Positions 1-64,000 of a stretch of DNA of 64,000 nucleotides are shown here, piece after piece. The position numbers were made by a program, and so were the translations under genes. Positions within the stretch are counted from its first letter, which is position 1. The number at the start of each line of letters is the position of its first letter. Origin of the DNA: an uncultured virus (IMG/VR IMGVR_UViG_3300049793_000365) (taxonomy: Duplodnaviria > Heunggongvirae > Uroviricota > Caudoviricetes); the IMG/VR virus record IMGVR_UViG_3300049793_000365; one strand, written 5' to 3'. The notes under the pieces are model-generated. The model searched no databases, was not told the origin of the DNA, and was given only the letters and a program-made list of their open reading frames with translations.

Positions 1-128
1 CAGAATTAGAACCAGTTAAACACGAAATGATGAAGTGGGTTAATTCTAAACCAATTATTAATGGTGATGAATTTATCAATAAATGTATTGAGTTAGGAGC
101 AGAAGAAGATTCAATCGATTATAACTAA
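1..128 (+). CDS. 3' end of a hypothetical protein (partial)
   Basis: Open frame from position 3 (ELEPVKHEMMKW...SIDYN) to TAA at 126-128. Confidence 0.6.
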   Translation, partial: ELEPVKHEMMKWVNSKPIINGDEFINKCIELGAEEDSIDYN

Positions 129-406
129 TTCCAGCAGATATTGAATTCTTTCAATTTCTTATTGCGAAGCATCGTCATTAAATAGTATTCTATCTCTTCT
201 GTGTTATCAGCTATTTCGATTACTACACCAGACATGATATAAATAAGCTTAGGTGAACTATTTTCACGAAAGTATATATCATCATCACCATCACGATAAA
301 CCCAGTCACCGGCTGATACCTCACATGGGTCATATACAGAACAGTACTTCGATTCAACGAGTTGTTTGAACCCGATAGATTTTAATATTTTAACAATGTC
401 CGACAT
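125..406 (-). CDS. hypothetical protein, C-terminal RDxKI-type tag
   Basis: Ends RNKKLKEFNICWN; last of a tight minus-strand run. Confidence 0.7.
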   Translation of the reverse strand: MSDIVKILKSIGFKQLVESKYCSVYDPCEVSAGDWVYRDGDDDIYFRENSSPKLIYIMSGVVIEIADNTEEIEYYLMTMLRNKKLKEFNICWN

Positions 407-751
407 TTAGTTTACAATAATACTAATTTGTTCGTTACGATGTGCAGATATATCTAAAAAATATTTGTGAAATAAATGAACACTGTTAATATCCCATAAG
501 ATTGGTAGCTTACCAGCTAGTATGTCAGCCTCTTGCTTTCTATCGAAATCATTGACCATTCCTTCCCAATCTGCTGGATTATCTAACTTAAGAAAGTAGT
601 CAGGAAAGTTACCAACAGATACCCAACAACTTGTGTATTTCGTGTGGATATCTTCTTGTTTATCATCAGATGCTATCAGATAAGAATAATTCTCACCAAC
701 TAAAAAGGAAACACCATAACCATCAAACTGTTTTATACATCTACAAGTCAT
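407..751 (-). CDS. hypothetical protein, CxCIK...FxxYF family, tagged
   Basis: CRCIKQF...FLVGENYSY...FHKYFLDISAHRNEQISII. Confidence 0.75.
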   Translation of the reverse strand: MTCRCIKQFDGYGVSFLVGENYSYLIASDDKQEDIHTKYTSCWVSVGNFPDYFLKLDNPADWEGMVNDFDRKQEADILAGKLPILWDINSVHLFHKYFLDISAHRNEQISIIVN

Positions 752-990
752 AATATAGAGTTTATTTTCTCATCCCTGTGACAAGACATACATAGATTAT
801 CTCTATCTCTACAATCTACACAAGCAGTAAAATAATGCTTACAGTCATTACATTCACAAGTTCGAGTAACACCTTCCTTATTACAGAAAATACACACAGG
901 TTCTACCCTATTAATCGATATGATAGTATCACATGATTTTAGCTTATTCATAGAATCGCGTATTGATTCCGAAAAGGTAGACAACAACAT
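748..990 (-). CDS. small Cys-rich (zinc-finger-like) protein, tagged
   Basis: Several CxxC pairs; ends RDEKINSIL. Confidence 0.7.
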   Translation of the reverse strand: MLLSTFSESIRDSMNKLKSCDTIISINRVEPVCIFCNKEGVTRTCECNDCKHYFTACVDCRDRDNLCMSCHRDEKINSIL

Positions 991-1184
991 TACGCGAGAA
1001 CAGATTTGATTTTCTTATCTCTCATAGCTATTTTACCACATAGTAGTTTTACTACGTCACCTGGTATTTTTTCATTCTTCTCGCAGTAGTCATGTAACTC
1101 TTCGAGTGTGATTATAGATTCACCTTGGTATATTAAATTGTGATTATCATCAATTGTGATACCTTCCATTCCAAATAGTCCCAT
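990..1184 (-). CDS. hypothetical protein, tagged
   Basis: Ends RDKKIKSVLA. Confidence 0.7.
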   Translation of the reverse strand: MGLFGMEGITIDDNHNLIYQGESIITLEELHDYCEKNEKIPGDVVKLLCGKIAMRDKKIKSVLA

Positions 1185-1189
1185 ATTTA

Positions 1190-1501
1190 TTAGTTTATTA
1201 GTTCGTCTAACTGTATGTTGCGATACTCAATAACATCCATGAAGCGATATTTAAAATTATCATGTGATAGTCTAACCAAACCACAATCGCTATTAGGATC
1301 TAATAGAAGCTCATCTATTGACTTATAATATGTATAATACTCACCTTCTTCGAATACGACAGTAGATGATTGTGTATCGGTATGATATGACCGAATACAA
1401 ACACATTTGCTTTCTATTAACTGTTGTTGCATCACTAATTTATAGTTAAGTTGTCCTGAAAGGTTGGTTCTGTATAGTGAAATTAATAGACTGTGTATCA
1501 A
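1190..1501 (-). CDS. hypothetical protein, CxCIK...FxxYF family, tagged (true start probably further downstream)
   Basis: CVCIRSY...FEEGEYYTY...FKYRFMDVIEYRNIQLDELIN. Confidence 0.7.
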   Translation of the reverse strand: MIHSLLISLYRTNLSGQLNYKLVMQQQLIESKCVCIRSYHTDTQSSTVVFEEGEYYTYYKSIDELLLDPNSDCGLVRLSHDNFKYRFMDVIEYRNIQLDELIN

Positions 1502-1564
1502 TGACTTATTTTAATAGAATGTTATTAACATAAATTTTAACACTTAAATCCATATATTTGGACT

Positions 1565-1759
1565 ATGAGAGATTATTTTAAAAGATTAAGACATCACCCA
1601 GGATTAACAATTGCTACATTAATGACAATTGTTGGGTTTTTAGCAGGAGCTTCTAACAAACACATGAATTTTTGGAGCGGTGGTATAATGGGATTAATTG
1701 TAATGGGTGGATTTTGTTGGACACTTGTGTTGCTATCTAATATCAAAAGAAAAGGATGA
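1565..1759 (+). CDS. small two-TM membrane protein
   Basis: Two hydrophobic segments; TATATTTG 4 nt upstream of ATG. Confidence 0.75.
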   Translation: MRDYFKRLRHHPGLTIATLMTIVGFLAGASNKHMNFWSGGIMGLIVMGGFCWTLVLLSNIKRKG

Positions 1760-2142
1760 AGCTATATAAATTGAATACCTTTATAGAAAACATCGAAGGT
1801 GATATATCCGATGGTATAATAACCAATGACGAAGCATTGAGAACAATTATGAACTATGCGAGATTTCTAAGAACTGAATTAGATATCAATATGTTTATAG
1901 GTGAATCAAAGATTTTCGAAGGAGAGTTTAAAGAAAGTGATTGTTGGGAAGCTGGATATGACTATCATGTGAAGGGCGCATTCATAAAATCAACAACTGT
2001 ATTGAATTCACATTTAAGCTCAGATATCATAAATATCAACGATAGAACAATAGAATGGTTGGTTGATAGTTTTTATGGTGGTGTTAGAGTAAACCGAGCT
2101 GGTCTTAGAGCATATAATATAGAAATTATATTAAGTGAATGA
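1756..2142 (+). CDS. hypothetical protein, tagged
   Basis: ATGA coupling; ends RAYNIEIILSE. Confidence 0.7.
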   Translation: MKLYKLNTFIENIEGDISDGIITNDEALRTIMNYARFLRTELDINMFIGESKIFEGEFKESDCWEAGYDYHVKGAFIKSTTVLNSHLSSDIININDRTIEWLVDSFYGGVRVNRAGLRAYNIEIILSE

Positions 2143-2426
2143 GACCAAAACCACTAAAACAATATGCTGAGTATTTAAGAATTAATATAGAGAGATACAT
2201 TGAAGACTTCGAATATAACATACACCACTCAAGCTTAACAGAGTATGTTAAATCTGGTGAGATATCTGGTAACCTATATCTCGGAACATCACGAGAAACT
2301 AAGATAGCATTTTTCAATTATTATAAAACTGAGATAGAAATACAGACCCGTGTTTCTCTTATGACATTTGAAGAATTTTACTCACAATTAAAAAGAGACA
2401 ATAAAATAAACAGCATTATTAAATAA
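2139..2426 (+). CDS. hypothetical protein, tagged
   Basis: ATGA coupling; ends RDNKINSIIK. Confidence 0.75.
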   Translation: MRPKPLKQYAEYLRINIERYIEDFEYNIHHSSLTEYVKSGEISGNLYLGTSRETKIAFFNYYKTEIEIQTRVSLMTFEEFYSQLKRDNKINSIIK

Positions 2427-2443
2427 ATCCGTACATTTGTTGT

Positions 2444-2704
2444 ATGAAAAAGAAATATCGATATCAGAAATATGCGTATGACATGGACACCGTTAAGTCT
2501 GGTGATATCATTCCAATTATGTGCGACCATTCTACGTGTAATCGATTCTTAGTTGCTAAACTATTGGATCCACACATCGGTATTTGTTATGTACCAGTTT
2601 ATAAATCTAATTTTGATATGCGTAATCAGTCTTGGAAATGTTTCCAACATAGAATTGATGAAGCTACTAAGCGCGATAATAAAATTAAAAAAATCCTTAA
2701 GTAA
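2444..2704 (+). CDS. hypothetical protein, tagged
   Basis: TACATTTG just upstream; ends RDNKIKKILK. Confidence 0.75.
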   Translation: MKKKYRYQKYAYDMDTVKSGDIIPIMCDHSTCNRFLVAKLLDPHIGICYVPVYKSNFDMRNQSWKCFQHRIDEATKRDNKIKKILK

Positions 2705-2722
2705 TTGATAATCAAATAGTTA
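2698..2722. promoter_or_regulatory. 25-bp imperfect dyad, putative operator
   Basis: TAAGTAATTGATAATCAAATAGTTA; related copies at 7485-7509, 43470-43494, 50446-50470. Confidence 0.45.
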
Positions 2723-2750
2723 TTGTCCAATAAGATGGATTAATTATCAA

Positions 2751-2782
2751 TTTGCATATCCGGTTTTTTCTCCATATATTTA
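2751..2782 (+). promoter_or_regulatory. Bacteroidota-type primary-sigma promoter
   Basis: TTTG (2751-2754), 20 nt, TATATTTA (2775-2782), ATG at 2787. Confidence 0.7.
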
Positions 2783-2786
2783 CACT

Positions 2787-3005
2787 ATGGTAAAGAAAAA
2801 AGAACTCAAATCAAAAAAGGCTTCTAAAAAGCCAGCCACACCTAAAGCCAAAACGAAGACAAAGAAAGAAGTTGTCGTTGTTAGCTCACAGATAGGTACT
2901 GGTATATCATCCAGAGTATTCGATGCTAAAACAGGTGAGTTCCTATATTCATCTTGGATAAATAAAAATCTCAAAGCACCTAAAACAAATTATAAAAAGA
3001 AATAA
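2787..3005 (+). CDS. small Lys-rich basic protein (possible nucleic-acid binder)
   Basis: N-terminus KKKELKSKKASKKPATPKAKTKTKK. Confidence 0.7.
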   Translation: MVKKKELKSKKASKKPATPKAKTKTKKEVVVVSSQIGTGISSRVFDAKTGEFLYSSWINKNLKAPKTNYKKK

Positions 3006-3006
3006 T

Positions 3007-3354
3007 ATGAGCGACATTTCAGAAAAACTAAAGAATATCAGCCCGGAAGAATTTCGTTGTTATGATACAATCAACCGTGGTAGAAAGCGAATTGAGGAAT
3101 TAAAAAAAGAAGAATCTGATATCTATAATGATACACGGGTTGCTCAGGATTTACTAACATTATTGCTTCGCGATAAATATGAAAGTCTTGGTTTCAAAAA
3201 GGGTGTGAAGGTTAAATACAACAACAAACAACACAAGATAGACACTATATTTTTCGACAGTGAAATGTTGATGATGCAGGTTATTCTTACACCAGCACCG
3301 AGTACTAAATTATTTGGAAAAATATTCGTTGATGATTTGAAGATTATCAAATGA
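3007..3354 (+). CDS. hypothetical protein
   Basis: 115 aa ORF within plus-strand operon. Confidence 0.7.
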   Translation: MSDISEKLKNISPEEFRCYDTINRGRKRIEELKKEESDIYNDTRVAQDLLTLLLRDKYESLGFKKGVKVKYNNKQHKIDTIFFDSEMLMMQVILTPAPSTKLFGKIFVDDLKIIK

Positions 3355-3830
3355 CACAAGAAAGAGTCGATGATATAAATGAGTGGATAAAGAAAGTCGC
3401 TGAAATAAACAGCGATACTGTTTCTTTATCTGTTGATGGTGATCCTTTTACTAAATGGGATAGGGAAAGTTATACCACTGTTGTTTATGTAAATGGTGAG
3501 AAGAAAAGAGACCTTACACACAGAGACACACCATCAATTAGGTTACATAGAATAAATTCAATCATGAAGGCTTGGGGATTGACACTTAACAGTATATCGG
3601 GTTGGAATAATGGTAAATTCCAGTGGGCTGGTTCTGGTATCTATACACATATTGAAATGAATACATTTCACACTGATTTATTTAAAATTGGTGATAGTGA
3701 ATGGATAACATTTCACGAGCGATTAATAGAAGATTGGATTGACGAACACATAGTTGAGAAATCTAAACAAAGTGGTAGTAAAGAAATTGAGCGAGAAATA
3801 AAAATAAGGTCTATTGTAAAACAGTGCTAA
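3351..3830 (+). CDS. hypothetical protein, tagged
   Basis: Ends REIKIRSIVKQC. Confidence 0.75.
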   Translation: MTQERVDDINEWIKKVAEINSDTVSLSVDGDPFTKWDRESYTTVVYVNGEKKRDLTHRDTPSIRLHRINSIMKAWGLTLNSISGWNNGKFQWAGSGIYTHIEMNTFHTDLFKIGDSEWITFHERLIEDWIDEHIVEKSKQSGSKEIEREIKIRSIVKQC

Positions 3831-4102
3831 GTGAAACACAAATAGCAGTAAGGTGGTATATGCAATTACCAACACATAGACAAATAAGAGTTTGTGTTAG
3901 GATGGGTTACACTGATTTTAACTCGCGTATAAGAAGTGAGCAGAATGACAAGGCTTTTATGAAATGGGTAGCTGAGAACCACAAGGTTGATACACTAATA
4001 GAAATATCAAAAGACGTTGATGCGTCTAATGATGAAATCAAAGAGAGAGTAAGACATCGTAAACTTAATAAATTAACAGATGAGGGAAATACACAGAACT
4101 AG
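3824..4102 (+). CDS. hypothetical protein, tagged
   Basis: RHRKLNKLT near C-terminus. Confidence 0.65.
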   Translation: MLSETQIAVRWYMQLPTHRQIRVCVRMGYTDFNSRIRSEQNDKAFMKWVAENHKVDTLIEISKDVDASNDEIKERVRHRKLNKLTDEGNTQN

Positions 4103-4319
4103 ATTCGGATCTATAATTCACGAACATGGTTACTTTGTTGTGTTATGGAATCGCAATAGAGAACATCGTGAGTTTAGAACACTACACGAAGCTGAAGACT
4201 TTTTACACTACATATGTGACAGATATGAAAAAGAAAGGTATGAAAGTGCGTATGTAAAATCACCAGAACAAATAAAACAGGAAAACCGAAGTAACGCTCT
4301 TGATAAACTACTAGGATGA
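4080..4319 (+). CDS. hypothetical protein, tagged
   Basis: Ends RSNALDKLLG. Confidence 0.7.
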   Translation: MREIHRTRFGSIIHEHGYFVVLWNRNREHREFRTLHEAEDFLHYICDRYEKERYESAYVKSPEQIKQENRSNALDKLLG

Positions 4320-4723
4320 AATACGAATTAGTAACACATATGCCAAATGATGGTTGGTCTTATATTAGAGTAGATGGAAATCTATATCTAATATACCCAC
4401 CATTCAGTGAAGATTTATGTTCACGAAAAGCCAGTGACTCAGATATTGATAGTTCAATACGATTTGGTTTCGCGCTATTGAACAAACCATTCGATAACGC
4501 AGATGATTTACTTCGCTACATTAAAGATGAATACACAAAGCATATAGACCCATCCATATTGAACATATCAAATGATGAGCTATTGGATAAATTTATAAGA
4601 GTAGCATCACCAGATGATGTCGAATACTTCCTACAACTAATAGAAACCGAGCTTATACCAAACGGTAAGCACGAAGCCGCGTCTCGTCTACGAGATAAGT
4701 TGTCTAAATTGAATAAAATTTAA
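4316..4723 (+). CDS. hypothetical protein
   Basis: ATGA-coupled 135 aa ORF; ends RDKLSKLNKI (tag-like). Confidence 0.7.
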   Translation: MKYELVTHMPNDGWSYIRVDGNLYLIYPPFSEDLCSRKASDSDIDSSIRFGFALLNKPFDNADDLLRYIKDEYTKHIDPSILNISNDELLDKFIRVASPDDVEYFLQLIETELIPNGKHEAASRLRDKLSKLNKI

Positions 4724-4732
4724 GAGAATTTT

Positions 4733-4808
4733 TGCTGGCTCAGCATGATTAGATTTCCCGGACAGAACCCCGTACTATATACATCCTTTTATGGGGAGAA
4801 GAAATCTG
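4733..4808 (-). ncRNA. candidate small structured RNA
   Basis: ORF-free gap; stems 4751-4759/4799-4807, 4768-4771/4793-4796, 4733-4737/4741-4745; minus-strand promoter CTTG-N20-TATATTTG (4843-4812) points into it. Confidence 0.45.
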
Positions 4809-4881
4809 ATACAAATATAATACAAGATATGTTATTATGCAAGTAAATCCGAAACTTTTATCCACTTACGGATGTTAATAA

Positions 4882-5157
4882 CTAAAATGAATATCCGATA
4901 GCTACTGTCTTAACATCAATATCGATATTTAAATCTTGTATATCAGTTAGAATTCTTTCAGCACCAACGTTGTAGAACGTAGCAGAACCACCCTTTTGTT
5001 TAATGGTATTATAAGGCCCATATTTAGTAGACCATGTGTGTACTTTAGTTCTAAACTTATGATAAGTGATAGTTCCATCAGAGTGTATATACATCATATA
5101 TCTCTTTCTTCGAGGATCGAATTCGCATTTACCCGTAACTATTTTGAATGTAGACAT
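4882..5157 (-). CDS. hypothetical protein
   Basis: 91 aa, coupled to upstream gene. Confidence 0.7.
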   Translation of the reverse strand: MSTFKIVTGKCEFDPRRKRYMMYIHSDGTITYHKFRTKVHTWSTKYGPYNTIKQKGGSATFYNVGAERILTDIQDLNIDIDVKTVAIGYSF

Positions 5158-5519
5158 TAACCAAGAACTTTATTTAGTTTAGTATCTCGCGTCAGTCTTA
5201 ATTCTCGGTAGTTATACTCAGTGGGTGAGTTCTGATTATATTGTATCGAAACACATTCACCATTTACACTGAATACGTTGTAGGTGATGAAGCTATTCTC
5301 TTTGAATATCTTAACCTCGTCACCAATTTCGAATGGAAAATGAACCAACTCATCGAGTGATGTTCTCTGTGCTGTTTCTTGTAACATACCATTCTTGTGA
5401 TAGTTTACAAACGCATTTTCCTCCTGCATTGATTTCACAACACCTACTTCACAATCTTTGTGATACGTGTCTTTATTAGAATGGCGCGGTACATATATTA
5501 CTGAGTCTCCTGGTTTCAT
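5157..5519 (-). CDS. hypothetical protein, tagged
   Basis: Ends RDTKLNKVLG. Confidence 0.75.
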   Translation of the reverse strand: MKPGDSVIYVPRHSNKDTYHKDCEVGVVKSMQEENAFVNYHKNGMLQETAQRTSLDELVHFPFEIGDEVKIFKENSFITYNVFSVNGECVSIQYNQNSPTEYNYRELRLTRDTKLNKVLG

Positions 5520-5800
5520 ATTTCTAAATATTCTAATTTTCTGTTTCTAATTATACTACGATAACATTCATAGAACTCTGGCATATATACCTCTTCTATA
5601 TAACTAACACGGCTCCAAACATACTTATCAATATCAAGTTCAAGAACATAAACTTTTTGACCAACAAGCTCGAATCTATAAATATGCCCATTTAGAGCTG
5701 AACCATAGAATGTATAGTGTTGATTAATCGACTTGAATAATAATATTATATCGTCGGTACCAAGCTCTTGTATATCGCTATTTATGTGGTATTTATTCAT
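5516..5800 (-). CDS. hypothetical protein, tagged (start moved to MNKYH)
   Basis: Ends RNRKLEYLEI; shorter start removes long overlap with upstream gene. Confidence 0.65.
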   Translation of the reverse strand: MNKYHINSDIQELGTDDIILLFKSINQHYTFYGSALNGHIYRFELVGQKVYVLELDIDKYVWSRVSYIEEVYMPEFYECYRSIIRNRKLEYLEI

Positions 5801-6038
5801 TGAGCAAATCTTCACACTTTGAATCTCTATCCATTTTTTTAAACTCAGAGACATACTTATTGAAAACCGCATCAGATGGCTTTTTTTCAAAATATATTAG
5901 CTTCTCCTTTCGGTTACCAAATATGCGTTGTAGAAATTTATTTTTGCGTGGCTTAGTTCGTATGATAACAAACTCTTCATGACCTGGATCTGGATAACCT
6001 TGGTCTACTATTACAGATTCAATTGAATATTCCATCAT
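5793..6038 (-). CDS. hypothetical protein, tagged
   Basis: TATATTTG upstream; ends RDSKCEDLLNE. Confidence 0.7.
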   Translation of the reverse strand: MMEYSIESVIVDQGYPDPGHEEFVIIRTKPRKNKFLQRIFGNRKEKLIYFEKKPSDAVFNKYVSEFKKMDRDSKCEDLLNE

Positions 6039-6086
6039 TTGTTAATTTAAACAAATATAGTGAGAAAAGTCCGAAATAAAAAATGA

Positions 6087-7382
6087 TTAGCCAGAAATTA
6101 TAACATCATAAGTACCAGTAACACTAACCGTGATATCAACAGTATTTGATGTTCTATTATTAGCATCGAATAGATTAATCATATCACCAGTCGCGATATC
6201 CCACAATGAAATATTGATATACTTAGTATTTAAATTATGAGTTATCGTATCAGCAACGCTAGCAGTTAATGAATGTGTAGCCGAAATAAATTTCTTAGAA
6301 TCTACATATCCCTTATCAACTAATGACCTAAGTGTGTAATTACCTGAATAGTCAGCCGCATATTTAGCACCATTCGGTGCCGATACGACTACATCATTCG
6401 CGGATTGTACTACTACGTGATTCCAACCATTTACAAAAAGAGCATCACCAGATGCATAAATATATGAATTGTATGTACCAAATGCTAATATACTAGCACT
6501 TTGCATAAGAATACCACCATTAGTTAATTGAGCAACATAAGTACCAGCCGCGTTAAAGGTTATTGAGTTACTTGCGCTTAATCCAATAACAGTTGATGAA
6601 TAATCAAATACCTTAGCACCAGTACTACTATATAAAATTCTATTATTTATATCAATTGAATTTACTGATGAGCCATCAGCTAAACCATTAGCATTTACTT
6701 TAAATGTGCTGGATGCTAAACTACCACTTGTGTTAAAATAAGCTACGCTATTCGTATTACCAGAATATGTCAATCCTGCCGAGTCTACATATCCTTTATC
6801 AACCAATGACCTTAAAGTAAAATTAGCTGAGTAGTCAGAATCATAAACAACACCCGAAAATGTTGGGTTAGACGCGGCTACTAATACTTGTAATGAATTG
6901 TCTAAATATATATTATTAGTACCATCAATGTCACCAACTTGCCACTGAGGGAAGTTTAATTTATTTGTTGTTACATTACCGTTATCAGAAGCTAATTGTA
7001 AATCAATCGTAGTGTCTACATACTCTTTATCAACTAAGGATCTTAGCGTATATTCACCAGAATAGTCAGCATTATAAACAATACCAGAAAAGGTACCAGA
7101 AACACCGAGAACTTTAATCGAATTTTCTAAAACTTGAACGTATGAGTTGCTATCTACTGATAGTATTTTACTTGAAGTACCCATTACGATATCATAGATA
7201 CCAGTAGAATTACCATTATATAATACACCAGCTAAAGTATCGCTACTTCCTATGTTTATGATATTACCAGAGCTATCTTTTAGCTTTAGTCTTTCATCCA
7301 AGTCCAAACCAATAATATACTTACTAGCGGCAGGATTTGGTAGTGCTGATAAATCAACGGGTAATATCTTAATTATACTCAT
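6087..7382 (-). CDS. putative virion fibre/structural protein with three internal repeats
   Basis: Ser/Gly/Thr/Asn-rich; three copies of YxxDYSxx[YF]TLRSLVDKxYVD; C-terminal ITHNLNT segment; TAATATATA 4 nt before ATG. Confidence 0.6.
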   Translation of the reverse strand: MSIIKILPVDLSALPNPAASKYIIGLDLDERLKLKDSSGNIINIGSSDTLAGVLYNGNSTGIYDIVMGTSSKILSVDSNSYVQVLENSIKVLGVSGTFSGIVYNADYSGEYTLRSLVDKEYVDTTIDLQLASDNGNVTTNKLNFPQWQVGDIDGTNNIYLDNSLQVLVAASNPTFSGVVYDSDYSANFTLRSLVDKGYVDSAGLTYSGNTNSVAYFNTSGSLASSTFKVNANGLADGSSVNSIDINNRILYSSTGAKVFDYSSTVIGLSASNSITFNAAGTYVAQLTNGGILMQSASILAFGTYNSYIYASGDALFVNGWNHVVVQSANDVVVSAPNGAKYAADYSGNYTLRSLVDKGYVDSKKFISATHSLTASVADTITHNLNTKYINISLWDIATGDMINLFDANNRTSNTVDITVSVTGTYDVIISG

Positions 7383-7582
7383 ATACTATATATTAAGCTA
7401 TGAAAAGCAAAATATTGTCATGATCCATTTTGTGTCCGAAAAAAGGTTATTAACGGACGCTTGTTAATATCTTATATGTAAATTTAATGCACTGGATATC
7501 AATTACTTGACGATTATCCATGTAGAGGCGAGTAAACTTTATACTACTTCGATCCTAAGAAGTTTACACAAATGTTAAAAAT

Positions 7583-8635
7583 ATGTTCACGACACAAAAA
7601 ACAGCAACACACAATCATTTTCCAGCAAAGAAATGGGAGAGTCCAGACTCAGTAGTATCAGATATCGATGTGATAGTAGTACTTAAAGCAAATGGTTATA
7701 ATACAGACCAAATAGCTACTGCTGCTAGTAGAACCAGTGAATCCATAAATAATAAATCTAAAAGTTTCAGCACGAAAACCATCGGGTCGAATACTGCTGG
7801 TATTAAAGGTAAGTATGAAACTAATGACATTTTCTTATCGCAGATAAAACCAAAATCTATATTAGACCTACACGCTGGTAAGCATAGTTATTATGATCCA
7901 TATTCATCCATAAATAACACTAAACTCATAACCAATGATAAGAAATACAAGGGTCACACATATAAAGGAGACGCTGGTAAAGTAGCATCTTTATTATATG
8001 GTCAGGGTGAGAGCTTTGATATAGTTGACATTGACCCATTCGGTTCAGCTTATTCGTGCTTCATGTCAGGTATTCAAATGGCTGATAAAGCATTAATTAT
8101 AACATTTGGTGACATTAAAAATGCTATACAGTATAGAAATATACAAACATACGGACCAAGATATAGTGTGTTAGAAATAGAAGAATTAACGATTTCGAAA
8201 ATACTAAATGAGGTTAATAGAATTGCGTCTATATGTAAGAAGGTTTTGACTATTAAGCATCACCTAACGACTGGTAAAATGCACAGAATTTACTTTGAAG
8301 TAAAGCCCGCACCAAAGCAAAATCCATTAAAGGTAGTCAACAAAAAGCCAAAGAAGGTAAGAAGCATACTCAATGAATATAAATCAGTTAGGTACAACTT
8401 CCAGAAGGGAGTTTTAGATGTAAAGGTTATAGCTAAAAAGCTCAATTTGGATGTCAATATAGTAAAGCAGTGTAAAGTTGAATTTTTGAAAAAATTAGGA
8501 GACAAAGATCCAAACCAATTACAATCAATGTTTGAAGAAACCCGTAAGAAGATAGAATCTGGACAGATAGAAATACCTAAGGTTAGTGATAATCAAGACT
8601 TTGTGAATAGATACATTAGAACTAAGAATAAGTAG
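7583..8635 (+). CDS. SAM-dependent methyltransferase-like protein, substrate unknown
   Basis: Motif I-like ILDLHAG and FDIVDIDPFGS; basic C-terminal extension. Confidence 0.6.
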   Translation: MFTTQKTATHNHFPAKKWESPDSVVSDIDVIVVLKANGYNTDQIATAASRTSESINNKSKSFSTKTIGSNTAGIKGKYETNDIFLSQIKPKSILDLHAGKHSYYDPYSSINNTKLITNDKKYKGHTYKGDAGKVASLLYGQGESFDIVDIDPFGSAYSCFMSGIQMADKALIITFGDIKNAIQYRNIQTYGPRYSVLEIEELTISKILNEVNRIASICKKVLTIKHHLTTGKMHRIYFEVKPAPKQNPLKVVNKKPKKVRSILNEYKSVRYNFQKGVLDVKVIAKKLNLDVNIVKQCKVEFLKKLGDKDPNQLQSMFEETRKKIESGQIEIPKVSDNQDFVNRYIRTKNK

Positions 8636-8749
8636 TCCACAATTATATGTTGATAACTTTTGTAGATTATACACGACATATCGGGCAATTAATTCTACAT
8701 TTGCGTCCATAATTATTTAATTTTTTATTAACCAAAAACACCAAAAAGT

Positions 8750-9715
8750 ATGTTAGCAGTACAGAAATCAGTAGCTCAATCCATTATCGGATTAAACATT
8801 CAATCATTATTCGGTAAAGTAAATGCTATCCCAACAGACCGTGGATATGTTGCAGATATCACACCTGATATGGCAAGAAGCATCGTTGAAACAAGAAATC
8901 ACAGCAATCGCCCAATTAGCAGAAATAGCGTTGTAGCTTTTGCTAAAGAAATGAAAAATGGTAACTGGAAATTACTTACAGATGCAATCGCATTTGATGT
9001 TAACGGAAACCTTATTAACGGACAGCACCGTTTACTTGCTGTAATTATGTCAGAAACAACTCAGCGTTTTCACATTTTCGAAAACCAACCAGTAGCAAAC
9101 TTTACCGTATATGATACTGGTAAAAACAGAACTGCTGGTGATATCTTAAGCATTAGTGGTATTTCAAATAGCGCAAGTGAGTGTAAAAGTTTATCAAGTA
9201 TGATTAAATTCATCTTGAACTATGAAGGATTACCAACATCAGCTAACAAAGAGAAACGCATTATCGCTGTTACATCACAGGCTAATGCTAAGATAACCGG
9301 AATCACAAATGAGATAGTATTAAACTATGCTCAACAAAATTTAGCACGTTTACAGAGCAGTCGCACATTTGCCACAGCACTTGACTTACCAGGTAAGTTA
9401 AAAGTACCTGAGGTTGCTGGTTTATATTACTTGATGTCAAAAATCAATTTGTCAAAAACAAACAGCTTCTTCAATTCACTATCTTCTGGTGCTAATCTTT
9501 CCGCAGATAGTCCAATTCTCCACTTAAATAAAGCACTTCGTTACAGTGATACACTTGAACACAGTTCATATAAATCATCATATAAACTTGCCTTGGTTGT
9601 AAAAGCCTGGAAGATGTATTGTGATGGTAAAACAATGAACATGGGTGTGAGTAAAGCAACTTCTAATCGTATGTTGTTAACTGTTCGTCCAACTGAGACA
9701 ATTACTATCGATTAA
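8750..9715 (+). CDS. ParB/Srx-like N-terminal domain protein
   Basis: NRPIS...MKNGNW...IAFDVNGNLINGQHRLLAV. Confidence 0.7.
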   Translation: MLAVQKSVAQSIIGLNIQSLFGKVNAIPTDRGYVADITPDMARSIVETRNHSNRPISRNSVVAFAKEMKNGNWKLLTDAIAFDVNGNLINGQHRLLAVIMSETTQRFHIFENQPVANFTVYDTGKNRTAGDILSISGISNSASECKSLSSMIKFILNYEGLPTSANKEKRIIAVTSQANAKITGITNEIVLNYAQQNLARLQSSRTFATALDLPGKLKVPEVAGLYYLMSKINLSKTNSFFNSLSSGANLSADSPILHLNKALRYSDTLEHSSYKSSYKLALVVKAWKMYCDGKTMNMGVSKATSNRMLLTVRPTETITID

Positions 9716-9762
9716 TAAACAAATTTGCCTGTGATTTTATAGGTGTTTTTGGGTTACAGGTG

Positions 9763-9799
9763 AAAGGGAAGCAGGTCTGAATAAGACCTGTTTCTCTTT
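9763..9799 (+). terminator. intrinsic terminator-like hairpin
   Basis: AAAGGGAAGCAGGTCT / AGACCTGTTTCTCTTT followed by T-rich run. Confidence 0.65.
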
Positions 9800-9815
9800 A
9801 TTTTAAAAATTTTTT

Positions 9816-10841
9816 ATGACACACGGACTCGCAATAGATAGATTATACAGACACCCTAAATATGGTATAGTTAGAGTGAAAGATGTAGTAGGTGATGCAA
9901 CATTCATCGAATATTATGTATTCAACACAACTGGTGTTCGAATCACACCAAATTTCAAATCAGTAAATCATAAACATCTTGTTATACACGATACCATTGT
10001 CGGTGAGACTATGTATGATGTTAATACAATGAAGTCTGTTGTTATATTGGATGAGATTGGTAACACAATCACCGTCAGAGATAAGCAAGACAGAGAGTAT
10101 ATAGTTGACTTCTGTTGTTTAGTACCAACATATCGTGAGTGCGTTGAGACAAACCTTCAAAACAAAAGCAGAAACGAAGAGATTGTTAAACTCCTTAAAA
10201 AAGGAAGTAGGTTGTCTGATTTAGCTAATAGATTTTCACTCGATGTATCAGTTGTTCAAACAATCGCAAGAAGCTTTGGTCTTGAACTCAACACAAAACT
10301 CAGTGATGAATCGAGAGATAGAATAAAGCAAGCAAAATCTTTCGTCAATACATTGTCTTATGATGAAATAAAGGCTAAATTTAGCCTCACTGATGATGTT
10401 ATGGTTATGTCTGGTTTGAAAGATAAGTTAGAGCGACAGAAAGAGGTTGCTAAGATACTTGCTATGTATAAAGAGAATTATACACTGAAGGAAATTGCCG
10501 ATTTTTTTGATTGTTGTTCTGATAGAATATCTAAAATCATCAGAGTAAATAATGCTTATAAAATCCCTTCCCTTAAAATGTCTATCGCTGATAAGAAGAA
10601 ATTCTCCGATAATATTAAATCAATCATTACCGAAAAATTCAACACTGGTCTAAGTGACGATGATATTGCGTATGATATGAATGAAGAGGGTCACAAAACA
10701 TTATTCGGTACCGAGTTTACAGCGACTCACGTTAGGAAAATAACGAAAGATATACCAGTTAATAAACCAGTTAAGAAAGTAGTAGTCAAAGAAAAGGATT
10801 ACCTATCATTATACATTAAAAGTAAAAGAGTAAAAGCATGA
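9816..10841 (+). CDS. multi-HTH DNA-binding protein, paralogue of the next gene
   Basis: YRHPKYGIVRV; HTH-like LSDLANRFSLD and YTLKEIADFFD; IAYDMNEEGHKTLFGTEFT. Confidence 0.6.
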   Translation: MTHGLAIDRLYRHPKYGIVRVKDVVGDATFIEYYVFNTTGVRITPNFKSVNHKHLVIHDTIVGETMYDVNTMKSVVILDEIGNTITVRDKQDREYIVDFCCLVPTYRECVETNLQNKSRNEEIVKLLKKGSRLSDLANRFSLDVSVVQTIARSFGLELNTKLSDESRDRIKQAKSFVNTLSYDEIKAKFSLTDDVMVMSGLKDKLERQKEVAKILAMYKENYTLKEIADFFDCCSDRISKIIRVNNAYKIPSLKMSIADKKKFSDNIKSIITEKFNTGLSDDDIAYDMNEEGHKTLFGTEFTATHVRKITKDIPVNKPVKKVVVKEKDYLSLYIKSKRVKA

Positions 10842-12286
10842 GAAGCACATTGAGTAATAAGAAAAAGATGGCTTGTGTGAGCTATTTAAATGAAATGTTG
10901 AAGCACATTCGCAACAAAGAACAATTGTCTAAAGTTTCTAAAGAAGTTGGTAAGAAATACGGTGTTAGCCATGATTTAATATACTATGCTCAATTTGTTG
11001 GTTATATTAAAAGAGTTGGTAAGGGTGAATATAAATCTAACGTGGGTAGGTTTCACAAACGCGATGTTGATACAATCTACGCATATCGTACCGATAGGTT
11101 AAGTAAGGATAAAAAAGCAAGAGAAAGTAGTACGCAATTATCACTATTCAAAAAGAAAGTTGTTGTAAGTAATATCGTAGAGGGTAAGGAATATAAGCAC
11201 CCAAAACATGGCTTGGTTAAAGTTGATGAAATCATATCCGATTCTTTAGCATATGTTTTGGTACCAATTAGTTCCGATACACATCCTAAGTACACTCTTC
11301 ACGAGGTTCGTTCTAATTTACTATCCGCTGTTGCTGGTAGTACTACAGTTAAAAAAGAAAAGCCAAGTAAAGAAATTTTAAATCTTGGTGTTAGAGCAAG
11401 AAATTGTTTAAAATCAGCGAACATAAATACGGCTGAGGAACTATCAATGTTTACTGAATCACAGATATCCAATGTTCCAAATACTGGTAGAAAAACAATC
11501 GATGAATTAGAAAAGTTTCTACAATCAAAGGGTTTAAAATTCAGTACCGAACCAATCAATGAGCCATTAATCTCTGATAGAGATAAGCAAATTATTGAGT
11601 GTATAAATAATAAAGAAAAGGTAGATGATATTGCCGCAAAATTCGATGTACACAAATCAAGTATAAGTAATATTGCTAAGAAACACGGCATTAGTATTGG
11701 ATCACTTAGAAAGAAGGAGAGAAGTGATTTATTATCAGAACTTAAATCAGAACTTAAAAATGGTATGAGTAAAGCTGATGCTGAACTTAAATATAAAAAA
11801 TATCCAAAGTTTATTAAGTTCATAAGAGCGTATTTCATCACATTTAATAATAAGAAGAGAATCGCAGACCGCAACAACAAAATCGTAAGTTTATATAAAG
11901 AGGATTATACACTTAAGAATATAAGTGAATTAACCGACCTTGGTGTACCTACAATCGCTGCTATTATTCGTGATAATAAAGCATACAAATTTCCGGAAAT
12001 GAGCATATCTATACCGGAAAAGAAGAAGAGAACCGAAGAGTTATTCGAATACGTATCTTCACTTAAGAGTCAATATAAAATGACTGCTCAACAAATAGCT
12101 GAGGAACTTAATGAGAATGGTTATAAGACATTAAGAGGTACTGAATACACCGTTGGTAATGTAACAAATATGTTTTATAAAGCTAATAACGGTCTTATTG
12201 AAACAACAACCAAAAAGTCACCTAAGAAGGTAGCTAAGAAGACAGATGATTATTTGAGTTCATATATAAAGAAGTTCAAAAAGTAA
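10838..12286 (+). CDS. multi-HTH protein with an RNA polymerase alpha-CTD-like domain
   Basis: LNLGVRARNCLKSANINTAEELSMFTESQISNVPNTGRKTIDELEKFLQSKGLKF matches the RpoA CTD pattern; several HTH-like segments. Confidence 0.8.
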   Translation: MRSTLSNKKKMACVSYLNEMLKHIRNKEQLSKVSKEVGKKYGVSHDLIYYAQFVGYIKRVGKGEYKSNVGRFHKRDVDTIYAYRTDRLSKDKKARESSTQLSLFKKKVVVSNIVEGKEYKHPKHGLVKVDEIISDSLAYVLVPISSDTHPKYTLHEVRSNLLSAVAGSTTVKKEKPSKEILNLGVRARNCLKSANINTAEELSMFTESQISNVPNTGRKTIDELEKFLQSKGLKFSTEPINEPLISDRDKQIIECINNKEKVDDIAAKFDVHKSSISNIAKKHGISIGSLRKKERSDLLSELKSELKNGMSKADAELKYKKYPKFIKFIRAYFITFNNKKRIADRNNKIVSLYKEDYTLKNISELTDLGVPTIAAIIRDNKAYKFPEMSISIPEKKKRTEELFEYVSSLKSQYKMTAQQIAEELNENGYKTLRGTEYTVGNVTNMFYKANNGLIETTTKKSPKKVAKKTDDYLSSYIKKFKK

Positions 12287-12687
12287 TGGATCGAAATATT
12301 ATTAAGTCGAGATACAGAGACCAGAAGTTAGATAGAGTATTGGAAACACCACTTACTAAATTAATTAAGTGGTTCAAGATTGCTTGGACAAAATTCATAC
12401 TCGACTGGCGAGTACCACAATACACATTAGGTTCTATTTTATTTATAAATGGTATAGGGTTGCTTTGGCACATAACTGACTATTGGCTGGGTTACAAACC
12501 AGGTATAGAAAAAACTTGCGTAGGTTGCTTCGAATATATCGTAGACACACAGCTACCTTGGAACATAACAGCATTTACAATTCTGTTTAGAGTAGTATTT
12601 TGGGTAGTTATAATTTGTATACCATTCGTATTAGGTGTAGCACTATTCAGTAGAAGTAAAAATAGAAAATATGAAGACGAGGACTAA
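12286..12687 (+). CDS. membrane protein with the tag at its N-terminus
   Basis: RDQKLDRVL at aa 11-19; two TM segments. Confidence 0.7.
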   Translation: MDRNIIKSRYRDQKLDRVLETPLTKLIKWFKIAWTKFILDWRVPQYTLGSILFINGIGLLWHITDYWLGYKPGIEKTCVGCFEYIVDTQLPWNITAFTILFRVVFWVVIICIPFVLGVALFSRSKNRKYEDED

Positions 12688-12964
12688 AGTTATAAACGGA
12701 AAAAGCATCGATTATTTAGATGTTGTTCATCACACAACTACTACCAAGTTTAAAATGTGGGATAGGATTAAAATACTTTTTGGTAAAGAGATAATCACAC
12801 AGTCTGAATTATACACCAATCACGACCACTGCCTTATACTCGGTACAACTGCTAAATCTTATGTACCACCTATAATTAGGCGCAAAGAAAAGGGTGGTGT
12901 TTGTATGACACCAATGGACACTCAAGAAAACAGAGATTATAAAATAGAGAATATACTAAAGTGA
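12671..12964 (+). CDS. hypothetical protein, tagged
   Basis: Ends RDYKIENILK. Confidence 0.7.
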   Translation: MKTRTKVINGKSIDYLDVVHHTTTTKFKMWDRIKILFGKEIITQSELYTNHDHCLILGTTAKSYVPPIIRRKEKGGVCMTPMDTQENRDYKIENILK

Positions 12965-13177
12965 TTCTCTATAAATCTTAACAATGTCTCTGTCTGTTAC
13001 CAATATACACTTAGCCGTTACCTCTTCTATTCTTCTTGCTGGTATATCATAATGTGGCCAAGGATTTGTGTGATAGAAGCACTTATTGATGTTTAAAACC
13101 TGCGCCATTCGATGTAGATTTGCTACACTATACGGTTTACAAATTAAGTGCCTTTTATTATCACAATAAAATTCCAT
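12956..13177 (-). CDS. DUF4031-like small protein
   Basis: LHRMAQVLNI...F...WPHYDIP pattern. Confidence 0.55.
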   Translation of the reverse strand: MEFYCDNKRHLICKPYSVANLHRMAQVLNINKCFYHTNPWPHYDIPARRIEEVTAKCILVTDRDIVKIYRESL

Positions 13178-13785
13178 TATGATATACTATTTAAGTTCTC
13201 TTGCTTATTACTATCCCATAATTTCTTAGCTGAATCAGTATAAAAAGTATGCGATTTTAAAAATTTAATTTGAAGTTCATTCCATTCACTATCTGAATAT
13301 ACAATGTTTTTATTAACCCATTCTTGTCTAAGTTCATCTGATTGTCTTTGATATTCAGAATTACTACCTAAGTAGCTTAAATCAGCATCTTTCATAATCT
13401 TTTCCTCTATCGTTGTTGGGATAAAAGAATGCTCAGTTGCCATTATAAAGCGTTTTATCTTCTGTATTTCATCAGTAGTAAAGCCATACCTAGTCAGCGT
13501 CATTTCGGCTATCTTAGCGCCTTCTGGTTCATTGTTTTTATACTTCATCAAGAATCCTGAATCGTGATATGCACCAGCTACATAGAGTAGATTACTCGTT
13601 TCATCATCTATATTCTCCATTTCACATAGAGTCTTGACGCTATTCATCATCTGAATAGTGTGTCCTACGTTATGATAGTGTAATTTATCATCAAGGTCAT
13701 CGTTTAGCTTATTAATTATGAAATCACAAGCAGCTTGTGTCTTCTTAAAAAAGACAAATGATTCGTATATCTTTAAGTATTTCAT
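13177..13785 (-). CDS. HD-domain phosphohydrolase with MKxLKxxE leader
   Basis: HYHNVGHT...AYHDSGF...NEPEGA...IMAT...KDADLSYLG; begins MKYLKIYESF. Confidence 0.8.
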   Translation of the reverse strand: MKYLKIYESFVFFKKTQAACDFIINKLNDDLDDKLHYHNVGHTIQMMNSVKTLCEMENIDDETSNLLYVAGAYHDSGFLMKYKNNEPEGAKIAEMTLTRYGFTTDEIQKIKRFIMATEHSFIPTTIEEKIMKDADLSYLGSNSEYQRQSDELRQEWVNKNIVYSDSEWNELQIKFLKSHTFYTDSAKKLWDSNKQENLNSIS

Positions 13786-13811
13786 TAAGTATATATTAAT
13801 ATATAACTCCG
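13786..13811. promoter_or_regulatory. back-to-back putative late promoters (TAATATATA on both strands)
   Basis: TAAGTATATATTAATATATAACTCCG between two divergent leader-bearing genes. Confidence 0.65.
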
Positions 13812-14249
13812 ATGAAATATTTAAAATACTTTAAAGAATCAAATACTACTCCACCAATTTCTATATCAGAATTGACCAATAATATCAATCTATATAGCGA
13901 AGAGTTAAAATATGAGATATCAGAACTATCAGTGAGTTATAATAGTAGCAATAATGATTATCATCTAAAATTTGAAGTTGAATTACCAGAAGAAGAATAT
14001 AAGCAATTGGTTGATGCTTATGCAGGTAATGAGAGTCCAATAGACTATATAGTTTGGGATTTAGAAAAAACTATACAAGAGTCATTTATTAAGTTTAATA
14101 AAAGATATGGTTTTACCTCAGAAGATAACTCAAAGATATACATCGAAACCAATGATTATGCTTGGGAAGATTATAATGAATTGTTGGTTAAACCAAATAT
14201 AACAGTGTTTATGTATATTAAATATAACTTAGATAATGAAATACATTAG
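13812..14249 (+). CDS. leader-bearing acidic protein (putative internal head protein)
   Basis: Starts MKYLKYFKES. Confidence 0.7.
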   Translation: MKYLKYFKESNTTPPISISELTNNINLYSEELKYEISELSVSYNSSNNDYHLKFEVELPEEEYKQLVDAYAGNESPIDYIVWDLEKTIQESFIKFNKRYGFTSEDNSKIYIETNDYAWEDYNELLVKPNITVFMYIKYNLDNEIH

Positions 14250-14625
14250 AAAATTTGAATCCGAACTTAACCTATCTTCATTCTTAGAGGAAATGCTAAG
14301 TGATATTGAAGCTAAATTTGGCGTGACTATTAAATTCTTGGGTGACCACTCGGTACATCAGAGACAAAATAAAAGCCGTGTAGTTATTATAAGACTACCA
14401 AATAAAACAAACGGTACTATTGTTTTTACACTATCTGGTCAAGACTCGGATGAGAACCTTACCAAAGCTAATATAGACGATGCTATATCTGATTTGGAAA
14501 AAAAGACTCAGTTGTTAAAGGAGATAAAGAAAGTGATGCTGAAGTTAGAGGTAGAAGGATTTAGAACCCATATACAACCAGATAATTACGAATATCGTTT
14601 AACTGTAATTAAAAACAACGCATAG
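14236..14625 (+). CDS. leader-bearing protein, family A
   Basis: MKYIRKFESE; IKKVMLKLEVEGF. Confidence 0.7.
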   Translation: MKYIRKFESELNLSSFLEEMLSDIEAKFGVTIKFLGDHSVHQRQNKSRVVIIRLPNKTNGTIVFTLSGQDSDENLTKANIDDAISDLEKKTQLLKEIKKVMLKLEVEGFRTHIQPDNYEYRLTVIKNNA

Positions 14626-14643
14626 ATATTTCATATAATATCT

Positions 14644-14991
14644 ATGAATTTAATGCATAAATCTTCAAATCTTTATTTAAATCAACCCATAACTGTTCGG
14701 TGCCAGAATTATTCTACAACACTTGATGTTGATATATTCATTGGTAGCTATGGTGAGCTAAACTACGAAGTATCTCTTTTGTGTAGAGAGGATTATCAAC
14801 CAGAAGATAAAACATTACACATCTTCTGTATATCTGATAGTAATTGCGTAGTAAATCAATTGGATGATAGATTTAAGCTACATAAGGTGATAAATAGAGG
14901 CGAACTGAATCGCTCAAAATACTTCATTTTCATACACGAGGAACTATCTATACAAGAATATAGAGATAGTAAACTAAATGCTATGTTATAG
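14644..14991 (+). CDS. hypothetical protein, tagged
   Basis: Ends RDSKLNAML. Confidence 0.7.
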   Translation: MNLMHKSSNLYLNQPITVRCQNYSTTLDVDIFIGSYGELNYEVSLLCREDYQPEDKTLHIFCISDSNCVVNQLDDRFKLHKVINRGELNRSKYFIFIHEELSIQEYRDSKLNAML

Positions 14992-15005
14992 TTAATATAT
15001 ACACA

Positions 15006-15428
15006 GTGAAACATTTAAAATCATTCAACTCAATAAACGAAGCTACTAAATCCACCGTTGAGGATATCTTTGCTAATTTTTGCGAGAGATACGGTATGGA
15101 GATTGAGAAAGTAGGAGATGGTATACACCAACAACATAAACTATGGACATCTGGCGACTTTAAAGAGGAACCTATTATTGTTGATTGTAAATTCATTTCA
15201 TTATTAAACACTACTAAACTTAAGCTTGAACTAGAAGATAACACAGCGGCAGTATTGAGATTTGACTACATCAAGACCAGTAAAACCAATAAAGATAAAA
15301 GTGGTTATTTAAAATCAAATAAACACCAAATGTCAGCAACATTTAATAGAATGGTTAGCTTTCTAAGAAATGAAACAACTGATAGTGATATTCAAATCAT
15401 TAAAATATTCATTGAAATTTATATATAA
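15006..15428 (+). CDS. leader-bearing protein
   Basis: TAATATATA then GTG; MKHLKSFNSINEA. Confidence 0.7.
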   Translation: MKHLKSFNSINEATKSTVEDIFANFCERYGMEIEKVGDGIHQQHKLWTSGDFKEEPIIVDCKFISLLNTTKLKLELEDNTAAVLRFDYIKTSKTNKDKSGYLKSNKHQMSATFNRMVSFLRNETTDSDIQIIKIFIEIYI

Positions 15429-15431
15429 CAC

Positions 15432-15872
15432 ATGAAACACTTAGTAACTTTCGAAGGATTTGAAATAAATGAGAACTCATCAAATATTTGGGTTCAGGGT
15501 GGTGTTCTTTTAATAAAGGGTGCGATAGTGAATGGTAAACATAGATTATATGCAACAAATATCCGAAATCTAATCCAATTGGATAGATTTAAAAAAGATA
15601 ATTCTAAAGGAGTTCCGGCTAAAATGGCTATACTTGGTGATGACTTTTGGAGATTAGTACACGAAGATGGAAGGATAGTACCCAAAAAGATAGCTTGGAG
15701 AAACGATGCGTCTTTAACTAAAATGTTAAGATTTAAAAACCAATCAATAAGCGTTGTTTTAAATAATAATAAAACACCAAGGCATTGGGAATCATTACAA
15801 TTTAATAACGTACATACGATGCTTTCTAAGATAGGATTCTATCTTGAGACAATTGAAAACATAGAGTGGTAA
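15432..15872 (+). CDS. leader-bearing protein
   Basis: TATATATA upstream; MKHLVTFEGFEINEN. Confidence 0.7.
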   Translation: MKHLVTFEGFEINENSSNIWVQGGVLLIKGAIVNGKHRLYATNIRNLIQLDRFKKDNSKGVPAKMAILGDDFWRLVHEDGRIVPKKIAWRNDASLTKMLRFKNQSISVVLNNNKTPRHWESLQFNNVHTMLSKIGFYLETIENIEW

Positions 15873-16282
15873 TGAAATACATTAAAACATTTGAGGGTTT
15901 GATTAAGCAGATGCATCAAGATATCAAGTCTATTAAAACGAAGTATGAAAAAGAGATAGCTGACTGTTTATCTGTTATTGAACATGAACATGATTTGAAG
16001 CTTAAATCAATTGGTGAATACTCATTCGAGTACACAGCAACCGACTTAAATATACTACCAACACCAGAATTACAAAGGGATTTTAAATTAACAAAGAAGA
16101 AATTAGAAGCTCTTGGTCTTGATATCGAAGTTAGTTTTTCTTTAGGAGATGGTATAAAACATTCGAGTGGTACTAAAACTTCCTTTTTAAGAGGCAACTT
16201 AATTGACCTTGAACATAATAATATTAAACAGATTATCAGAGGTATCACTATTAAGATACTCGATATGGAAGATATTGACTAA
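15872..16282 (+). CDS. leader-bearing protein, family B
   Basis: TAATG coupling; MKYIKTFEG; EIADCLSVI...KKKLEALGL. Confidence 0.7.
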   Translation: MKYIKTFEGLIKQMHQDIKSIKTKYEKEIADCLSVIEHEHDLKLKSIGEYSFEYTATDLNILPTPELQRDFKLTKKKLEALGLDIEVSFSLGDGIKHSSGTKTSFLRGNLIDLEHNNIKQIIRGITIKILDMEDID

Positions 16283-16297
16283 TTAAATCCTAATAAA

Positions 16298-16537
16298 ATG
16301 ATAGCAATGTGTACCAAAACAATCCACGTATCAGTTGGTGGAATTGGTGTCTACGATAAAACCGAAACATTTACAAACAATGAAATATATGAGTGCATAC
16401 GTAGTATGCGTGGTGGTACTGTTGTTGTAAAGAAGGAAAATAGACAGATAAAAGTAGATAGCCAAACTTTCGATACTCACTTCACTTCGATAGAAGAGAT
16501 AAGAGACGAGAAGCTAAACGCATTACTTACTTCTTAA
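16298..16537 (+). CDS. hypothetical protein, CxCIK...FxxYF family, tagged
   Basis: FDTHFTSIEEIRDEKLNALL. Confidence 0.7.
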   Translation: MIAMCTKTIHVSVGGIGVYDKTETFTNNEIYECIRSMRGGTVVVKKENRQIKVDSQTFDTHFTSIEEIRDEKLNALLTS

Positions 16538-16931
16538 ACTGTTCGTGGTGTTTAATGAAATCCCAAATTGGCATTGTTTCATCCGATAAACCTTCTGCTC
16601 TGGCTTTAACCATCGCATCTTTTAGTGTCTGATTATATCTTGGTGATTTAGCAGACTTTATAACCGATTCAACATATCCGCGGCATAATTTCAATTCGCC
16701 ATTCTGTATTTTATCCTGAACTTCTTCATGTGAAAGAGATTCTTCAGACATCATCATATGACATGGAAACAATACCTCATTATTCATAAAATCTTTGAAG
16801 TCTCCTGTTGTATAATCAGCTAACCAACCAGGTATAGAATTTTTAGAGAATGGACATTCTTTACAAACCTTAGCACACACGTTAACTTGTGATTCACATA
16901 TAAAATCCTTAAATGTAGTTATCTTTTTCAT
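16527..16931 (-). CDS. leader-bearing Cys/His metal-binding protein (DUF6283-like)
   Basis: MKKITTFKDFICES; CKECPF...PGWL...FPCH...LCRG. Confidence 0.6.
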   Translation of the reverse strand: MKKITTFKDFICESQVNVCAKVCKECPFSKNSIPGWLADYTTGDFKDFMNNEVLFPCHMMMSEESLSHEEVQDKIQNGELKLCRGYVESVIKSAKSPRYNQTLKDAMVKARAEGLSDETMPIWDFIKHHEQFKK

Positions 16932-16964
16932 TGAGTATATATTATATAATTTATATATACTTTA

Positions 16965-17345
16965 ATGTTACATCTAAAATTATACGAAGATTTCAATAAA
17001 TCATTTAAACCAGATGATGAGTTAAAAGAGCTTATTAAAATTGAGCTTGAAAACGATTTAAATATTGAAGACATTGAGTTTAAACCACTATTAAATAACG
17101 TCTATACAACAAAATTGACAATAGATATCGAATGGGAAAGAACTAATGTAGAGGATAATGATGAGTTTGATAGATTTAGAACTAAGATAATGGATCAGAT
17201 AAAGTCTAAACTAACACTTCTTGGTAGAAAAACGAATTTTAGAATATCTATGATGTCTAAAGATGAATGGCCAAAGAAATGGATATTCGGTTATAACAAC
17301 AACACTCACACATTAACTGTAACATTCTACATAATATTCGAGTAA
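16965..17345 (+). CDS. leader-bearing protein
   Basis: TATATATA upstream; MLHLKLYEDF. Confidence 0.7.
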   Translation: MLHLKLYEDFNKSFKPDDELKELIKIELENDLNIEDIEFKPLLNNVYTTKLTIDIEWERTNVEDNDEFDRFRTKIMDQIKSKLTLLGRKTNFRISMMSKDEWPKKWIFGYNNNTHTLTVTFYIIFE

Positions 17346-17852
17346 TTACTCAACTAAGCCGTGCTTGCGTAGGATCTTATTAACTTCCGATTTAACGGTA
17401 TACATAACCATCTTACTCGGTTTGTAATCCATATCTAAGATATAAGTACAACGCTGTCTGACATTATGTTGCCAACCTGGTCCTGGTCTATTCGAAATAT
17501 CGTGGAATACATTCCAAACATGGTCTGATATAATTCGCCACTCTCTTATATTTTTAATCTTATCATCGATATTTACCCAGTTACCATCTTCCGCGCAGTA
17601 TATGTTTTCCTTATCATATGCTAATAGTGGTTTTAAGCCATGTGGGCAATTAAAAGCACAATGGACATATGTTCGCCTATCCAACGACAATTCTTTGCTG
17701 GTGACAGGTATTCTGACTAAATCTAATTTGGGTAAATCTCCGAAGAACTTCTTTTCCTCAGGACTCCAATAACACCAAGAATGACCATCCTGGTGGACTT
17801 CACCGTAGCAAAGAGGATTGTGCATTTCATTGAAGCTTTTAAGATGTTTCAT
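17346..17852 (-). CDS. leader-bearing protein
   Basis: TAATATATA upstream; MKHLKSFNEM. Confidence 0.7.
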   Translation of the reverse strand: MKHLKSFNEMHNPLCYGEVHQDGHSWCYWSPEEKKFFGDLPKLDLVRIPVTSKELSLDRRTYVHCAFNCPHGLKPLLAYDKENIYCAEDGNWVNIDDKIKNIREWRIISDHVWNVFHDISNRPGPGWQHNVRQRCTYILDMDYKPSKMVMYTVKSEVNKILRKHGLVE

Positions 17853-17867
17853 GAGTTATATATTAAC

Positions 17868-18074
17868 TCACTGATTCATAAAGGCGATTATTTGGTCTAC
17901 GACATCAGCACCAAATATCTGGTCACACATTTCTCTGTGTCCGGTGGTTATTTGTTCGTGTATCTCACTAAGAAATTGTTTAGATAGTGCTTCATCATTG
18001 ACATACAATTCAGCAGACCGCCCATATAACGATTTATTACCTACAATTTGTTTTACTATATCTTTAGCAGTCAT
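17868..18074 (-). CDS. hypothetical protein
   Basis: TAATG-coupled to upstream gene. Confidence 0.6.
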   Translation of the reverse strand: MTAKDIVKQIVGNKSLYGRSAELYVNDEALSKQFLSEIHEQITTGHREMCDQIFGADVVDQIIAFMNQ

Positions 18075-18427
18075 TAGTAGTCGCAGTATTCTTCTATGAA
18101 ATAAAACTCATTAGCGTTGTTGAATAGGATATTAGCTTCAAAAATATATCTATCACAATCCGATAAGAATTGATATACTTTACTACCATCAGCTTGTGGG
18201 AATTCTACAAAGAAAGCATCATTATCTTTCATAATAGCAGACAATAAAATTCTACCGGAAGGTTTCATTTCGCAATTATCCCACCATTTTAACTCATGTA
18301 ATTTGTAGTTGAGATAATCTTCTAAAGAGTCCAATTGCTCTTTTGTGAATGCACTTGCTTTAATTTCAGTGCCTTTAATATTTACTAGATTTACTAGATT
18401 TGAATTTTCCTTGAATGTTAGTGTCAT
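18074..18427 (-). CDS. hypothetical protein (start moved to MTLTF)
   Basis: TATATTTG 4 nt before ATG at 18427. Confidence 0.7.
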   Translation of the reverse strand: MTLTFKENSNLVNLVNIKGTEIKASAFTKEQLDSLEDYLNYKLHELKWWDNCEMKPSGRILLSAIMKDNDAFFVEFPQADGSKVYQFLSDCDRYIFEANILFNNANEFYFIEEYCDY

Positions 18428-18494
18428 ACTACAAATATAAGGATTATATCCAAACAACCAAAAAACTTCTTGTGTCTTTTTAAGTAAAACAATC

Positions 18495-18758
18495 GTGTAC
18501 GATAAAGATAAATTCAGGTTGATTTTTAAGAGTCTTAATTTTAAACAAGACCGAAAAGACCCAGACATATACATCAGGAGCAAAGCTTACTTCGAGCTTA
18601 GAGACGATATGGTTCGTTACTACATAAAGGGTAGTGATACACCATCACATAAAGCTACTACAACACACGCAATTGAAGAACTATATAACGCATTATTTAA
18701 GAAATTTCAAGACATAATCAGAGGTAATAAACTGGATGATTTGTTTGGAGATTGTTGA
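18495..18758 (+). CDS. hypothetical protein, tagged
   Basis: Ends RGNKLDDLFGDC. Confidence 0.65.
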   Translation: MYDKDKFRLIFKSLNFKQDRKDPDIYIRSKAYFELRDDMVRYYIKGSDTPSHKATTTHAIEELYNALFKKFQDIIRGNKLDDLFGDC

Positions 18759-18833
18759 TAAGTCTTCGTTTTGTTAATAAGTTTTTCCGGACTCTCATAT
18801 AAATATGCTACATTTGTGTCCTAAATTAATTAT

Positions 18834-19196
18834 ATGAAAAAAACCCTTACGATGATTCTGTTAGCTTTCTCTCTTGTAGGATTAGCACAGACAAAAGTTA
18901 AGAAAGGTCCGACTCAGACCTACAACACTCAGAGCAAAACTACTGCTACTGATACAAGAAAAGAAATTGTAGTTACAAAGGAACCAATAAAAGAAAATGA
19001 TGAGTACCGATTCTACTATGCTAACTGTTCAAGAGACACATTGTTTTTATACAATGATGGATTGGGCAAGATGATAGCACAAGTCTGGGATTTGGACAGC
19101 ATCGCGAAAAAGAAGAGACCTGTTATCGTGTTCTACAAAGAACCAAATGCCAACAACATCGGTAACATGAATATCAAGAAAGGATTGAAAAACTAA
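18834..19196 (+). CDS. secreted/periplasmic protein
   Basis: Sec-type signal MKKTLTMILLAFSLVGLA followed by Gln. Confidence 0.75.
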   Translation: MKKTLTMILLAFSLVGLAQTKVKKGPTQTYNTQSKTTATDTRKEIVVTKEPIKENDEYRFYYANCSRDTLFLYNDGLGKMIAQVWDLDSIAKKKRPVIVFYKEPNANNIGNMNIKKGLKN

Positions 19197-19202
19197 AGAG
19201 TA

Positions 19203-19229
19203 AATTAAGGGGCTAAATGCCCCTTAATT
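19203..19229. terminator. bidirectional terminator
   Basis: AATTAAGGGGC-TAAAT-GCCCCTTAATT between convergent genes. Confidence 0.75.
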
Positions 19230-19625
19230 TTTTAATATCCTATCGATTTTACTATCGCGCTTTTCATCGGTTGATTTACCACCCAATAATGAATTATCTG
19301 CGAAATAGTCAAGCAAACCAGCCTTCTCAGCATCAGCAAACTGTGGAATATCGTGTTCCTTATTATTCATTTTGATTACATCAATGAGAGTTTGGAAGTC
19401 ATTACCATATTCATCTTTTACAACTTTTATCTCTTCTTTTAGATCCTTAAACCACTGAGGGTTTTCTTGCTTTAGATACCCGAAGACAACTGGTAGTTGA
19501 TGTGTCATAAAGTCTTCATTGTAGATATGATTGAGCATATCATAGATGTCATCCATGTTTGTTGACATTCGACCATCAGCTAATGAAAACAATTGTAGGG
19601 TTGTGAATTTTTTAATTTTAGTCAT
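19224..19625 (-). CDS. hypothetical protein, tagged
   Basis: Ends RDSKIDRILKN. Confidence 0.75.
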   Translation of the reverse strand: MTKIKKFTTLQLFSLADGRMSTNMDDIYDMLNHIYNEDFMTHQLPVVFGYLKQENPQWFKDLKEEIKVVKDEYGNDFQTLIDVIKMNNKEHDIPQFADAEKAGLLDYFADNSLLGGKSTDEKRDSKIDRILKN

Positions 19626-20055
19626 TGTTTTTGGTTTTACTTTCTAATAATTCATTCAATGATTCATCACGCTTATCTTGCTTTGTTGAATTTCGCTCTT
19701 TCATAAACGTGTCCATTTTAGCGTGTTTCAATCTTCTGTCGCAATAAATATTCTCACCTATCCATCTGGTTGGTATAAAGTACGAATCACCATTAGCAAG
19801 TTCTACTAATGACTCGGCTGTTTCCCACTTTTTAATTTTAACGACTGCTGCTGAATAACCAGAATATGTCTGATTTGCTTTTTTTATTGCTTCTAATAAA
19901 TCTCTAAACCACATATCTATACTATCTGGTTTGACTCTAACCAAGTCATCCACTTCCCATTTCAATAAGTACTCTCTGCGTTCTTTTCTAAGAACCCAGT
20001 TTATCAAAATTATTAGAGCTATTACTGCGGCTGTTATTCCTATAAACCAATACAT
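19618..20055 (-). CDS. N-anchored membrane protein, tagged
   Basis: N-terminal TM; RDESLNELL. Confidence 0.75.
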   Translation of the reverse strand: MYWFIGITAAVIALIILINWVLRKERREYLLKWEVDDLVRVKPDSIDMWFRDLLEAIKKANQTYSGYSAAVVKIKKWETAESLVELANGDSYFIPTRWIGENIYCDRRLKHAKMDTFMKERNSTKQDKRDESLNELLESKTKNND

Positions 20056-20088
20056 TGTTGTTTTATTTTATATGTAAATATACGGATA

Positions 20089-20553
20089 TTAATTCTTCTT
20101 ATCAAATGAAATACCTAAGCACTTCATAACTATGTTATCGATATTTATAAAGGCACTTTTGCTCTTCAACTCTTCTGTTTTTTGTTTCATTCTCTCCTCC
20201 AACATAGTGATATCCCATCCATATACATTATCGATGTGAATATATCCTTGTTCGTGTTGAGAATCGCGCAATGATATCCAAGCAACAATTATCTTAATCT
20301 CCCGTTTATAGGGAATCAACTTCTTATTCAATCGCTTAACATCAGATATGAATTCTGAATAGTCTACATCACTTTCTGTTCTAAATACATCACCATTTGA
20401 TTTATACAGCTTGTGTTCAGTTATATTAAATCCATGTCTATCATTCAATATTTGAATAGTAGCCTGGTCGATAGTTTTAGCGAAAACACTAAACATTTTT
20501 TCCTTTACTGATAATACTCTTAATTTTAATATTTCGAGTGTCCAACTTGTCAT
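20089..20553 (-). CDS. hypothetical protein (true start probably MFSVF)
   Basis: In minus-strand operon; annotated start overlaps upstream gene. Confidence 0.6.
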   Translation of the reverse strand: MTSWTLEILKLRVLSVKEKMFSVFAKTIDQATIQILNDRHGFNITEHKLYKSNGDVFRTESDVDYSEFISDVKRLNKKLIPYKREIKIIVAWISLRDSQHEQGYIHIDNVYGWDITMLEERMKQKTEELKSKSAFINIDNIVMKCLGISFDKKN

Positions 20554-20857
20554 AGATATTTAAAATTTTAACTGCGTCATAGTAATCAATACCGGGAATC
20601 TGATTATCATATGGATCCATTCCATAGTTTCTCACGACTGTAAACTGAACAAGAACCCCATCATTCTTTTTAATCTCAAGACTTCTTTCATATGACTCAA
20701 TGACTCTGAATTCTTCATCAGTGTTCATATCGGTAACCGTCCAATGTTCACCGTAAAAGGTTTGCCCAAGTGCGTATTGCTCAAACTTCTTATGTCTGAG
20801 ATAGCCCTTTCTCTTTACTATTATTTCTTCTTTCTTATCGAATCTTGACATAATCAC
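20489..20857 (-). CDS. hypothetical protein, tagged
   Basis: RNIKIKSII near C-terminus. Confidence 0.7.
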   Translation of the reverse strand: MIMSRFDKKEEIIVKRKGYLRHKKFEQYALGQTFYGEHWTVTDMNTDEEFRVIESYERSLEIKKNDGVLVQFTVVRNYGMDPYDNQIPGIDYYDAVKILNIYDKLDTRNIKIKSIISKGKNV

Positions 20858-21119
20858 CGTCTGATTTTTCTTTTTCTATATCATCATAGAATAATCCATA
20901 TCTAAACCAATAAACACCATCGTTGGCTTTTACCTTATAGATATGACAACTTTTACTGACATAGTAAGGACCAGTAAGAAAGTGACAACGCTCGATTGAT
21001 TCGACTTTCTTACCATTTTCCGTTGCCCATTCTTTTATTTCAGTCTCATAACTGACATTTATAGCAGCTAAAATCAGCACTGCTACAATGAATATTACTA
21101 CATACATAAATACTTTCAT
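20835..21119 (-). CDS. N-anchored membrane protein
   Basis: Hydrophobic N-terminus. Confidence 0.7.
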   Translation of the reverse strand: MKVFMYVVIFIVAVLILAAINVSYETEIKEWATENGKKVESIERCHFLTGPYYVSKSCHIYKVKANDGVYWFRYGLFYDDIEKEKSDGDYVKIR

Positions 21120-21430
21120 AATAAATCTTTTATTTGTTTTTCTCGGTGTGCTTGTTTAAAACTATTATAACCCCAATCATCTTTGTTGTTGTCACTAACT
21201 GTCCAGATACAGTGCTGAATCGTCACTTTATATGATTGAAACTCTGCGTCTGTTAGAGAGTCATACTTTTTGTTTAGGAAGTTGTAAAATGTTTGTACAT
21301 CTGAATCATCAACACCGCGTATTTCTTGAAATCTCATATAGAGATAATTCATATAACCTTCTTCTCTGTATTCCAAGAGTTGTTTTCTGGTGAGTACGAA
21401 TATAAATCTATCTCTTTCGAAATCTGACAT
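21116..21430 (-). CDS. hypothetical protein, tagged
   Basis: TATATTTA 4 nt before ATG; ends REKQIKDLL. Confidence 0.75.
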   Translation of the reverse strand: MSDFERDRFIFVLTRKQLLEYREEGYMNYLYMRFQEIRGVDDSDVQTFYNFLNKKYDSLTDAEFQSYKVTIQHCIWTVSDNNKDDWGYNSFKQAHREKQIKDLL

Positions 21431-21467
21431 ACCGTAAATATACGGACTTTATTTAATATATACAAAT

Positions 21468-21878
21468 ATGAAGCACATAAAATTATATGAAGATTTTGAC
21501 TTTGACAAAGAGTTTAAATCAGAAGATGATAGACATAGAAAAGCATTAGCTGATTTAAATCAAAAAATGATTAAAGTAGTTGATACTTGTATGTTTGTTT
21601 TAACCGAAGATTATGGCTTTGAAGTATTTTATTCACCAAGCTACACTGATATTGGGTACTCATTGGATGAAGATATTATACTATCACAAGATTTAGTGAG
21701 CGAGTTATTATCAGCGAATAAAAAGCTAATTAAAGAGTTAAATAGACAAATACTTATAACTGGACATAATTCTGGTGATAGATATGACTTCCAAGAAGTT
21801 GCTTTAACCGATATAGAATGGAAACCTTATTTAAATAAGAAGTATAGCATCGAATTAAAAATTGATAAGTTTAAATGA
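21468..21878 (+). CDS. leader-bearing protein, family B
   Basis: TAATATATA upstream; MKHIKLYEDF; DTCMFVLTEDYG...ANKKL. Confidence 0.7.
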   Translation: MKHIKLYEDFDFDKEFKSEDDRHRKALADLNQKMIKVVDTCMFVLTEDYGFEVFYSPSYTDIGYSLDEDIILSQDLVSELLSANKKLIKELNRQILITGHNSGDRYDFQEVALTDIEWKPYLNKKYSIELKIDKFK

Positions 21879-22255
21879 AGTATATAAAACAATACGAAGC
21901 TGTTAAACTCAGAAGTGATGTTGAATACATCTTCAAATATGAATTAGAAGGTAATGGATTGTTTAATATAATGGCTACTGATTTAACATTAGACCAATTA
22001 TCACCAAGTAAAACCTCAGTTGATGTTATGATGGTTATAGGATTCTCAGATAATGAAGATATAATGGAACTTAATGATAAAACCGTAAACGAAGAACTAC
22101 CATATGGTGCAGCTGAATATGTTTCTAAGAAAGCATCTGAAATGATTAAGAAGATTTCACTAAAGCACAATGCCACGATTGATAATTTCAAAATGTCATA
22201 CATCAACTGGGATAGATGTACTGCTACTATTGAGTTTAAGATTAACTTTTTATAG
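21875..22255 (+). CDS. leader-bearing protein
   Basis: MKYIKQYEA; ATGA-coupled. Confidence 0.7.
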   Translation: MKYIKQYEAVKLRSDVEYIFKYELEGNGLFNIMATDLTLDQLSPSKTSVDVMMVIGFSDNEDIMELNDKTVNEELPYGAAEYVSKKASEMIKKISLKHNATIDNFKMSYINWDRCTATIEFKINFL

Positions 22256-22273
22256 AAGTTATTAACATCAGAT

Positions 22274-22300
22274 AAACTTTACTAATACTACAAATATAAA
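22274..22300 (+). promoter_or_regulatory. putative middle-type promoter
   Basis: AAACTT-N15-TATAAA, 3 nt before ATG; same pattern at 29860, 47669, 57486 and on minus at 56342. Confidence 0.5.
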
Positions 22301-22303
22301 AGT

Positions 22304-22486
22304 ATGGTTAATTTCGATTACGCTTCTCTTTACCCAACAACGATGGTTGCATTTGACGATGTTGACAATGCTGTAATGAATCTATTACAACAGAGATTGA
22401 ATAATAAGAAAATGGAAGACCGCCTAAATAAAATTGATGATTTATTAAACGACAATGTGCAACACGAAGATAGAAGTAATTCGTAA
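22304..22486 (+). CDS. 60-aa peptide: PolB motif-A fragment plus tag
   Basis: NFDYASLYPTTM at N-terminus; RLNKIDDLL. Confidence 0.6.
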   Translation: MVNFDYASLYPTTMVAFDDVDNAVMNLLQQRLNNKKMEDRLNKIDDLLNDNVQHEDRSNS

Positions 22487-22763
22487 TTATATCAATAATC
22501 AGATTAGAGAAGATTTATTGAATGAGGCTAATAATATTATAGACTCGTGTGGTAATATGGATCTCAATAGACTGATAAATTGTATCAAGAGAGATAATAA
22601 ATCAAAGCCAGCAGGTCAAACATTCTATATGGAATTAGACTTTACTAAATCAAGACTTGTCTACTTCGGTAAGATGAAAGCAGATGGTGAGTTTGGAATA
22701 TCATTTGACTTAATACCTGATATGGTAGAACGCTGGCGAGAAGAAAAGCTTAACTCCCTTTAA
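22455..22763 (+). CDS. hypothetical protein, tagged
   Basis: Ends REEKLNSL. Confidence 0.7.
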   Translation: MCNTKIEVIRNYINNQIREDLLNEANNIIDSCGNMDLNRLINCIKRDNKSKPAGQTFYMELDFTKSRLVYFGKMKADGEFGISFDLIPDMVERWREEKLNSL

Positions 22764-23061
22764 GTATATTATCGATAGCGACATCGCGCTTATCTAACTT
22801 CGGTAGATGTGTTAAAGTAACTGGATGGCACATAGCCAATACAACATCTTCATACATTTTCCTTTTATCACCTATCTTTATGGAATCGTGATGTGGCATT
22901 ATACAAACGAATTCGTAGGCTCTTGAATCCTCATTTATAAAAACACTACGAGCTTCCCAGATACCATGTGATATAATATGAGAATCGTCTGATGGACTTC
23001 TACTTTCAAATGCAGGGTCTATCATCCACCAAGTAAGCAGTTTAATAGTGGGTCCAATCAT
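22750..23061 (-). CDS. hypothetical protein, tagged
   Basis: Ends RDVAIDNILKGS. Confidence 0.7.
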   Translation of the reverse strand: MIGPTIKLLTWWMIDPAFESRSPSDDSHIISHGIWEARSVFINEDSRAYEFVCIMPHHDSIKIGDKRKMYEDVVLAMCHPVTLTHLPKLDKRDVAIDNILKGS

Positions 23062-23327
23062 ACCGCTGGTTTATAATCTCGTTTAAGTGACTTTTTATAC
23101 TCAATGAATGTCTGTATTAAATAAGCAGGGTTTTTCTTACGACCAATCGAAACGATGTCATTTCTTAATGTTTTAAGTTGTTGGTCAGAATCTTCATCAT
23201 TAGTACCCTTATCAATATATCTCAACAGTGAGTAATAGACCGAGCTTCCTTCTAATGGTGCGTTTAGTAAATTGAACTGACTGAGTAAGTATATCGCATA
23301 CTTTTTTCTTTCGAGTGATGTAAACAT
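23058..23327 (-). CDS. hypothetical protein (truncated tag RDYK)
   Basis: Ends KRDYKPAV. Confidence 0.6.
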   Translation of the reverse strand: MFTSLERKKYAIYLLSQFNLLNAPLEGSSVYYSLLRYIDKGTNDEDSDQQLKTLRNDIVSIGRKKNPAYLIQTFIEYKKSLKRDYKPAV

Positions 23328-23338
23328 AGAGGTGTATT

Positions 23339-23623
23339 TTAGGCTATAACTTGTTTAATTTTTAAGTCGCGAACAATTGGTTTCATAATGGGATGTTCAG
23401 AATCAACTATATCATATTCACTATCACCGTCTCTATATACAATTGAAAATCCACGTTTCTGTAAATTATCCTTGTCGGTAGAATTTACCCTCAGTGGTAT
23501 ATTTAATTCAATTTTAGATAGCCCGTCATTTATGTTTTTAATAGAGTCTGTATCTGCTACATTAGTAATGAATTCGAATTCCTTATTACCCATAAATGGC
23601 TGTTTCACCAATACTATTCGCAT
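23339..23623 (-). CDS. hypothetical protein, tagged
   Basis: TATATTTG upstream; ends RDLKIKQVIA. Confidence 0.75.
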   Translation of the reverse strand: MRIVLVKQPFMGNKEFEFITNVADTDSIKNINDGLSKIELNIPLRVNSTDKDNLQKRGFSIVYRDGDSEYDIVDSEHPIMKPIVRDLKIKQVIA

Positions 23624-23661
23624 TCTACAAATATAGTGAAAAAGTCCGGAACTACCAAAAT

Positions 23662-23691
23662 AAAAACCCGATAAGTTATTACCGGGTTTTT
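23662..23691 (-). terminator. intrinsic terminator
   Basis: AAAAACCCG...CGGGTTTTT just after the stop of 23697-23969. Confidence 0.7.
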
Positions 23692-23696
23692 GTTAA

Positions 23697-23969
23697 TTAT
23701 TTTTTATTTGCTCTGTTTTTCCCAAGATGATAGCCATCACAAAAGATACATTTATAGTTACTAAAATGTACTCCGTGCTTTATGCTTAACTTCTGTGCTG
23801 ATTTGTTAGCAGTTGCTTTGGTATTATACATCACCTTTGGTTGTCCGTTGTCTCTTAGGTGGCTTCTCTTTGAGAAGAGACCAAGTACATGACCCTTAAA
23901 TAGATTACGGACGAATCTTTTGAGTGGCATTTGGTCTTTTAATCCTAAATATAAATTCTTTAGTTTCAT
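23697..23969 (-). CDS. basic protein with CxxC...H zinc-ribbon-like end
   Basis: YKCIFCDGYHLG. Confidence 0.7.
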   Translation of the reverse strand: MKLKNLYLGLKDQMPLKRFVRNLFKGHVLGLFSKRSHLRDNGQPKVMYNTKATANKSAQKLSIKHGVHFSNYKCIFCDGYHLGKNRANKK

Positions 23970-24307
23970 TCACTTTGTAGGTAATTTAATACGAATTGTT
24001 TATCTTCTGGGTATTTTATTAGCCAAAATTCTAAACCAGTGTAAATATTATTCTCACTATTTCTCGGAGAGCCTGAGAATTCTATGCTCTCAATTGGGGT
24101 ATCTTTTGTTATAGGTTCATTTGCTGTAACTCTACAATGAGCGCATCTTGCCGGTAATGGTAATACTCTCTTTGTATATCCAATGCTAACTAATTGTTCA
24201 TAGATAGGTTTATCTATGTTTAATTCCATGCGTGTTTTTTCTAACGCATAATAACGTAGTGCTTGTAATTCAGTATCTACATATTTAAATAATTCTTCTT
24301 TTGTCAT
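23966..24307 (-). CDS. hypothetical protein
   Basis: TATATTTG 5 nt before ATG. Confidence 0.7.
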   Translation of the reverse strand: MTKEELFKYVDTELQALRYYALEKTRMELNIDKPIYEQLVSIGYTKRVLPLPARCAHCRVTANEPITKDTPIESIEFSGSPRNSENNIYTGLEFWLIKYPEDKQFVLNYLQSE

Positions 24308-24344
24308 GTAGACAAATATACGGATTATATTAAGTATAAAAAAA

Positions 24345-24923
24345 TTATTTAACTAGGATAAGAGTCTTTTTTCCTTCACCCTCTTTGATTTTACCAGCAT
24401 CAGCTAATTCAGCAACTATACCGTAGAAGTCCATAAGGTCCCAGTGGTCGTTAAAGTTAGCACCACAAGCATCAAATAAATCCTTATTAGCCATTTCACC
24501 ACCGTTATCTTCAAGAGTCTTAAGTATCAATGCTTTTGTTTCATCTTTACCTTCCATCATCTTGACACCAGAGCCTTTCATACCAGACTCTTCATAACCT
24601 TTAGAATGAGCAGTGTATATCATAGAATCAAACAATTGGTCGTATGTCTTTATTTGCTCTTCGATTTGACTACCAAGAGCGTTTAATTTCTCAACCAATT
24701 CAGGCTTTAGAAACACAATACCTTTAGTTGGTAACGATTTAACTGGACCAAATTTAGAATTACCCTTTCTTAATTCAACTTCCGTTAAAGTAAATCCTGT
24801 TTTCTTATATGGCTTTCTACCAGCTTTAGCGTGTGTCGCATGGTCAGCAGACCAATTTCCTTGAACATCAAGTTCTGATTTATTAACGATTTCGAAGTTT
24901 TCGAATTTATGTAAGTGTTTCAT
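24345..24923 (-). CDS. leader-bearing protein, possible C-terminal winged helix
   Basis: MKHLHKFENFE; ILKTLEDNGGEM...VAELADAGKI. Confidence 0.65.
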   Translation of the reverse strand: MKHLHKFENFEIVNKSELDVQGNWSADHATHAKAGRKPYKKTGFTLTEVELRKGNSKFGPVKSLPTKGIVFLKPELVEKLNALGSQIEEQIKTYDQLFDSMIYTAHSKGYEESGMKGSGVKMMEGKDETKALILKTLEDNGGEMANKDLFDACGANFNDHWDLMDFYGIVAELADAGKIKEGEGKKTLILVK

Positions 24924-25014
24924 AAAGTATATATTATTATCTTGGACCGGTATCTGCTACCAGAATTTCATATCGTATATATAATATATACTTAACTAAA
25001 AAATAAGCTTTATA

Positions 25015-25941
25015 ATGAGATATTTAAAGAATATGAATAGCTTCCAGTCGCCAAACACTACTGAAGTTAAGCAAAATGAAGAATTAATCGAAGATGTTAC
25101 TCTACATAAAACACACGTTAAGAAGTTGGGTGATGTCGTTATACCAGATCCAGAACATGGTGATATAAAACTTAGCGTATTTCCTTTTGAAAACACAGGG
25201 GAATGGGTTAGCCTACCCGAATGCTTCAAAGCATGGGAGAAGTCATTTAACGAGGTTTTAAAGTCAATCCCATTACAAGAAGGTGCGAACACACACTATG
25301 TAACAATAGATTCTAAATTTTTCACTACTGGTGACTTCTTAAGAAGAGAAGGTGTTCACATGGATGGTAATTTCTGCGTAGACCCATATTTTAGCGGAAT
25401 CAGTGAGAAGAAAGAATGGGGCGGAGCATCTTATACGTGGGGTGGAGCATCTTACAAAGAAGAAGAAACGGAAGAAGAAAAAATACAGAATACTCGTGGT
25501 AAAAAGCTCAAAGAACTTCTTAAGAAGAAGAAAGCTAAGAAGAAACCAGGAAAAGTAGATGAGAGACAATATCATTTATATGAAGCAAAAGCTGATAACA
25601 GTCACGTAAAGATGGATTGGGTTTTGCCTTATAATATAGTCATTCCAATCGCACAATATGTAGCTGAAAAGAAGGGTGGTATCTTAACAGTATCGACAGA
25701 AGTAGGATGTCAAGCTTGGTCTGGTGAATTTCATGGTGAAGTATTATCAGAAGGAGCATTCACCGAAATGGAAAGCCAATTAACTGATGATAAAAAAGTA
25801 GTATTCGAAAAGAATGCTTTATACTTTATGTCAAGTAACACACCACATGAAACAATGTTCATTGATAAAGGGAAAAGAAGAACTTTCTTAAGAATAACAT
25901 TGAATCATAATTATAACAATGAAGCAATTTTAAACAAATAA
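25015..25941 (+). CDS. 2OG-Fe(II) dioxygenase-like protein with leader-like N-terminus
   Basis: REGVHMDG (HxD), TPHE (distal His), RTFLRITL; MRYLKNMNSF; TAATATATA upstream. Confidence 0.6.
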   Translation: MRYLKNMNSFQSPNTTEVKQNEELIEDVTLHKTHVKKLGDVVIPDPEHGDIKLSVFPFENTGEWVSLPECFKAWEKSFNEVLKSIPLQEGANTHYVTIDSKFFTTGDFLRREGVHMDGNFCVDPYFSGISEKKEWGGASYTWGGASYKEEETEEEKIQNTRGKKLKELLKKKKAKKKPGKVDERQYHLYEAKADNSHVKMDWVLPYNIVIPIAQYVAEKKGGILTVSTEVGCQAWSGEFHGEVLSEGAFTEMESQLTDDKKVVFEKNALYFMSSNTPHETMFIDKGKRRTFLRITLNHNYNNEAILNK

Positions 25942-25976
25942 CACAACTTATTACAATTAGGATCAATATAAATAGT

Positions 25977-26414
25977 ATGAAAAAGCAACTATTTATATTG
26001 ATCCTAATTTTGTTTTCATTCGGTGCTAAAGCTGGTGATACGGTTATGATTAAACCGATTAGATTTAGTATAAAATCAGAAATCTCCAAAGTATTATTTA
26101 ACGCATCTATTACTGGATGCTATGACACACTTACTAAATATTGTAATAGCAGTGTTACATTATATACCGACTTTGATGGTGAAACAAGAACAGAAGATGT
26201 ATCAGATGTTAAGCTTATATCAGAACTAAATGACTTCATTCAACAAGTTCCATTTACATATATGAAAGTATTAAATGGTAAAAATAAATTAAACGAAGAG
26301 GTCTTTGTGGTTGAATTATATTGGTCGAAAGACAACCCAGCACCACTTGTTCAGATGTTTTTTAGGTTGGATAGTAAAGAAGCAATAAGAGTAGTTGTTA
26401 TTTTAGCAAACTAA
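25977..26414 (+). CDS. secreted protein
   Basis: Signal peptide MKKQLFILILILFSFGAKA. Confidence 0.7.
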   Translation: MKKQLFILILILFSFGAKAGDTVMIKPIRFSIKSEISKVLFNASITGCYDTLTKYCNSSVTLYTDFDGETRTEDVSDVKLISELNDFIQQVPFTYMKVLNGKNKLNEEVFVVELYWSKDNPAPLVQMFFRLDSKEAIRVVVILAN

Positions 26415-26710
26415 TCACCGATAATCATATTTAATCTATCGTCTCTCATTTGAGTTCTATTTAAATAGAATTCGAATACGCGGTGGTCGTGATACTTCAA
26501 ACTAACCAACAAACATTCGTGTGGACCGATACGTGCTTCCTCCACCATATAGTCACTTACCTTTATTCCATGTACATTATAGACCATCCAATCACGTAAT
26601 TTATCGTGTATCTTTTCTTTGTTACCACCACTCGTTAAATATACAGTTTCTATTTCCCGCTTTATTTCTCTCTCACTATCAGTTAATAAAGCATCTAAGT
26701 CTATTATCAT
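26411..26710 (-). CDS. hypothetical protein, tagged
   Basis: Ends RDDRLNMIIGD. Confidence 0.7.
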   Translation of the reverse strand: MIIDLDALLTDSEREIKREIETVYLTSGGNKEKIHDKLRDWMVYNVHGIKVSDYMVEEARIGPHECLLVSLKYHDHRVFEFYLNRTQMRDDRLNMIIGD

Positions 26711-26973
26711 ATCAATGAATTCAGTTTATAGTCACGTCTCGCTTTTATATTAGGCTTAACTGTTGGGTCGTTTGTATCAATTATTAAGTATGAATTCTCA
26801 ATTGAACTATCCACTTCTTTAACAAAGAGGTCGTACCTATTGGGCTTCACTTGTGTGTGTTCAAGATAATACTCATCAACTTCTATATCATCATCACCAA
26901 CTTCGTTATCTAAGTCTATTAGATACCAATAATCAGCGGGTACATTTTGTGCTTTTACTTGAATACAGTTCAT
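26707..26973 (-). CDS. hypothetical protein, tagged
   Basis: TATATTTG upstream; ends RDYKLNSLI. Confidence 0.75.
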   Translation of the reverse strand: MNCIQVKAQNVPADYWYLIDLDNEVGDDDIEVDEYYLEHTQVKPNRYDLFVKEVDSSIENSYLIIDTNDPTVKPNIKARRDYKLNSLI

Positions 26974-27057
26974 TCCAACAAATATACGTTAATAAAATTA
27001 AAAAAACAAGGACAACTTATTTTCCTTACTGGGTATAACTATGGTAATATTATTGAC

Positions 27058-27297
27058 ATGAATTACTGCGAAATCTGTTATGTTTGGATTGATGAAGATT
27101 GGAAGTGCGATAGATGTGAGTGTCTATACTGCGAGTCTTGTTCTTCGCGATTCACTCTACACAACCAAATTGACTTCCCATGTTGTTTAATTTGTGCTGA
27201 CCAAATGCAATATATGCCCAAAAAATCCACTATACGAGAAAATAGACTTAATATTTTATTTAATATCATACCAGAATGGATGAGCCACAAAGAATAA
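27058..27297 (+). CDS. Cys-rich zinc-finger-like protein, tagged (start moved to MNYCE)
   Basis: Four CxxC pairs; RENRLNILF. Confidence 0.65.
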   Translation: MNYCEICYVWIDEDWKCDRCECLYCESCSSRFTLHNQIDFPCCLICADQMQYMPKKSTIRENRLNILFNIIPEWMSHKE

Positions 27298-27569
27298 CTG
27301 GTAATAAATACACCGTATCACTTAATAAGAAAAGTTATCCAGTTAGGGATAACCCAAACTCACTCGACCTAATCGAATTTAGAATAGACGCGGTGTTGAG
27401 TGTGATGTGTGGAAGAACATTTGAAACATTATCATTTAGCTACGACTTAGATACACATATTTTAAGAGTATTATCACCATTAGAAGATATCATAATTACC
27501 TACATATCAACAAGCGAATATAGAAATCAGAAACTAAATAACATCTTAGACAATGACAGCAATAAATAG
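27276..27569 (+). CDS. hypothetical protein, tagged
   Basis: RNQKLNNIL. Confidence 0.65.
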   Translation: MDEPQRITGNKYTVSLNKKSYPVRDNPNSLDLIEFRIDAVLSVMCGRTFETLSFSYDLDTHILRVLSPLEDIIITYISTSEYRNQKLNNILDNDSNK

Positions 27570-28302
27570 CAAAATAAAATATTACCTTGATAAATATTTA
27601 GAATTTGATTCAGATGAATTATTTAGAAATGCGGATTTAATGCTAATATTTGGCGGTTGTCTTCGTGATATAATAGCCAATCAAAAAATACACGACATTG
27701 ATATATTGTGTGGATCTAAATCTTGTAAACAATTACACGAGTTACTTGAGCGTAATGGATTTTCTTATAAGGAAAACTTAACACCGAAAGATTTAGCAAG
27801 CGTATATACTGAGATACACATTATAAATGAACCACACACATTCGTAAAAGGTGATAAGGTAGTTCAATTAATAAGACCTTCGATTGGATATCAAGATGCT
27901 GAGGAAAATTACAGAGGTTCGCTTACTAACTTGGTATTCGAAGTAGACCTTAGTTGTTGTGGCTTAAGTTACAATGGTAAAACTCTGATTGAAAATGTTA
28001 GAAATGCTGTACTACACTGTTGTAATAAAACATTTGAAGTAAGAAAGACTAAGATGAATTTACCAAAAAGAATACAACTCCGAACTTTTAAGTTAGAAGA
28101 GAGAGGTTGGGAAAATATAGAATCAACACCAGCACTCATTAGAGACGATAAAATAGATGCTATATTAAATAACAATGATGGTATTGATTACTCATTTGCG
28201 TGTGTTTATTCACCAGATGATAAATTATTTAGACCACAACAAGTAGTCAGCTTTGTAGATTTGGATTACTTTGATGATGATTTTTATGGAATTGAACTTT
28301 AG
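27553..28302 (+). CDS. nucleotidyltransferase (poly(A) polymerase/CCA-enzyme head-like), tagged
   Basis: IFGGCLRDII...HDIDIL; RDDKIDAIL followed by acidic tail. Confidence 0.7.
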   Translation: MTAINSKIKYYLDKYLEFDSDELFRNADLMLIFGGCLRDIIANQKIHDIDILCGSKSCKQLHELLERNGFSYKENLTPKDLASVYTEIHIINEPHTFVKGDKVVQLIRPSIGYQDAEENYRGSLTNLVFEVDLSCCGLSYNGKTLIENVRNAVLHCCNKTFEVRKTKMNLPKRIQLRTFKLEERGWENIESTPALIRDDKIDAILNNNDGIDYSFACVYSPDDKLFRPQQVVSFVDLDYFDDDFYGIEL

Positions 28303-28394
28303 AACGGCATGAAAAAGGGTTTGTAGTAAAGTTTGTAAACCAGAAACCCCGAAAAACACAGTGTAATGACAACTGTTAGACAAACTAAGCCGTT
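28303..28394. ncRNA. candidate structured RNA element
   Basis: Pairings 28303-08/28389-94, 28317-22/28344-49, 28358-62/28372-76 and crossing 28330-36/28380-86. Confidence 0.3.
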
Positions 28395-28428
28395 TAATTT
28401 TTAGTGTTTCATATATTATATATAGTTT

Positions 28429-28800
28429 ATGAAGCATTTAAAGAAGTTTAATGAGAATGAAAGCGCATATCCTGAGTTCGCTGATAAGTACGCTAAGATG
28501 AAAGCATCATTAGATGTCGCTTTGGTTGAATTTAGAGATGTTTATACAATAGATTCAGAAGGTAGTGGTGTACAAGAATATCCAAATGGATGCTTGGTAT
28601 ACAGAATCGAATTGGGTGAGTTTGGTAAAATGTCTGGTGTTTTTAAAAAGGAAGAATTATATAAGCTCAAAGAAGACTACGAAAATCTTATTAAAATAAC
28701 AGAAGCTTGTCAACGAGTTCTTAAGAAAATGTTTGCTGATGGATTTACTCAGAGCGATGTTTACATAAGTTCAAATAATATTTCTTTTCAAATAAAGTAA
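28429..28800 (+). CDS. leader-bearing protein, family A
   Basis: MKHLKKFNENE; CQRVLKKMFADGF. Confidence 0.7.
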   Translation: MKHLKKFNENESAYPEFADKYAKMKASLDVALVEFRDVYTIDSEGSGVQEYPNGCLVYRIELGEFGKMSGVFKKEELYKLKEDYENLIKITEACQRVLKKMFADGFTQSDVYISSNNISFQIK

Positions 28801-28943
28801 ATTAGGTTATGACTAAGGATGAAATCATAAAAAAGTGGATAGAGGAAAAGAAGAAGTGGGATAAGATGTGTAACGAACACGCTAAATATTACACTAATGA
28901 TGAGCGATTAAAAGCTATGAGCTATTCTACTATTATTGCCTTA

Positions 28944-29231
28944 TTACTTAGAGATATCAAGAACATGAGCTGACTGCCTATCTCTCCAATCAGAGAGACT
29001 TTCGAAATAGTCTGAGAAAATACAATCACCATACTCTTCTTTAAACTTATCAGGATAAGTAACTGGTATAAATCCGTACTCTGTTCTATTTACCGAAACC
29101 ATGTATATATCGGATAGTAATTCATATTGGTAGACTTTACCAAACTCATATAAGTTACCATCAAAGGTTAATAGTTCTTTAATACAAACACAACTATTGG
29201 ACATTTTTCTCTTTATATAATTGATATACAT
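28944..29231 (-). CDS. hypothetical protein, CxCIK...FxxYF family, tagged
   Basis: CVCIKEL...YEFGKVYQY...FSDYFESLSDWRDRQSAHVL. Confidence 0.7.
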   Translation of the reverse strand: MYINYIKRKMSNSCVCIKELLTFDGNLYEFGKVYQYELLSDIYMVSVNRTEYGFIPVTYPDKFKEEYGDCIFSDYFESLSDWRDRQSAHVLDISK

Positions 29232-29412
29232 TAATGATAATCACACCAATGTTAATTATAATTGTTGGTATTGCTGAAATGTGTATTCCGTAAATAAGAA
29301 ACATAATACAACCAAGTATATTAAGCATTCTGAGCTTCTTTATATCTTTCATAAGAAAGGATATAAAGACAACAAGTGCGGCTCCGTAGCCGAATAAATC
29401 CATAAAATTCAT
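29194..29412 (-). CDS. YgjV-like small inner-membrane protein
   Basis: GYGAALVVFISFLMKDIKKLRMLNILGCIMFLIYG; three TMs. Confidence 0.65.
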   Translation of the reverse strand: MNFMDLFGYGAALVVFISFLMKDIKKLRMLNILGCIMFLIYGIHISAIPTIIINIGVIIINVYQLYKEKNVQ

Positions 29413-29436
29413 CTGTATTATATAGTCTGATAAAGA

Positions 29437-29844
29437 CTATGTTTTTATTCTTTTTAAAGAAACCAATACCGTATCACCTATTGATTTAGAGCCATCATTG
29501 TGGTAGAATATACAGTTTGGTTCATAGCTCATTGTCTCGTAAGTGAATCCAAGATGTTTAGCTTTACTTATTCCTTTAACTAAAAGAGGTCGAAGTGTTG
29601 AGTTATATACTGATTTATTATCATAACCAGAAAGTAGAAAATTTATATAAATTAAATCTGCCTTATCAATGGTCATTCCAGAATCATATTCTTTACCATA
29701 TTCATAAACATAACCATCCACTTTATATGAAAATGCCCACTCAGATACATCAACATCATCGATTACCTCTGAAAAGATATACTCAATATCGCTATTCAAA
29801 GAAACTGACTCAGTAATAAGTTTGAATGATTTAATGTGTTTCAT
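29437..29844 (-). CDS. leader-bearing protein
   Basis: TAATATATA upstream; MKHIKSFKLITES. Confidence 0.7.
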   Translation of the reverse strand: MKHIKSFKLITESVSLNSDIEYIFSEVIDDVDVSEWAFSYKVDGYVYEYGKEYDSGMTIDKADLIYINFLLSGYDNKSVYNSTLRPLLVKGISKAKHLGFTYETMSYEPNCIFYHNDGSKSIGDTVLVSLKRIKT

Positions 29845-29890
29845 AATGTATATATTACAAAACTTGTTGTGACTTTATGAATATAAAAAG

Positions 29891-29966
29891 TCGCTTAAGG
29901 ACTCGACCTACCCTCGCCTATACTATCTAATATAGCAAGCGCAAATTGGGTAGGCACCTTGGGCAA
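29891..29966 (+). ncRNA. candidate small RNA, long interrupted hairpin
   Basis: Nested stems GCTTAAGG/CCTTGGGC, CCTACCC/GGGTAGG, CGC/GCG, CTATA/TATAG; GC-rich; directly after AAACTT-N16-TATAAA. Confidence 0.6.
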
Positions 29967-29967
29967 T

Positions 29968-30408
29968 TTACTTTAGAATTTTATTAAGATAATTATCGCG
30001 CAAATCACTTTTGGTGTAGAAATTATCTTCAATTAAGTTGACTGTACTATCAAACTTAGAAGTTCCGTATTTTTCAATTAATTCTTCTCTTGTTAATATA
30101 CAATATGTATTATTGTGACCATCATCACCTAAGATGCTAACCATTGGTATCATTACATTTATGGTATATAATCTTTTCACATCTTTATGTGACATATAAC
30201 CTGGGATTACTGATGGCAATTGGTCTTCCGTGTAACCTTCTCTTATTTGCTTTATACTACCAGATATCAAAGCTATTTTTTCATAGTACTTCTCATAGTT
30301 TGTTATGAGAGTATATTGTCTCTCTTCAATCGGTCCATGTACATACTCTTTGCCTTCTTCATAGACAACACCCCAATATACTTCTTTTGTTTTAAAGCAT
30401 TTTAACAT
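29968..30408 (-). CDS. hypothetical protein, tagged (start moved to MLKCF)
   Basis: YEEGKEY...NFYTKSDLRDNYLNKILK. Confidence 0.7.
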   Translation of the reverse strand: MLKCFKTKEVYWGVVYEEGKEYVHGPIEERQYTLITNYEKYYEKIALISGSIKQIREGYTEDQLPSVIPGYMSHKDVKRLYTINVMIPMVSILGDDGHNNTYCILTREELIEKYGTSKFDSTVNLIEDNFYTKSDLRDNYLNKILK

Positions 30409-30536
30409 ACAAAGGCTAATGCTATTAATCCGGCAGTTATGATTAAAATACAAGCCAAATATATGTTGGCTTTTCTTCTGGAAGTCTCGGCTTGCTTGCC
30501 GTAATATTCCGCCTGTTTTTGTAGAAAGTCTTTCAT
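30402..30536 (-). CDS. 44-aa membrane peptide (not in ORF track)
   Basis: MKDFLQKQAEYY...LACILIITAGLIALAFVC; TAACTTTG 4 nt before ATG. Confidence 0.6.
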   Translation of the reverse strand: MKDFLQKQAEYYGKQAETSRRKANIYLACILIITAGLIALAFVC

Positions 30537-30592
30537 ATTACAAAGTTAGGAATATTTTTTAATTTGTCCAAAATATTTCATATATTTGTAAT

Positions 30593-31018
30593 ATGGATAT
30601 TGATAAAATCATAATAACAGTGCTATCGTATAAGAAGGTTCAGTTAAGCTATACGCTTCCTATATACATGATTAACGTACATAATAATACTAAAACTCTC
30701 ATCGAAACAAAGAATATCACAATTCGGTACCAAAAGAATATTGTGAAGACAAGGGCTATCAAGGGTATATCTAAAGGTAAGAAGAAAGAGCAATATCAAT
30801 TAATTAGTATTGGTACAATAATACAAGACACCGGATTCAGAAATAAAGTAGGTAAAGTATCACCAACTGGTAGAAGTTTTTCTCAAATTGATCCTTTTTA
30901 TGAAACTGGCGTTTGTATAGAAGACTATTACTTCAATAAAGTGCTTAAAGAAGTTCATGTTTTTGATGGAAAATATCTTATGAATTTCAGAGATAAGAAA
31001 CTATCAGAATTACTATGA
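30593..31018 (+). CDS. hypothetical protein, tagged
   Basis: TATATTTG upstream; ends RDKKLSELL. Confidence 0.75.
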   Translation: MDIDKIIITVLSYKKVQLSYTLPIYMINVHNNTKTLIETKNITIRYQKNIVKTRAIKGISKGKKKEQYQLISIGTIIQDTGFRNKVGKVSPTGRSFSQIDPFYETGVCIEDYYFNKVLKEVHVFDGKYLMNFRDKKLSELL

Positions 31019-31320
31019 CAGATGATGTTAAGAAACTTATTGGTTATTACGAACCAGAATTTAATATAGATGATGAAGTCATATTTATAACAAAACGAAG
31101 TTCTATTTATGATAATTTAAATCTATATGGAAAAGAAGGTATCATCACCCGTCAAATACCAGTATTAGCTGACGATGAACATTTTTGGTTTTGGGATTAT
31201 GATATAAAATGGCACATGAATGGTGAGCTTAAAAATTGTAGCCCTTGGCATATAGAACCAACCGAAAGACAAAAGAGAGATAAACAAATTAATAATATCA
31301 CAAATGACGCTGAAAAATAA
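31015..31320 (+). CDS. hypothetical protein, tagged
   Basis: RDKQINNIT. Confidence 0.7.
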   Translation: MTDDVKKLIGYYEPEFNIDDEVIFITKRSSIYDNLNLYGKEGIITRQIPVLADDEHFWFWDYDIKWHMNGELKNCSPWHIEPTERQKRDKQINNITNDAEK

Positions 31321-31666
31321 AATAAACTGTATTTTCACTAAGATAATGGCACTATTACTAACAATGGCTTCCTTGTCTTATACACCATACGTGATATTAG
31401 TGGATAACGTAGAGCCTACATTGAGTAATGTGTTAATGTCACTTTTTATATCCAGTATGTTCTTTATTATTGGTTTTGGATTATTAATAAAAACAAATAA
31501 TCCAGCTTATCGCTGGAATATATTTACATTGGATCCTTCTTGGGTTGGTAAAATGGAGAAGTCTTTAGATGAAGCACCTGGTCAAATATTTGAATTTAAT
31601 CAACCAACTAAAGACCAATTACGTGATAAAAAGCTAAAAGAAATTTTACGCGGTGATAAATCTTAA
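31304..31666 (+). CDS. two-TM membrane protein, tagged
   Basis: RDKKLKEIL. Confidence 0.7.
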   Translation: MTLKNKINCIFTKIMALLLTMASLSYTPYVILVDNVEPTLSNVLMSLFISSMFFIIGFGLLIKTNNPAYRWNIFTLDPSWVGKMEKSLDEAPGQIFEFNQPTKDQLRDKKLKEILRGDKS

Positions 31667-31859
31667 AGAATTACGTAAACTCATTAAACGACACGAAAAG
31701 ATTAATAAGTGTATTGAAGAAGGCAAACCGATTCCTAAATACTTATCAAAGAACTTCGTAACATTCCCATTAACTTTATGTCCTGATTGTTGGGGTGAAT
31801 TTGGTAACACCCAATCAACCTGTAAAACTTGTAAGGGTACTGGTGAAATTAAGGATTAA
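31653..31859 (+). CDS. small zinc-finger protein
   Basis: CPDCWG...CKTCKGTG. Confidence 0.65.
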   Translation: MINLKELRKLIKRHEKINKCIEEGKPIPKYLSKNFVTFPLTLCPDCWGEFGNTQSTCKTCKGTGEIKD

Positions 31860-32121
31860 TAACACGAACATTGTTCGATAAAGGTCCTAAATCACTGTCT
31901 CTTGATGTAGAAGCAGTAGCAACTAATAATAAATTAGTCAATGCCTCATTATACGATGAACCAGTAGCAGACAGACTAACCTCAGGCATAACAGCCACAA
32001 AATAATCACCAGAGTAAGTATAAGCAGAATATGTTCCATAAGCAGCCGCATAAGACTGTGTTCTACCTGTTGCTCTAAGAGGTACGTGCTGGATTGTTAC
32101 TAAATACTGAGGGTTTGTCAT
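31849..32121 (-). CDS. small protein under putative late promoter
   Basis: TAATATATA upstream; Ala/Ser/Thr/Tyr-rich. Confidence 0.6.
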   Translation of the reverse strand: MTNPQYLVTIQHVPLRATGRTQSYAAAYGTYSAYTYSGDYFVAVMPEVSLSATGSSYNEALTNLLLVATASTSRDSDLGPLSNNVRVINP

Positions 32122-32151
32122 AATTTCTATTTTATTTACCTTATATATTAA

Positions 32152-32183
32152 TTTGCAAATGAGATATTTCTATCCTATATTTG
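32152..32183 (+). promoter_or_regulatory. Bacteroidota-type promoter
   Basis: TTTG-N20-TATATTTG, ATG at 32188. Confidence 0.75.
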
Positions 32184-32187
32184 TTTT

Positions 32188-32445
32188 ATGAAAGTATTTA
32201 AGAAAATCGACACTAATCGAAATCAATATCAAGAAGTTATGTACAAGATGTACAAGGATGAAACTAAACTATCAATCTCTGTTATTCTTGTGGTAGTTGC
32301 TTGTACGGTATACATTAGTATAATTGGAGATAGTCTTACTCATACATTTACGTTATCAATGATTGGATTTCAAATTCTTGTTTATTGTAAGTATTTATAT
32401 GACCGCAGAAAGAAACTTCTTGAACAAATAGAGGCTTTTAAATAA
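32188..32445 (+). CDS. two-TM membrane protein
   Basis: Two hydrophobic segments. Confidence 0.7.
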   Translation: MKVFKKIDTNRNQYQEVMYKMYKDETKLSISVILVVVACTVYISIIGDSLTHTFTLSMIGFQILVYCKYLYDRRKKLLEQIEAFK

Positions 32446-32942
32446 TGGTTTACTTACTGGACTGTATAGGTAATATGATAGTACATTCATATGGATTCAC
32501 TGAGCAATTTGATACTGTTCCATTGAGTCGTTATGAAGAGCGAAAAGAATCCTTCTATCAAATAGTAGAGGTTATTTGCTGGAGAATAACAACCAGTAAA
32601 AAATGGTCAAATTACCTAAGACGTAGATTCCCAGTAAAAACTAAGAATATTGACTATGAAAACATCCGTGTACTGAATAGAAGATTCAATGGTGGTAATT
32701 GTCAAATCGGAATAACACTAAAGGATGATACATCAGATATATCAAGCGTAAGCCCCTATCCATCGTACTATCGATTCGATAATATGAGACCACACATAGC
32801 TATATACTATAATAACCGAGTTATTTCTGAGTTTTTCGTAGAATCGCCAAATGAATTAGATAATAAAATCTGTGAGATATCCAAATACATTCCAGATTTC
32901 AAATCAGATGTCCGAAATCATAAACTTGATATGTTGGTATGA
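32445..32942 (+). CDS. hypothetical protein, tagged
   Basis: Ends RNHKLDMLV. Confidence 0.7.
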   Translation: MVYLLDCIGNMIVHSYGFTEQFDTVPLSRYEERKESFYQIVEVICWRITTSKKWSNYLRRRFPVKTKNIDYENIRVLNRRFNGGNCQIGITLKDDTSDISSVSPYPSYYRFDNMRPHIAIYYNNRVISEFFVESPNELDNKICEISKYIPDFKSDVRNHKLDMLV

Positions 32943-33247
32943 AGCAAGTAGATTTTATAATAGCATATTTTAATCATCTGAAATATCATTTCAAAGATGA
33001 AAAGTCAGGGTGGAATTCACCATCAAATACATTATGTTATACTGATAATAATGGTCAGGATATAGATGTGATGTTTAATCGCGAAACAGAGGTTGTATTT
33101 TTAATAAAAATTAAAAAGTTTACTCATGTACATGGTTGGACAGAGGAAACTATATTCAGTGGATCATTTGACCAGTTTATAGAATATAGCAATGAATCCG
33201 ACATCAGAGATTTCAAGTTAGTATATTTGATGGATATCACATCATAA
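32939..33247 (+). CDS. hypothetical protein, tagged
   Basis: RDFKLVYLM. Confidence 0.7.
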   Translation: MKQVDFIIAYFNHLKYHFKDEKSGWNSPSNTLCYTDNNGQDIDVMFNRETEVVFLIKIKKFTHVHGWTEETIFSGSFDQFIEYSNESDIRDFKLVYLMDITS

Positions 33248-33257
33248 TATATACATT

Positions 33258-33953
33258 ATGAAATACCTCAAACGATTTAATGAATCACTAAAAGAAGATG
33301 ATGTGAAAACAGCCATGCAGGCATTATCTGACACATTTGACTTCGACCTGGCTTTCAACAACACAAAGGATAGGGCAGTTTGTCATTCAACTGATTCGTT
33401 TGATATCAATGAAAATTTCATACGCGAAATTCATAAACTAAATGCTAAATTAAAATCAATGGGCTATGAATCATCAGCTATCATTGTATTTAATTCTTCT
33501 GGTAAAACCCAAACTATTAAATCAACTGATAATTTAGATGAAATAGTATCTGGTTTGTCAAAATATATTGGTTCTACTAATGTTAGAACTCTTTTGAGAA
33601 TAAAGCAGAATAGTTTAAAATCTGAACACGATAGAGTATTTGATGAAATGTGTTCTATTGTAGCGGAGTCTATTGATTATGATTACTGGGAAGACACAGA
33701 AGGTTCCTATGTTATAGGACTATATAATACCAACGGTACATTAATTGGTATGATTGAGTATCACGACAAACCGGAGGTTAATCCATTCTATTCCAACGGA
33801 GAATATCCTAATAATAAATACGTCTTTGAGATTAATGATGCAACAGAAGAAGATGGGTTCTTGGATTTAGATAATATTAGATTAGTACCAGTTATCGATG
33901 GTAAGTTCAACAGAAGGGCTTTGGAAGCTTTTCTACTCGACTTTGACGTGTAG
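33258..33953 (+). CDS. leader-bearing protein, family B N-domain
   Basis: TAATATATA upstream; MKYLKRFNES; LNAKLKSMGY. Confidence 0.7.
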   Translation: MKYLKRFNESLKEDDVKTAMQALSDTFDFDLAFNNTKDRAVCHSTDSFDINENFIREIHKLNAKLKSMGYESSAIIVFNSSGKTQTIKSTDNLDEIVSGLSKYIGSTNVRTLLRIKQNSLKSEHDRVFDEMCSIVAESIDYDYWEDTEGSYVIGLYNTNGTLIGMIEYHDKPEVNPFYSNGEYPNNKYVFEINDATEEDGFLDLDNIRLVPVIDGKFNRRALEAFLLDFDV

Positions 33954-34118
33954 TAAGATTTCTATATTACACTCTCTTAAATCGCTTATATACCGTCTCA
34001 TTTGCTCAATTTCATAGTCTGGTATATCCTTTCTTTGTAAAAGAGCATTATAGTACGCTTCCCATATCTCACCACCCTTCAACATAGCATAGTGCTTTAT
34101 AATCAAGTCATTGGTCAT
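33933..34118 (-). CDS. small hypothetical protein, tagged
   Basis: RECNIEILL. Confidence 0.55.
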   Translation of the reverse strand: MTNDLIIKHYAMLKGGEIWEAYYNALLQRKDIPDYEIEQMRRYISDLRECNIEILLHVKVE

Positions 34119-34153
34119 TTGGTTATTATAGGAATTTTCCGTATATTTGTTCT

Positions 34154-34507
34154 ATGATTACCAAGCTAAAGCTTACCAGCATTCAGGGTTATCTACTTGA
34201 ATCATATATTTTTGATTTATGTAATGTATGTATCGATAGAGATTATACTACTACCGAATTACAAGAGTTTGATGAGAGTGACCAACTCAGAATAGCTATT
34301 TATAAGAAGTACTCTAAGCTAACTTTAACTGATTTAACGGAAGAAGAGTTAAACTATGTCTCCGGTGAGATTAATCATTTCATGTTCGGTGGATTCGAAA
34401 GAGAAAGAAGAGATAGAATAAGCGGAAGCGCATTAATTAAGAAGATTGATAAGCTATTCGATAAAGAATACCAGCGAAATAAAGCGATAGATTCTATATT
34501 GGGCTAA
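34154..34507 (+). CDS. hypothetical protein, tagged
   Basis: TATATTTG upstream; ends RNKAIDSILG. Confidence 0.75.
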   Translation: MITKLKLTSIQGYLLESYIFDLCNVCIDRDYTTTELQEFDESDQLRIAIYKKYSKLTLTDLTEEELNYVSGEINHFMFGGFERERRDRISGSALIKKIDKLFDKEYQRNKAIDSILG

Positions 34508-34535
34508 ATCATTAATTATTTTTAATATATAATTA

Positions 34536-34898
34536 ATGAAGCATCTTAAACCATTCAATGAAAATTTTGACAGAAAGCTATTTGGAAATAAACACTTCCA
34601 GGAAATATTCTACGAGGTTGAAGATGTATTCGGTGCTAACATAAAGACCGAGTTTAATGATATGTATTACTTCATAACTCTTGAATACCCAGAGAATGAA
34701 TTTAATATATTCCAAACACATTCTACTGATACAATAGACACTCAACTAAGTCTATTAGAACAATTAAGAGAAATAATAATTTCTTCTAAGAAAATACTTA
34801 TGAAGTTACAATCAGAAGATTATGAAGCTACCTATAAAATAGATAATGGTAAAAGCTTCTCTGTTACATTCTGGATTAAGAGAGATTTCGAGGATTAA
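34536..34898 (+). CDS. leader-bearing protein, family A
   Basis: MKHLKPFNEN; KKILMKLQSEDY. Confidence 0.7.
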   Translation: MKHLKPFNENFDRKLFGNKHFQEIFYEVEDVFGANIKTEFNDMYYFITLEYPENEFNIFQTHSTDTIDTQLSLLEQLREIIISSKKILMKLQSEDYEATYKIDNGKSFSVTFWIKRDFED

Positions 34899-34921
34899 TA
34901 TCTGGATAATATTCCATATAT

Positions 34922-35188
34922 TTGCTATTATTGGAAACTGAATATAAATATTGGGAAGTTTGGTATATCTCATGTGAGAGCAACGAACGCTGGTTAATCG
35001 TCAAAACACCATCAGACTGGGAAGAGTATGATGTGGAGAATAGATTACCATTAGGTGGTTGTGGTGATGATATAGCAGAAGTGACCACAATACAAGAAAG
35101 TAGTAATGGAGATTATTCTTGGGATTTATGCGACTATAAATCAGCAGAAGAAATCCGCGATGATAAATTAGAAGATTTATTAAACTAA
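34922..35188 (+). CDS. acidic hypothetical protein, tagged
   Basis: Ends RDDKLEDLLN. Confidence 0.7.
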   Translation: MLLLETEYKYWEVWYISCESNERWLIVKTPSDWEEYDVENRLPLGGCGDDIAEVTTIQESSNGDYSWDLCDYKSAEEIRDDKLEDLLN

Positions 35189-35484
35189 TTATTCATAGCT
35201 TTGGCTCTCTCGATTTCCTTTGCTTGGCTCAGTGACCATTTTGTAACACTTTTAACTGGTCTGTTATTATACAAACCACTTCTTTCAATCTCGGAAATTA
35301 TATTATCAACTTCAACTTCAGTGTTAAATTCCCTATACCAACTATCTTGCGACCATGATTTAGGTAAATCATCATTATCTTCTTGATAGATAATGGCAAG
35401 CCAGTTCTTAGGCTCTTCTTCGTTATATTTTTCCAATTGTTTTGTTAAATTTTCAACCATTTCGATTTGCTTTAAAAAATCCAA
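35185..35484 (-). CDS. hypothetical protein
   Basis: ORF in minus-strand run. Confidence 0.6.
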   Translation of the reverse strand: MDFLKQIEMVENLTKQLEKYNEEEPKNWLAIIYQEDNDDLPKSWSQDSWYREFNTEVEVDNIISEIERSGLYNNRPVKSVTKWSLSQAKEIERAKAMNN

Positions 35485-35707
35485 AATAGATAGCTATTAC
35501 AATGGCAGGCGGAATCATTGCGGCTATACTACAAAATACAACACCTTGTGTTCCTTCATCAATGTAGTTATCGATAAAAATTTCTTTGACTCTATTAAAA
35601 AATATCAATTCGAGTAGACACAGTATAACTGCGATACCAAAGGCGAAAAAGAAGAATTTATTCGCCATGTAGGTTTTATTTTGCTTTATCTTATCTAATA
35701 TATTCAT
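35453..35707 (-). CDS. two-TM membrane protein under putative late promoter
   Basis: TAATATATA 4 nt before ATG; two TMs. Confidence 0.6.
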   Translation of the reverse strand: MNILDKIKQNKTYMANKFFFFAFGIAVILCLLELIFFNRVKEIFIDNYIDEGTQGVVFCSIAAMIPPAIVIAIYFGFFKANRNG

Positions 35708-35722
35708 GTTCTATATATTAAA

Positions 35723-36019
35723 TTAAGAATTGGTACTTGACTCGTAATATGCTTTATATTCTTCATAGTCCCAAACGCTTATAGAGCAATCAGAATCATC
35801 TTTAGCAGTCCAGTGCCAGTAGGTTTCATCCTCAGTATCTTTATCTGAAAGTAAGTAATAATTACCCTCGTTCATACCAAGCAGAATGTTGTTATCTGGG
35901 TACATCATACCCCCTGAGTAGCAACATATTTCTACTTCTACTCTTTTACCAATAAAGTTTTTGAAATTATCAAATGTTATAGATGTGACTTTTCCCATAT
36001 TTTCAGTAATTAATACCAA
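35723..36019 (-). CDS. hypothetical protein
   Basis: 98 aa ORF. Confidence 0.6.
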   Translation of the reverse strand: MVLITENMGKVTSITFDNFKNFIGKRVEVEICCYSGGMMYPDNNILLGMNEGNYYLLSDKDTEDETYWHWTAKDDSDCSISVWDYEEYKAYYESSTNS

Positions 36020-36038
36020 TATATGGTTAAATGATTAG

Positions 36039-36242
36039 TTAGTTGTCTTCTAAATCGTAGAAGTAGTCCTTATCGAAGTCAAGTTGTTCCGGATTTTTAA
36101 CTTTCTTACCATAGCATTTACCACCCTTAGTGCCTTTATAACCAAGACAAATGCAGTGTTTAGCAAAAGAACCAATTTTTCTTTTGGATTTTTTAGCACC
36201 CTTTGTGTATTTAAGCTCTTCGAATGTTTTTAAATGTATCAC
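36039..36242 (-). CDS. small leader-bearing basic protein
   Basis: AATATATA upstream; MIHLKTFEE. Confidence 0.65.
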   Translation of the reverse strand: MIHLKTFEELKYTKGAKKSKRKIGSFAKHCICLGYKGTKGGKCYGKKVKNPEQLDFDKDYFYDLEDN

Positions 36243-36269
36243 AATCTATATATTCTAAAAATATACTGA

Positions 36270-36701
36270 TTATTCGGTAAGTGAGCTTATCTTACGTTGT
36301 CTGACTAACATTCTTAACTCAGGAATTAAATAAAATAGTTTCTCGATGCTCTCTTCGTGATTACCAGTCACTTCTGCGGCTATATTCACATCAGAATACA
36401 TAACTCGAACATTAACTTTGGATGATTGGTCATGTGTAAACATAGATGGGTCTTTTAATTCAATCTCACACAGCCCTAATTCTAAATACTTCTTAAGCCA
36501 AATGCTACCATCTGGTCTACTCACAAGTCGTTTAATAGGTGATATCATTAATAGTAACTTAAACAACATCAAGCTTACTCTTCTTGTGAAGACATATACA
36601 TTCATTTTGTTATATTCCCAATCATCACTCGGAATTGTACATGGGGTTTCTTCAAAACCGTAGTTCTTAATTAAATAATTAGATACCTCTTCAATATTCA
36701 T
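36270..36701 (-). CDS. hypothetical protein, tagged
   Basis: TATATTTA upstream; ends RQRKISSLTE. Confidence 0.7.
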   Translation of the reverse strand: MNIEEVSNYLIKNYGFEETPCTIPSDDWEYNKMNVYVFTRRVSLMLFKLLLMISPIKRLVSRPDGSIWLKKYLELGLCEIELKDPSMFTHDQSSKVNVRVMYSDVNIAAEVTGNHEESIEKLFYLIPELRMLVRQRKISSLTE

Positions 36702-36737
36702 CCTGTAAATATATGGATAAAAATAATAAAAAGCAAA

Positions 36738-37136
36738 TTAACCCTGTGTGCTTATACGTGGTTTATGTATCGTTAATTTAGTAGTCTTAATATCATTTGA
36801 TATTATCTTAGTTCTATATCCTTCTAGTTCAAGTTTAGACATAACCTTCTTTAATGCTTTAAGAAATTCAGAATATGTTTCAGCATATTCAATTCCAACA
36901 TCTATACTAGGATAATCGGAACCCATAAATGATTCATCTTTAAGAGTAAATTCACCTCTTGTATTTATATGCTCGAATATTATTGATACCACTACAACAC
37001 CACTTTCAAAATCTCTAAAATTTCTTCCTTCATCAAATATTAATACCTCAAATCTATCTGTTATTTCAATCATTGCTTCATCGAATAATGATTTGAGATT
37101 ACTAACCGACTCGTTAAATTTTTTTATACGTTTCAT
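36738..37136 (-). CDS. leader-bearing protein, family A
   Basis: MKRIKKFNES; LKKVMSKLELEGY. Confidence 0.7.
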   Translation of the reverse strand: MKRIKKFNESVSNLKSLFDEAMIEITDRFEVLIFDEGRNFRDFESGVVVVSIIFEHINTRGEFTLKDESFMGSDYPSIDVGIEYAETYSEFLKALKKVMSKLELEGYRTKIISNDIKTTKLTIHKPRISTQG

Positions 37137-37215
37137 GTCATATATATTTGCTTAAATATTTGCAAACTCTATTTTTTGTCCATATATTTGCATACACTCT
37201 AAAATTAAAAATCAT

Positions 37216-37629
37216 ATGTTCTTTTTTCAGCAACCAAATCTATTAACTGACGAAGATGTTTTAAAATCTATCTCAGCAATGCCGCATGACGTTATCGATA
37301 TAATCGAATTATATAATATCGATGTTAAAAAATACGTCTCTTATAATTCCGGGCTTTTACAAACAGAGCCAATATTGAAGAATTATAATCTATTACCAAA
37401 TGATAGAAAAATTCTGATTGAGTATGCGATGAAACGCACAAAAGTACTCGCTAAAAAAGAAAAAGAATTATTATCTTATCTTAAGAAAGATATTGATAGT
37501 GGTGATTTCACTTTCGTACAAATGTATCACGACATGGCTATGCGATGTGATATGAGAAAGAAAGATATTGATTTATCTGACTTATATAAAGTTAAGTATC
37601 GCAAGTCAGAGAAAGTTAAAGCTAAGTAA
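37216..37629 (+). CDS. hypothetical protein
   Basis: TTTG-N20-TATATTTG at 37159-37190. Confidence 0.7.
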   Translation: MFFFQQPNLLTDEDVLKSISAMPHDVIDIIELYNIDVKKYVSYNSGLLQTEPILKNYNLLPNDRKILIEYAMKRTKVLAKKEKELLSYLKKDIDSGDFTFVQMYHDMAMRCDMRKKDIDLSDLYKVKYRKSEKVKAK

Positions 37630-38096
37630 TGTTTAAACACTTCGGATCATCAGCATTTTATAAACAGTTTGACCCTGCTCAATATGTAGAGAGGGTTAAG
37701 CTTCGCGCCTTATTAATCGAGGTTGCGTTTAAGGCTGGCTTCGAAGTGTACATGGATCTTGACTCTCAGTTGAAACTTCATCGCAAAGATGGTAAAATAA
37801 TTGAGTTCGCTAACAGAGGTGGATTTTCAGATGATGGTTATCATCTATATTCAATACGTCAATGGGCTGAATATAATCAAAACACTCCAATTGGTGAAAT
37901 GAAAAATCTATATGATAGAACTACAATGACTTCTGGTGGAAATGAAGAGACATACGGTTCTTACTGCATCTATCACGTACAAGGAGAGACAAGTGAAATG
38001 GTCAACTCACTTAAAGAACTAATATGTGAGGTCGAAAAGTTATTCAAAGATGATATCAGGGATTATAAATTAGAAAAATTTATCAATGAACATTGA
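37629..38096 (+). CDS. hypothetical protein, tagged
   Basis: RDYKLEKFI. Confidence 0.75.
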   Translation: MFKHFGSSAFYKQFDPAQYVERVKLRALLIEVAFKAGFEVYMDLDSQLKLHRKDGKIIEFANRGGFSDDGYHLYSIRQWAEYNQNTPIGEMKNLYDRTTMTSGGNEETYGSYCIYHVQGETSEMVNSLKELICEVEKLFKDDIRDYKLEKFINEH

Positions 38097-38433
38097 AGAT
38101 AAAATAAAGAACACAAACTTGAAAGTGATTGCCCGTTATAGCGGTGATAATATCACAGAAGGTGAAGTGTATGATGTAATTGATATTGAAACATTCACTC
38201 TTGAGAAGCCACACAATGGTGCCAAGACAGTCGAACGTGTTTTTATGCTACGCATTCTGATTGATGATGAAGAATATCTACTAAACCTTAATTGTTTCAA
38301 TGATTACGATGAATTAAGACGCGAGTTAAAATTACGAATGCTATCTGGTCATAGTTCTATATCAGAAAAGACATCAAAACTAACTATTAGTCAATTATTA
38401 GATTTAGTATCTGTTCGATATGGATCTGATTAA
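38086..38433 (+). CDS. hypothetical protein, sub-terminal tag
   Basis: RELKLRML. Confidence 0.65.
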   Translation: MNIEDKIKNTNLKVIARYSGDNITEGEVYDVIDIETFTLEKPHNGAKTVERVFMLRILIDDEEYLLNLNCFNDYDELRRELKLRMLSGHSSISEKTSKLTISQLLDLVSVRYGSD

Positions 38434-38469
38434 TTTGCATATCCGGATTTTTATCCGTAAATTTGTTTT

Positions 38470-39192
38470 ATGTTAAGACTCAATTTCAAAAACCCAGATA
38501 TGTTTGAATATAGATTCAAGCGCAAACCAAAAATGTGGACGCTTGAACAATTATATGATTTATGGGAACGAACTATTGAAAGAGCCGCACTTAGAGCGAT
38601 TGAACGCAATAAGATAGTTAACGATATAGTTGCTAATATACCAACAACTAAGAGATATCAAGAGGACACACATATCGTATTTTTCACACCACATCACGGT
38701 GGACATGATGGTGATAGTCTTTACTACTATTCATTCTCATATAACAAAGAGTTTGAATGCTATGCTCATAGTTCTGAGCAATATATTCCTAATAAAAACG
38801 AATTAGAGCTTCGTGATGAAAAGTTATATCAAATGTTAAATCCATTAGCATTTGAATTGGGTCAGAAATATTACGAGGCTAAGAGATTAGATACGAATCT
38901 ACAATATCGCATTCGTCATATTTTATGGGATGAAGTAGAAGAAATATTACGCGAGAAGTACAAAGGTAAAAGACCACCTGAGATTTTCACCATTGATTTA
39001 TGTGGACATAAATATTTCGTACACACTGACCCACAAAGTAGAGGTTATTGGAATAAATTCGAACTAAAAGGAGTGTGCAACTTTAATGAAACAATTTATA
39101 TAAATGAGCTAAGTGAATCTCAGAAGTCTATCAAAAAACCTGTAAAGTCTAAGAAGACCAAAGGAGATAGAACTGAAATAATGACCTCTTAG
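38470..39192 (+). CDS. hypothetical protein whose TAG stop lies inside the tRNA gene
   Basis: TTTG-N20-TAAATTTG promoter (38434-38465); internal RDEKLYQML; TAG at 39190-39192. Confidence 0.75.
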   Translation: MLRLNFKNPDMFEYRFKRKPKMWTLEQLYDLWERTIERAALRAIERNKIVNDIVANIPTTKRYQEDTHIVFFTPHHGGHDGDSLYYYSFSYNKEFECYAHSSEQYIPNKNELELRDEKLYQMLNPLAFELGQKYYEAKRLDTNLQYRIRHILWDEVEEILREKYKGKRPPEIFTIDLCGHKYFVHTDPQSRGYWNKFELKGVCNFNETIYINELSESQKSIKKPVKSKKTKGDRTEIMTS

Positions 39193-39254
39193 CTCAGTGG
39201 TAGAGCCGGAGTCTCTAAAACTCCTGGTCGCGGGTTCGAATCCCGTAGAGGTCT
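39183..39254 (+). tRNA. tRNA with CUA anticodon (amber suppressor), CCA not encoded
   Basis: Acceptor GACCTCT/AGAGGTC, D arm GCTC/GAGC, anticodon arm GGAGT-CTCTAAA-ACTCC (CTA 39215-39217), T arm GCGGG-TTCGAAT-CCCGT, discriminator T. Confidence 0.93.
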
Positions 39255-39272
39255 CAAATAAATAATATAACA

Positions 39273-39497
39273 ATGTTAAATCACGTATTCGGTATAGAAA
39301 GAAATAGCAGTGAATTCTTTGTTATGCTATTAGGTACAAAGGAGCTTATAAAAGTAGATAATGAGAAAACAAAATTATCAGAAGTAGTCTTTACTACTGG
39401 TGAGGTTTTCACTGAATTTGATAAGCATTTCTATAAAGCAACTGAGGCTATTGCTATATTAGCACTCGATAGAAAAATTGAGCATATTATCTCCTAA
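39273..39497 (+). CDS. hypothetical protein, degenerate tag
   Basis: Ends LDRKIEHIIS. Confidence 0.6.
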   Translation: MLNHVFGIERNSSEFFVMLLGTKELIKVDNEKTKLSEVVFTTGEVFTEFDKHFYKATEAIAILALDRKIEHIIS

Positions 39498-39714
39498 ATA
39501 TTGTATATGTAATTCTATACCAGAACATCATCCATTAATTGAGATTGATGTTATTTATGAATATACAAATCCTAATAGAGAATTTATTATTAAAATAAGT
39601 GATATACTCGGATGTAGTTTTGATCCAGGTGTCTTCAAACAACACTTCACAGACTGTACCAAAGAAACCACGCGGGATTATAAAATAGAATTGATAGTTT
39701 CACAACATATTTAA
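39478..39714 (+). CDS. hypothetical protein, CxCIK...FxxYF family, tagged
   Basis: YCICNS...FKQHF...RDYKIELIV. Confidence 0.65.
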   Translation: MSILSPKYCICNSIPEHHPLIEIDVIYEYTNPNREFIIKISDILGCSFDPGVFKQHFTDCTKETTRDYKIELIVSQHI

Positions 39715-39724
39715 TATATAACAA

Positions 39725-40105
39725 ATGAAACACCTCAAACCTATATTCGAAACACTTGCTTGGAAAGCACCAGAAGGTGATTTATTGATGTTCTTAGATA
39801 ACATCACTCAAGAGATAAAAGATGAATATGACGCAAATGTATCATATGAAGAAGGATATAAATACTTCAACTTCACTACCACCCATATTAAGGTTGAGTT
39901 CGACTTATCAAATAATGAGTTCAACTGTTTTAAGATAGCTGATTTGAAAGTTTTCAACAAAAGATTTCACGACATCAATGAGAAGTTGATAAAGATAATG
40001 GAGAAGCTTGAAACGGAAGGCTATTGGTGTAGTATAACACTTGACTTAATTGGTGGGGAAACCAACTATATAATTGAATTTTCACAAAATAATTTAGATA
40101 AATGA
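39725..40105 (+). CDS. leader-bearing protein, family A
   Basis: MKHLKPIFET; LIKIMEKLETEGY. Confidence 0.7.
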   Translation: MKHLKPIFETLAWKAPEGDLLMFLDNITQEIKDEYDANVSYEEGYKYFNFTTTHIKVEFDLSNNEFNCFKIADLKVFNKRFHDINEKLIKIMEKLETEGYWCSITLDLIGGETNYIIEFSQNNLDK

Positions 40106-40290
40106 TGAGCTTACAAAAACTTGAGTCATTCGGTGACTTTAAAAAACCAAAAGTCAACTTAGATGAATATGCTCCGGTAATGACCAAAGATTGTGAGGGT
40201 ATGTGTGACAGAAAACCAGTTAAGACACCAGATGGTGTGGTAATAATATGTGACGGTTGTAAACGAATCGTTATGGATAACCGCAAATAA
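40102..40290 (+). CDS. small Cys-containing protein, weak leader
   Basis: MMSLQKLESF; CEGMC...CDGC. Confidence 0.6.
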   Translation: MMSLQKLESFGDFKKPKVNLDEYAPVMTKDCEGMCDRKPVKTPDGVVIICDGCKRIVMDNRK

Positions 40291-40330
40291 CATCCTTGCT
40301 TTTCTAATTAATTTTTCATATATTTACAAC

Positions 40331-40561
40331 ATGGATGCTAATCAATGTTTATGTGAAAAAGACTGCTCAATAAAAGATAGTGGTATGGTTCACTTATTTA
40401 GAAGAGATACATACTACAATGTTGAGCAAACTATATTAGGATTTCGTATTATAAATGGTAACCGAAAAGTATTTCTCGGTAAGGATCTCTTTAAGCGATA
40501 TTTTATAGATTCTTCTGACCATCGCGAACGCCAAATCAATAAGCTAATTGAAAACCTTTAA
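40331..40561 (+). CDS. hypothetical protein, CxCIK...FxxYF family, tagged (start moved)
   Basis: TATATTTA upstream; CLCEKD...FKRYFIDSSDHRERQINKLI. Confidence 0.7.
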   Translation: MDANQCLCEKDCSIKDSGMVHLFRRDTYYNVEQTILGFRIINGNRKVFLGKDLFKRYFIDSSDHRERQINKLIENL

Positions 40562-40856
40562 AGAAATATTTATTGAATCATTACAACGAAAATGTTGTGG
40601 TTGTAAAAGGCTAATTGATATCTCAGAAGAGAAGTATTTCATATTACTAAAAACAGATAGGCAGATAATAAGAGGTGTTATATTATCAGTTCTTACTTGT
40701 GGCTTATCAACACTATTCGAATCTGGTCATAAGAATATTTGCGAAGTGTGTCAACGTGACTACAAATTAAAAGGGCTAATGAAGAATAAAGATATTGGAG
40801 CCACGGTCAGTATAGGACCAATGGAAAATTTTAAAAAAATAAAAAATACATTATAG
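40548..40856 (+). CDS. Cys-containing protein, sub-terminal tag
   Basis: CCGC...CEVCQRDYKLKGLM. Confidence 0.6.
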   Translation: MKTFKEIFIESLQRKCCGCKRLIDISEEKYFILLKTDRQIIRGVILSVLTCGLSTLFESGHKNICEVCQRDYKLKGLMKNKDIGATVSIGPMENFKKIKNTL

Positions 40857-41233
40857 TGTTTAGTGCTAAACTACAATCTGATATTGATGCTATGATTCTA
40901 TCTAGTAAGAAAGAGCTTGATTGTTACTTACAAGAGATAATAGATGATTATGAAATGACCTATGTTAAATGGGCTAATGGTTCATTTCTTTATTCTATAA
41001 ATGATAAGTTCAGTATAGATGAAAATTTCCTAAAAGTAATTAATACGGCACAGAAAAAATTAAGAAAGCTTGGATTATCTGTTACTATATCATTCTCACA
41101 AGAATTCCCTATGGAAGAACTCAGACACATACTTGTTGATGATTTAATAAAATTGGTTGATAAGTACAAGGATAAACCATATGTATTTAGTGAGATAAGA
41201 CGAGCAAGATTTTACATAAAAGATATACGTTAA
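40856..41233 (+). CDS. family B paralogue lacking the leader
   Basis: ELDCYLQEIIDDYEM...AQKKLRKLGL. Confidence 0.65.
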   Translation: MFSAKLQSDIDAMILSSKKELDCYLQEIIDDYEMTYVKWANGSFLYSINDKFSIDENFLKVINTAQKKLRKLGLSVTISFSQEFPMEELRHILVDDLIKLVDKYKDKPYVFSEIRRARFYIKDIR

Positions 41234-41260
41234 TTTTTGGACTTTCCTTATATTTGCTTT

Positions 41261-41452
41261 ATGAAGATGAAAACATATAAACCATATGACGGCATTAAAT
41301 ATGATGTTGTTATAGTAGATTATCCAACATTGATATTTGAACCAAAAGTATCAGAAGAAGTTACACGAATGGGTAGAAGTCTAATAAGACAATTAACACG
41401 CACAATGAAATTAGACCAACTTTTAAACGAAGAAGAAAATGACGGACAATAG
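41261..41452 (+). CDS. peptide with Walker-B-like fragment plus tag
   Basis: YDVVIVDYPTLI; RTMKLDQLL; TATATTTG 4 nt before ATG. Confidence 0.6.
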   Translation: MKMKTYKPYDGIKYDVVIVDYPTLIFEPKVSEEVTRMGRSLIRQLTRTMKLDQLLNEEENDGQ

Positions 41453-41804
41453 CGAATTTACTTATAACAAATGTAAATCACTCGACTTTAATATCGGTGA
41501 TAGATTTCATGAAATGTTTAGCTTCTGGGTTTGTATTATAGATATAACTGAAGAAGACCATGTAATAACATTAGAAGGGCATCCATCAAATGCACTGAAT
41601 ATGGTAATAAAAAAACAAACACGCGAAGAGTTATTTAAGAGATTAAAATATACATCACTTGATGCTTGTCATGTTTCATATAGTGATACATCACCAGATA
41701 CGGTCAGTGGTTGGTTGAGACATTATAAAAACGAAATGGTAGCTAATGGTAAAGCTGATAGAAGAGGTTTGGAACTATCCCTGATGTTCAATGATATTGG
41801 TTAA
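41439..41804 (+). CDS. hypothetical protein
   Basis: RGLELSLM, degenerate tag. Confidence 0.65.
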   Translation: MTDNSEFTYNKCKSLDFNIGDRFHEMFSFWVCIIDITEEDHVITLEGHPSNALNMVIKKQTREELFKRLKYTSLDACHVSYSDTSPDTVSGWLRHYKNEMVANGKADRRGLELSLMFNDIG

Positions 41805-42036
41805 GCCTATATATGATATAGAATTATCACAGGGTAATCGCTTAGTTAAATTAAGTGGTAATATTTGGTATGAACTTAAGGTATCGAAAATAAATGATAT
41901 AGAATCTTTACAAATTATAATTCCGACACTAACGTTTCCGGATAACGTTGTTATAATCGAGAAGGTTCTTCTAAATAACTATTTCATAACAAAGGAAGAA
42001 GATAGAAATATTAAAATTGATAACATTTTAGAATAA
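41791..42036 (+). CDS. hypothetical protein, tagged
   Basis: NNYFITKEEDRNIKIDNILE. Confidence 0.7.
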   Translation: MILVKPIYDIELSQGNRLVKLSGNIWYELKVSKINDIESLQIIIPTLTFPDNVVIIEKVLLNNYFITKEEDRNIKIDNILE

Positions 42037-42557
42037 TGGGAAAAGATACTAACGCAAAAGCAGAATTCATTCAACACGTAAATGGTAGAAGAGTTTTATG
42101 TGCTACTATAAGTCTTGATTATCCTGAATATGATGATGAAGAAAATGAAAAAGATTATAAACACGTTCTTACAACTGGTTATACATCTGATGAGTATTCA
42201 CAATTTTTAGAATCTCTTGATAAAAAATATGATAGTGGTTATGGCGGGCAAAGATTATTTGGAACTATCTGGTATAAAGACGGTACTTGGTCTTCTCGTG
42301 GCGAGTATGATGGATCTGAATGGTGGGCGCATCATACGTGTCCTATAATACCAAAAGATATTCGCAGAATTGATAAAGAAAGAGAAGAAAAGTTGGATGA
42401 TATCATGAATGGTCATAACACCGAAACTGAGCTTACTACATATTCTAAATTTGAGAATAGAATAATGGAGTGGGCGAATGGTAATGAGACTGCTGGTAAA
42501 CTAACCAGAGATTTATTTAATATTCTAAATAATGATGATAAATTAAAATCGTCTTAG
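42036..42557 (+). CDS. phage hypothetical protein, internal tag
   Basis: YDSGYGGQRLFGTIW...RGEYDGSEWW; REEKLDDIM. Confidence 0.75.
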   Translation: MGKDTNAKAEFIQHVNGRRVLCATISLDYPEYDDEENEKDYKHVLTTGYTSDEYSQFLESLDKKYDSGYGGQRLFGTIWYKDGTWSSRGEYDGSEWWAHHTCPIIPKDIRRIDKEREEKLDDIMNGHNTETELTTYSKFENRIMEWANGNETAGKLTRDLFNILNNDDKLKSS

Positions 42558-42775
42558 GATAGTAAATCATCTATCTTTCTATTTCTATCATCAATTTTTC
42601 TTAGCCTTTCGAATTCCATTCGATAGATAGAATCAAACACCATTTGTTGTTGAAAATAGCTTTTACCAATTTGTCTTGTTCCTTGTATGATGTAGATTTC
42701 CTTAGGTGCTAAACCAAGTCTGTCTTCTGGTACACCACATTTAGCTTCTAAATATTCTTTAAGTCCACTAATCAT
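42554..42775 (-). CDS. 73-aa peptide with P-loop fragment plus tag
   Basis: IIQGTRQIGKSY; ends RNRKIDDLLS. Confidence 0.65.
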   Translation of the reverse strand: MISGLKEYLEAKCGVPEDRLGLAPKEIYIIQGTRQIGKSYFQQQMVFDSIYRMEFERLRKIDDRNRKIDDLLS

Positions 42776-43049
42776 CTAATAGAGTTGTTAAATTTTTATC
42801 TCGTAATTGTTGCTTTGTATAAAAGTAATCAGTGAAACGTTCTTCTTCACATGAGTAAATATAAGTGTGACCACCTTTCTCAATAGTGCTAACATAAATT
42901 GTTGGTGAGCGTGAGTTATCTATACACGTTGTAAATTGCTCATTGAGTGGCATTGGTATACTTCTACGAGAAGGTCTAACCATTTCACTCATAGATAGTA
43001 CAACATTTTTATACTTATTGTTGTGACATATAGTTGTGAAGCATTCCAT
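42768..43049 (-). CDS. hypothetical protein, tagged, paralogue of 51190-51543 (start moved)
   Basis: FTTICHNNKY...YFYTKQQLRDKNLTTLL. Confidence 0.7.
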   Translation of the reverse strand: MECFTTICHNNKYKNVVLSMSEMVRPSRRSIPMPLNEQFTTCIDNSRSPTIYVSTIEKGGHTYIYSCEEERFTDYFYTKQQLRDKNLTTLLDD

Positions 43050-43071
43050 TGTATAAATTACTTTTAATAAA

Positions 43072-43101
43072 AATGGGAACCAATTTTCACTGGTTCCCAT
43101 T
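43072..43101 (-). terminator. intrinsic terminator after AP2 gene
   Basis: AATGGGAACCA / TGGTTCCCATT, T-run on minus strand. Confidence 0.7.
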
Positions 43102-43122
43102 AGCTTTTAAGGCGACTCGAAA

Positions 43123-43404
43123 TTAGATTTCGTTTAGAAGACCTCTGCTTTTCGCTTCGCTTCTTCCGTAGAATTTAATAACAAGTGAGTTGTAAGCCTT
43201 CGCTGCTTCAACAGCAGTATCGAAATGACTTCCGTACTCCTGACCATCGAACCCGATTCTTGTTCTGTATTTCACAGTACCAGAAGCATAAGTTCTTTTG
43301 TAAACACCGTTATACTTTTTCATTTTAACGGATGAAGACTTACTCGCGCTCTTAGCGCCTTTTTTGTTTCTTTTTGACATTTTGTTATGATTTAAGTTAA
43401 ACAT
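43123..43404 (-). CDS. stand-alone AP2-domain DNA-binding protein
   Basis: YNGVYKR...KYRTRIGFDGQ...GSHFDTAVEAAKAYN; basic N-tail. Confidence 0.8.
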   Translation of the reverse strand: MFNLNHNKMSKRNKKGAKSASKSSSVKMKKYNGVYKRTYASGTVKYRTRIGFDGQEYGSHFDTAVEAAKAYNSLVIKFYGRSEAKSRGLLNEI

Positions 43405-43440
43405 AGTGTTATAAGCTGGCCGGTTGATGAAGTTGTCTCA

Positions 43441-43478
43441 AGATACTTGATATCATTGAACTTTCATATCAAGTATCT
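43441..43478. repeat. 13-bp perfect inverted repeat
   Basis: AGATACTTGATAT-N12-ATATCAAGTATCT upstream of AP2 gene. Confidence 0.8.
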
Positions 43479-43542
43479 GATTATCAGTTAATTAATTTTC
43501 AAAATATTTATTTTTTGGTAATATGGACATTTTTTTGTATAT

Positions 43543-43812
43543 TTGGATAAAAATTATATGGACATGATAAAACACACTTATTTAGTAGCAGACAAAAAGG
43601 TAACGGGTAAAGTAGACGTTGAATTTTCTGACGTGAATGAAGACTTCTCATTCAAGGTTACAGGTCCCATCGGCATATTAAGCAAAATATGTGGCGGTTT
43701 AGGTAAGGAAAACTTTGAACAGAACACCGTTGTCATAACTGAGAAAGAACTTAAAAGCGAATCTCAGAGATTGTATGTTCTTACTGAGCTTGCACAATTG
43801 GCTTCAAAATAG
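43543..43812 (+). CDS. hypothetical protein
   Basis: True start probably an internal ATG after TATATTTG. Confidence 0.6.
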   Translation: MDKNYMDMIKHTYLVADKKVTGKVDVEFSDVNEDFSFKVTGPIGILSKICGGLGKENFEQNTVVITEKELKSESQRLYVLTELAQLASK

Positions 43813-43844
43813 TATTTTTAAGCTATAAACTTAAACTAATCAAC

Positions 43845-44111
43845 ATGAGTATTTGGGAAGATTGCGAAAAGCATGGCGCTGTTCCGTTTTATGGATTTCC
43901 AGTAAAGCCTAAACTAGAGAATGGTTTAATTATCTGGGAATTTCCAATTGGTTATGAACCAAATGGTAGTCAGACAAAAGAAGTAGCAGAAAAGCTACAT
44001 AAGATAGTGGGTGGTGAACTCATTGAAGTAACTGATAAAGTTATAAAAATCAAACCAGAGGAAACTAAGCTGGGATATCTAATTTATAAAGCATTTTTAG
44101 ATGAACGATAG
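43845..44111 (+). CDS. hypothetical protein
   Basis: 88 aa ORF. Confidence 0.65.
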   Translation: MSIWEDCEKHGAVPFYGFPVKPKLENGLIIWEFPIGYEPNGSQTKEVAEKLHKIVGGELIEVTDKVIKIKPEETKLGYLIYKAFLDER

Positions 44112-44268
44112 AAAGTTAATAAGCATTGACATCGATGGTGTAATGAGTGACTATTTTTCTAAATCTAAAGAGCAAGAAATATTAGCTAAACAAGCCAAGA
44201 GAGAGTCCAAGATTGATAAAATACTCAGCGAAGATGATAGAGAAGAAGATACTGAAACTAATTCTTAA
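44101..44268 (+). CDS. 55-aa peptide with HAD motif-I fragment plus tag (not in ORF track)
   Basis: MNDRKLISIDIDGVMSDYFSKSKEQEILAKQAKRESKIDKILSEDDREEDTETNS. Confidence 0.6.
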   Translation: MNDRKLISIDIDGVMSDYFSKSKEQEILAKQAKRESKIDKILSEDDREEDTETNS

Positions 44269-44551
44269 GAAGGAACTTCACTTGAAGTCATTCAGAGGTA
44301 TTTTATTAGATTTCGTACCATGTAATAAGGATGGTAAAACCTGGCCGAGGGGAACAAATATTGACGAAGTAGGTAATATAGAAAACTCTCTTGATAGGAT
44401 TATAAAATATCTGAATACTGATGCGGTGCATAGAATTGATATCATCCGAATAATGGAGAAGGGTAATTTTCAATTACGTATTGGGGAATTATACAAAACA
44501 GAATTACAGCAACACATAAGAGAAATAAAAATAGACAACATAAACAGCTAA
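44234..44551 (+). CDS. hypothetical protein, tagged
   Basis: Ends REIKIDNINS. Confidence 0.65.
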   Translation: MIEKKILKLILKKELHLKSFRGILLDFVPCNKDGKTWPRGTNIDEVGNIENSLDRIIKYLNTDAVHRIDIIRIMEKGNFQLRIGELYKTELQQHIREIKIDNINS

Positions 44552-45141
44552 TGAGATTTCTATACTTCCTAAAAAACATTATACTCAACAATAAAGCTAA
44601 AGTGTGTCTTTGGTCTATTACATTATTTCTACTATACTTTCCTATAATAAGAGGAATCGATGATAATAAGATTGATTGTACGGTTAAGCAGATATGTGAA
44701 GTAGATGGTAGATATCTGACGATATACAAAAGACCGGACAAAACAGAAAGCGAATACTTCGTATCTGAAAGCGTTAAAAAACCAGTTTATACAGATAATC
44801 ATTTAGCTATATTTGAAACTTCTGGTTTCTTCGCTTTTTGTGTATTAGTAGGTGGTATAGGTGGGCTTATATGTATTATGACCTTCTTCGTTGATGATAA
44901 GGCAGATGGGTGGGAGATTAGTACCAATTGGATAAATGCGAGACTTCAATGTATCGAGTGTCATTTAGAAGGGGATTATCACTACTATATCTATCGAAAT
45001 AGATTGATTTGTAAAGCTGACCAACCTTTAACCGATTATGACCTAAGAAGATTCTTGGAACGCAGTAATATCAAGCTATATCCTAAATTTGAGACTAAGA
45101 AACAACGAAGAGAGCGTAATCTTACGCAATTGGAGTCGTAA
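44551..45141 (+). CDS. two-TM membrane protein, tagged
   Basis: Ends RERNLTQLES. Confidence 0.7.
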   Translation: MRFLYFLKNIILNNKAKVCLWSITLFLLYFPIIRGIDDNKIDCTVKQICEVDGRYLTIYKRPDKTESEYFVSESVKKPVYTDNHLAIFETSGFFAFCVLVGGIGGLICIMTFFVDDKADGWEISTNWINARLQCIECHLEGDYHYYIYRNRLICKADQPLTDYDLRRFLERSNIKLYPKFETKKQRRERNLTQLES

Positions 45142-45193
45142 ATATGAGATTGTGTTTTAAATATATACAGTCTGATAAAAATAACACAATACA

Positions 45194-45526
45194 ATGAAAA
45201 TTAAGAGTTTTAACGAACATATTAACGAAGGAGCGGATAGAGTAGAAATAGACGGTAACCACGTTGTTGCTGGAGAAGCTACATTACCAGCTCAGGTTGA
45301 TGATAAACAAGAGCAAAAGCTTGATGGGGTTGATATTGAATCATTTGTTCAACCAGAAGATTCTACTGGATTTTTAACAGATGAAGACGACCATCTTAGT
45401 CCTAAAAAAGTTGACAAATTGGTTGAACCACATATTAAGAAGTTCGCAGATTTTGGATTTGATCCAAATGATGGTGATTTCAAATCAACACACGCAAAAG
45501 TTAAGGATAATAACGAGTTAAAATAA
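45194..45526 (+). CDS. acidic leader-bearing protein
   Basis: MKIKSFNEHINEG; second leader-like HIKKFADF near C-terminus; AATATATA upstream. Confidence 0.7.
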   Translation: MKIKSFNEHINEGADRVEIDGNHVVAGEATLPAQVDDKQEQKLDGVDIESFVQPEDSTGFLTDEDDHLSPKKVDKLVEPHIKKFADFGFDPNDGDFKSTHAKVKDNNELK

Positions 45527-45529
45527 TAT

Positions 45530-46639
45530 TTGATGATATTAGAAAACATTACTGAGAAGAAATTATCAACGGCTACAAAAGCTAACGTAATGAAATGGAT
45601 AAAGCAAGCTGGTGTTGAATTACATCAGACATCCATTGATGAACTAAGAAACAATCCAACAATAAAACCAAACAATCGTGTAGTATTATATCGAGGTTTG
45701 CTTTTTGATAAATTGGACATAACATCAAATAAATTTAAATACAATACTGACAAACCAAGCTCTTGGTCTAAAGACTATGATGTTGCCTGTAGATTCGGTA
45801 AGTATTCTGAGTTAAATACTGACTCAGAAATATTAGCATCTTTCTTCGTGTCTATGCGAAGAGGTCAAATCGATAGAAATATCGGTATCGTTATTAAATA
45901 CGAATTCAATCCAAATGATATACTTCTTGATTGCGATTTAATACCAAATAAAATGTCTGGTAGAAAATTTGAATATGAGAAAGAAGTTATCGTTTCTCCA
46001 ATAGAAGCAACGTGTGAGATAGTAACTATCTTCACTAAGAAAGGAACATATACCCCAAAAGAATATCTAAATAGAAGTCTTGATAATGGGTATGATGCGA
46101 TTACAAAATATCTAAAATCCGGACTTAAAGACATTGATATAAAAACTATCAAAGAATGCGAGAAGTTATTTGGTGGTTATTCTGATGAACGAGAAGTGAT
46201 TGATGATATCACATACATCAAAAGATGTTTGTCTTTCGATAAGAAAGTGGCATACAATCTCTATAAGCAATTTCACAACTTAAATAAGAGTAAACCAGAG
46301 TTAATTGTTGCTGAATATGGTTCAGACGGTGAAAAGCAATACGATAAACTAAGAGAAATTTATAGATATTTATCTAACTTCGATTCGACTGACCCATCAA
46401 ATGGATTCTCTCGTCAGTTCACTGATTATTACTATGAATCGGAAATGATTTCTGACCTTTTTAATAAAAAAGTGGATAGACTTACCTATGAAAATAGAAA
46501 AAAATTCTCCGTTAAAATCGAAAAGATGTTTTCTACTACAATGAATGAATTGGCCAATAAATATTCATTCTGTTCTACATTTAAGGGTAATGTATTATTC
46601 AGAATGCATCAAATAGTGACTGGTATAAAAGATATCTAA
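45530..46639 (+). CDS. ADP-ribosyltransferase-like protein (R-S-E type)
   Basis: VVLYRGL...PSSWSKDYDVACRF...YEKEVIV; N-terminus MILENITE. Confidence 0.6.
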   Translation: MMILENITEKKLSTATKANVMKWIKQAGVELHQTSIDELRNNPTIKPNNRVVLYRGLLFDKLDITSNKFKYNTDKPSSWSKDYDVACRFGKYSELNTDSEILASFFVSMRRGQIDRNIGIVIKYEFNPNDILLDCDLIPNKMSGRKFEYEKEVIVSPIEATCEIVTIFTKKGTYTPKEYLNRSLDNGYDAITKYLKSGLKDIDIKTIKECEKLFGGYSDEREVIDDITYIKRCLSFDKKVAYNLYKQFHNLNKSKPELIVAEYGSDGEKQYDKLREIYRYLSNFDSTDPSNGFSRQFTDYYYESEMISDLFNKKVDRLTYENRKKFSVKIEKMFSTTMNELANKYSFCSTFKGNVLFRMHQIVTGIKDI

Positions 46640-46842
46640 AGATATTTTTTCATCTTTTCAATTGCTTCTTCCTTCAACTTAGGTAGTTCTTCAAGCATAT
46701 CAGATAGTGATTTAATACACTCTTCTTTTTCTGACATACAAATGGTTACATCATCAAGTAAATCATCAATTAGTTTTCGCATTCCGATTTCTTGCCTCTC
46801 GATGTCTGCTATTATATCCTGATATACTTTTAATTTACTCAT
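46636..46842 (-). CDS. small helical hypothetical protein
   Basis: ATGA-coupled to methyltransferase. Confidence 0.6.
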   Translation of the reverse strand: MSKLKVYQDIIADIERQEIGMRKLIDDLLDDVTICMSEKEECIKSLSDMLEELPKLKEEAIEKMKKYL

Positions 46843-47633
46843 TTTATCCAGAGTGATTCTATTTTTGACTTAGCAACTCTTTTGGTATCTTGAGTTTTAA
46901 CTTCAAAGTCTATTCTTATATATCCGTTTTCTTCAAGAGCTTTATATCTATCACAATTATAACCACTTATAATCATTCTGGCGCACTTAATCCCAAGAAG
47001 TATGTCTATGTATCGGTCTTGGTCTTCGTTCGTCATATCGTGCTTATAGCCACCAGAACTACGTGTTTCAAGTGCGTATGGTGAATCACAATACATGAAT
47101 GTATTTGGTTTATCCCATTTTTGTATCAATTCTAACGCATCTGTGTTGTGTATGATAACACCACTTAAACGATTATGTACTTCTGGTAACCCATCGATTG
47201 CTGATAGAAAGTCAGAAGCAGATTTAGACATCTTTCTTCTAACAACAGCAGACGAAGAGAAGCCACCCAAGCCGTTATATGCTACTCTATTACAATAAAA
47301 ATACTTATATGCTCTTTCGACAAGACTCAAATCATCATTCTTCAACGATTTTAAATATTCTTTAAACAATTGTTCTGAATAAATTGATAAATCACACTTA
47401 TATTTAAACTCATCAAATTTAGAGTTATCAATAAGCACTTTAAAAAGAGAATAAATATTTTTATCAAGGTCATTTATAATTTCTACATCGGATCTTTCTT
47501 TATGAAAGAGTAAAGCAGCTGAACCACAAAATGGTTCTATGTAATTCATGGTTTGGTAACCCTCTGGGAAGTGTTCTAATATCTTTGAGGCAAATGTACC
47601 TTTACTACCGAAGTATTTAATTGGTGAGCGCAT
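46839..47633 (-). CDS. Dam-like (D12 class) DNA adenine methyltransferase
   Basis: PIKYFGSK, YIEPFCGSAA, EIINDLD, FMYCDSPY (DPPY variant). Confidence 0.9.
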   Translation of the reverse strand: MRSPIKYFGSKGTFASKILEHFPEGYQTMNYIEPFCGSAALLFHKERSDVEIINDLDKNIYSLFKVLIDNSKFDEFKYKCDLSIYSEQLFKEYLKSLKNDDLSLVERAYKYFYCNRVAYNGLGGFSSSAVVRRKMSKSASDFLSAIDGLPEVHNRLSGVIIHNTDALELIQKWDKPNTFMYCDSPYALETRSSGGYKHDMTNEDQDRYIDILLGIKCARMIISGYNCDRYKALEENGYIRIDFEVKTQDTKRVAKSKIESLWIK

Positions 47634-47699
47634 AATATTATACCAGATGATATCGAATTGTTGTAAATAAACTTATCAAATGTTAATTAATATAATTAT

Positions 47700-48134
47700 A
47701 TGAAACAATTGAAATTGAAAAACGGTAGTTATAACTTTAGTGGTAATTTTGCCGAATTTACACTAGAGCGTAGCTTCTCTTTCATAAAAATTAATAGTAT
47801 AATTTTAGATACTCTTTGTGATAAAAGTTATATTGATAATTGGATTGGTAAGTTAATGGATAATAAAGTCAAACTAATCATTGAATACAGTAGCAACACT
47901 AGTAGTAAAACAATTGAGCATAATTTCATAATGGATGTAACGGGATATCATCAAGTTCCTGTTTTCAATTATACTGATTGGTATTTACCACAAGAAAACG
48001 TTAGAAATATTTCTGAAGTAAATTACTTCAATAAATTAAAGATATCGCTACACGCCAATCACTACGACTTCAAAGCAACTATCATATACGAAGAGAGTCC
48101 TGGTGTTAAGCTTTTGAACCAGAATGGATATTAA
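47700..48134 (+). CDS. hypothetical protein
   Basis: AAACTT-N16-TATAAT upstream. Confidence 0.65.
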   Translation: MKQLKLKNGSYNFSGNFAEFTLERSFSFIKINSIILDTLCDKSYIDNWIGKLMDNKVKLIIEYSSNTSSKTIEHNFIMDVTGYHQVPVFNYTDWYLPQENVRNISEVNYFNKLKISLHANHYDFKATIIYEESPGVKLLNQNGY

Positions 48135-48170
48135 TTTTGATTATTAAATCCATATCCGTATATTTACGTC

Positions 48171-48509
48171 ATGGCTTTCTATCTAAAAGATGACTTTGAT
48201 AAAATATCTACACGTCAGGGAATAAAACTCATATCTGATTTTTTAATGAGATATAAAGAAGTAGTTCATATTGAGGTTCGTCATATCGGAACACAAGATG
48301 AAGTTATTTTAATACAAACACTTGCTGGTGGTAAAGACATATATAAGAATTACTCAAACACTGTATCATTTGATACACAAAGAAATAATATCACAATAAA
48401 CCCAGTATTCTTCAATGGCGAAAATTCAACAATTGAGTTAAAAGAGTTTATTCAATCAATACCACAGTTATTAAGAGGTCAAAAATTAGAATCTTTAATA
48501 AATGATTAA
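48171..48509 (+). CDS. hypothetical protein, tagged
   Basis: TATATTTA upstream; RGQKLESLI. Confidence 0.7.
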   Translation: MAFYLKDDFDKISTRQGIKLISDFLMRYKEVVHIEVRHIGTQDEVILIQTLAGGKDIYKNYSNTVSFDTQRNNITINPVFFNGENSTIELKEFIQSIPQLLRGQKLESLIND

Positions 48510-48753
48510 TTTCAAAGAATATCTTGCCTACGTGGATTACCTATTTGAGTTCAATCCCACACTACCAATTGTTTCTATCGATAGAAACTCAAACAGCACT
48601 GATATATCTAACATGATGTTTAAAGCTGGTGTAGCTTTGGGTAAGACTGTGAAGTATTTAAAGGAAAATAATATTAAAAAAGAACCATTGGTTCTTGATT
48701 CATTTCTATCGATGTATAGACGTGATAGTAAAATAAGCGATATTATCGATTAG
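48502..48753 (+). CDS. hypothetical protein, tagged
   Basis: Ends RDSKISDIID. Confidence 0.7.
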   Translation: MINFKEYLAYVDYLFEFNPTLPIVSIDRNSNSTDISNMMFKAGVALGKTVKYLKENNIKKEPLVLDSFLSMYRRDSKISDIID

Positions 48754-49042
48754 CTAATTTAGCTCTCCAATCTTTTCTTATCACATCATAGTGCTTGAAT
48801 GCTTGTTCCTCAGCATCATTCTGATTATAACCAAGCTTCTTAAAGTAATCAACAATCATATTATTTGATAACTTATCTGTTCTTAGAAAGATACCAGGCG
48901 CACCGCGTCTTCCATCATAGCCATCGTATTCATTATTGAACCAATCATTAAATTCATCTATATTGAATGGTTTTGGTGGCTCTATTGGTTTAACTTCCTC
49001 TTGCTTTTTCTTGCTATTGAAGAATCTTCTTAAATATTTCAT
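48743..49042 (-). CDS. leader-bearing protein (start moved to MKYLRRF)
   Basis: MKYLRRFFNS; TAATACATA upstream. Confidence 0.6.
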   Translation of the reverse strand: MKYLRRFFNSKKKQEEVKPIEPPKPFNIDEFNDWFNNEYDGYDGRRGAPGIFLRTDKLSNNMIVDYFKKLGYNQNDAEEQAFKHYDVIRKDWRAKLANR

Positions 49043-49126
49043 ATCGTTAAATGTATGTATTAATTTGCATATGTCCAAAATTTGTGTTATATTTGTGGAT
49101 ATAATTTAAAACTTAAAAAACACACT

Positions 49127-49711
49127 ATGAAAGACAAATTTATTATCGGATCTCTAATTACGGTTGGAGTGCTATTATTACTTGGGATTATTTTTAGAAT
49201 TTCCTGCGTAACATTTATTGAGAATTACGAGTTGGGCTACAAGTTCGATACTCGCAATGGTCAAACTACAATCATAGACCGAACTGGTTATATAGTTGAA
49301 CCACCATTCATCGTGAGAGTTCATACGATTGATACAAGACCTGTTCAGGTGTGTATTAATGCGAATGCTCGTGTATTAAATTGTAAATTAGTTCGATTTA
49401 AACTTAAAGTAAAAGATGCTAAGGGCAACTGGGTTTTCAATAAGGCAGGGTTTGACCTATTTATAGCATGGCATGGACGAAATGATTATTCTACCGAGAG
49501 TGGTGCCTCTTCTTCTGCTAATCTAAAAGATATCTTAATGAGTTATGCCTATGACGGTTCAAAAGATTTAGAAGCTAATTATCCATTTTTAGAAGTAATG
49601 AAAGAACTTAGACCCGAAGCAGAAATAAAAACCGAAAATGAAATCACTCAAACAAATGATAACAGCAATAAAGAAGAAGCTAAAGCTGATTCAACTACCC
49701 AAAAGCGTTAA
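49127..49711 (+). CDS. membrane-anchored SPFH/band-7-like protein 1
   Basis: N-terminal TM; ENYELGYKF...GYIVEPPFIVRVHTIDTRPVQVCI; promoter 49064-49095. Confidence 0.55.
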   Translation: MKDKFIIGSLITVGVLLLLGIIFRISCVTFIENYELGYKFDTRNGQTTIIDRTGYIVEPPFIVRVHTIDTRPVQVCINANARVLNCKLVRFKLKVKDAKGNWVFNKAGFDLFIAWHGRNDYSTESGASSSANLKDILMSYAYDGSKDLEANYPFLEVMKELRPEAEIKTENEITQTNDNSNKEEAKADSTTQKR

Positions 49712-50132
49712 GAGAGTAATTCTAACAGTTTCCTGTTTGTTTTTATTCTATTTAACGTGTGTTCATTATACTGATTATCACGAAATTGGTATCGTTCGTA
49801 ATGACATCACAGGTTCAACATCAATTGATTCTATATCAGGGTTTAGTTTTACTGCACCTTGGACTCAAGTAGCTAAAATTGATATCAGACCTATTAGGGT
49901 ATGTATCACATCAAGTACTCGAAACTTTAATTGTCGTCTTGTATATTTTGATAAGACTCAATGGAAAGACTTTCTGAGCTTGGAGGGATTTAGATATTAC
50001 TGGTGGGCTAATCGCTTCTCATTTAACTATGGTTACGATGAAGAGTATCGCGGTATGAAAGACATCATGAGGGGTTATGCCTTTGATGCCCACCCTCATA
50101 AATTTATCAAAGTAATCGAAATAGAGCAATAA
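49638..50132 (+). CDS. membrane-anchored SPFH/band-7-like protein 2 (paralogue)
   Basis: DYHEIGIVRN...GFSFTAPWTQVAKIDIRPIRVCI...NCRLVYF...GYAFD. Confidence 0.55.
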   Translation: MKSLKQMITAIKKKLKLIQLPKSVKRVILTVSCLFLFYLTCVHYTDYHEIGIVRNDITGSTSIDSISGFSFTAPWTQVAKIDIRPIRVCITSSTRNFNCRLVYFDKTQWKDFLSLEGFRYYWWANRFSFNYGYDEEYRGMKDIMRGYAFDAHPHKFIKVIEIEQ

Positions 50133-50133
50133 T

Positions 50134-50448
50134 ATGACTTGGTACTCTTTAGATAGAAATGAACTCTTACAGAGTGTTGAACCGATAGCTGGCTACGGAA
50201 GAGCGTATGTTGGTCGTGATGATGCTGGTGTTTACTATGAAGATTCGAATCGAAAGCTTTATGTAAATGACCTAATGGAACTAATCAAGCACACCAAAGC
50301 TAAAAAGTACAGAAGTGAGTATATAAAAATACAAAACTTAGAGAGCTATAATAATATTTTAGCTATTATAAGGCACTACCGCGTTGAATTTCTATTGGAT
50401 CCTAAACCAATTATGACACCATTAGATTATTTAGCTTTGGCTTGCTAA
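50134..50448 (+). CDS. hypothetical protein, degenerate tag
   Basis: RHYRVEFLL. Confidence 0.6.
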   Translation: MTWYSLDRNELLQSVEPIAGYGRAYVGRDDAGVYYEDSNRKLYVNDLMELIKHTKAKKYRSEYIKIQNLESYNNILAIIRHYRVEFLLDPKPIMTPLDYLALAC

Positions 50449-50506
50449 GTTATTAGTAATCAAGTATATATCATGATGTTGCATGAAACCATATTAAAAT
50501 AATACA

Positions 50507-51004
50507 ATGAAAATACAGTTAAAAATGATAGGTCCTTGTCAAGCAAAGCTTGGTGCTGTTAAAGCACTTAAGGAATTTACTGGGTTTGGTTTAAAAGAAG
50601 CAAAGGATTTCATCGATTCTATGTGTCACGACTTTGATAGACAGGGTAGTAGTATTCGACCTATACATTTAAGAGGTTCTAATTTTGAGAATCAGATAAA
50701 AATTCATAGCTTTAGGAATGATATTGGTTCTGGATTTGTTGTACTCGACCAAGAACACGAGAGACACATGAAATTGATGTCTTTGGGTTTAGCAAATGAG
50801 TCTGATTTGGCAACTGGTATCTCTGAGTTACTTGGGTTTGCTTGTTACAATAAAAGTATTGATGATATAGAATCTGAATTAGCAGAGGTATTTACTGGTC
50901 TGAACAAGGAAGACTTGGAGCGAATATATAATCAGTTATTAAAAAAATTTAGAACTGGTAATGACGAAGATACCTCTGGACAAGAAACCATTTCAACCTG
51001 GTGA
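50507..51004 (+). CDS. protein with N-terminal ribosomal bL12 (L7/L12) CTD-like domain
   Basis: IQLKMIG..AKLGAVKALKEFTGFGLKEAKDFID. Confidence 0.8.
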   Translation: MKIQLKMIGPCQAKLGAVKALKEFTGFGLKEAKDFIDSMCHDFDRQGSSIRPIHLRGSNFENQIKIHSFRNDIGSGFVVLDQEHERHMKLMSLGLANESDLATGISELLGFACYNKSIDDIESELAEVFTGLNKEDLERIYNQLLKKFRTGNDEDTSGQETISTW

Positions 51005-51197
51005 AATTGTAGCACATAAATATCACGCTGATAAATATTTCATAGTTGTCAGAAATCAATTAGATGGTAGTTATGTTGTTAAGGATGTGGACTTCTCACT
51101 ATATGTCTCTTCGAATGAGTTTGTTTTTATGGAGGAATATCTACAAACGAAACAAGAGCGCAGAAACGATAGAATTGATGATTTATTAAATGAATAG
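50961..51197 (+). CDS. hypothetical protein, tagged
   Basis: Ends RNDRIDDLLNE. Confidence 0.7.
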   Translation: MTKIPLDKKPFQPGEIVAHKYHADKYFIVVRNQLDGSYVVKDVDFSLYVSSNEFVFMEEYLQTKQERRNDRIDDLLNE

Positions 51198-51543
51198 CTT
51201 CAAAACAATATGTCATAATAATAAATTCAGTAAGATTGTAAATCTTAATGGAAGAAAGGTTATTGACACTTCTTATCTATCATTGAAAACTACCGATGGT
51301 GAACATATTCGCGTTGTTGAGGGTAAAGAATATGATGTTACAATAGCTGAGAATGATGGTATAAAATATTTCGTTATAAGTGAACCATATATTGACTCAG
51401 ATGGAAGTATTACGCAAGCATCAGTGACATTATTGGATAGTACAATTGAAATAATTGGTAAACACACTGAAAGAAATTTCATGTCATTTTTCTATACACC
51501 TGACCAATTACGAGATAGTAAGATTAATACACTACTTACTTAA
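51190..51543 (+). CDS. hypothetical protein, tagged
   Basis: FKTICHNNKF...FFYTPDQLRDSKINTLLT. Confidence 0.75.
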   Translation: MNSFKTICHNNKFSKIVNLNGRKVIDTSYLSLKTTDGEHIRVVEGKEYDVTIAENDGIKYFVISEPYIDSDGSITQASVTLLDSTIEIIGKHTERNFMSFFYTPDQLRDSKINTLLT

Positions 51544-52016
51544 ACTCTCGTTGCTTTCATAGTACCTGGTGGGTACCCAACTGTAACAACACTGTTTAGT
51601 CTAGTATGTGTTACTGTTACAAAGCACTCAGGGTCTATAATTGATTCTAATTTACTCTTTATTCTTCTTATTAAACCATGCGCCTTTTCAATATTCTTTG
51701 GTGGTTCTGGTCCGTAGTTAATATTTAAGACATCAGTAGCAAAATCTTCCAGATCCGGGTGTTCGCTACCAAAGATGAACTTTGAATCAACAACCTTATC
51801 ATTCTTATTTGTTAATTCGAATCCAGAAGAAGTTATATCATATTCTTCTTTTTGTAAAATTTCAGTTTCACCATCACTAATTATCATTCTCTCAAGTGTG
51901 ATGAAACAATGTTCTTCTTCTAACATTTCAAATACTACATCAACATAAGAATCAAGACTAACTAGTCCTGTGTATTCTATGTTTTCAAACATTTTATATG
52001 ATTTTAAATATCTCAT
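51540..52016 (-). CDS. leader-bearing protein
   Basis: MRYLKSYKMFEN. Confidence 0.7.
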   Translation of the reverse strand: MRYLKSYKMFENIEYTGLVSLDSYVDVVFEMLEEEHCFITLERMIISDGETEILQKEEYDITSSGFELTNKNDKVVDSKFIFGSEHPDLEDFATDVLNINYGPEPPKNIEKAHGLIRRIKSKLESIIDPECFVTVTHTRLNSVVTVGYPPGTMKATRV

Positions 52017-52489
52017 GCTCTCGGTTGATTTATGACAGTGTTGATTATTTGTTTAGTATGGTCATTAAAGCTATCCTTATCCACTATTAGTATATCCAGT
52101 ACTTCAAATCGTACATCATTTTTAAATTTCAATAGAGTATTGACTATTATATCCCAGTCGTTCATATTACTTACTCCTAATTGATTATAAGCATCATTGG
52201 TTTGTAGCTTACCGAACTTTATTTCTAAACCAATATGTGATAGTTTCTTATTAGCTAACTCCATATCAGCCTTAAACTTATCACTTATTTGAATTGGTTC
52301 ATTAAGCTTGTAAACGAAGGCTAAAATATCAGTACCCCATTCGCTTATCACACGATAATACCCAATGTCATAATCATCCATTAAGGTTTGTAAGCATATC
52401 TCTATTTCTCTTTTGGATTCCTCGTTTAGAGTAAGTATCTTTTGATTTAGCTTGTCTAAAAATCCTTCATATAATTTAATATGCTTCAT
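52013..52489 (-). CDS. leader-bearing protein, family B (start moved to MKHIKLYEG)
   Basis: TATATATA 4 nt before ATG; EIEICLQTLMDDYDI...ANKKLSHIGL. Confidence 0.75.
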   Translation of the reverse strand: MKHIKLYEGFLDKLNQKILTLNEESKREIEICLQTLMDDYDIGYYRVISEWGTDILAFVYKLNEPIQISDKFKADMELANKKLSHIGLEIKFGKLQTNDAYNQLGVSNMNDWDIIVNTLLKFKNDVRFEVLDILIVDKDSFNDHTKQIINTVINQPRA

Positions 52490-52617
52490 TGAGTATATAT
52501 AAACTTTTCTTATACTTTTTATAGAATAGTCACACATACACACAAACACAAACGGGTTCGAATCCGCGAAGTATCTAACTACTGAGAAATTGGTAGAGAA
52601 AAAACAATCCAAAATAA

Positions 52618-52878
52618 ATGGAAAAATCAAAACAAGTCTCATATTCTTCTGGCGACAGAAAATATAGAGTTAAAAAGGAAAACATCTCTAAATTGGAGAA
52701 TCAAAATCTAACTCAATTTGAGAAGCACATGATTCAAGAGGGTATCAAACAAGTATTATTTGTAGGTGGTACAGAGGAAATCTTCGACAAGGAAAATGAG
52801 ATAATAACTAGGCAAGTTCCTAAAGAGTTAATACAATTCTTACTCGATTATGATGTCATAGAAGAATTTAAATTTTAA
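52618..52878 (+). CDS. hypothetical protein
   Basis: 86 aa ORF followed by terminator. Confidence 0.65.
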   Translation: MEKSKQVSYSSGDRKYRVKKENISKLENQNLTQFEKHMIQEGIKQVLFVGGTEEIFDKENEIITRQVPKELIQFLLDYDVIEEFKF

Positions 52879-52882
52879 TCAA

Positions 52883-52909
52883 AAAAGAGACGTTTATAGC
52901 GTCTCTTTT
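52883..52909. terminator. bidirectional terminator
   Basis: AAAAGAGACG-TTTATAG-CGTCTCTTTT between convergent genes. Confidence 0.75.
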
Positions 52910-53076
52910 CGTTTTATCATCATTAGGTATGCCTGATATAGGGGATGTGACTCAAAAAGCTCCCAATTAGCTTCAAATACCAATTTTGAAACCTTGGGAC
53001 CAAGTGTATATTTAAGATATAAATCGTATGCGTTATCTTTTACCTTCTGAGATAAGTCTTTATTTGCGTGTCTCAT
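52894..53076 (-). CDS. small hypothetical protein
   Basis: Downstream of methyltransferase. Confidence 0.55.
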   Translation of the reverse strand: MRHANKDLSQKVKDNAYDLYLKYTLGPKVSKLVFEANWELFESHPLYQAYLMMIKRKETL

Positions 53077-53806
53077 TCAAATTATCAATTCTTTCTATAC
53101 CCAATTGATAGTATTTCTCTTCTTGTTCGATACAGATATACTTTCTATTAGTATTAATTGAAGCAAGAGCTGTTGTAAAGGACCCAGCGCAGTTATCCAG
53201 TACTATCTCACCTTCATTTGTATATGTATTAATTAACCATTCGCATAATTCAGTACTCTTTTGAGTTGGGTGTACTGGTGGGTGAGGTCTATCGAAATTT
53301 AATATTGATTTTGGATATTTCAAGTCACCATTTGGTGTATCACCAATGCTACCAACCATATCACCATAATTATTATTCTGATTTAGATTTCCTTTACCTC
53401 TCGAATGTGCTTTTTTACCAACAACCATCTGTGGATTATATGTTGGTAGTGATTTATAAAATACTAATATATCTTCGTGATTTCTTAACGGCATTTTCTT
53501 AGCATTTAAGAAGCCAGATGTTCGTTCACCCTTTTTCCAAATCAGATTATATCTATGCATCTTCTCATTTGATAGCATTAATTTGGCTGAAAATTTATCC
53601 TGACCAAATAGAACAATAGCTCCGTTATCTTTAATGATTCTATTATATTGCTCCCATAATTTATCTAATGGTATCATAGAGTCCCAACTATTTTTTGTTA
53701 CCTGATAGGGCAAGTCTGCTAAAATCATATCTACACTTGCGTCCGGGATTCTTAACATTATATCCATGCAGTCACCTAAGTGACTTGTATTCTTCCATTC
53801 TTCCAT
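53060..53806 (-). CDS. beta-class N4-C/N6-A DNA methyltransferase
   Basis: GDCMDIM...VDMILADLPY...HPTQKS...VLDNCAGSFTT. Confidence 0.92.
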   Translation of the reverse strand: MEEWKNTSHLGDCMDIMLRIPDASVDMILADLPYQVTKNSWDSMIPLDKLWEQYNRIIKDNGAIVLFGQDKFSAKLMLSNEKMHRYNLIWKKGERTSGFLNAKKMPLRNHEDILVFYKSLPTYNPQMVVGKKAHSRGKGNLNQNNNYGDMVGSIGDTPNGDLKYPKSILNFDRPHPPVHPTQKSTELCEWLINTYTNEGEIVLDNCAGSFTTALASINTNRKYICIEQEEKYYQLGIERIDNLNETRK

Positions 53807-53877
53807 TCGTATTATAGACACGGTATATACTTTTGTTTAAATTTGCTTATGTCCAAAATTATCCATATATTTGTTAA

Positions 53878-54009
53878 ATGTCTTGGGATGAAGAATTCAA
53901 AAAATACAAAAAGCAATCAGATGATAGAGGTTTGATTATTACTGTATTGGCTATTATACTCGCACTTAAGTATAGTGGTTGGTGGATTTTACTATTGATA
54001 TTATTATGA
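53878..54009 (+). CDS. 43-aa membrane peptide (not in ORF track)
   Basis: TTTG-N20-TATATTTG (53842-53873); MSWDEEFKKY...WWILLLILL; ATGA-coupled to next gene. Confidence 0.6.
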   Translation: MSWDEEFKKYKKQSDDRGLIITVLAIILALKYSGWWILLLILL

Positions 54010-54410
54010 AATTTACAAAAGAAGAAATAGAAGAATTTGAATCTACGTTAGGTGATTTGGGCTATCGTAAGATGAAGGGTCATTATCGCAATGAAGATTA
54101 TGCCTGGTGGAAATCTTTTGATATAACGTATGATAGTTATGGTGATAAAAAAGTAGGCTATCAAATAGCGTTGCTTGTTTTTGACTTCAGTAAATATCCA
54201 AATTTCACAGATTCATATATTGGTGTTCAGTTTGAAATGATAACCAGTGAAAATAAAGTAAGTCGTGTTGATTTGAGCTTATCTGATGATAATATGACTG
54301 TCACTGAGTTCGAAGATTTTTGTGCTGATATGTATTCACACATAAACAACTTTTTTAGTCAAGATAGTATTAGAGATAGAAAAATTAAAAGAATAAATGC
54401 TAACGGTTAA
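54006..54410 (+). CDS. hypothetical protein, tagged (start moved to MKFTK)
   Basis: RDRKIKRIN. Confidence 0.7.
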   Translation: MKFTKEEIEEFESTLGDLGYRKMKGHYRNEDYAWWKSFDITYDSYGDKKVGYQIALLVFDFSKYPNFTDSYIGVQFEMITSENKVSRVDLSLSDDNMTVTEFEDFCADMYSHINNFFSQDSIRDRKIKRINANG

Positions 54411-54672
54411 AGAAATTATACTTGAATATATCATCAGACCGATGCGACATGGTAGATTTACGATGAATAAGTTTGCCTTTCTCATTAATTTATTAACTTT
54501 GATTAGTTGTAAATTAGTTTGGTATTTACTTTTAGTGAATATTTTATTCTGTGTGGTAAATTATCTTATAGTTTTAATGGAGTATAAAAGTAATAAACCA
54601 GAGTTAACACCGACTGAGATAGAAATTGAAGAAAGAAATAAACGAATTAAGAAAGTATTATCGCGATGGTAG
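54397..54672 (+). CDS. membrane protein, tagged
   Basis: RNKRIKKVL. Confidence 0.65.
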   Translation: MLTVKEIILEYIIRPMRHGRFTMNKFAFLINLLTLISCKLVWYLLLVNILFCVVNYLIVLMEYKSNKPELTPTEIEIEERNKRIKKVLSRW

Positions 54673-54884
54673 AACCAGATAGAATAGGCGTTCATCAAAC
54701 ACATTGTTGTATAATACATGGTTGTAAATATGGTAACAAAGATTGCCCTGTTGTATTGGGAGAGATTGACCAGACATATTTATGTGAAGACTGTAGTTGG
54801 TCTTCTAAGAGTGAATTAGAAATTAAGGCTTGGGATAAAGTCAAACAAGTAAAGCGCAAATTACAATTAAACAAATTAATATAA
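54666..54884 (+). CDS. small Cys/His-rich protein, tagged
   Basis: HCCIIHGCKYG..DCPV...CEDC; RKLQLNKLI. Confidence 0.7.
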   Translation: MVEPDRIGVHQTHCCIIHGCKYGNKDCPVVLGEIDQTYLCEDCSWSSKSELEIKAWDKVKQVKRKLQLNKLI

Positions 54885-54885
54885 G

Positions 54886-55296
54886 ATGTTATTATATAAC
54901 GCAATTAAAACTCCGGATGGTACTATCTTGGTATCTAAAAGTAGACACGACTACGTAACACATGAAGATAAAAATGGATTCTTCTATGCTGTTGATGGTG
55001 GTAGCGAATATGCTAAACGTTCCACTTCAACAAACGCTCCACCATACGAGGAATTATCTGTTTATGATGATGGTGATTTTGAAAAAAGACGCAAGTATTT
55101 TGTTTGGGGAAGTAGATATGATAAAGAAGGTGTTCCATTAGACAAACTTATTATGAGACCCATAATGGAATTAGATACAGACCATATAGAAGCCATATTA
55201 AGAACACAGACTCAAATTAATGAAATGTATAAAGATACTTTCGAAAAAGAATTGAGGTGGAGAAAGCGTGACGAGACTATAGATACTATTCTTTAA
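54886..55296 (+). CDS. phage hypothetical protein, tagged
   Basis: NAIKTPDG...SRHDY...AVDGG; ends RDETIDTIL. Confidence 0.75.
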   Translation: MLLYNAIKTPDGTILVSKSRHDYVTHEDKNGFFYAVDGGSEYAKRSTSTNAPPYEELSVYDDGDFEKRRKYFVWGSRYDKEGVPLDKLIMRPIMELDTDHIEAILRTQTQINEMYKDTFEKELRWRKRDETIDTIL

Positions 55297-55930
55297 GAAG
55301 ATTATTTATCTTTCTATTTCTTAGTCCTTCTTTTATTATTTTTATAACTTCTTCTTGGTATTTTGGTTTACCGTAGCCTTTAGTTTTGATTTCATCATTA
55401 GATACGTAAGCATATTTCTTACGACCTTCGAAGACTATCATTTCAACTATATCAAAGTCATACACTAAATCAATATCTAACATATCGTAGTCCTTATTTG
55501 CGAAATATATTGTATCAGTATCGATGTATAGTATATTACTTTCGTTTTTCTGTATCAACTCATCATAGAATTGATACATATATTGTGATATGAGACCAAT
55601 TATTCTATATGATTTCTCATTACCCAGTTTTGAAAATATACTATTTACATATTTCTTCAATTCTAAATAAGTATTTATTTCATTTTTCTTAAGTGTTCCG
55701 CGATTATCGATAAAGTACTGGATCTTCTCATATATCTCTTGTGGTATATCTATGTGGTCTAAGAAGGAATTATCTCTTAGCTTTAAAATAATGCTTGGAT
55801 ATAAACATACGAAGGTAACCTCATATGCTTGTTCTAATAATATACCTTTAGTGAATGGATTTAACCAATCATAGCCACCCATGTGATTACCACTATGTAT
55901 ATCTATATTTTTAGCATAGCGTTCTATCAT
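55286..55930 (-). CDS. miniature family-B DNA polymerase-like protein (palm/fingers only), tagged
   Basis: TFVCLYPSII (motif A, Asp absent), KKYVNSIF (B), YIDTDT (C), KKYAY, KTKG; ends RNRKINNLLKE. Confidence 0.75.
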   Translation of the reverse strand: MIERYAKNIDIHSGNHMGGYDWLNPFTKGILLEQAYEVTFVCLYPSIILKLRDNSFLDHIDIPQEIYEKIQYFIDNRGTLKKNEINTYLELKKYVNSIFSKLGNEKSYRIIGLISQYMYQFYDELIQKNESNILYIDTDTIYFANKDYDMLDIDLVYDFDIVEMIVFEGRKKYAYVSNDEIKTKGYGKPKYQEEVIKIIKEGLRNRKINNLLKE

Positions 55931-56310
55931 TCTACGATGCTACTAATTTTAGTATCTCTAATTCCGGTTGGACTATTTCTATCAATCTTATCTATCCAGC
56001 TATAAATTACTGCCGCGAGTTGAACAAGCTCTTCTCTTCGTTCTGTATCATTTCTACATGATATGACCTCAGCTAGTTCTTCTACGGCTATATGTGACCA
56101 GGTAACTTGATTTCTCTGTGATGCGAGTTCACACATTAACCTTGCCCTTGTTTCTGTTGGGATTTCATATTCTTCACACATTCTATCTGGTGAACATCCG
56201 CCCTTTCTGGACATAAGTATATTATCTACTGATGGGTGATTCTGTAATCCCCATTTAAGTATCTGATTTTCATACTCTTGTAAAATATCGTTGATAATTT
56301 GATTTTCCAT
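55927..56310 (-). CDS. MazG-like nucleotide pyrophosphohydrolase, tagged
   Basis: IAVEELAEV...REELVQLAAV; RDTKISSIV. Confidence 0.65.
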   Translation of the reverse strand: MENQIINDILQEYENQILKWGLQNHPSVDNILMSRKGGCSPDRMCEEYEIPTETRARLMCELASQRNQVTWSHIAVEELAEVISCRNDTERREELVQLAAVIYSWIDKIDRNSPTGIRDTKISSIVE

Positions 56311-56380
56311 CTATTTTTATATACACATTCGTATAAAAGTTTAATTTGGATATTTATGGACTTTTCCGTATATTTGATTT

Positions 56381-56800
56381 ATGGTAATAAAAGGCTTCAA
56401 CACAAGAGAAAGTAGAACTCTTACATTCCGAATGGGTGACCCATCAATGGATGTTGACTCACATGGTAATCCAGTGGATAATAATTATATCGTAATTATA
56501 AATCGCAAAGATTGTAAATACGTTGTTAAAAACGGTACGAAATACATAGACTCAAAGGGTGTTAAACAAGCAGTTGTGTTGGGTTATGGTGGTACTTTTT
56601 ATGGATATGGTGTGAAGACTCTAAAGAAGAGTAAATACCCAAAATACATCAAAACAAAATTTGATGGTAGAATGGTTACTGAGTGGTATGAGAGTAGATT
56701 TTATGCTGTTAAAGACGGTAGAGTTTATACAACAACTCAGAGAAGCTTTGTGTCACTTGATGTGCAAAGAGAATCAAGATTAGAGGAACTATTAACATGA
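56381..56800 (+). CDS. hypothetical protein, tagged
   Basis: TTTG-N20-TATATTTG (56345-56376); RESRLEELL. Confidence 0.75.
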   Translation: MVIKGFNTRESRTLTFRMGDPSMDVDSHGNPVDNNYIVIINRKDCKYVVKNGTKYIDSKGVKQAVVLGYGGTFYGYGVKTLKKSKYPKYIKTKFDGRMVTEWYESRFYAVKDGRVYTTTQRSFVSLDVQRESRLEELLT

Positions 56801-57138
56801 ACATAGGAGACTTAGTAGTAGTAACCAGAGAATTTATTAATTGTAAAGCTGATTCAATCGGTATCATATATGATAAATATGACACTGATTGTGTTTCTAT
56901 CTTAATTGTAGATAATGGTGTAGACCTTGGTGGATTTTCAGCAGAAGATGTTGAAAAATATGTAATGCATACTGGTATCACTATCAAGTATTATACTGAC
57001 TATAAATTCCAATCAGTTATTAAGTTAAACACTGACTATTCTAATGGTTATTTTGATATGGCTAATGGTGTTGTTGAGAATATGGGTAAAATGTTAATAA
57101 GAGAAGCTAAACTTCGTAAGATTGGAGTTAATAACTAA
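56797..57138 (+). CDS. hypothetical protein, tagged
   Basis: REAKLRKIG. Confidence 0.7.
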   Translation: MNIGDLVVVTREFINCKADSIGIIYDKYDTDCVSILIVDNGVDLGGFSAEDVEKYVMHTGITIKYYTDYKFQSVIKLNTDYSNGYFDMANGVVENMGKMLIREAKLRKIGVNN

Positions 57139-57139
57139 T

Positions 57140-57481
57140 ATGGATTTAAAATTTAATAAAGAGGATAAAAAGTGGTACATCGATTTACCAAGCTATCCGG
57201 GTGAGAAAGCCGATTTACAAATGGTATTGGGTGCTGATACATTACTTGATATTCTATCTGGTAACACGAGACATTCGGTTACTATGTCAGTTAGTCTTGA
57301 GCCAATCGAAGGCTTTGATTCATTAACAAGAATGAGACAGCTAACTACCGATGAAGGTGGTGGTGCTATGTATTTTAGCAATAAACATCAGTTCGAACTT
57401 TGGTTGTGTGATGTAACTAAATTTGTATTTGCTCCGTATGGTATTGACTTCCCTTCTACCATTTTCTACAAAGGTAATTAG
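57140..57481 (+). CDS. DUF6717-like protein
   Basis: WYIDLP...LQMVLGADTLLD...LWLCDVTKFVF...FP. Confidence 0.6.
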   Translation: MDLKFNKEDKKWYIDLPSYPGEKADLQMVLGADTLLDILSGNTRHSVTMSVSLEPIEGFDSLTRMRQLTTDEGGGAMYFSNKHQFELWLCDVTKFVFAPYGIDFPSTIFYKGN

Positions 57482-57516
57482 TAAAAAACTTTGTGTTATA
57501 AGTACATATAACACAA

Positions 57517-58029
57517 ATGGAACAATATGGATTATATAATGACGAACCAGTAATTCGCACTTTTACTGGTAAGTGGGTGAATGTATTCAAACCTACTATC
57601 GATATGTTTTGTATCGAAGATATAGCTCATGCTCTATCACATCAATGTAGATTTGGAGGACATCTATCACAGTTCTACTCAGTTGCACAACACAGTGTTT
57701 GGTGTTCTTACCTCGTTAAAGAGAAGTACAAAAAGCAAGCACTTATGCACGATTGCTCAGAGGCTCTTTTACTTGACATTCCTCGCCCAATAAAGAATAA
57801 ATTAAGTAACTATAAAGATATAGAACATAATTTAATGACTGTTCTATCTGGCGTTTTTTCATTTGAATACCCGCTGAGTCCGGAAGTAGTTGAAGTTGAT
57901 GAAAGAATGCTTCAAATAGAATGGGACAACTTGGTACTGGGCTTGAATAACATAGAGAACTTTGAAATATGGACACCACAACAAGCCAAAGAAAATTTTA
58001 TTAAAGAATATAATTTTTTAAGTAAATAA
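57517..58029 (+). CDS. HD-domain 5'-deoxynucleotidase (YfbR-like)
   Basis: IEDIAHALSHQCRFGGH...YSVAQHS...LMHDCSEA..LDIPRPIK. Confidence 0.85.
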   Translation: MEQYGLYNDEPVIRTFTGKWVNVFKPTIDMFCIEDIAHALSHQCRFGGHLSQFYSVAQHSVWCSYLVKEKYKKQALMHDCSEALLLDIPRPIKNKLSNYKDIEHNLMTVLSGVFSFEYPLSPEVVEVDERMLQIEWDNLVLGLNNIENFEIWTPQQAKENFIKEYNFLSK

Positions 58030-58046
58030 TTTCTTATATTTACGGA

Positions 58047-58604
58047 ATGATTCCCGAAATTAAAACCATGCAACGCGACCTTAAGTTAGGTCAGATATCA
58101 GGGTCAAATGTTATCACACTTGACACTAAAGGACTTCCATCTGGATTATATTTCTGGTGGAAAAAACGAAAGATAATAAAGTCACTCTTGAAAAAGGGTT
58201 ATATATTGTCTGGTTCACGAGCATTGAAATGTTATCGTGTAAATGGTAATGAAGTTTTAAATAGAGAAGCTAGAGATTGGGACTTTTTGGTAACGAAGGA
58301 TCAGTTTATGGATATCTGTAAAGAACAAGGGATATATGACTTTGATTTCAATGCCAAGTCTTATCAAATAAACAAACATCTGATGGCGTTTGCTAATTCA
58401 TATTCAAGTGATACTATTATTGTACCTACTAACATTGAGCTATTCATTAAAGATACACTACCTGATTATGTTGAACATGATGGTATTAGATTCGCTAAGT
58501 TATCTGATATAATTGATGCTAAAATGGACTTAATGGGCAGAGATTCTAAGCATAAATTAGATTTGAATAATATTTATGTTAACGTACACGGTAATGACCT
58601 TTGA
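58047..58604 (+). CDS. Pol-beta-superfamily nucleotidyltransferase-like protein, N-terminal tag
   Basis: ILSGSRAL...RDWDFLV...KHKLD; RDLKLGQI at aa 10-17. Confidence 0.6.
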   Translation: MIPEIKTMQRDLKLGQISGSNVITLDTKGLPSGLYFWWKKRKIIKSLLKKGYILSGSRALKCYRVNGNEVLNREARDWDFLVTKDQFMDICKEQGIYDFDFNAKSYQINKHLMAFANSYSSDTIIVPTNIELFIKDTLPDYVEHDGIRFAKLSDIIDAKMDLMGRDSKHKLDLNNIYVNVHGNDL

Positions 58605-58863
58605 TGAATACGTTATAAATAAAGTATCAGTTACGTTAAACCTTTGGTATTCTAAAGGTTCAAAATCATCTGGTGTTATCAGTGATAATGTTATTAATAA
58701 GTTAGCATCAAAGGTAGATAACTTTGGTAAATATTACATAGTAACGAGTATGTCATTCCCAGTTGACTTGATTGCTACCGATGTGCCACCAAGTGGGTCT
58801 ATTGTTATAAGTTTTACACCGGATGAATTTAGAAACAAGCAATTGGTTTCAATATTAAAATGA
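58576..58863 (+). CDS. hypothetical protein, tagged
   Basis: Ends RNKQLVSILK. Confidence 0.65.
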   Translation: MLTYTVMTFDEYVINKVSVTLNLWYSKGSKSSGVISDNVINKLASKVDNFGKYYIVTSMSFPVDLIATDVPPSGSIVISFTPDEFRNKQLVSILK

Positions 58864-59174
58864 CATTCTTAATATCCATATTTTTTAACTATATAAGTCA
58901 GTTCAAATGGTATCTTGATTCTGTTATATGGTTGTTCATACGACTATTAGAAGGTGTTACTGGTTTAATAGTTGGTGTAATAGCAATTATACTCGCGATT
59001 GGTTGGGTTGTGTTATTGGGTTCAGCTATTATTCTAATTATTTGTGTAGTACTCTCACCTAAATTAATAGCAAACTATTATGATTGTGGGTACTATAACT
59101 TTTTATTTATATTAAGCGTTCCAATTGGATTATTTTTAGCTTTCTGTCTAACAGAGTATCTTGAGAATAAATGA
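58860..59174 (+). CDS. multi-TM membrane protein
   Basis: Largely hydrophobic. Confidence 0.65.
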   Translation: MTFLISIFFNYISQFKWYLDSVIWLFIRLLEGVTGLIVGVIAIILAIGWVVLLGSAIILIICVVLSPKLIANYYDCGYYNFLFILSVPIGLFLAFCLTEYLENK

Positions 59175-59449
59175 AACTAAGAAAGAAGAAATATCATCTA
59201 CCACCGGATGGCTATCTATCAGATGGTTCACAGCATTACTATAAGATAGCAAATGGTAAAATTATACACATTGTTAATAGTAAAAAATCGCCATTGATTA
59301 ATATTTTATATGATATCAATAGTGATAATCTACGTAATCTGTATAAAATAGATGCTGAGTTATTCGACATTATGTTGAGAGAAGCTATTATTAATTTGGG
59401 ATTGCTTAATGAAATAAGGGATATAAATATTAACGAAATTTTAAAATAA
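59171..59449 (+). CDS. hypothetical protein, tagged
   Basis: Ends RDININEILK. Confidence 0.7.
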   Translation: MKLRKKKYHLPPDGYLSDGSQHYYKIANGKIIHIVNSKKSPLINILYDINSDNLRNLYKIDAELFDIMLREAIINLGLLNEIRDININEILK

Positions 59450-59454
59450 AAATT

Positions 59455-59898
59455 ATGTTTTTTTACGAAGTAGGTTACACGTCATATGAAGAAGCACCAA
59501 TGTACACATTGATGTCTTCTAAGGAATATACACAAGAAGAATTCGATACATTGGTTGCTGACTGTATGATTGAAGTGTACTATATAAAATCAGCAGAGTG
59601 GAAAAAAAGACTCGAAGAGGAAGGTTATGTTAAACCAGTGATTGATGAAGATGATGATGAAGAAGAGTATGACCATTACTCTAAGGTTGATAATTTATTA
59701 ACAGATACAATTGAAGCTTTGGTTAGTAAACACGGATTCAGTGAGCCTGATTTTAAATGTAGATTTCAACCGTTTGGCTGGGGTTCTATTAAAAATGTTG
59801 AAGACTGGAAAGGACAAACTGATAGTCAGTTAGATTTTATTCGTGAGCGTTTCAGAATAAATAAGAGAGACAATGATATCGATAACATTAGTAAATGA
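59455..59898 (+). CDS. acidic hypothetical protein, tagged
   Basis: Ends RDNDIDNISK. Confidence 0.7.
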   Translation: MFFYEVGYTSYEEAPMYTLMSSKEYTQEEFDTLVADCMIEVYYIKSAEWKKRLEEEGYVKPVIDEDDDEEEYDHYSKVDNLLTDTIEALVSKHGFSEPDFKCRFQPFGWGSIKNVEDWKGQTDSQLDFIRERFRINKRDNDIDNISK

Positions 59899-60143
59899 GA
59901 CTAAAAGTAGGCGATATTCTATATGTAAGAAAAGAAGGTACCATCCATTCAGATATACCCTTTGAAGTAATTCAAGTCAGAAGTAAAACAAGATTTGATG
60001 GTGATGATATCGCAATCAAATGGGTAGATGGTCATAATTGGTGGTGGGGTCAGATAGGAGAAACAGAACCTTGGACACTTATGTTTATGAGTGAATCAGA
60101 ATACAACAGAAATAAAAAAATTAATGAGTTGATTAAACTTTAG
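59895..60143 (+). CDS. hypothetical protein, tagged
   Basis: Ends RNKKINELIKL. Confidence 0.7.
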   Translation: MRLKVGDILYVRKEGTIHSDIPFEVIQVRSKTRFDGDDIAIKWVDGHNWWWGQIGETEPWTLMFMSESEYNRNKKINELIKL

Positions 60144-60396
60144 GTGGCTTTTGACCTTCGTTAAATAACTTCTCCATAGCTTTTAGTCTACGCAACCAAA
60201 TATAAGAACAAACCATCCATACAATAGATAAGAAAGTCTCATTGGATATGACATTGATGAACGCAAGCAATAGTGCTAACATTATAAGCAGTTTAGCTCT
60301 TTTTATTTTCTTAGCTAAGTCTTGTATATTACCATCGGTAACCATGAGTATCATCAATACAACAAGTACAATAATTTTAAAAGCGAATAAATCCAT
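60133..60396 (-). CDS. three-TM membrane protein (start moved)
   Basis: TATATTTG 4 nt before ATG. Confidence 0.65.
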   Translation of the reverse strand: MDLFAFKIIVLVVLMILMVTDGNIQDLAKKIKRAKLLIMLALLLAFINVISNETFLSIVWMVCSYIWLRRLKAMEKLFNEGQKPPKV

Positions 60397-60432
60397 AGCA
60401 CAAATATACACAATTTTATATTAAGTCCAAAA

Positions 60433-60936
60433 ATGATTAATAATTATATTTACCTAATCCATCATAAGTTGGATAAAAGCAAATTAAAACTTTTATTCAT
60501 GATATTATTAATATCACCTATGTCACTCATTTCATTATGTGATGGTAAAACATCTATGTTAATATGTGTTACTTTTTTAGTATTAGTGACATTACCCGTA
60601 ACACTATCGAGAATGACATACATAACTGGTTCACTTAAATTCAATAAGAATCTTTATGGTGCTTTACCAAGAGTAGGTGATGTATATGTGATGGCTAAGA
60701 ATACTATCTTCGATGATGATAATGGCTTCTTTTGGCAAGTATCTAAAAATAGTGAAATAAAAGTAACATTAATACCGGATGATAATAAAGAATACCCTAC
60801 TGAATACTTTTTCTTTTGTGAGATTAATGGTGTAATACGAGTTATTGATTTCATTAAGTTTAGAAGCAGACTTATAGATAAGTCTGATTATAGAAATTCT
60901 AAACTAAAAAAACTCGGACGAAAATTTGGATATTAG
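60433..60936 (+). CDS. two-TM membrane protein, tagged
   Basis: RNSKLKKLG. Confidence 0.7.
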   Translation: MINNYIYLIHHKLDKSKLKLLFMILLISPMSLISLCDGKTSMLICVTFLVLVTLPVTLSRMTYITGSLKFNKNLYGALPRVGDVYVMAKNTIFDDDNGFFWQVSKNSEIKVTLIPDDNKEYPTEYFFFCEINGVIRVIDFIKFRSRLIDKSDYRNSKLKKLGRKFGY

Positions 60937-60960
60937 TATTTTTATCCATATATTTGTAGA

Positions 60961-61224
60961 ATGAAATCAGTAATAGGCGTAAATGGTGAAGAAATTAAAG
61001 CAAAGGAAGGTTCTGCCGTTGAGCCATTTCACGCTTATATTTCTCTAACATTAGCTATGTTAAAAGAACCATTTGTGTCTTCTGATGCTAAGTATCTAAT
61101 TATACAAAGCTCATTTAGTTACTTAAAAGATATGGGCTATTCTGATGAACAAATCGAAGCATACATTAAGCCTTTGCGTGAGGTCGTAAAGAAGAATATT
61201 GTTATTAACAGTTTTATGGGATAA
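60961..61224 (+). CDS. hypothetical protein
   Basis: TATATTTG 4 nt before ATG. Confidence 0.7.
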   Translation: MKSVIGVNGEEIKAKEGSAVEPFHAYISLTLAMLKEPFVSSDAKYLIIQSSFSYLKDMGYSDEQIEAYIKPLREVVKKNIVINSFMG

Positions 61225-61226
61225 TC

Positions 61227-61748
61227 ATGGACGAAACAAGAAAACAAGAAATCATAAAAGCACACACTTTAGGTAGTAGAACCGAAGAGGAACTTAAAGT
61301 TATTGCTAAAGACCTTTATAACAACAAGATTTTTTCTGATAGGCATTTAAGCAACCCATCAGATTTACAAATGGTGTTTATGGTGATGATGTTTATGGGG
61401 CCTAAGGCACCAGAGCCACCAAAATATCCAGTAGATGATATAAAAGATAAACAGGATTCTCGTGCTAACGCGATGTATGATGTACTTCAGCGCGATGCTG
61501 ACCAAAAGAAATACGAAGAGGATTTGAATATCTATTATCCATTCGAGTGCGAATGTTATAGAGAAAACTTCTTGGGTAAGATTGGTTTCGTTTATGAATA
61601 TCTTGATAGCCCCAACGTTTCACCGCGTGGTGTTAATGGTTACCCATGCTTCTTTTCGGTTCGCTTCTTAAATAAGGAAGACACCGCTATGATGTTTGAG
61701 TTCTACGAGAAGTATAAAGCTATTCGTGAGCAAGCTGATAGTTTCTAA
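61227..61748 (+). CDS. phage hypothetical protein
   Basis: GFVYEY...PRGVNGYPCFFS. Confidence 0.75.
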   Translation: MDETRKQEIIKAHTLGSRTEEELKVIAKDLYNNKIFSDRHLSNPSDLQMVFMVMMFMGPKAPEPPKYPVDDIKDKQDSRANAMYDVLQRDADQKKYEEDLNIYYPFECECYRENFLGKIGFVYEYLDSPNVSPRGVNGYPCFFSVRFLNKEDTAMMFEFYEKYKAIREQADSF

Positions 61749-63079
61749 CTATCACACTCTCTACAATCTACAGTACCGTTACCCTCACAAGAGCCGCATT
61801 CGTAGTTACCAGAACCCCAACAGGTTGTACATTCTTTATCACCGCTACCTGAGCATTCATCACATTTGAATGTTCCGTCTCCGCCACATCCAGAACAATC
61901 TTGTTTACCTCTACCATCGCAGTCAGAACATTCCTCTTTTTCGTTATCAGGATCTTTACCACTACCATCACAGGTTGAACAATCTTCTTCGCCACCACCT
62001 TCGCACTCGTGACAATCGAATGTACCTTCACCAGAACACTCAGAACAATTAATTTCACCGCGACCATCACAATCATCACAATCAATTGTACCTTCACCAT
62101 CACATGGACCGCAATTAACAGTTGAGCTACCACCGCATGACTCACAAGAGCCATTACCACCATCGGTATCTTCTAATTTATATGTATAATCAAGTGAGTC
62201 ACTATTTGATAGTTTACCATCATACGGTGAGTAATATTTAAGAGTATCTAAATATGGATAGTAACTGAATTCACCATGATATTCTAATTCAACAACTATG
62301 ATACCTGGTTCAATGCTGTTACCATCAACTTCTCTTGATTCACCCTCAACGGCTACACCATCTTTAAGTATATTCGTATATTCAGAGCTATCTTGTTCTT
62401 CTTTGTATATGTAACCATTTTGTTCAGCAAATTTAATAAACAGGTTTACATCAGAATCGTTTATTGTATAGACTCTATCCATAAATTTTCTACCATCAAT
62501 ATCAGTCCATAATAATGCTCTTGCTCGAATTCTATCGCTATCATTCTTATAAACTATTAATGATACTTGATTTGGATTCTTAGTGTAAATATCAAAATAC
62601 TTTTGACACTTTTTATATCTCATACAAGAGCCAAGAAGTGAACCACCTTCTCCTAAATCATAGTTATCTTCATCGTATGCTGATTTTATCTCTTCACCAC
62701 TTAGTATTTCAAAGAATTCAAAAGCATCACCTTTTATTATCTTAACATTCGACTTAAAATCATTAACGAATAATTCTATATCTCTATCAGTTGTTTCTAT
62801 ACCAACTTTATCTAATAATCTCTTAGCAAACCTACCAATTTTAATCTCACTTCTTTTATCATTCTTACTGTTTTCCGGTTTAAATGAGATAATATCATCC
62901 TTAGATGTTATATTGATATAATTAGTATTAACATCCACTTCTGTATTGTTCAATTTAAGAATTTCATCAGCAAGTGGTGACTTCATATTTATAAGAATAT
63001 CTCTGAAATCGTTGGAATATGTCAATTTAGCTTCTAAAAGAAGCTGTTCTGTGATGAATTCGTAATATGGACTAATCAT
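61745..63079 (-). CDS. leader-like protein with long CxxCxGxG (DnaJ-type zinc finger) repeat tail
   Basis: MISPYYEFITEQLLLEA; GSCMRY...ARALLW...FMDRVY domain; 12 CxxC units; TATATATA upstream. Confidence 0.75.
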   Translation of the reverse strand: MISPYYEFITEQLLLEAKLTYSNDFRDILINMKSPLADEILKLNNTEVDVNTNYINITSKDDIISFKPENSKNDKRSEIKIGRFAKRLLDKVGIETTDRDIELFVNDFKSNVKIIKGDAFEFFEILSGEEIKSAYDEDNYDLGEGGSLLGSCMRYKKCQKYFDIYTKNPNQVSLIVYKNDSDRIRARALLWTDIDGRKFMDRVYTINDSDVNLFIKFAEQNGYIYKEEQDSSEYTNILKDGVAVEGESREVDGNSIEPGIIVVELEYHGEFSYYPYLDTLKYYSPYDGKLSNSDSLDYTYKLEDTDGGNGSCESCGGSSTVNCGPCDGEGTIDCDDCDGRGEINCSECSGEGTFDCHECEGGGEEDCSTCDGSGKDPDNEKEECSDCDGRGKQDCSGCGGDGTFKCDECSGSGDKECTTCWGSGNYECGSCEGNGTVDCRECDS

Positions 63080-63146
63080 TGAAGTCTGGTTCGTTTTTAC
63101 TATATATAAATTTGCAAATTTGCCTATGAATCCGTATATTTACGCT

Positions 63147-63713
63147 ATGGAAAACGAGGATATCAAATTCATCAAAAACTTTATCACAAGCGAGTTAGCA
63201 AATAATCTATTCACATCATTAATGTCCACCATTGAATGGCACAAGACACTATTGAATATGAAAGATGAACCAGTTGAGATAAATCGAAGAATGGCATATG
63301 TTTATGATACTCCAGTAATCTATAAATATGCTGGGTTACAGTTACAAGGTGCCACTTGGACTGATGAATTATTCTCTATTAAAACTATATTGGAAGATAA
63401 GACTGGGTATAAGTTTAACTCAGTTTTATTGAATCTATATGAGACTGGTAAAGATGAAATTAGATGGCATTCCGATAAGGAACCACAGTTGGGCGAGAAG
63501 CCAGTTATTGCTTGCTTAAACCTTGGAGCAGGTAGAACATTTCACTTCGCTAAAAAGGGTGAGAAAGACAGCAAAATAGGCTACTTTGTTGAGAATGGTG
63601 ACTTGTTAATTATGCTTGAAGATTGTCAAGATAAATGGTTACACGCAATCTTACCAGAGAAGTCAATAAAAGAACCAAGAATATCACTAACATTCAGGTG
63701 GGTATATGAGTAA
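63147..63713 (+). CDS. alkB: AlkB-family 2OG-Fe(II) dioxygenase
   Basis: FNSVLLNLY...WHSDKE...WLHAI...PRISLTFR; promoter TTTG-N20-TATATTTA (63111-63142). Confidence 0.88.
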   Translation: MENEDIKFIKNFITSELANNLFTSLMSTIEWHKTLLNMKDEPVEINRRMAYVYDTPVIYKYAGLQLQGATWTDELFSIKTILEDKTGYKFNSVLLNLYETGKDEIRWHSDKEPQLGEKPVIACLNLGAGRTFHFAKKGEKDSKIGYFVENGDLLIMLEDCQDKWLHAILPEKSIKEPRISLTFRWVYE

Positions 63714-64000
63714 TATAAAACTTGTAAATATTAAGAAAGAACCTAAAGAATCGTATGATTTATACATAGGTCGTATCAATAGATGGCTTAATCTTCCTCA
63801 AAGTAAATGGCACAACCCATTTTTTATGAAGAACGAAGGGCAGAGAACGACTGTTTTGAAATTATATGAAGAACACATTAGGTCGAGACCAGATTTAATA
63901 GCGGCTTTACCTGAGTTAGAAGGTAAGGTACTTGGTTGTTATTGTGCGCCGAAGAGGTGTCACGGTAATGTGTTGATTGACCTATACGAAGAGTTCGTAG
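63706..64000 (+). CDS. DUF4326-like protein (partial, runs off window)
   Basis: YDLYIGR...SKWHNPF...ELEGKVLGCYCAPKRCHGNVL. Confidence 0.8.
   Translation, partial: MSNIKLVNIKKEPKESYDLYIGRINRWLNLPQSKWHNPFFMKNEGQRTTVLKLYEEHIRSRPDLIAALPELEGKVLGCYCAPKRCHGNVLIDLYEEFV

Follow-up and report, generated by a model that had tools for sequence, protein, structure and literature searches.

Short peptides that direct a protein to a partner are well known in several forms, among them the capsid-targeting sequence of T4, the tethers of adaptors and the clamp-binding tails. Each is a functional analogue of the megaphage tag analysed here, so that the first-pass annotation, which knew of no described equivalent, was right for the motif itself, as no description of it was found in the literature searched, but not for its proposed function. 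The window, a 64,000-nucleotide stretch, belongs to a T4-like megaphage, on a contig of 712 kb.

The pattern R-[DNE]-x-[KQR]-[IL]-x-x-[IL]-[LI] (strict pattern) was examined with 150 ORFs called afresh, which cover 92% of the window. A six-frame scan yields 28 matches, one of which has a stop inside, and 25 of the 27 valid matches finish 0-6 residues ahead of the stop. The 150-ORF set contains 26 matches, compared with a mean of 0.13 and a maximum of 2 in 200 composition-preserving shuffles of each protein, and with a total of 2 when these genes are read in their five other frames. For all seven examples quoted at first, the motif stands at the C-terminal end of the ORF given.

When an iterated 9-residue PSSM was used to score copies at a threshold of ≥10 bits, 72 matches were found across 71 of the 150 proteins (shuffles: mean 1.6, maximum 5). 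The top score per protein drops from 10.5 to 6.9 bits past protein 71; since the same proteins served to train the PSSM, this gap is in part circular. The tag phenomenon is real and more extensive than first reported.

The motif lies ≤8 residues from the C-terminal end in 56 of the 150 proteins, with 0 trailing residues in 8 of them, 1 in 24, 2 in 9 and 3 in 6. These C-terminal tags are as follows, with PSSM bits and the number of residues on to the stop.

140..166, minus: C-terminal tag, ORF 125-406 (93 aa); 12.2 bits, stop 4 on
413..439, minus: C-terminal tag, ORF 407-751 (114 aa); 12.7 bits, stop 1 on
751..777, minus: C-terminal tag, ORF 748-990 (80 aa); 21.3 bits, stop 0 on
996..1022, minus: C-terminal tag, ORF 990-1184 (64 aa); 17.5 bits, stop 1 on
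1196..1222, minus: C-terminal tag, ORF 1190-1501 (103 aa); 16.2 bits, stop 1 on
2394..2420, plus: C-terminal tag, ORF 2139-2426 (95 aa); 20.0 bits, stop 1 on
2672..2698, plus: C-terminal tag, ORF 2444-2704 (86 aa); 19.5 bits, stop 1 on
3792..3818, plus: C-terminal tag, ORF 3351-3830 (159 aa); 14.2 bits, stop 3 on
4052..4078, plus: C-terminal tag, ORF 3824-4102 (92 aa); 17.0 bits, stop 7 on
4287..4313, plus: C-terminal tag, ORF 4080-4319 (79 aa); 13.5 bits, stop 1 on
5163..5189, minus: C-terminal tag, ORF 5157-5519 (120 aa); 17.1 bits, stop 1 on
5802..5828, minus: C-terminal tag, ORF 5793-6038 (81 aa); 16.7 bits, stop 2 on
12932..12958, plus: C-terminal tag, ORF 12671-12964 (97 aa); 19.1 bits, stop 1 on
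14962..14988, plus: C-terminal tag, ORF 14644-14991 (115 aa); 17.9 bits, stop 0 on
16502..16528, plus: C-terminal tag, ORF 16298-16537 (79 aa); 20.4 bits, stop 2 on
19233..19259, minus: C-terminal tag, ORF 19224-19625 (133 aa, DUF7736); 19.7 bits, stop 2 on
19645..19671, minus: C-terminal tag, ORF 19618-20055 (145 aa, one predicted TM segment); 16.1 bits, stop 8 on
21119..21145, minus: C-terminal tag, ORF 21116-21430 (104 aa); 16.6 bits, stop 0 on
22762..22788, minus: C-terminal tag, ORF 22750-23061 (103 aa); 15.5 bits, stop 3 on
23345..23371, minus: C-terminal tag, ORF 23339-23623 (94 aa); 14.0 bits, stop 1 on
26420..26446, minus: C-terminal tag, ORF 26411-26710 (99 aa); 15.7 bits, stop 2 on
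26710..26736, minus: C-terminal tag, ORF 26707-26973 (88 aa); 19.6 bits, stop 0 on
27522..27548, plus: C-terminal tag, ORF 27276-27569 (97 aa); 19.8 bits, stop 6 on
29974..30000, minus: C-terminal tag, ORF 29968-30453 (161 aa; family A1, modelled); 16.5 bits, stop 1 on
30989..31015, plus: C-terminal tag, ORF 30593-31018 (141 aa); 19.0 bits, stop 0 on
31276..31302, plus: C-terminal tag, ORF 31015-31320 (101 aa); 17.1 bits, stop 5 on
31622..31648, plus: C-terminal tag, ORF 31304-31666 (120 aa, two predicted TM segments); 19.2 bits, stop 5 on
32913..32939, plus: C-terminal tag, ORF 32445-32942 (165 aa); 15.9 bits, stop 0 on
34475..34501, plus: C-terminal tag, ORF 34154-34507 (117 aa); 17.3 bits, stop 1 on
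35156..35182, plus: C-terminal tag, ORF 34922-35188 (88 aa); 18.3 bits, stop 1 on
36276..36302, minus: C-terminal tag, ORF 36270-36701 (143 aa); 13.7 bits, stop 1 on
38058..38084, plus: C-terminal tag, ORF 37629-38096 (155 aa); 14.8 bits, stop 3 on
39465..39491, plus: weak C-terminal tag, the sole tag that lacks Arg at position 0, ORF 39273-39497 (74 aa); 10.5 bits, stop 1 on
39673..39699, plus: C-terminal tag, ORF 39478-39714 (78 aa); 13.9 bits, stop 4 on
40523..40549, plus: C-terminal tag, ORF 40250-40561 (103 aa); 17.4 bits, stop 3 on
41399..41425, plus: C-terminal tag, ORF 41237-41452 (71 aa); 15.3 bits, stop 8 on
42004..42030, plus: C-terminal tag, ORF 41791-42036 (81 aa); 18.5 bits, stop 1 on
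42560..42586, minus: C-terminal tag, ORF 42554-42775 (73 aa); 20.0 bits, stop 1 on
42777..42803, minus: C-terminal tag, ORF 42768-43100 (110 aa); 12.1 bits, stop 2 on
44519..44545, plus: C-terminal tag, ORF 44213-44551 (112 aa); 14.7 bits, stop 1 on
48474..48500, plus: C-terminal tag, ORF 48171-48509 (112 aa); 15.0 bits, stop 2 on
48721..48747, plus: C-terminal tag, ORF 48502-48753 (83 aa); 17.6 bits, stop 1 on
51162..51188, plus: C-terminal tag, ORF 50961-51197 (78 aa); 16.1 bits, stop 2 on
51511..51537, plus: C-terminal tag, ORF 51190-51543 (117 aa); 19.8 bits, stop 1 on
54372..54398, plus: C-terminal tag, ORF 53979-54410 (143 aa); 15.9 bits, stop 3 on
54855..54881, plus: C-terminal tag, ORF 54666-54884 (72 aa); 12.0 bits, stop 0 on
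55267..55293, plus: C-terminal tag, ORF 54886-55296 (136 aa, DUF7695-like); 14.9 bits, stop 0 on
55295..55321, minus: C-terminal tag, ORF 55286-55930 (214 aa, Y-x-D-T-D protein); 20.4 bits, stop 2 on
55933..55959, minus: C-terminal tag, ORF 55927-56310 (127 aa); 15.7 bits, stop 1 on
56768..56794, plus: C-terminal tag, ORF 56381-56800 (139 aa); 15.1 bits, stop 1 on
57100..57126, plus: C-terminal tag (Gly variant), ORF 56797-57138 (113 aa); 13.3 bits, stop 3 on
58831..58857, plus: C-terminal tag, ORF 58576-58863 (95 aa); 16.8 bits, stop 1 on
59417..59443, plus: C-terminal tag, ORF 59171-59449 (92 aa); 16.0 bits, stop 1 on
59866..59892, plus: C-terminal tag, ORF 59455-59898 (147 aa); 12.1 bits, stop 1 on
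60108..60134, plus: C-terminal tag, ORF 59895-60143 (82 aa); 18.5 bits, stop 2 on
60892..60918, plus: C-terminal tag (Gly variant), ORF 60433-60936 (167 aa, two predicted TM segments); 15.7 bits, stop 5 on

Two of the minus-strand ORFs end convergently with a neighbor, 42554-42775 with ORF 42036-42557 and 55286-55930 with ORF 54886-55296.

Arginine codons at the motif (n = 55) are AGA 26, CGC 11, CGA 8, CGT 6, AGG 3 and CGG 1. Codon choice at the motif positions matches genome usage and therefore supports, as proposed earlier, that the tag is selected as protein sequence. The view that the carriers are otherwise unrelated is also supported; with tails removed, 54 of the 56 bodies are singletons without BLAST similarity to other window proteins.

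The identities once given to some carriers fared less well. No MazG family was found in the window with Pfam at E ≤ 0.01, nor any PolB family at the same threshold, leaving the supposed MazG-like and mini-PolB carriers unconfirmed; ORF 55286-55930 has a Y-x-D-T-D stretch, read by eye, a hallmark of PolB. Zinc fingers had been named as well, and CxxC pairs are rare (1 of 56 carriers). Three carriers, 19618, 31304 and 60433, have TM segments in a simple hydropathy scan. For 44551, the fourth of the presumed membrane proteins, the tail score is only 5.3 bits.

In 15 further proteins of the 150-ORF set the motif is borne away from the C-terminal end, and internal or N-terminal copies come to 16. 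These and a conserved tag-like stretch are as follows.

3540..3566, plus: weak internal copy, ORF 3351-3830 (159 aa); 10.3 bits, stop 87 on
10170..10196, plus: internal copy, ORF 9816-10841 (341 aa, HTH protein); 12.8 bits, stop 214 on
11870..11896, plus: internal copy, ORF 10838-12286 (482 aa, RNAP alpha-CTD/HTH protein); 13.8 bits, stop 129 on
12316..12342, plus: N-terminal copy, ORF 12286-12687 (133 aa); 17.4 bits, residues 11-19
22421..22447, plus: near-C-terminal copy, ORF 22304-22486 (60 aa); 15.8 bits, stop 12 on
25495..25521, plus: internal copy, ORF 25015-25941 (308 aa); 15.8 bits, stop 139 on
27235..27261, plus: weak near-C-terminal copy, ORF 26947-27297 (116 aa; weakest gene call); 10.5 bits, stop 11 on
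28141..28167, plus: internal copy, ORF 27553-28302 (249 aa, nucleotidyltransferase-like); 18.9 bits, stop 44 on
31689..31715, plus: N-terminal copy, ORF 31653-31859 (68 aa, CxxC protein); 15.6 bits, stop 47 on
38320..38346, plus: weak internal copy, ORF 38086-38433 (115 aa); 11.4 bits, stop 28 on
38812..38838, plus: internal copy, ORF 38470-39192 (240 aa); 14.7 bits, stop 117 on
40755..40781, plus: internal copy, ORF 40548-40856 (102 aa); 14.1 bits, stop 24 on
42381..42407, plus: internal copy, ORF 42036-42557 (173 aa); 16.1 bits, stop 49 on
44200..44226, plus: near-C-terminal copy, ORF 44101-44268 (55 aa); 18.8 bits, stop 13 on
50762..50788, plus: internal copy, ORF 50507-51004 (165 aa, L7/L12-CTD-like); 13.1 bits, stop 71 on
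58047..58604, plus: ORF that shows, by eye, a G-S...D-x-D signature of nucleotidyltransferase type; its N-terminal tag-like stretch is conserved
58488-58514, plus: weak later copy, ORF 58047-58604; 12.3 bits

The copies in 12286, 27553, 38470 and 42036 are located as the first-pass annotation had placed them. Its N-terminal copy in 58047 is below the PSSM threshold, yet K-[ST]-[WYM]-x-R-[DEK]-x-x-[LI] is kept in four orthologues. The internal copy of ORF 27553-28302 is retained in the LR756502 orthologue. Conserved internal or N-terminal copies occur in one DinG/XPD-like helicase and two nucleotidyltransferase-type families, supporting the earlier view that a free C-terminus is not needed.

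A search of related phages showed that the tag recurs in four relatives (163/949, 145/922, 65/899 and 91/483 proteins), whereas it is on 0/311 and 0/192 proteins of two cultured jumbo relatives. It is retained in orthologues at about 35% identity with the arginine invariant. In family A1 (ORF 29968-30453), R and D of the tag are invariant in 34 homologues, and the tail of ORF 55286-55930 is retained in 2 homologues at 62-69% identity. The 550 tagged proteins of five genomes group into 448 BLAST families; among multi-member families, 59 are wholly tagged, 33 mixed and 464 without a tagged member. Inheritance of the tag along with the protein family is thus supported.

The suggestion that carriers are early or middle proteins was not confirmed. 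A Bacteroidota host-like -7 box (TAnnTTTG) lies upstream of many window genes, but the tag is associated with promoter class only in the window and a single relative, with no such association in two other relatives.

The tag shows amphipathic-helix spacing. In a single AlphaFold model (family A1), the tail helix is of low confidence, lies off the fold and does not pack confidently on it. The interpretation proposed at first is supported in part; for its hub, no receptor was found. The phages' own ClpC/ClpP set, in which ClpC is N-domain-less, co-occurs with the tag and is a weak lead towards the receptor.

About one third of the window's small proteins, along with hundreds more from its relatives, share a short terminal helical peptide that resembles an address label for a putative partner. 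The best reading is that the tag is a portable docking helix, all copies of which would be read by one common receptor.

The first-pass annotation had described a shared C-terminal tail of about nine residues on some 70 otherwise unrelated proteins, and the tail is real. The strict pattern R-[DNE]-x-[KQR]-[IL]-x-x-[IL]-[LI], numbered 0–8 from its Arg, has 26 matches in the 150 genes of the window, as compared with a mean of 0.13 and a maximum of 2 in 200 composition-preserving shuffles. The five other frames of the called genes contain two strict matches in total. When the window is translated in six frames, 28 matches appear, one of them with an internal stop, and 25 of the other 27 end 0–6 residues before a stop codon. 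With a threshold of 10 bits, an iterated nine-residue PSSM locates 72 copies, spread over 71 proteins (shuffle mean 1.6), a count that is partly circular because the PSSM was trained on window proteins; the strict pattern and de novo EM are the independent measures.

Most copies sit at the very end of their protein. The tag lies within 8 residues of the C-terminus in 56 of the 72 PSSM copies (36 on the plus and 20 on the minus strand), so that its distance from the stop varies from 0 to 8 residues. One trailing residue is the commonest number (24 of 72 copies), and trailing residues are mostly K, N or E. Two copies are found in the first 25 residues, and one further N-terminal family was seen by alignment.

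Among the 56 C-terminal tags, Arg occupies position 0 in 55 and D, N or E occupies position 1 in 50, acidic and amide residues dominating positions 1 and 5. Upstream of the tag, K is found at −4 in 23 and S or T at −5 in 19, with acidic or amide residues at −3 and −2; judging from the sequence, the S/T and K may serve as a helix N-cap. The aliphatic positions follow the i, i+3, i+4 spacing of an amphipathic helix, with three aliphatic positions and no aromatics. On a helical wheel of our own geometry, positions 4, 7 and 8 would make an apolar face, with Arg 0 inside it and Lys 3 and Asp 1 flanking it.

The window has a G+C content of 31–34% and is densely packed with short ORFs on both strands. 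Our own calling by codon score gave the set of 150 ORFs, which covers 92% of the window. Pfam supplies few names, namely two DNA methylases, a 2OG-Fe(II) oxygenase, an HD protein, DUF6717 and DUF7736. Four loci of the window are described here by their coordinates.

9816-10841 (+) and 10838-12286 (+): neighbouring paralogues, 26% identical over 389 residues, with several helix-turn-helix matches; 10838-12286 also matches the RNA polymerase alpha C-terminal domain (E = 9e-15)
29968-30453 (-): 161-aa protein with a C-terminal tag, from the modelled family
39183-39255 (+): tRNA with anticodon CTA, an amber suppressor, labelled 'Pyl' by ARAGORN
50507-51004 (+): 165-aa protein whose N-terminal part matches part of the ribosomal L7/L12 C-terminal domain (E = 3e-7), with relatives in LR756502 and LR745206

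A counterpart of the paralogue pair was not found in LR756502. The window itself is well readable in code 11, at 92% coding. LR756501 has two adjoining tRNA genes with the CTA anticodon.

According to the row of the window's own protein in the protein search, the window is part of a 711,805-bp contig. The search for near-identical phage DNA gave no match, and IMG/VR contained no close relatives of the window nucleotidyltransferase. A 443-aa window protein has its best matches in uncultured phage records of 635–735 kb (LR756502, LR745206, LR756504, LR756501/3). LR756502 has genes for a gp23-like capsid protein, a gp20-like portal and a T4-type terminase. Its capsid protein is 76% identical to that of LR745206, and the capsid proteins of two cultured phages, Tenacibaculum phage PTm1 and Chryseobacterium phage MA9V-2, are 25–27% identical to those of the megaphage clade. 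PMC7162821 assigns all genomes above 634 kb to its 'Mahaphage' clade, with Bacteroidetes as the predicted hosts.

A Bacteroidota host fits LR756502, because its genes include one for a TonB-dependent receptor-like protein and two for large proteins that end in type IX secretion (CHU_C) C-terminal domains, SprB repeats being present in one of the two (L009:10953-13001(-), L022:15688-18381(+), L027:14378-19387(+)). It also carries a PrkA and DUF444 pair, a Sir2-family protein and a microbial PARG-like protein (L015:13831-17139; L018:13843-14589; L020:1826-2563), along with the NAD salvage genes NAMPT and NAD synthase.

A search of related genomes, which the first-pass annotation had proposed, confirmed the observation and extended it from one window to a clade. 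Megaphage relatives were scanned with the window PSSM for motifs within 8 residues of the protein end, for which shuffled tails give 0.4–0.9 per genome.

Table. Tagged proteins in related phage genomes
LR756502: 163 of 949 proteins (window PSSM)
LR745206: 145 of 922 proteins (window PSSM)
LR756504: 65 of 899 proteins (window PSSM)
LR756501: 2 of 978 proteins (window PSSM)
344-kb IMG/VR contig, 91% complete by its record and reached through a tagged family: 91 of 483 proteins
Tenacibaculum phage PTm1, cultured jumbo phage: 0 of 311
Chryseobacterium phage MA9V-2, cultured jumbo phage: 0 of 192, in 160 of 218.5 kb scanned

No tag was found in 50 kb scanned of Cellulophaga phage phi38:1. A profile of the 56 window tails gave 0 matches at E ≤ 0.001 among 1.84 billion representative proteins, which is uninformative on the spread of the tag, as a null is expected for so short a motif.

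De novo EM on protein tails, not seeded with the window PSSM, recovers the motif in about 199 of 731 tails of LR756502. In LR756504 it finds about 215 of 691 tails, in the variant N-R-K-x-K-I-[ED]-[NE]-[LI]. Of the 89 generic-pattern tails in the 344-kb contig, 48 end exactly with L-G-I, I-G-I, L-G-L or L-G-V. Some 30 diverged tails of the form K-N-x-K-R-T-x-L-[IM]-D-x-[MI]-L were recognised by eye in LR756501. This 735-kb phage also has a second, unrelated C-terminal tail, D-P-Y-G-E-E-x-W-[DENS], on about 45 of its 978 proteins (40.9 sites of 678 tails by EM). The second tail often follows R-[IV]-F-[ST], and many of its carriers lie in arrays (loci L043-L079, for example at 499–506 kb and 552–561 kb); it is absent from the window as far as inspected.

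Selection acts on the tag. Among 43 reciprocal-best pairs of LR756502 and LR745206 with the tag on both partners, identity is 37% in the bodies and 63% in the nine motif residues. By position, identity is 1.00 at R0, 0.86 at position 8, 0.72 at position 3, 0.67 at position 4 and 0.65 at position 7, as compared with 0.33–0.42, the level of the bodies, at the x positions (2, 5 and 6); requiring a PSSM hit in both partners raises the values at the key positions to some degree, for which the x positions provide an internal control. The family of ORF 29968-30453 has 34 sequences, at about 40% identity to the window protein, in which R, D and L of the tail do not vary. Two homologues of ORF 55286-55930, at 62–69% identity, retain the tail.

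An AlphaFold2 model of the 34-sequence family has a mean pLDDT of 66.8. Residues 21–120 of the body are at pLDDT 65–90, and the tail (residues 123–146) is below 50, with a helix drawn at 133–145. On this single model, the tail would look like a tethered helix that folds on binding.

The bodies that carry the tag are diverse. With tails removed, 54 of the 56 window carriers have no BLAST match to other window proteins (E 1e-3). When the window and its four relatives are pooled, 550 tagged bodies fall into 448 families by BLAST single linkage at E 1e-4, which is blind to remote homology, and 356 of these are singletons. A tagged protein occurs in 92 multi-member families, 59 of them tagged throughout and 33 mixed, and 464 multi-member families are untagged. 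Matches in LR756502 exist for 25 of the 150 window proteins; both partners are tagged in 12 of these pairs, neither in 11 and one only in 2.

Known domains on carriers are riboflavin kinase, BtpA-like and DUF6011 in LR756502 (3 of the 80 longest scanned, of 163) and DUF7736 and DUF7695-like in the window, and several unrelated folds are already indicated for a minority of carriers. Copies away from the C-terminus are conserved as well. A DinG/XPD-like helicase has an internal copy at residue 246 in three genomes, a nucleotidyltransferase-like family (window ORF 27553 and its orthologue) keeps a non-C-terminal copy, and the family of window ORF 58047 keeps an internal or N-terminal one.

We put at about an even chance the reading that the tag is a portable short linear docking tag binding one common receptor. 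The first-pass annotation had called it a portable address label that docks many proteins on one hub. The tag itself is shown to be real, protein-level, portable, inherited, conserved and clade-wide. No receptor was found, and we infer that the tag works via a single one.

As we picture it, the tag would be a helix of about 13 residues, made of an S/T N-cap, often K at −4, the core motif ending in [LI] or G-I, and 0–3 residues before the stop. It would hang flexibly off the folded bodies of hundreds of unrelated, fast-evolving, mostly small accessory proteins, all carriers belonging to a clade of T4-like megaphages. The invariant Arg in the middle of the face formed by aliphatic positions 4, 7 and 8 would suit a plug for a receptor groove rather than a membrane anchor. 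The presence of the tag on 17–37% of all proteins counts against this reading, since one receptor would rarely have so many clients.

As the tag drifts from one phage lineage to the next, we think a phage-encoded receptor more likely than a conserved protein of the host. If there is a common receptor, a Clp-linked one is tentative and any other phage protein equally so, and a host protein, taken as one class, is somewhat better placed than either but short of even.

The receptor that we would prefer, as yet unproven, is the phage proteostasis set, consisting of a ClpC without N-domain, two ClpP paralogues and DnaK/DnaJ/GrpE. Of the proteins of the 344-kb contig, 42 match the three tag-rich megaphages but neither of the tag-less cultured phages. 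Pfam was run on 40 of them, the other two spanning piece borders and lying outside the scan. The 40 include a ClpC-type unfoldase, two ClpP paralogues, DnaK, DnaJ and GrpE, as well as an ECF-type sigma factor, NusG, an S1 protein, RNA-repair enzymes and about 15 without any family. Two conserved proteins with the matching presence/absence pattern matched only unnamed viral clusters in the ESM Atlas.

The phage unfoldase is a genuine ClpC. Among solved structures its best match is S. aureus ClpC (E = 6e-214), with an alignment that begins at residue 149 of the latter, and it retains a G-V-G-F loop, which we take to be the ClpP-docking loop. ClpC-like genes are found in LR756502, LR745206, LR756504, LR756501 and the 344-kb contig, and ClpP paralogues are common to the four tag-rich genomes. 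LR756501 gave no BLAST match to either ClpP or to GrpE, and 14 conserved proteins follow the pattern of presence in the tag-rich genomes and absence from LR756501. Two Clp_N repeats occur only in LR756501, which is nearly free of the canonical tag; the ClpC proteins of tag-rich phages begin at or just before the first AAA module. That of LR756504, a tag-rich phage, begins directly at this module and lacks the acidic N-terminal extension of the others, so the extension cannot be the general receptor. In metagenomes, ClpC without N-domain forms at least 120 clusters that are 85–100% identical and 696–729 aa long, on contigs of up to 344 kb, and the lineage is therefore common.

The co-occurrence of Clp genes with the tag is a weak lead; it comes from seven genomes, in which phylogeny and genome size are confounding factors. 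Co-folding of the ClpC of the 344-kb lineage (34-row alignment) with residues 91–160 of ORF 29968-30453, a partner taken from another phage lineage and entered without alignment, scored 0.00 in both runs and so lent no support.

Under the Clp reading, the tag could act as a degron, setting when accessory proteins are removed, or as a tether by which each small protein becomes an adaptor. The fullest form of this reading is an address code, in which the tail or tails on 15–35% of megaphage proteins plug small proteins into ClpC-ClpP, either for their scheduled destruction or as adaptors feeding in host proteins; we regard it as rather unlikely. If true, the adaptor case would be the bacterial-virus counterpart of the F-box/PRANC strategy of eukaryotic viruses. 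Two routes by which a Clp degron could arise are removed, since searches of the four megaphage records found no McsB-type arginine kinase, which discards the phospho-arginine route, and no tmRNA, which together with the tag being gene-encoded discards a tmRNA-encoded look-alike.

In mechanism, the closest precedents are Clp adaptor tethers and clamp-binding tails. The XB tail of SspB tethers it to ClpX, and MecA and Gp53 of phage SPO1 are tethered to ClpC, all of them binding the unfoldase N-domain. The tag resembles these in being a constant short element on a variable protein, in the co-occurrence of Clp genes and, putatively, in its docking role. It differs in that the ClpC of tag-rich phages has no N-domain, in sequence and in having hundreds of carriers. 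The ssrA degron is an unstructured apolar end added by tmRNA, whereas the tag is encoded in the genes, is predicted to be helical and is followed mostly by K, N or E. A phage-encoded adaptor of ClpC has been reported (PMC6873191), and PMC7824862 mentions jumbo phages that carry ClpP or ClpS.

The preferred docking reading has also been compared with sliding-clamp binding. The PIP-box consensus is Q-x-x-[ILM]-x-x-[FY]-[FY], and clamp-binding tails are known on PCNA clients and on gp43, gp33 and gp55 of T4/RB69. The tag shares with them the 1-4-7-8 spacing and the location, which is mostly the extreme end of unrelated clients and sometimes N-terminal or internal, and some carriers are DNA enzymes as clamp clients are. 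Unlike the PIP-box, 1 of 56 tags has Gln at position 1 and 2 have Phe at position 7, no tag has an aromatic residue at position 8, and an invariant Arg occupies position 0. Most carriers, unlike clamp clients, are ORFans, and some are membrane proteins. No sliding clamp that could serve as the hub was recognised; the Pfam gp45 N-domain model has no match in five records and PHROGs names no clamp among 23 candidates. A clamp-loader-like AAA protein is present.

Cargo-loading peptides of encapsulins and encapsulation peptides of microcompartments are short terminal helices that address unrelated cargo into a shell, which in encapsulins has the HK97 fold. The tag would be alike as a short terminal helix on unrelated proteins, but it has no shell operon context, a different motif and far more carriers. 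As the tag lacks at least one defining feature of the T4 capsid-targeting sequence, of Clp adaptor tethers and of clamp-binding tails alike, we file it under short terminal address peptides and not with any named family. The available text of the literature searched, supplementary tables aside, contains no description of the tag or of a similar proteome-wide tail; this literature includes the huge- and jumbo-phage papers PMC7162821, PMC7824862 and 10.1101/2025.02.27.640493.

The timing of the tagged genes was approached from their promoters. A Bacteroidota-type −7 box, T-A-n-n-T-T-T-G (often C-C-[AG]-T-A-T-A-T-T-T-G), ends about 4–10 bases before many window start codons, for example upstream of 2787, 5793-6038(-), 21116-21430(-), 34154, 36270-36701(-), 38470, 48171, 53878 and 56381. 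Several of these boxes are in back-to-back divergent pairs. With the box so near the start codon, the genes behind it seem nearly leaderless. Other genes have a second, A/T-alternating box, A-A-T-A-T-A-T-A, which is the top enriched upstream word in LR756502. Both boxes are over-represented in front of genes.

The tagged fraction behind the host-like box vs the other box, the latter found by a permissive regex, is 0.52 vs 0.29 in the window, 0.33 vs 0.12 in LR745206, 0.21 vs 0.18 in LR756502 and 0.04 vs 0.10 in LR756504. Timing was not derived from promoter class, as the association is inconsistent across genomes. Among the sequencing runs listed, the stretch turned up in one DNA run, which may be the source sample, and in no RNA run.

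The main rival of the docking reading, though an unlikely one, is that the tail docks accessory proteins on the prohead scaffold or shell, such that a ready-made arsenal is packed and injected with the DNA. The tail would then be a C-terminal, greatly expanded counterpart of the capsid-targeting sequence (CTS) of T4, the closest precedent among phages. The CTS is an N-terminal element of about 10 residues on a few internal proteins of T4 (IPI-III, Alt) and is clipped by the prohead protease after Glu. Like the CTS, the tag is short and portable and sits on unrelated, fast-evolving accessory proteins of a T4-type phage.

Capsid loading would suit the T4-type head genes of LR756502 and the prohead core scaffold/protease gene in annotated cultured relatives. 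The carriers are diverse and fast-evolving, as the 25 of 150 window proteins with an LR756502 match attest, in likeness to the T-even internal defence proteins, which are highly diverse and have only the CTS in common (PMC3012670, available text). The same text reports that the CTS loads foreign proteins and that a head holds about 1000 internal protein molecules.

Against capsid loading, the tag differs from the CTS in sequence and in being C-terminal, and no cleavage site of the protease type is evident before it, Glu being found at −2 in 12 and at −3 in 9 of the 56 tags without a fixed site. The tag is on 17–37% of proteins, and 150–200 cargo species per genome would be unprecedented. The carriers include membrane proteins, and a helicase and nucleotidyltransferases with internal copies, and the two cultured relatives have the same head type without the tag. 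A further weak point is that many window carriers are preceded by host-type −7 boxes and not by a recognisable late promoter, with promoter classes that are inconsistent across genomes.

We find it quite improbable that the tail is a helix for self- or mutual association, in oligomers or a shared assembly, or an amphipathic helix that binds the inner membrane. The i, i+3, i+4 spacing would permit this, as would a tail that is predicted to be helical and is not packed on its own body. However, the face has only three aliphatic positions, no aromatics and the invariant Arg (55 of 56) in its middle, next to acidic or amide positions 1 and 5. Mixing more than 150 proteins via one zipper has no obvious use. 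Transmembrane segments are not enriched, being present in 5–9% of tagged vs 8–14% of untagged proteins. In membrane helices of the MinD/FtsA type the apolar face is broad, includes aromatics, is rimmed by basic residues and has no charge within it, unlike the tag with its three aliphatics, its Arg within the face and D, N or E at position 1.

Common descent is more doubtful still. By this explanation, the carriers are one huge, hyper-diverged paralogous family in which only the C-terminal helix is still recognisable. Most carriers are ORFans of similar size (median 103–114 aa), and tagged genes lie in arrays of small genes, with 20 of 53 genes tagged in the first 20-kb bin of LR756502 and 39 of 57 in the last full one, at 620–640 kb; remote homology would be invisible to BLAST. 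Yet the tag is found on different known folds (riboflavin kinase, BtpA-like, nucleotidyltransferase, helicase, DUF7736, membrane proteins) and at N-terminal, internal and C-terminal places. Moreover, the x positions evolve at the rate of the bodies with the key positions frozen, and the modelled tail is outside the confident fold.

The motif belongs to the peptide rather than to the underlying DNA. Synonymous codons at each motif position are in about genomic proportions; the motif Arg is encoded by AGA 26, CGC 11, CGA 8, CGT 6, AGG 3 and CGG 1 (n = 55), and stop-codon usage is equal in carriers and non-carriers. The tag also ends convergent genes, such as 42554-42775 and 55286-55930, and therefore is not a signal for a downstream gene. 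The peptide pattern is retained in relatives with 26%, 29%, 31% and 37% G+C. A nucleic-acid or translation signal at gene ends (promoter, re-initiation, termination context or RNA structure) that mimics a peptide motif could draw on the A/T-rich codons of the consensus residues in a genome of 32% G+C and on the many genes that overlap or adjoin the next one, but it is close to refuted by the ordinary codon choice, including 26 of 55 CGN arginines, by retention at both 37% and 26% G+C, by copies at the ends of converging genes and others that are N-terminal or internal, by the variable stop distance, by the stop-codon mix and by the near lack of strict matches in the other frames.

If the tail is an address label, between one sixth and one third of the proteins of the largest known phages would be organised by a single peptide, which would open a way into hundreds of proteins without annotation; the receptor could be fished with one peptide, and the carriers could then be sorted by what each brings. 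The peptide could also serve as a portable tag, ready for use in systems of the Bacteroidota type. With a second tail in LR756501, terminal peptide tags may be a general habit, or an organising principle, of megaphage genomes.

Follow-up and report, generated by a model that had tools for sequence, protein, structure and literature searches.

Two mutually exclusive peptide labels tied to promoter class in a predicted clade of huge T4-related Bacteroidota phages

In the T4 head, according to PMC3012670 and PMC5694885, diverse internal proteins share only a capsid-targeting sequence of 10-20 residues, and the proteases of T4, phiKZ and SPN3US cleave after Glu. A system with two labels was not found described in print in a literature search. 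The window, which is the whole stretch of 64,000 nucleotides analysed here (IMG/VR record IMGVR_UViG_3300049793_000365), is part of the ~0.7-Mb genome of a giant soil phage from a clade of huge, T4-related Bacteroidota phages. One or the other of two short peptide labels was found on about half of its small genes.

The gene set was obtained with a greedy caller, giving 154 genes that cover 94.8% of the window, and was brought to 156 by hand refinement. A leader of about 10 residues with the consensus M-K-[HY]-[LI]-K-x-[FY]-[EN]... stands at the start of 24/156 genes; after the first seven positions comes N-E-S, E-x-F or K-[IL]-F-E-S. When a matrix on residues 2-11 was applied to the 156 N-termini the scores split cleanly, with 23 genes reaching at least 10.7 bits and the runner-up only 5.7, and the 24th leader (45194), which has a one-residue deletion, was added by eye. 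Leader genes with a late box at -12 are (strand, first residues and bits in brackets) 13177..13785 (-, MKYLKIYESF, 19.9), 15006..15428 (+, GTG start, KHLKSFNS, 22.3), 16527..16931 (-, MKKITTFKDF, 13.7), 17346..17852 (-, MKHLKSFNEM, 23.5), 24345..24923 (-, MKHLHKFENF, 22.6), 29437..29844 (-, MKHIKSFKLI, 16.9), 33258..33953 (+, MKYLKRFNES, 21.8), 34536..34898 (+, MKHLKPFNEN, 21.8), 36039..36242 (-, GTG start, IHLKTFEEL, 19.4), 36738..37136 (-, MKRIKKFNES, 18.2) and the weak variant 39725..40105 (+, MKHLKPIFET, 10.7). A late box also precedes 13812..14249 (+, MKYLKYFKES, 19.8), 15432..15872 (+, MKHLVTFEGF, 22.9), 16965..17345 (+, MLHLKLYEDF, 19.2), 21468..21878 (+, MKHIKLYEDF, 20.5) and 28429..28800 (+, MKHLKKFNEN, 23.1), and lies further upstream of 25015..25941 (+, MRYLKNMNSF, 16.6; boxes at 32-39 nt) and 45194..45526 (+, MKIKSFNEH, one residue missing; 34 nt). 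The remaining leader genes are 14236..14625 (+, MKYIRKFESE, 16.8) and 51540..52016 (-, MRYLKSYKMF, 18.3), both second in a late unit, 15872..16282 (+, MKYIKTFEGL, 19.6), 21875..22255 (+, MKYIKQYEAV, 16.3), 52013..52489 (-, MKHIKLYEGF, 22.1), for which the internal Met behind TTTATATATAC was taken as start, and the exception 48743..49042 (-, MKYLRRFFNS, 16.1), which has an early-type box.

The second label is a tag with the consensus R-[DNE]-x-K-[IL]-x-x-[IL]-[LI] near the C-terminus, carried by 55/156 genes, a count that includes motifs ending exactly at the C-terminus. Above 9 bits and within the last 30 residues it was found in 49/156 genes versus 0.4 expected from shuffled proteins; there are 59 matches at any position, and 49 of these lie 15 residues or fewer from the C-end. 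In its longer form the motif reads [IL]-R-[DNE]-x-K-[IL]-[NDE]-x-[ILV]-[LI], mostly ending 0-3 residues before the C-terminus (158/211 cases). On the minus strand the tagged ORFs are 407..751 (15.9 bits), 748..990 (18.5), 990..1184 (19.3), 1190..1432 (18.6), 5157..5519 (19.1), 5793..6038 (19.7), 19224..19625 (22.4), 19618..20055 (15.8), 20489..20851 (19.3), 22750..23061 (19.6), 26411..26710 (16.9), 29968..30408 (19.1), 42554..42775 (21.4) and 55286..55930 (22.6), and, with an early box of their own, 21116..21430 (14.6), 23339..23623 (13.3) and 26707..26973 (15.8). On the plus strand they are 1756..2142 (weak, 13.7), 2139..2426 (22.7), 3351..3830 (14.7), 4080..4319 (15.5), 12671..12964 (21.8), 18495..18758 (16.9), 26947..27297 (16.0; tag 11 residues from the end), 27276..27569 (19.7), 31015..31320 (19.5), 31304..31666 (19.2), 37629..38096 (17.2), 39478..39714 (17.0), 41791..42036 (20.9), 44101..44268 (21.1), 44234..44551 (18.1), 48502..48753 (17.1), 50961..51197 (19.4), 51190..51543 (19.7), 54006..54410 (17.7), 54397..54672 (15.9), 54886..55296 (weak, 9.7), 58576..58863 (16.1), 59171..59449 (19.9), 59455..59898 (15.9), 59895..60143 (19.7) and 60433..60936 (14.9), and, with their own early box, 2444..2704 (22.5, a single-gene unit), 30593..31018 (13.5), 34154..34507 (20.2), 40331..40561 (18.0), 41261..41452 (17.0), 48171..48509 (17.2) and 56381..56800 (16.6). 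An AAACTT...TATAA box lies upstream of 22304..22486 (+, 18.9) and 55927..56310 (-, 17.2). Three more come after leader genes on the same (plus) strand: 34922..35188 (21.0), whose own early-type box overlaps its first TTG, and 14644..14991 (10.5, with leader genes on both sides) and 16298..16537 (18.8), which have no recognised early box and are possible exceptions to the promoter link.

Leader and tag were never found together (0/156 genes), and none of the 24 leader genes is tagged (hypergeometric P=9.7e-6), which bears out the statement in the sequence-only reading that no leader ORF ends in the tag. The same reading had noted an internal tag copy in 25015 only; that copy is the degenerate R-G-K-K-L-K-E-L-L, and a better one is internal to 27553-28302. 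Both labels act at the protein level, as synonymous codons vary freely; the leader codon positions mix AAA/AAG, CAT/CAC, TAT/TAC, TTA/CTT/ATT/ATA and TTT/TTC, and at the tag's invariant Arg all six codons occur, in roughly window-wide proportions. The proteins that bear them are mostly unrelated ORFans. All-against-all BLASTP of the 156 window proteins gave 7 pairs, with jackhmmer from 5 seeds no more than two small groups formed among the leader proteins, and 146/150 tagged proteins of LR756502.1 are without a Pfam family.

The promoter link was assessed with boxes whose timing names, early and late, are inferred from motifs as guesses. The late box, AATATATA, sits 4 nt ahead of the start codon of leader genes, and as AATATATA-N4-ATG gave 11 matches in the window versus 0.43 expected. 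Tagged genes lie in operons downstream of Bacteroidota-type TTTG/TAnnTTTG promoters, and the early box TTTG-N17-22-TANNTTTR-N4-ATG gave 15 matches versus 0.18; the promoter motifs exceed the shuffled expectation 25- to 80-fold. For AAACTT-N14-18-TAYAA there were 8 matches versus 2.5 expected, a number reached by 1/100 shuffles. A late box at canonical spacing precedes 19 genes (17 leader, 0 tag, 2 unlabelled), and an early box at canonical spacing precedes 23 (1 leader, 10 tag, 12 others); Fisher's test of label against own box class gave P=1e-8 for leaders and P=8e-4 for tags. Counted by transcription unit, there are 23 leader, 5 tagged and 13 unlabelled genes in late units, while early units have 1 gene with a leader, 37 with a tag, 3 with a loose tag and 41 without a label. 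The 'late' box AATATATAA, 38 nt before 50961, is found inside the preceding gene. The small, tagged ORFan proteins are encoded behind promoters of host (early) type or of AAACTT type, and leaders occur with the late box on mostly unrelated proteins.

Late boxes had also been said to abut divergent early or middle promoters at six places, and five of these pairs hold: 21431..21467 (37-bp gap), where the early box (-) of the tagged 21116 gene and the late box (+) serving 21468 stand back to back; 32122..32187, with late-like (-) and early (+) promoters; 37137..37215 and 63080..63146, each with late (-) and early (+) promoters; and 29845-29887, whose middle-like box has no downstream plus-strand gene before 30593. 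The sixth, 49055-49095, has no TATATA box. Two divergent late boxes overlap in the 26-bp gap 13786..13811. Next to 63080..63146, position 63147 is the most likely start of a 2OG-Fe(II) oxygenase gene. Late boxes serve unlabelled genes as well, namely a 431-aa ORF (6087..7382, -) with a canonical box and distant relatives in 19 viral loci, and a 444-aa Cys-rich ORF (61745..63079, -) with a box 29-31 nt upstream, the latter having a 41% identical homologue in G001, a 436-kb IMG/VR contig.

A contingency check in three relatives showed that exclusivity and the promoter link hold genome-wide. G001 has 541 genes with 55 leaders, 33 tags and 0 both (P=0.026); the 508-kb IMG/VR contig G004 has 772 with 57, 138 and 0 (P=8e-6); and the published 642-kb LR756502.1 has 984 with 132, 155 and 0 (P=2e-11). 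Pooled with the window, the 2,453 genes include 268 with a leader, 381 with a tag and none with both. The 735-kb LR756501.1 scores no higher than background (3 leaders and 6 tags among 1,026 genes) and relies on different motifs. A further control set, 1,374 six-frame ORFs from 19 viral loci on 17 contigs that had been retrieved through another protein, contained no leader and three tags; two of these tags are one ORF present on two contigs, and one of the two contigs (L015) is itself a relative. LR756500.1 and G005 have leaders without tags, and the labels are therefore not one paired two-channel code as first proposed. Judged from the sequences the two labels are independent and modular, and their mutual exclusion is best explained by the tie of each to a single temporal class.

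Modularity is seen in homologues with and without each label, as a comparison of orthologues for label gain or loss brought out. The leaderless 40856..41233 (+), in an early unit, joins the 52013 leader family by jackhmmer (7.8e-23) and aligns with exactly the leader missing, which points to label loss or gain. Among homologues of the DUF7736 protein 19224..19625 (PF24875, then linker and tag helix), four close ones keep the tag and three distant ones break off immediately ahead of it. Its AF2 model has residues 1-111 at pLDDT ~90, 112-124 disordered and the tag as a lone helix at 125-131. In general the tag is pictured as a short helix that a flexible linker joins to small ORFan proteins. We read it as a detachable, short linear C-terminal docking motif, which would dock all early tagged proteins to one common partner. 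A first guess at its use is a C-degron for timed handling by a protease or unfoldase; the second guess is recruitment to an infection-specific assembly. Two results count against any named function: no tag receptor was found, and the occurrence of Clp genes in the phages does not follow that of the tag. The second destination first suggested for early tagged proteins is hypothetical, since the tag may be a degron or a docking motif of another kind and no address at all.

For the leader a capsid-targeting propeptide of T4 type is plausible by analogy. The leader would dock its cargo in the prohead, onto the core of scaffold and protease, where the prohead protease would remove it by a cut after the conserved Glu, and the cargo would stay in the head and enter the next host with the DNA. 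The mRNAs of leader genes would probably be leaderless, because the late box lies 4 nt before the ATG. A hydrophobic-x-Glu at residues 5-13 was found in 104/132 leaders versus 180/852 other proteins of LR756502.1 and in 42/55 versus 104/486 in G001, i.e. in 76-79% of leaders. In the available 64 kb no head genes of the window's own genome were seen; G001 has T4-like head genes (Gp23, 1e-29; Portal_T4, 5e-59; a T4-type terminase) and an S77-like protease, matched below the Pfam cut-off (22.5 bits vs 27), fused to a scaffold in which [YF][LIV]AE[NH] is repeated 11 times. In that genome the capsid, portal and protease-scaffold genes have the late box in front of them, and DNA ligase has the early box. 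That late genes with a leader are packaged, as originally suggested, is a good inference by analogy, plausible but unproven.

Several points weaken the capsid-targeting reading. The leader proteins are acidic (median pI 5.2-5.4, 9-20% basic), whereas T4 internal proteins are basic. Their cargo includes ordinary enzymes, which are odd for a capsid: an HD hydrolase (13177..13785, HD phosphohydrolase-like, matches PF01966 and a PHROG phosphohydrolase), a glutamine amidotransferase, a pterin dehydratase and a cyanophycin-synthase N-domain. In the poor AF2 model of one leader protein (mean pLDDT 58.6) the leader is merged into a long helix and no detached peptide is seen. We also know of no precedent for 132 different packaged proteins. 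The exceptions to the promoter link, one leader gene with an early-type box and two or three tagged genes within late units, count against it as well. The whole explanation, with capsid targeting by the leader and docking by the tag, is given a probability of about one half.

Two short terminal peptides mark proteins encoded in the window, and their distribution follows promoter class. The leader, an N-terminal peptide of about ten residues (M-K-[HY]-[LI]-K-x-[FY]), was scored with a matrix of residues 2-11 of obvious members applied to 156 N-termini, and the scores split into 23 N-termini at 10.7 bits or more and all others at 5.7 bits or less. The leader of the gene at 52013 was recovered after shifting its start to an internal Met behind a late box, and 45194, a variant with a one-residue deletion, was added by eye, giving 24 leaders in the window. 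The tag, with the C-terminal pattern R-[DNE]-x-K-[IL]-x-x-[IL]-[LI], scored above 9 bits within the last 30 residues of 49 of the 156 genes compared with 0.4 expected from shuffles, and was present in 55 once the motif was allowed to finish at the last residue; 49 of the 59 tag matches at any position lay within 15 residues of the C-end. Both matrices were trained on the window and validated on independent genomes and controls. The labels were mutually exclusive, as the sequence-only reading had claimed, with no window gene carrying both (P=1e-5).

The late box A-A-T-A-T-A-T-A, with its last base 4 nt before the start codon, gave 11 exact matches against 0.43 expected, and the early box, TTTG followed after 17-22 nt by TAnnTTT[GA] and ending 4 nt before ATG, gave 15 against 0.18. 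At exactly this spacing 13 late boxes, beginning at -12, and 20 early boxes were counted. The Bacteroidota sigma-A consensus has TTTG at -33 and TAnnTTTG at -7, about 19 nt apart, and the early boxes conform to it. Both spacings imply that the first gene in most units is read from an mRNA that is leaderless or nearly so, and unit starts with the 4-nt spacing include 13785, 15006, 21430 and 38470. The boxes are called late and early from their place in G001, a 436-kb IMG/VR relative, where the capsid, portal and protease-scaffold genes follow the AATATATA-type box and DNA ligase follows the early box; the predicted expression timing of leader and tag genes comes from these promoter motifs. The start of 18074-18574 (-) is probably 18427, directly behind a full early promoter at 18425-18462, which would abolish its 80-nt overlap with 18495-18758 (+).

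The claim that promoter class tracks the label was put to a contingency test in the window, and the association held. Nineteen genes had their own late box at canonical spacing, of which 17 carried a leader, none a tag and two no label, while the 23 genes with their own early box comprised one leader gene, ten tag genes and 12 others (Fisher P=1e-8 and 8e-4). Counted by unit, late units held 23 leader, five tag and 13 unlabelled genes and early units one leader, 37 tag, three loose-tag and 41 unlabelled genes (P=8e-13 and 2e-4). In the published uncultured phage LR756502.1, 213 genes had a late box within 40 nt; 63 of these carried a leader and four a tag. Other parts of the sequence-only reading fared unevenly. 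The additional promoter class AAACTT-N14-18-TAYAA was weak as a pattern (8 occurrences against 2.5 expected, a count reached by one of 100 shuffles); four of the eight end 4-6 nt before a gene start. Five of the six divergent promoter pairs that it had listed stood and one did not; such back-to-back pairs sit in gaps as short as 26-37 bp.

The window has a G+C content of 32% and about 156 small genes on both strands, called with our own greedy codon-score caller under the standard code and with starts refined by hand, so that 94.8% of it is coding. Transcription units are short, about 71 for 156 genes, and interleave on both strands. A Pfam scan of all 156 genes returned few families, among them two DNA methylases, a 2OG-Fe(II) oxygenase, an HD hydrolase, DUF6717 and DUF7736, together with an L7/L12-like and an RNA polymerase alpha-CTD-like domain. 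The latter (PF03118, 9e-15) lies in 10838-12286 (+), which is 26% identical (E=2e-21) to its neighbour 9816-10841 (+); both paralogues show helix-turn-helix hints and may be phage transcription factors. The former, a ribosomal L7/L12 C-terminal domain (PF00542, 3e-7), occupies the N-end of 50507-51004 (+), whose G001 homologue lies at L150:17968-18405; ribosomal protein S21 is also present in G001. A tRNA with anticodon CUA, which would read TAG, was found at 39183-39255 (+) (ARAGORN 'Pyl'; Rfam tRNA 67.9 bits). The window shows no sign that TAG is recoded by this suppressor-like tRNA: TAG is the stop of 34 of the 156 genes, and the standard code gives 95% coding. Upstream of 52618 on the + strand, at about 52560-52600, a GGTTCGAATCC-like stretch resembles a tRNA T-arm; ARAGORN and Rfam found no tRNA there, so it may be a remnant.

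Against the phage collection, megablast gave no match for window positions 6000-13000 and tblastn none for a 431-aa ORF. One of the window proteins has a record on a 711,805-bp contig, with a 69% identical homologue on a contig of 709,085 bp, and the window is therefore taken to belong to a phage genome about 0.7 Mb long. The best-conserved window protein in relatives (41% identical in G001) is the 444-aa late-box product of 61745-63079 (-), with a long run of Cys-x-x-Cys-x-Gly-x-Gly-like repeats near its C-end; a related-locus search with it confirmed no relative.

The window matrices were applied unchanged to four fetched whole genomes. G001 (541 genes) had 55 leaders and 33 tags, with no gene bearing both against 3.4 expected (P=0.026); LR756502.1 (642 kb, 984 genes) had 132 leaders and 155 tags, none together against 20.8 expected (P=2e-11); and G004, an IMG/VR relative of 508 kb (772 genes), had 57 leaders and 138 tags, none together against 10.2 expected (P=8e-6). 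The published LR756501.1 (735 kb, 1,026 genes), with a G+C content as in the other genomes, showed a background of three leaders, six tags and no gene with both. The labelled share of called genes was 22% pooled and 16-51% by genome. A DNA pattern of late box plus leader matched at least 124 stretches in IMG/VR; among the matches listed, flanks held additional leader ORFs beyond the pattern, up to six in 3 kb, and tags occurred in ten of the loci. The leader pattern was found at 57 places in LR756502.1, compared with 1 for the reversed control, and at 13 in LR756500.1, compared with 0, and not in LR756501.1, Lak-B5, Tenacibaculum phage pT24 or Chryseobacterium phage MA9V-2. A tag profile of 20 columns from 49 window tags had, at E<=1, 82 places in LR756502.1, 59 in G004, 38 in G003 (a fragment), 19 in G001, 10 in G002 and one in G005, and none in LR756501.1, Lak-B5, LR756500.1 or pT24. 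Since leaders occur without tags, leader and tag are separate systems.

The LR records are presumably huge phages of the 2020 Nature survey. G001 has a Gp23-type capsid (7e-29) and a T4-type portal (Portal_T4, 5e-59), both passing Pfam cut-offs, a T4-type terminase and a split family-B polymerase, and its capsid protein shares 70% identity with the LR756502.1 and LR745206.1 proteins, 51% with the LR756501.1 protein and 29% with the proteins of Lak phages. A Bacteroidota host is indicated by a G001 protein that combines SprB repeats with a type IX secretion signal domain. Only 9 of the 156 window proteins have any G001 homologue, so the labels are conserved while the labelled genes turn over. 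LR756501.1 lacks the labels of the window and has its own: D-P-Y-G-E-E-x-W closes 35 proteins and occurs 41 further times inside proteins, and 14 proteins begin M-I-[KR]-x-F-K-[LI]-F-E. These genes lie in loci L207-L243 (for example at 130076, 197630 and 500330), and in some proteins D-P-Y-G-E-E-x-W stands right behind the M-I-K-x-F-K-L-F-E start. This group of huge phages therefore seems prone to pervasive short terminal motifs, with clade-specific sequences.

As a tentative reading, with a probability of about 0.3, this clade of the largest known phages may address a large share of its proteome by short terminal peptides, a ticket for head cargo and a tail that docks early proteins on a hub. 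More than 100 late proteins per genome would bear a cleavable head ticket; made in advance and injected together with the DNA, they would form an arsenal that exceeds by far that of any phage studied. Early ORFans in similar number would plug by their C-tails into one phage-specific hub, either for timed destruction or in an infection compartment. New genes could join a channel by acquiring a promoter and a 10-residue label, and sister clades would follow this logic with peptides of their own, for instance D-P-Y-G-E-E-x-W in the 735-kb genome.

Selection on leader and tag acts on the protein: leader codons draw freely on synonymous and conservative sets, and the invariant tag Arg uses all six codons in about window-wide proportions. 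The pooled core of 211 tags from four genomes reads R-[DNE]-x-K-[IL]-[NDE]-x-[ILV]-[LI], most often preceded by Ile or Leu (38% of tags). One residue follows the hydrophobic pair in 92 of the 211 and 0-3 residues in 158, so that by position, and in an AF2 model, the tag is an exposed C-terminal motif. In this model of a tagged DUF7736 protein the domain (1-111, pLDDT ~90) is followed by a disordered stretch (112-124) and the tag as a lone helix (125-131, pLDDT ~55); four close DUF7736 homologues have the tag and three distant ones end just ahead of it. No Pfam family was found in 146 of 150 tagged LR756502.1 proteins, the others being a riboflavin kinase (with a C-terminal extension), a methylase (with a weak tag), DUF6011 and BtpA. 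Tagged genes concentrate at the ends of that genome, where the first 20 kb hold 19 of them and the last 42 kb hold 41. Tag-like motifs also occur elsewhere than at the C-end. In 27553-28302 (+) such a motif stands at residue 196 of 249 with an acidic-aromatic tail behind it, 12286-12687 (+) has one at residues 9-19, and the leader protein 25015-25941 (+) has a degenerate internal copy; gene fusion or extension may have left them behind.

As modelled, the tag has the anatomy of a short linear docking motif, predicted to have one common receptor. A narrower form of this explanation, not opposed to it, is that the tag is a C-terminal degron that delivers early proteins to a host or phage AAA+ protease of the Clp type for removal when the late programme starts. 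This is possible, if on balance doubtful. Its position at the extreme C-end of a disordered linker and its confinement to early-type units would suit a degron, and the label-carrying relatives encode a two-ring ClpA/B/C-type unfoldase, one to three ClpP paralogues and ClpS. The G001 set (L147:12044-14176, L150:1465-2031, L162:6455-7138, L165:5810-6535 and L158:9289-9573) comprises the two-ring ATPase, three ClpP paralogues and ClpS, beside an M28 peptidase and a retropepsin-like protease. Subtraction of proteins with a counterpart in LR756501.1 from G001 proteins shared with LR756502.1 and G004 left 68 candidates, including the three ClpP paralogues, ClpS, the retropepsin-like protease and the M28 peptidase; 59 of the 68 were scanned, leaving aside seven already characterised, the tagged and previously unscanned L164:3112-3612 and one spanning two loci. 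With 68 candidates being too many, no single receptor was picked. ClpP is, however, also encoded by the tagless LR756500.1, Lak-B5 and G005, and ClpS by the tagless G005. The ClpC-like ATPase is not supported as a tag-specific receptor because it is also present in the tagless LR756501.1. Across the 11 related records the presence/absence profile is inseparable from shared ancestry, and the residues behind the hydrophobic pair are polar and variable, unlike the known tail-end degrons. The degron remains a lead and not a finding.

The leader is a short N-terminal peptide common to mostly unrelated proteins. All-against-all BLASTP of the 156 window proteins gave seven pairs, and jackhmmer with five seeds placed leader proteins in only two small groups, four members each plus one unlabelled paralogue; one paralogue lacks exactly the leader. 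In LR756502.1 leader proteins are 45-797 residues long. A PHROGs family, mostly of unknown function, was assigned to 10 of 77 leader proteins, and where a known domain is present it begins behind the leader. For the leader protein 24345-24923, a search of the ESM Atlas returned nothing usable (best score 0.84).

By analogy, the leader is best filed as a putative new, very large variant of the T4 capsid-targeting principle. In T4, according to PMC3012670 and PMC5694885, a capsid-targeting sequence of 10-20 residues brings every internal head protein into the scaffold core and is the only thing in common to 'a highly diverse set', and the proteases of T4, phiKZ, 201phi2-1 and SPN3US all cleave after Glu. 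A hydrophobic-x-Glu site lies within residues 5-13 of 104 of 132 LR756502.1 leaders and 42 of 55 G001 leaders, compared with 21% of other N-termini. The head module was read in G001, the head genes of the window phage lying outside the 64 kb. The S77 protease match of G001 (22.5 bits, under the 27-bit Pfam cut-off) is fused to a repeat scaffold, with 11 [YF][LIV]AE[NH] repeats in G001 and nine in LR756502.1. Of the 19 genes with a canonical late box 17 carry the leader, and G001 has the same box ahead of its capsid, portal and protease genes; from these motifs a shared late timing is predicted. The cargo is acidic and includes some ordinary enzymes, both of which count against packaging, and so does its number, which would be unprecedented.

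Another late process served by the leader, either as a masked N-degron or as a ClpS/Clp handle after trimming, would accommodate these acidic proteins and enzymes, as would a conserved first helix in late-gene families of great age and divergence, with the first codons constrained by their leaderless mRNAs. ClpS is found in five of seven leader records (G001, G002, G004, G005 and LR756502.1), missing from G003, a fragment, and LR756500.1, and in none of four leader-free records, and the 68 proteins without a counterpart in the leader-free LR756501.1 include the M28 aminopeptidase. Positions 3, 4 and 7 are Tyr/His, Leu/Ile and Phe/Tyr, and an AF2 model of a leader protein, too poor to use otherwise, carries the leader into a long helix. 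Constraint on mRNA nevertheless leaves position-specific residues beside free synonymous codons unexplained, the ClpS profile is confounded by shared ancestry, and leader proteins are mostly unrelated and of very varied length, with one paralogue that lacks exactly the leader. Packaging agrees better with the T4-like head module and the hydrophobic-x-Glu site, and the two variants are jointly judged unlikely.

The tag could also be a literal address, an encapsulation or localisation peptide that sends early proteins to a phage-made assembly, compartment or capsid-like shell, which corresponds to the 'second destination' of the sequence-only reading. Encapsulin cargo-loading and microcompartment encapsulation peptides are short amphipathic terminal helices on a linker with varied cargo, and the tag appears to share this anatomy, being a short terminal amphipathic helix on a linker in many unrelated proteins; a sister phage with a different pervasive motif is what clade-specific address systems would give. 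Against this, no gene for a shell, compartment or receptor was identified, the tagged genes belong to the early class and are not co-expressed with the capsid, and the motif spans only about ten residues rich in charge; an address is judged quite improbable. Two further receptor ideas were rejected. A clamp-binding tail of the T4 gp45/PIP-like kind does not fit the C-tail of the G001 polymerase, which scores -1.7 on the tag matrix and lacks Arg-Asp-x-Lys, and no gp45-type clamp was found in G001 by a DNA_PPF match at E<=1. Type I secretion through the G001 ABC exporter does not fit either, the exporter having no homologue in the tag-rich LR756502.1; in tagless genomes it gave weak ATPase-domain matches only. 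That both labels are by-products of DNA-level cassettes, through recombination or regulatory sequences at gene ends or recent paralogy, agrees with the short units and with leaders starting 4 nt after the box at fixed spacing, but is close to refuted by synonymous codons that vary as elsewhere in the window, by conservative replacements (D/N/E, I/L, K/R, F/Y, H/Y) that alter the DNA, by labels common to genomes with so few homologous proteins, and by tags that also terminate the last genes of units and single-gene units.

Knowledge of huge phages comes almost entirely from metagenomes, and the function of most of their genes is not known. Two 10-residue labels that sort so large a part of a genome's genes into two classes give a handle on such ORFans, predicting virion proteins and their cut sites as well as early proteins that share a partner, and are easy annotation markers for this clade. 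Should the leader be a packaging signal, the protein cargo injected by these phages would far exceed any other known in complexity, and the leader could readily be used to load foreign proteins into large capsids. A tag that acts as a degron or an address would be the first signal described in a phage that sorts or times proteins post-translationally across the proteome. To our knowledge the tag has no counterpart in phages, and we know of no C-terminal targeting or docking peptide that its motif matches. Neither label is described in the accessible parts of the literature on huge and jumbo phages, late promoters and propeptides, and PMC7824862 does not use the terms capsid-targeting, N-terminal peptide or C-terminal motif.

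Among known systems the leader is closest to the capsid-targeting sequence on T4's internal proteins and on Alt, cut by the gp21 prohead protease. As far as that peptide is described in the sources available, both are short N-terminal peptides that are the sole shared part of diverse, fast-evolving proteins, both appear to be followed by a Glu with a hydrophobic residue two positions earlier, and both belong to genes in variable regions; T4 and this clade, by the genes of relatives, also share a T4-like capsid, portal and probable protease/scaffold. The likeness is to the description of the T4 peptide, and packaging and cleavage of the leader are predicted from genes alone. The scale differs, with leaders on 24 genes in 64 kb and on 132 of 984 genes in LR756502.1 compared with a handful in T4, and so do the acidic cargo with its ordinary enzymes and the late promoter that a leader gene often has of its own right at the ATG. 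The giant heads of phiKZ-like phages (phiKZ, 201phi2-1 and SPN3US), as described in PMC5694885, contain about 50 different proteins, with paralogous head proteins common, and are processed by a T4-related protease that cuts after Glu at small-residue-x-Glu. Their propeptides, unlike the leader, are mostly long (>100 residues) and do not share one short motif, and they belong to a different phage lineage and host phylum.

The promoters and the tag compare likewise with known elements. T4-type late promoters consist of a single AT-rich box, and the late box of the window is also one AT-rich element with no upstream partner; in contrast to both Bacteroidota sigma-A and T4-type late promoters, the boxes of the window end 4 nt before the start codon. 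Bacterial C-terminal peptides, such as ssrA-type degrons, adaptor tethering tails and encapsulin or microcompartment peptides, are transferable terminal helices on a flexible linker read by one receptor, and the tag appears alike in anatomy. It differs from them in being carried by 14-35% of a phage's genes, and only in early-type units.

Follow-up and report, generated by a model that had tools for sequence, protein, structure and literature searches.

Small tagged genes of a giant soil phage that each reproduce one active-site segment of a core enzyme: putative mimics or baits

Four small open reading frames (ORFs) of a giant soil phage each carry one active-site segment of a core enzyme and the C-terminal tag of the phage's clade. 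They are real small genes with gene-like codons, and their products cannot be enzymes. Profile comparison shows that three of the four are members of conserved micro-protein families that keep the motif peptide and the tag and let the rest drift. Motif and tag are the two best-kept parts of these families, which shows selection on the motif peptide. Judged from sequence, the chances are about even that the four are small tagged genes, each reproducing a single core-enzyme active-site segment, that serve as putative mimics or baits.

The tagged micro-genes

The window, the whole 64,000-nt stretch of DNA that was analysed, comes from a phage contig of 711,805 bp, of which it is a hypervariable part; the contig's kin are the 635-kb uncultured phages LR745206.1 and LR756504.1. 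Homologs in these two relatives were found for 20 of 150 window ORFs and not for the other 130, which points to rapid turnover. Core proteins found in the relatives include a PolB split into an N-part and a C-part, DnaB_C (E 5e-20 and 1.5e-22), NT5C (E 1.6e-17), Terminase_6N and the capsid protein Gp23. The tag, the C-terminal tag helix of the clade (R-[DN]-x-K-[IL]-x-x-[LI]-[LI]), is real: it has 36 strict C-terminal matches in 151 ORFs against 0.05 in shuffles, and 15-37% of the clade's proteins have it in common. The four micro-genes, with the evidence for each in brackets, are as follows.

22304..22486, + strand: PolB motif A micro-protein, 60 aa (ORF list; tag PSSM; family HMM); PolB motif A segment residues 3-13 (nt 22310-22342), tag R40-L48 (nt 22421-22447), 12-residue tail
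41237..41452, + strand: DnaB-type Walker B micro-protein, 71 aa from TTG, 63 aa from ATG 41261 (ORF list; tag PSSM; HMM); Walker B segment G19-I33 (nt 41291-41335), tag R55-L63 (nt 41399-41425), 8-residue acidic tail
42554..42775, - strand: terminase/AAA-type Walker A micro-protein, 73 aa (ORF list; Pfam; family HMM); beta-strand and Walker A I27-S39 (nt 42659-42697), tag R64-L72 (nt 42560-42586)
44101..44268, + strand: NT5C-type HAD motif I micro-protein, 55 aa (ORF list; Smith-Waterman against NT5C); HAD motif I segment R4-E24 (nt 44110-44172), tag R34-L42 (nt 44200-44226), 13-residue acidic tail

A first-pass annotation had reported motif-plus-tag ORFs at these four sites, and all are in the window's ORF list with the motif that it named: FDYASLYP (residues 4-11 of 22304, within FDYASLYPTT at 4-13), DVVIVDY (23-29 of 41237), GTRQIGKS (32-39 of 42554) and IDIDGV (9-14 of 44101). 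The motif that it called Walker-B-like, in an ORF starting at 41261, can be made specific as DnaB-helicase type, and the ORF runs from the TTG at 41237. The layout is the same throughout, a short body with one active-site segment and then the tag, with an 8-13-residue tail in three of the four. Every one passes the tag PSSM threshold of 5.5 (above 99.5% of shuffles, near the C-terminus), with scores of 14.7 (22304), 10.3 (41237), 20.4 (42554) and 22.6 (44101) and with 12, 8, 1 and 13 residues, respectively, between tag and protein end. Codon-usage scores of the four ORFs are 0.35-0.57. The mean is 0.31 in a set of 67 small genes and -0.07 in 77 shadow ORFs, none of which (0/77) attains the scores of the four. 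The operon positions ascribed to these ORFs were found for three of the four, which abut or overlap the upstream gene (3-nt gap, 8-nt overlap and 11-nt overlap); a 48-nt spacer separates 22304 from its upstream gene.

The annotation also held the products to be too short for enzymes, and 22304, 41237 and 44101 indeed have neither the remaining enzyme motifs nor a Pfam match. As a family B DNA polymerase, 22304 was rejected: it is 60 aa long with no exonuclease domain, no motifs B/C and no Pfam score over the cut-off, and neither PF00136 nor PF03104 matches even at E up to 10. No Pfam family matches 41237 at E up to 10, its sequence has no P-loop, and reading through its TAG would add only 5 residues; it was rejected as a DnaB-like helicase C-terminal domain (PF03796) for having no Walker A and no whole-domain Pfam match. 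Similarly, 44101 was rejected as an NT5C enzyme (PF06941), being without motifs II-IV and with the tag about 20 residues after motif I. The remaining ORF, 42554, matches Pfam AAA_14 (PF13173) at E 7.8e-5 and 23.1 bits, below the cut-off of 27, with residues 25-66 against positions 2-48 of a 129-position profile only and no Walker B after. As a T4-type terminase large subunit (PF03237) it was rejected, since outside RQxGK[ST] it shows no significant resemblance to the terminase of the clade.

Motif matches and pairwise similarity

The motif strings expected by chance in six frames of the window number 0.00086 for the PolB core, 0.025 for the DnaB type, 0.00067 for G.RQ.GK[ST] and 0.0058 for HAD motif I, and the reversed patterns gave 0 matches in the window. 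Given the many famous motifs to pick from, these figures alone are only suggestive; the matches are taken to lie beyond chance because of the micro-family evidence described below. Across 2.67 million six-frame residues, D[FY][ASN]SLYP occurs 6 times against 0.018 expected; 2 of these occurrences are PolB genes and 3 are in ORFs that have a tag or score borderline for one.

Alignment to full-length enzymes, which the annotation had proposed, was run by Smith-Waterman on relatives' genes and fell on the catalytic motifs for PolB, DnaB and NT5C, but not for terminase. With 22304 the relatives' PolB N-parts align on motif A, and 7 and 4 of 5000 shuffles attain the scores. The Walker B / H2 segment of 41237 (hhhDY.T.h), GIKYDVVIVDYPTLI against GIKIDMVIVDYLTIM of the LR756504.1 DnaB, has a score attained by 1 of 5000 shuffles. 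Residues 4-24 of 44101 align with residues 3-23 of the LR745206.1 NT5C nucleotidase at a score that 0/5000 shuffles attain. For 42554 against both relatives' terminases, 738 and 242 of 1000 shuffles attain the score, and none of the relatives' P-loop proteins, including terminase, matches the ORF. The P-loop that the annotation had described as terminase-like is present, and the P-loop region of its micro-family resembles the terminase Walker A by eye, but no pairwise terminase match is significant.

Generic searches gave less. Of the four, 44101 alone stands out (z 3.7) in an unbiased test of best hits to 953 large proteins; 41237 reached z 1.1 and 22304 fell outside the top 25. Among 790 small queries, 58 matches at E < 0.05 were seen against about 40 expected, and tags are no commoner in small ORFs that resemble large proteins by BLAST (15/58) than in other small ORFs (204/790). 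Whole-protein searches found only 22304 itself at near length, and nothing longer, among 5.77 billion clusters, and, in 1.84 billion representatives, only 42554 itself and a single spurious repeat protein. At the whole-protein level, then, the lack of conservation that the annotation had allowed for is what was seen, but not at the level of families.

Conserved micro-families

Three micro-families were found by synteny in IMG/VR relatives of LR745206.1, and HMM profiles built from them without window sequences were searched against 4,848 ORFs. E-values for the window ORFs are modest (0.003-0.016). For the PolB-A profile, real PolB N-parts score E 1.3e-4 and 1.8e-3, and 22304 is the top window ORF at E 5.4e-3. 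The Walker-B profile has 41237 as its top non-training match (E 3.1e-3), as the RQxGKS profile has 42554 (E 0.016, just over the usual inclusion line of 0.01). Motif matches no better than chance, the other outcome foreseen in the annotation, were not found: 0/2000 shuffles attain the family HMM score in any of the three cases, body-only shuffles included (for 22304, whole-sequence or body-only).

The comparison of constraint across relatives suggested by the annotation gave tighter values for motif and tag than for the rest in all three families. From non-independent pairs over 9-15 columns, pN/pS is 0.36-0.48 in the motif, 0.29-0.40 in the tag and 0.72-0.81 in the rest (PolB-A 0.36, 0.40 and 0.72; Walker-B 0.44, 0.29 and 0.81; RQxGKS 0.48, 0.36 and 0.76), with pS at about 0.5-0.6 in the motif columns themselves. 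Some family members (L085, L094 and L118) have a lost or degraded motif. In the PolB-A family, motif and tag occur together in a 43-82-aa ORF at 13 of 26 syntenic IMG/VR loci, with variant motifs at two further loci, and the Asp and Tyr are kept in 13/13 aligned members through synonymous codon changes. The synteny of this family lies behind a 212-aa gene, no homolog of which adjoins 22304. Members of the RQxGKS family are 44-66 aa long with a strand, P-loop, helix layout, and their profile reaches the LR745206.1 terminase at E 0.48 only. The Walker-B and RQxGKS families adjoin each other in relatives.

A chimera and other tagged pieces

From its sequence, 44101 looks chimeric, an NT5C N-terminus joined to the C-terminal module of another tagged family. 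The members of that separate family are 76-84 aa long, and it is their C-terminal module that the C-terminal half of 44101 resembles (57.7% over 26 aa; E 0.063, rank 6, by profile). Tagged pieces of a non-enzyme also occur: across three genomes, 3 of 127 small tagged ORFs match three different parts of Gp23. These capsid pieces, which come from relatives, could not be mapped onto the Gol region and gave no PDB match. One further protein lies outside the annotation's coordinates.

55286..55930, - strand: 214-aa tagged protein with PolB-like motif strings (LYPSII, K..NS, YIDTDT, KKYAY)

LR745206.1 encodes a 216-aa homolog of this protein (tblastn E 1.5e-14, plus alignment). Nothing in Pfam matches the 214-aa protein, hhalign aligns only the motif C region with PolB (E 0.11), and its AF2 model has a pLDDT of 41. 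The ESM Atlas gives clusters of whose members 10% carry DNA_pol_B, which is only a lead, and its kinship to PolB is not established.

Possible roles

That just motif and tag are conserved suggests mimics or baits in place of enzymes or junk, and mimicry or baiting of immutable core-protein segments is, we infer, the most likely function. A piece of a core gene would have been joined to a tag-bearing 3' module, as 44101 may exemplify. The resulting body would reproduce a core beta-strand and catalytic loop (PolB motif A, DnaB Walker B, terminase/AAA Walker A or NT5C/HAD motif I) and, standing in as mimic or bait for a part of a core phage protein that cannot change, would show it to whatever reads that segment: a host sensor, a chaperone, a protease or the enzyme's own partner strand. 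The tag may dock the micro-protein to one putative partner common to the tagged proteins of the clade. In the folds of the parents the copied strands and loops are buried, so that they cannot mimic a folded surface, which counts against the mimic reading. Both alternatives of the annotation gained something, decoys or mimics from motif and tag being best kept in three conserved families and gene scraps joined to the tag from the chimeric 44101, and neither is proven.

Known systems offer partial parallels. Immune sensors recognise capsid protein, terminase, DNA polymerase and RecA-fold helicase (10.64898/2026.01.04.697583), and Avs3 reads terminase active-site residues and bound ATP (PMC13601566). 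The targets of these Avs/STAND sensors are the parents of the micro-proteins, but folded core domains are what they recognise, and the sensed polymerases reported are of family A (10.64898/2026.01.04.697583, PMC13601566). The Gol trigger of the Lit protease, defined by a 29-residue segment of T4 gp23 alone, is likewise a short, highly conserved core-protein segment that is itself a host-recognised ligand; Gol, however, is an internal part of the complete capsid protein and sets off suicide of the host, whereas the present genes are free-standing and tagged, with capsid pieces only in relatives (PMC3014915). T4 vs.8 is a phage-kept reduced paralog of the terminase ATPase, but it retains a predicted ATPase fold and the two Walker motifs, where the micro-proteins have one motif only (PMC13601566). 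A bolder version of the mimic or bait reading, to which we give perhaps one chance in four, is an epitope-plus-handle decoy library: segments of polymerase, helicase, terminase and capsid would be read by immunity, and the tag would pass the binder to a common sequestration or destruction machine. This would be peptide-level counter-defence against pattern-recognition immunity.

Considerably less probable than the mimic or bait reading is that the ORFs are by-products of gene birth, random scraps joined to tag-bearing 3' ends with no motif-specific role, of which only the catalytic scraps are recognisable. The chimeric 44101, the rapid turnover of the window, the whole-protein searches for 22304 and 42554 that found no homologs, the absence of tag enrichment among scrap-like small ORFs and a first-pass method that sees famous motifs only are all as expected of such scraps. 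Against them stands a motif better kept than its flanks in three families at a pS of about 0.5-0.6, and the window, LR745206.1 and 13 IMG/VR loci share one recurring polymerase segment. Moreover, the LR745206.1 micro-ORF differs from the resident PolB at 13 of 36 bases over 12 codons, with the residue changed in only 2 of the 12.

We consider it unlikely that the micro-proteins are putative autonomous phosphate/Mg-binding mini-modules that bind nucleotides, polyphosphate or ssDNA while oligomerising or docking by way of the tag. Each of the window's four motifs (Walker A, the Asp of Walker B, the Asp of PolB motif A and HAD DxD) follows a beta-strand and is a loop that binds metal or phosphate, the catalytic Asp or Lys is kept, and designed beta-(P-loop)-alpha polypeptides of about 40 residues, with the strand, P-loop and helix of the RQxGKS family, bind NTPs and ssDNA and separate strands as oligomers (10.1101/2020.07.30.228619). 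Those prototypes are laboratory constructs, whereas the natural micro-proteins are tagged and known from sequence; the tagged capsid pieces of relatives do not fit, and fold prediction gave no fold.

Less probable still is a dominant-negative role, in which the micro-proteins would poison enzymes of the host or of rival phages: the copied strand would insert into a related polymerase, helicase, terminase or capsid protein, or would compete with its folding or assembly. The parents are machines that depend on assembly or comprise several subunits, and the motif flanks of the PolB-A family are unlike those of the resident PolB in 120 relatives. Eukaryotic microProteins such as miP1a/b, which sequester larger relatives, are also very small, derived from part of a larger protein, inactive and thought to engage its partners, but they keep a protein-protein interaction domain, and the phage micro-proteins have a 10-20-residue catalytic-motif segment and a shared tag (PMC4807768). 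The copied pieces are no known interface elements, and this explanation overlaps the mimic or bait reading, from which its target alone differs. A purely chance likeness between famous motifs and ordinary small tagged proteins would suit the noise-level generic similarity of 22304 and 41237 and the modest excess of small-query matches, but it is already unlikely, indeed very improbable, in view of the low motif-specific expectations, family HMMs built without window sequences, the body-only shuffles and the AAA_14 match of 42554.

Implications

If the mimic or bait reading is right, selection in giant phages maintains families of proteins, 43-80 residues long, whose sole conserved content is a core-enzyme catalytic-motif peptide and an address tag. 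The clade's unexplained tag would then have a concrete, testable cargo and would be linked to proteins read by bacterial immune sensors. Natural proteins built on a single strand-loop-helix motif would be of interest for protein evolution, and many "ORFan" micro-genes of huge phages may be traceable to core genes by family-level search.

Coding Evidence for Four Micro-Proteins

Four micro-ORFs in the window, each reported by the first-pass annotation to pair one catalytic motif with the shared C-terminal peptide that we call the tag, proved on inspection to have the ORFs, motifs and tags described.

22304: PolB motif A
41237 (41261 when taken from its ATG): DnaB-type Walker B
42554: RQxGKS-type Walker A
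44101: HAD motif I of NT5C

Their codon usage is gene-like, with none of 77 shadow ORFs matching their scores, and three of the four occupy operon positions. Words of the ATTTGCAAA and TATATTTG types are enriched 7- to 27-fold 5′ of genes (61 window genes preceded by 35 nt or more of spacer), and we take them to resemble the Bacteroidota -7 promoter element. Sites found in a sigma-70 scan of the window were rarer than in shuffles. The stop of ORF 41237 is TAG, and an extension by read-through was discarded since it would gain only 5 residues. The same region encodes the following tRNA.

39183-39255, + strand: tRNA with anticodon CTA (amber suppressor; ARAGORN label Pyl; Rfam tRNA, 67.9 bits)

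Despite this tRNA, TAG works as a stop here, because it terminates several tagged ORFs directly after the tag.

Taken one ORF at a time, the evidence for the motifs is mixed. Pfam returned only AAA_14 for 42554 (E 7.8e-5, under the cut-off), PHROGs matched none of the four, a phmmer search of PDB sequences gave no relevant match for 22304 or 42554, and whole-protein searches retrieved only the queries themselves. Smith-Waterman alignments of 22304, 41261 and 44101 with enzymes of two uncultured phages, LR745206.1 and LR756504.1, fall on the catalytic motif; the scores were equaled or exceeded by 7 and 4 of 5000 shuffles for 22304 against PolB, by 1 and 9 of 5000 for 41261 against DnaB, and by 0 of 5000 for 44101 against NT5C. 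An unbiased test of best hits among 953 large proteins singled out only 44101, which by its sequence looks like the N-terminus of NT5C joined to the C-terminal module of another tagged family. ORF 42554 had no match among the P-loop proteins of the relatives, and a terminase parent is unsupported by the pairwise test. The micro-ORFs were also considered as remains of decayed full-length pseudogenes, a reading rejected because tblastn with the parents recovers motif pieces only.

Micro-Protein Families

A degenerate pattern located a second D[FY]ASLYP site in LR745206.1, in a 79-aa ORF with motif and tag. Compared with the resident PolB over 12 codons, this ORF has 13 of 36 bases substituted, yet just 2 of the 12 residues altered. 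Scans for close relatives of 22304 and of the 79-aa ORF found none, after which relatives were reached through synteny with neighboring genes. Searching IMG/VR with the gene next to the 79-aa ORF gave 26 loci, 13 of which have a 43-82-aa ORF with motif and tag just downstream; the motif reads SLYS in one locus (L090), is degraded in another (L085) and is absent from a third (L094). An alignment of 12 members with ORF 22304 has the motif and the tag as its conserved blocks, and pN/pS, calculated from non-independent pairs and few columns, is 0.36 in the motif, 0.40 in the tag and 0.72 in the rest. A second neighbor-gene search gave 13 loci in which DnaB-Walker-B and RQxGKS micro-families adjoin each other and follow the same pattern of selection. 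An HMM of the PolB-A family, trained without the window ORF and searched against 4,848 ORFs, retrieves the N-parts of the relatives' PolB (E 1.3e-4 and 1.8e-3). Values for the window ORFs are modest: the same search retrieves 22304 at E 5.4e-3, and the best non-training matches of the Walker-B and RQxGKS HMMs are 41237 (E 3.1e-3) and 42554 (E 0.016). None of 2000 body-only shuffles reached the real scores. The family evidence is decisive where that from single ORFs is mixed, and it lifts the motif matches above chance. These comparisons, made at the level of sequence, show the four micro-ORFs to be real genes, three of them in conserved families with motif and tag under selection.

Distribution of the Tag

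The tag follows the pattern R-[DN]-x-K-[IL]-x-x-[LI]-[LI], then 0-3 residues and the stop, and 36 of 151 window ORFs match it at the C-terminus versus 0.05 in shuffles. When tagged ORFs are defined by a PSSM score above the 99.5%-of-shuffles threshold, they number 55 of 150 in the window, 144 of 955 in LR756504.1 and 170 of 971 in LR745206.1. Position 2 is lineage-specific, being K in LR756504.1 and D or N in the window and LR745206.1. Three of the four micro-ORFs carry 8-13 extra residues after the tag, an unusual tail since 33 of 38 tagged ORFs end 0-3 residues past it. A small ORF that resembles a large protein is no more likely to be tagged, and spread of the tag by recent DNA duplication was ruled out, as nucleotide matches are at most 21 nt. 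In the literature covered by our search, we found no account of the tag or of micro-proteins joining motif and tag. A candidate reader of the tag is the first of two proteins of LR745206.1.

423224-425329: ClpA/ClpC-like AAA+ unfoldase with UVR motif, 701 aa (Pfam AAA_2, E 1.9e-71)
296085-296384: tagged 99-aa ORF copying the UVR motif of that unfoldase

Genomic Setting

The window has 32% G+C, and small ORFs crowd both strands (150-151 non-overlapping ORFs, 94% coverage). Its family matches are few and phage-like: two DNA methylases, a 2OG-Fe(II) oxygenase, an HD domain and PHROG families. The sole recorded contig with ORF 22304 is 711,805 bp long; the stretch is present in one soil metagenome DNA run, a possible source, and no RNA run is listed as carrying it. 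Searching IMG/VR and JGI metagenomes for exact matches to the contig gave none. The nearest named relatives are LR756504.1 (636,363 bp; 57.7% identity over the 308-aa ORF 25015-25941) and LR745206.1 (634,780 bp). Homologs in one or both of them exist for just 20 of the 150 window ORFs, and no synteny was found between the window and the two genomes, which together mark the window as a hypervariable region. Other features of the window are listed here.

10838-12286, + strand: RNA polymerase alpha C-terminal domain protein, 482 aa (Pfam E 8.6e-15), with weak HTH and recombinase matches
50507-51004, + strand: 165-aa protein in which residues 1-39 match the N-terminal half of the C-terminal domain of ribosomal L7/L12 (Pfam E 3e-7)
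21468, 21875, 28429, 33258, 34536, 39725 and 45194, + strand: examples of ORFs starting MK[HYR][IL]K.[FY]..
24345-24923, 29437-29844 and 36738-37136, - strand: further examples of such ORFs
55286-55930, - strand: tagged protein of 214 aa with a conserved counterpart in LR745206.1 (E 1.5e-14)

The L7/L12-like protein has a homolog in LR745206.1. The N-terminal string MK[HYR][IL]K.[FY].. is common to many window ORFs of 110-230 aa and suggests another shared terminal motif, or else a paralog family.

Polymerase and Capsid Pieces

Both relatives encode the family B polymerase in two pieces, an N-part with the exonuclease and motif A and a C-part with motifs B and C, and over 100 kb separates them. 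In these relatives the Gp23 capsid protein is matched in three different parts by 3 of 127 small tagged ORFs.

LR756504.1 255869-257356 and 537992-539218: split PolB (L004/L006)
LR745206.1 232803-234344 and 130568-131992: split PolB (L005/L003)
LR756504.1 415901-416098; LR745206.1 222206-222391 and 255010-255237: tagged ORFs of 61-75 aa copying Gp23 segments

Judged by eye, the PolB split point appears to lie within the fingers helices. All matches to the LR745206.1 N-part came from close relatives of LR745206.1, and the PolB of the window contig was not among them. The tagged 214-aa protein and its LR745206.1 homolog contain strings resembling PolB motifs A, B and C and KKY, and in the former Thr stands where motif A should have Asp. 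The 214-aa protein may be a miniaturized, inactive polymerase palm. Kinship with PolB is unestablished (hhalign E 0.11; AF2 model pLDDT 41). The capsid pieces copy positions 8-34, 132-163 and 308-356 of the Gp23 Pfam profile, and no PDB match was found for placing them on T4 Gol. The first of these segments comes from the conserved first quarter of the protein, the part said to contain the Gol region of T4.

Possible Roles

The first-pass annotation had proposed either mimicry of phage enzymes, as decoys or dominant-negative forms, or the joining of gene scraps to the tag. Selection on motif and tag is what we see; the mimic role and the joining we infer. A micro-protein would originate when a piece of a core gene is joined to a tag module. 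As rivals, the products could be autonomous phosphate/Mg-binding mini-modules (10.1101/2020.07.30.228619) or neutral by-products of gene birth. Dominant-negative poisons are a further rival. Bearing on mimicry, the core proteins read by Avs sensors are the same as the parents of the micro-proteins (10.64898/2026.01.04.697583), Avs3 contacts terminase active-site residues (PMC13601566), and 29 residues of the capsid protein are enough to form the Gol trigger (PMC3014915). The micro-proteins may mimic core-protein segments that are immutable, or be baits modeled on them.
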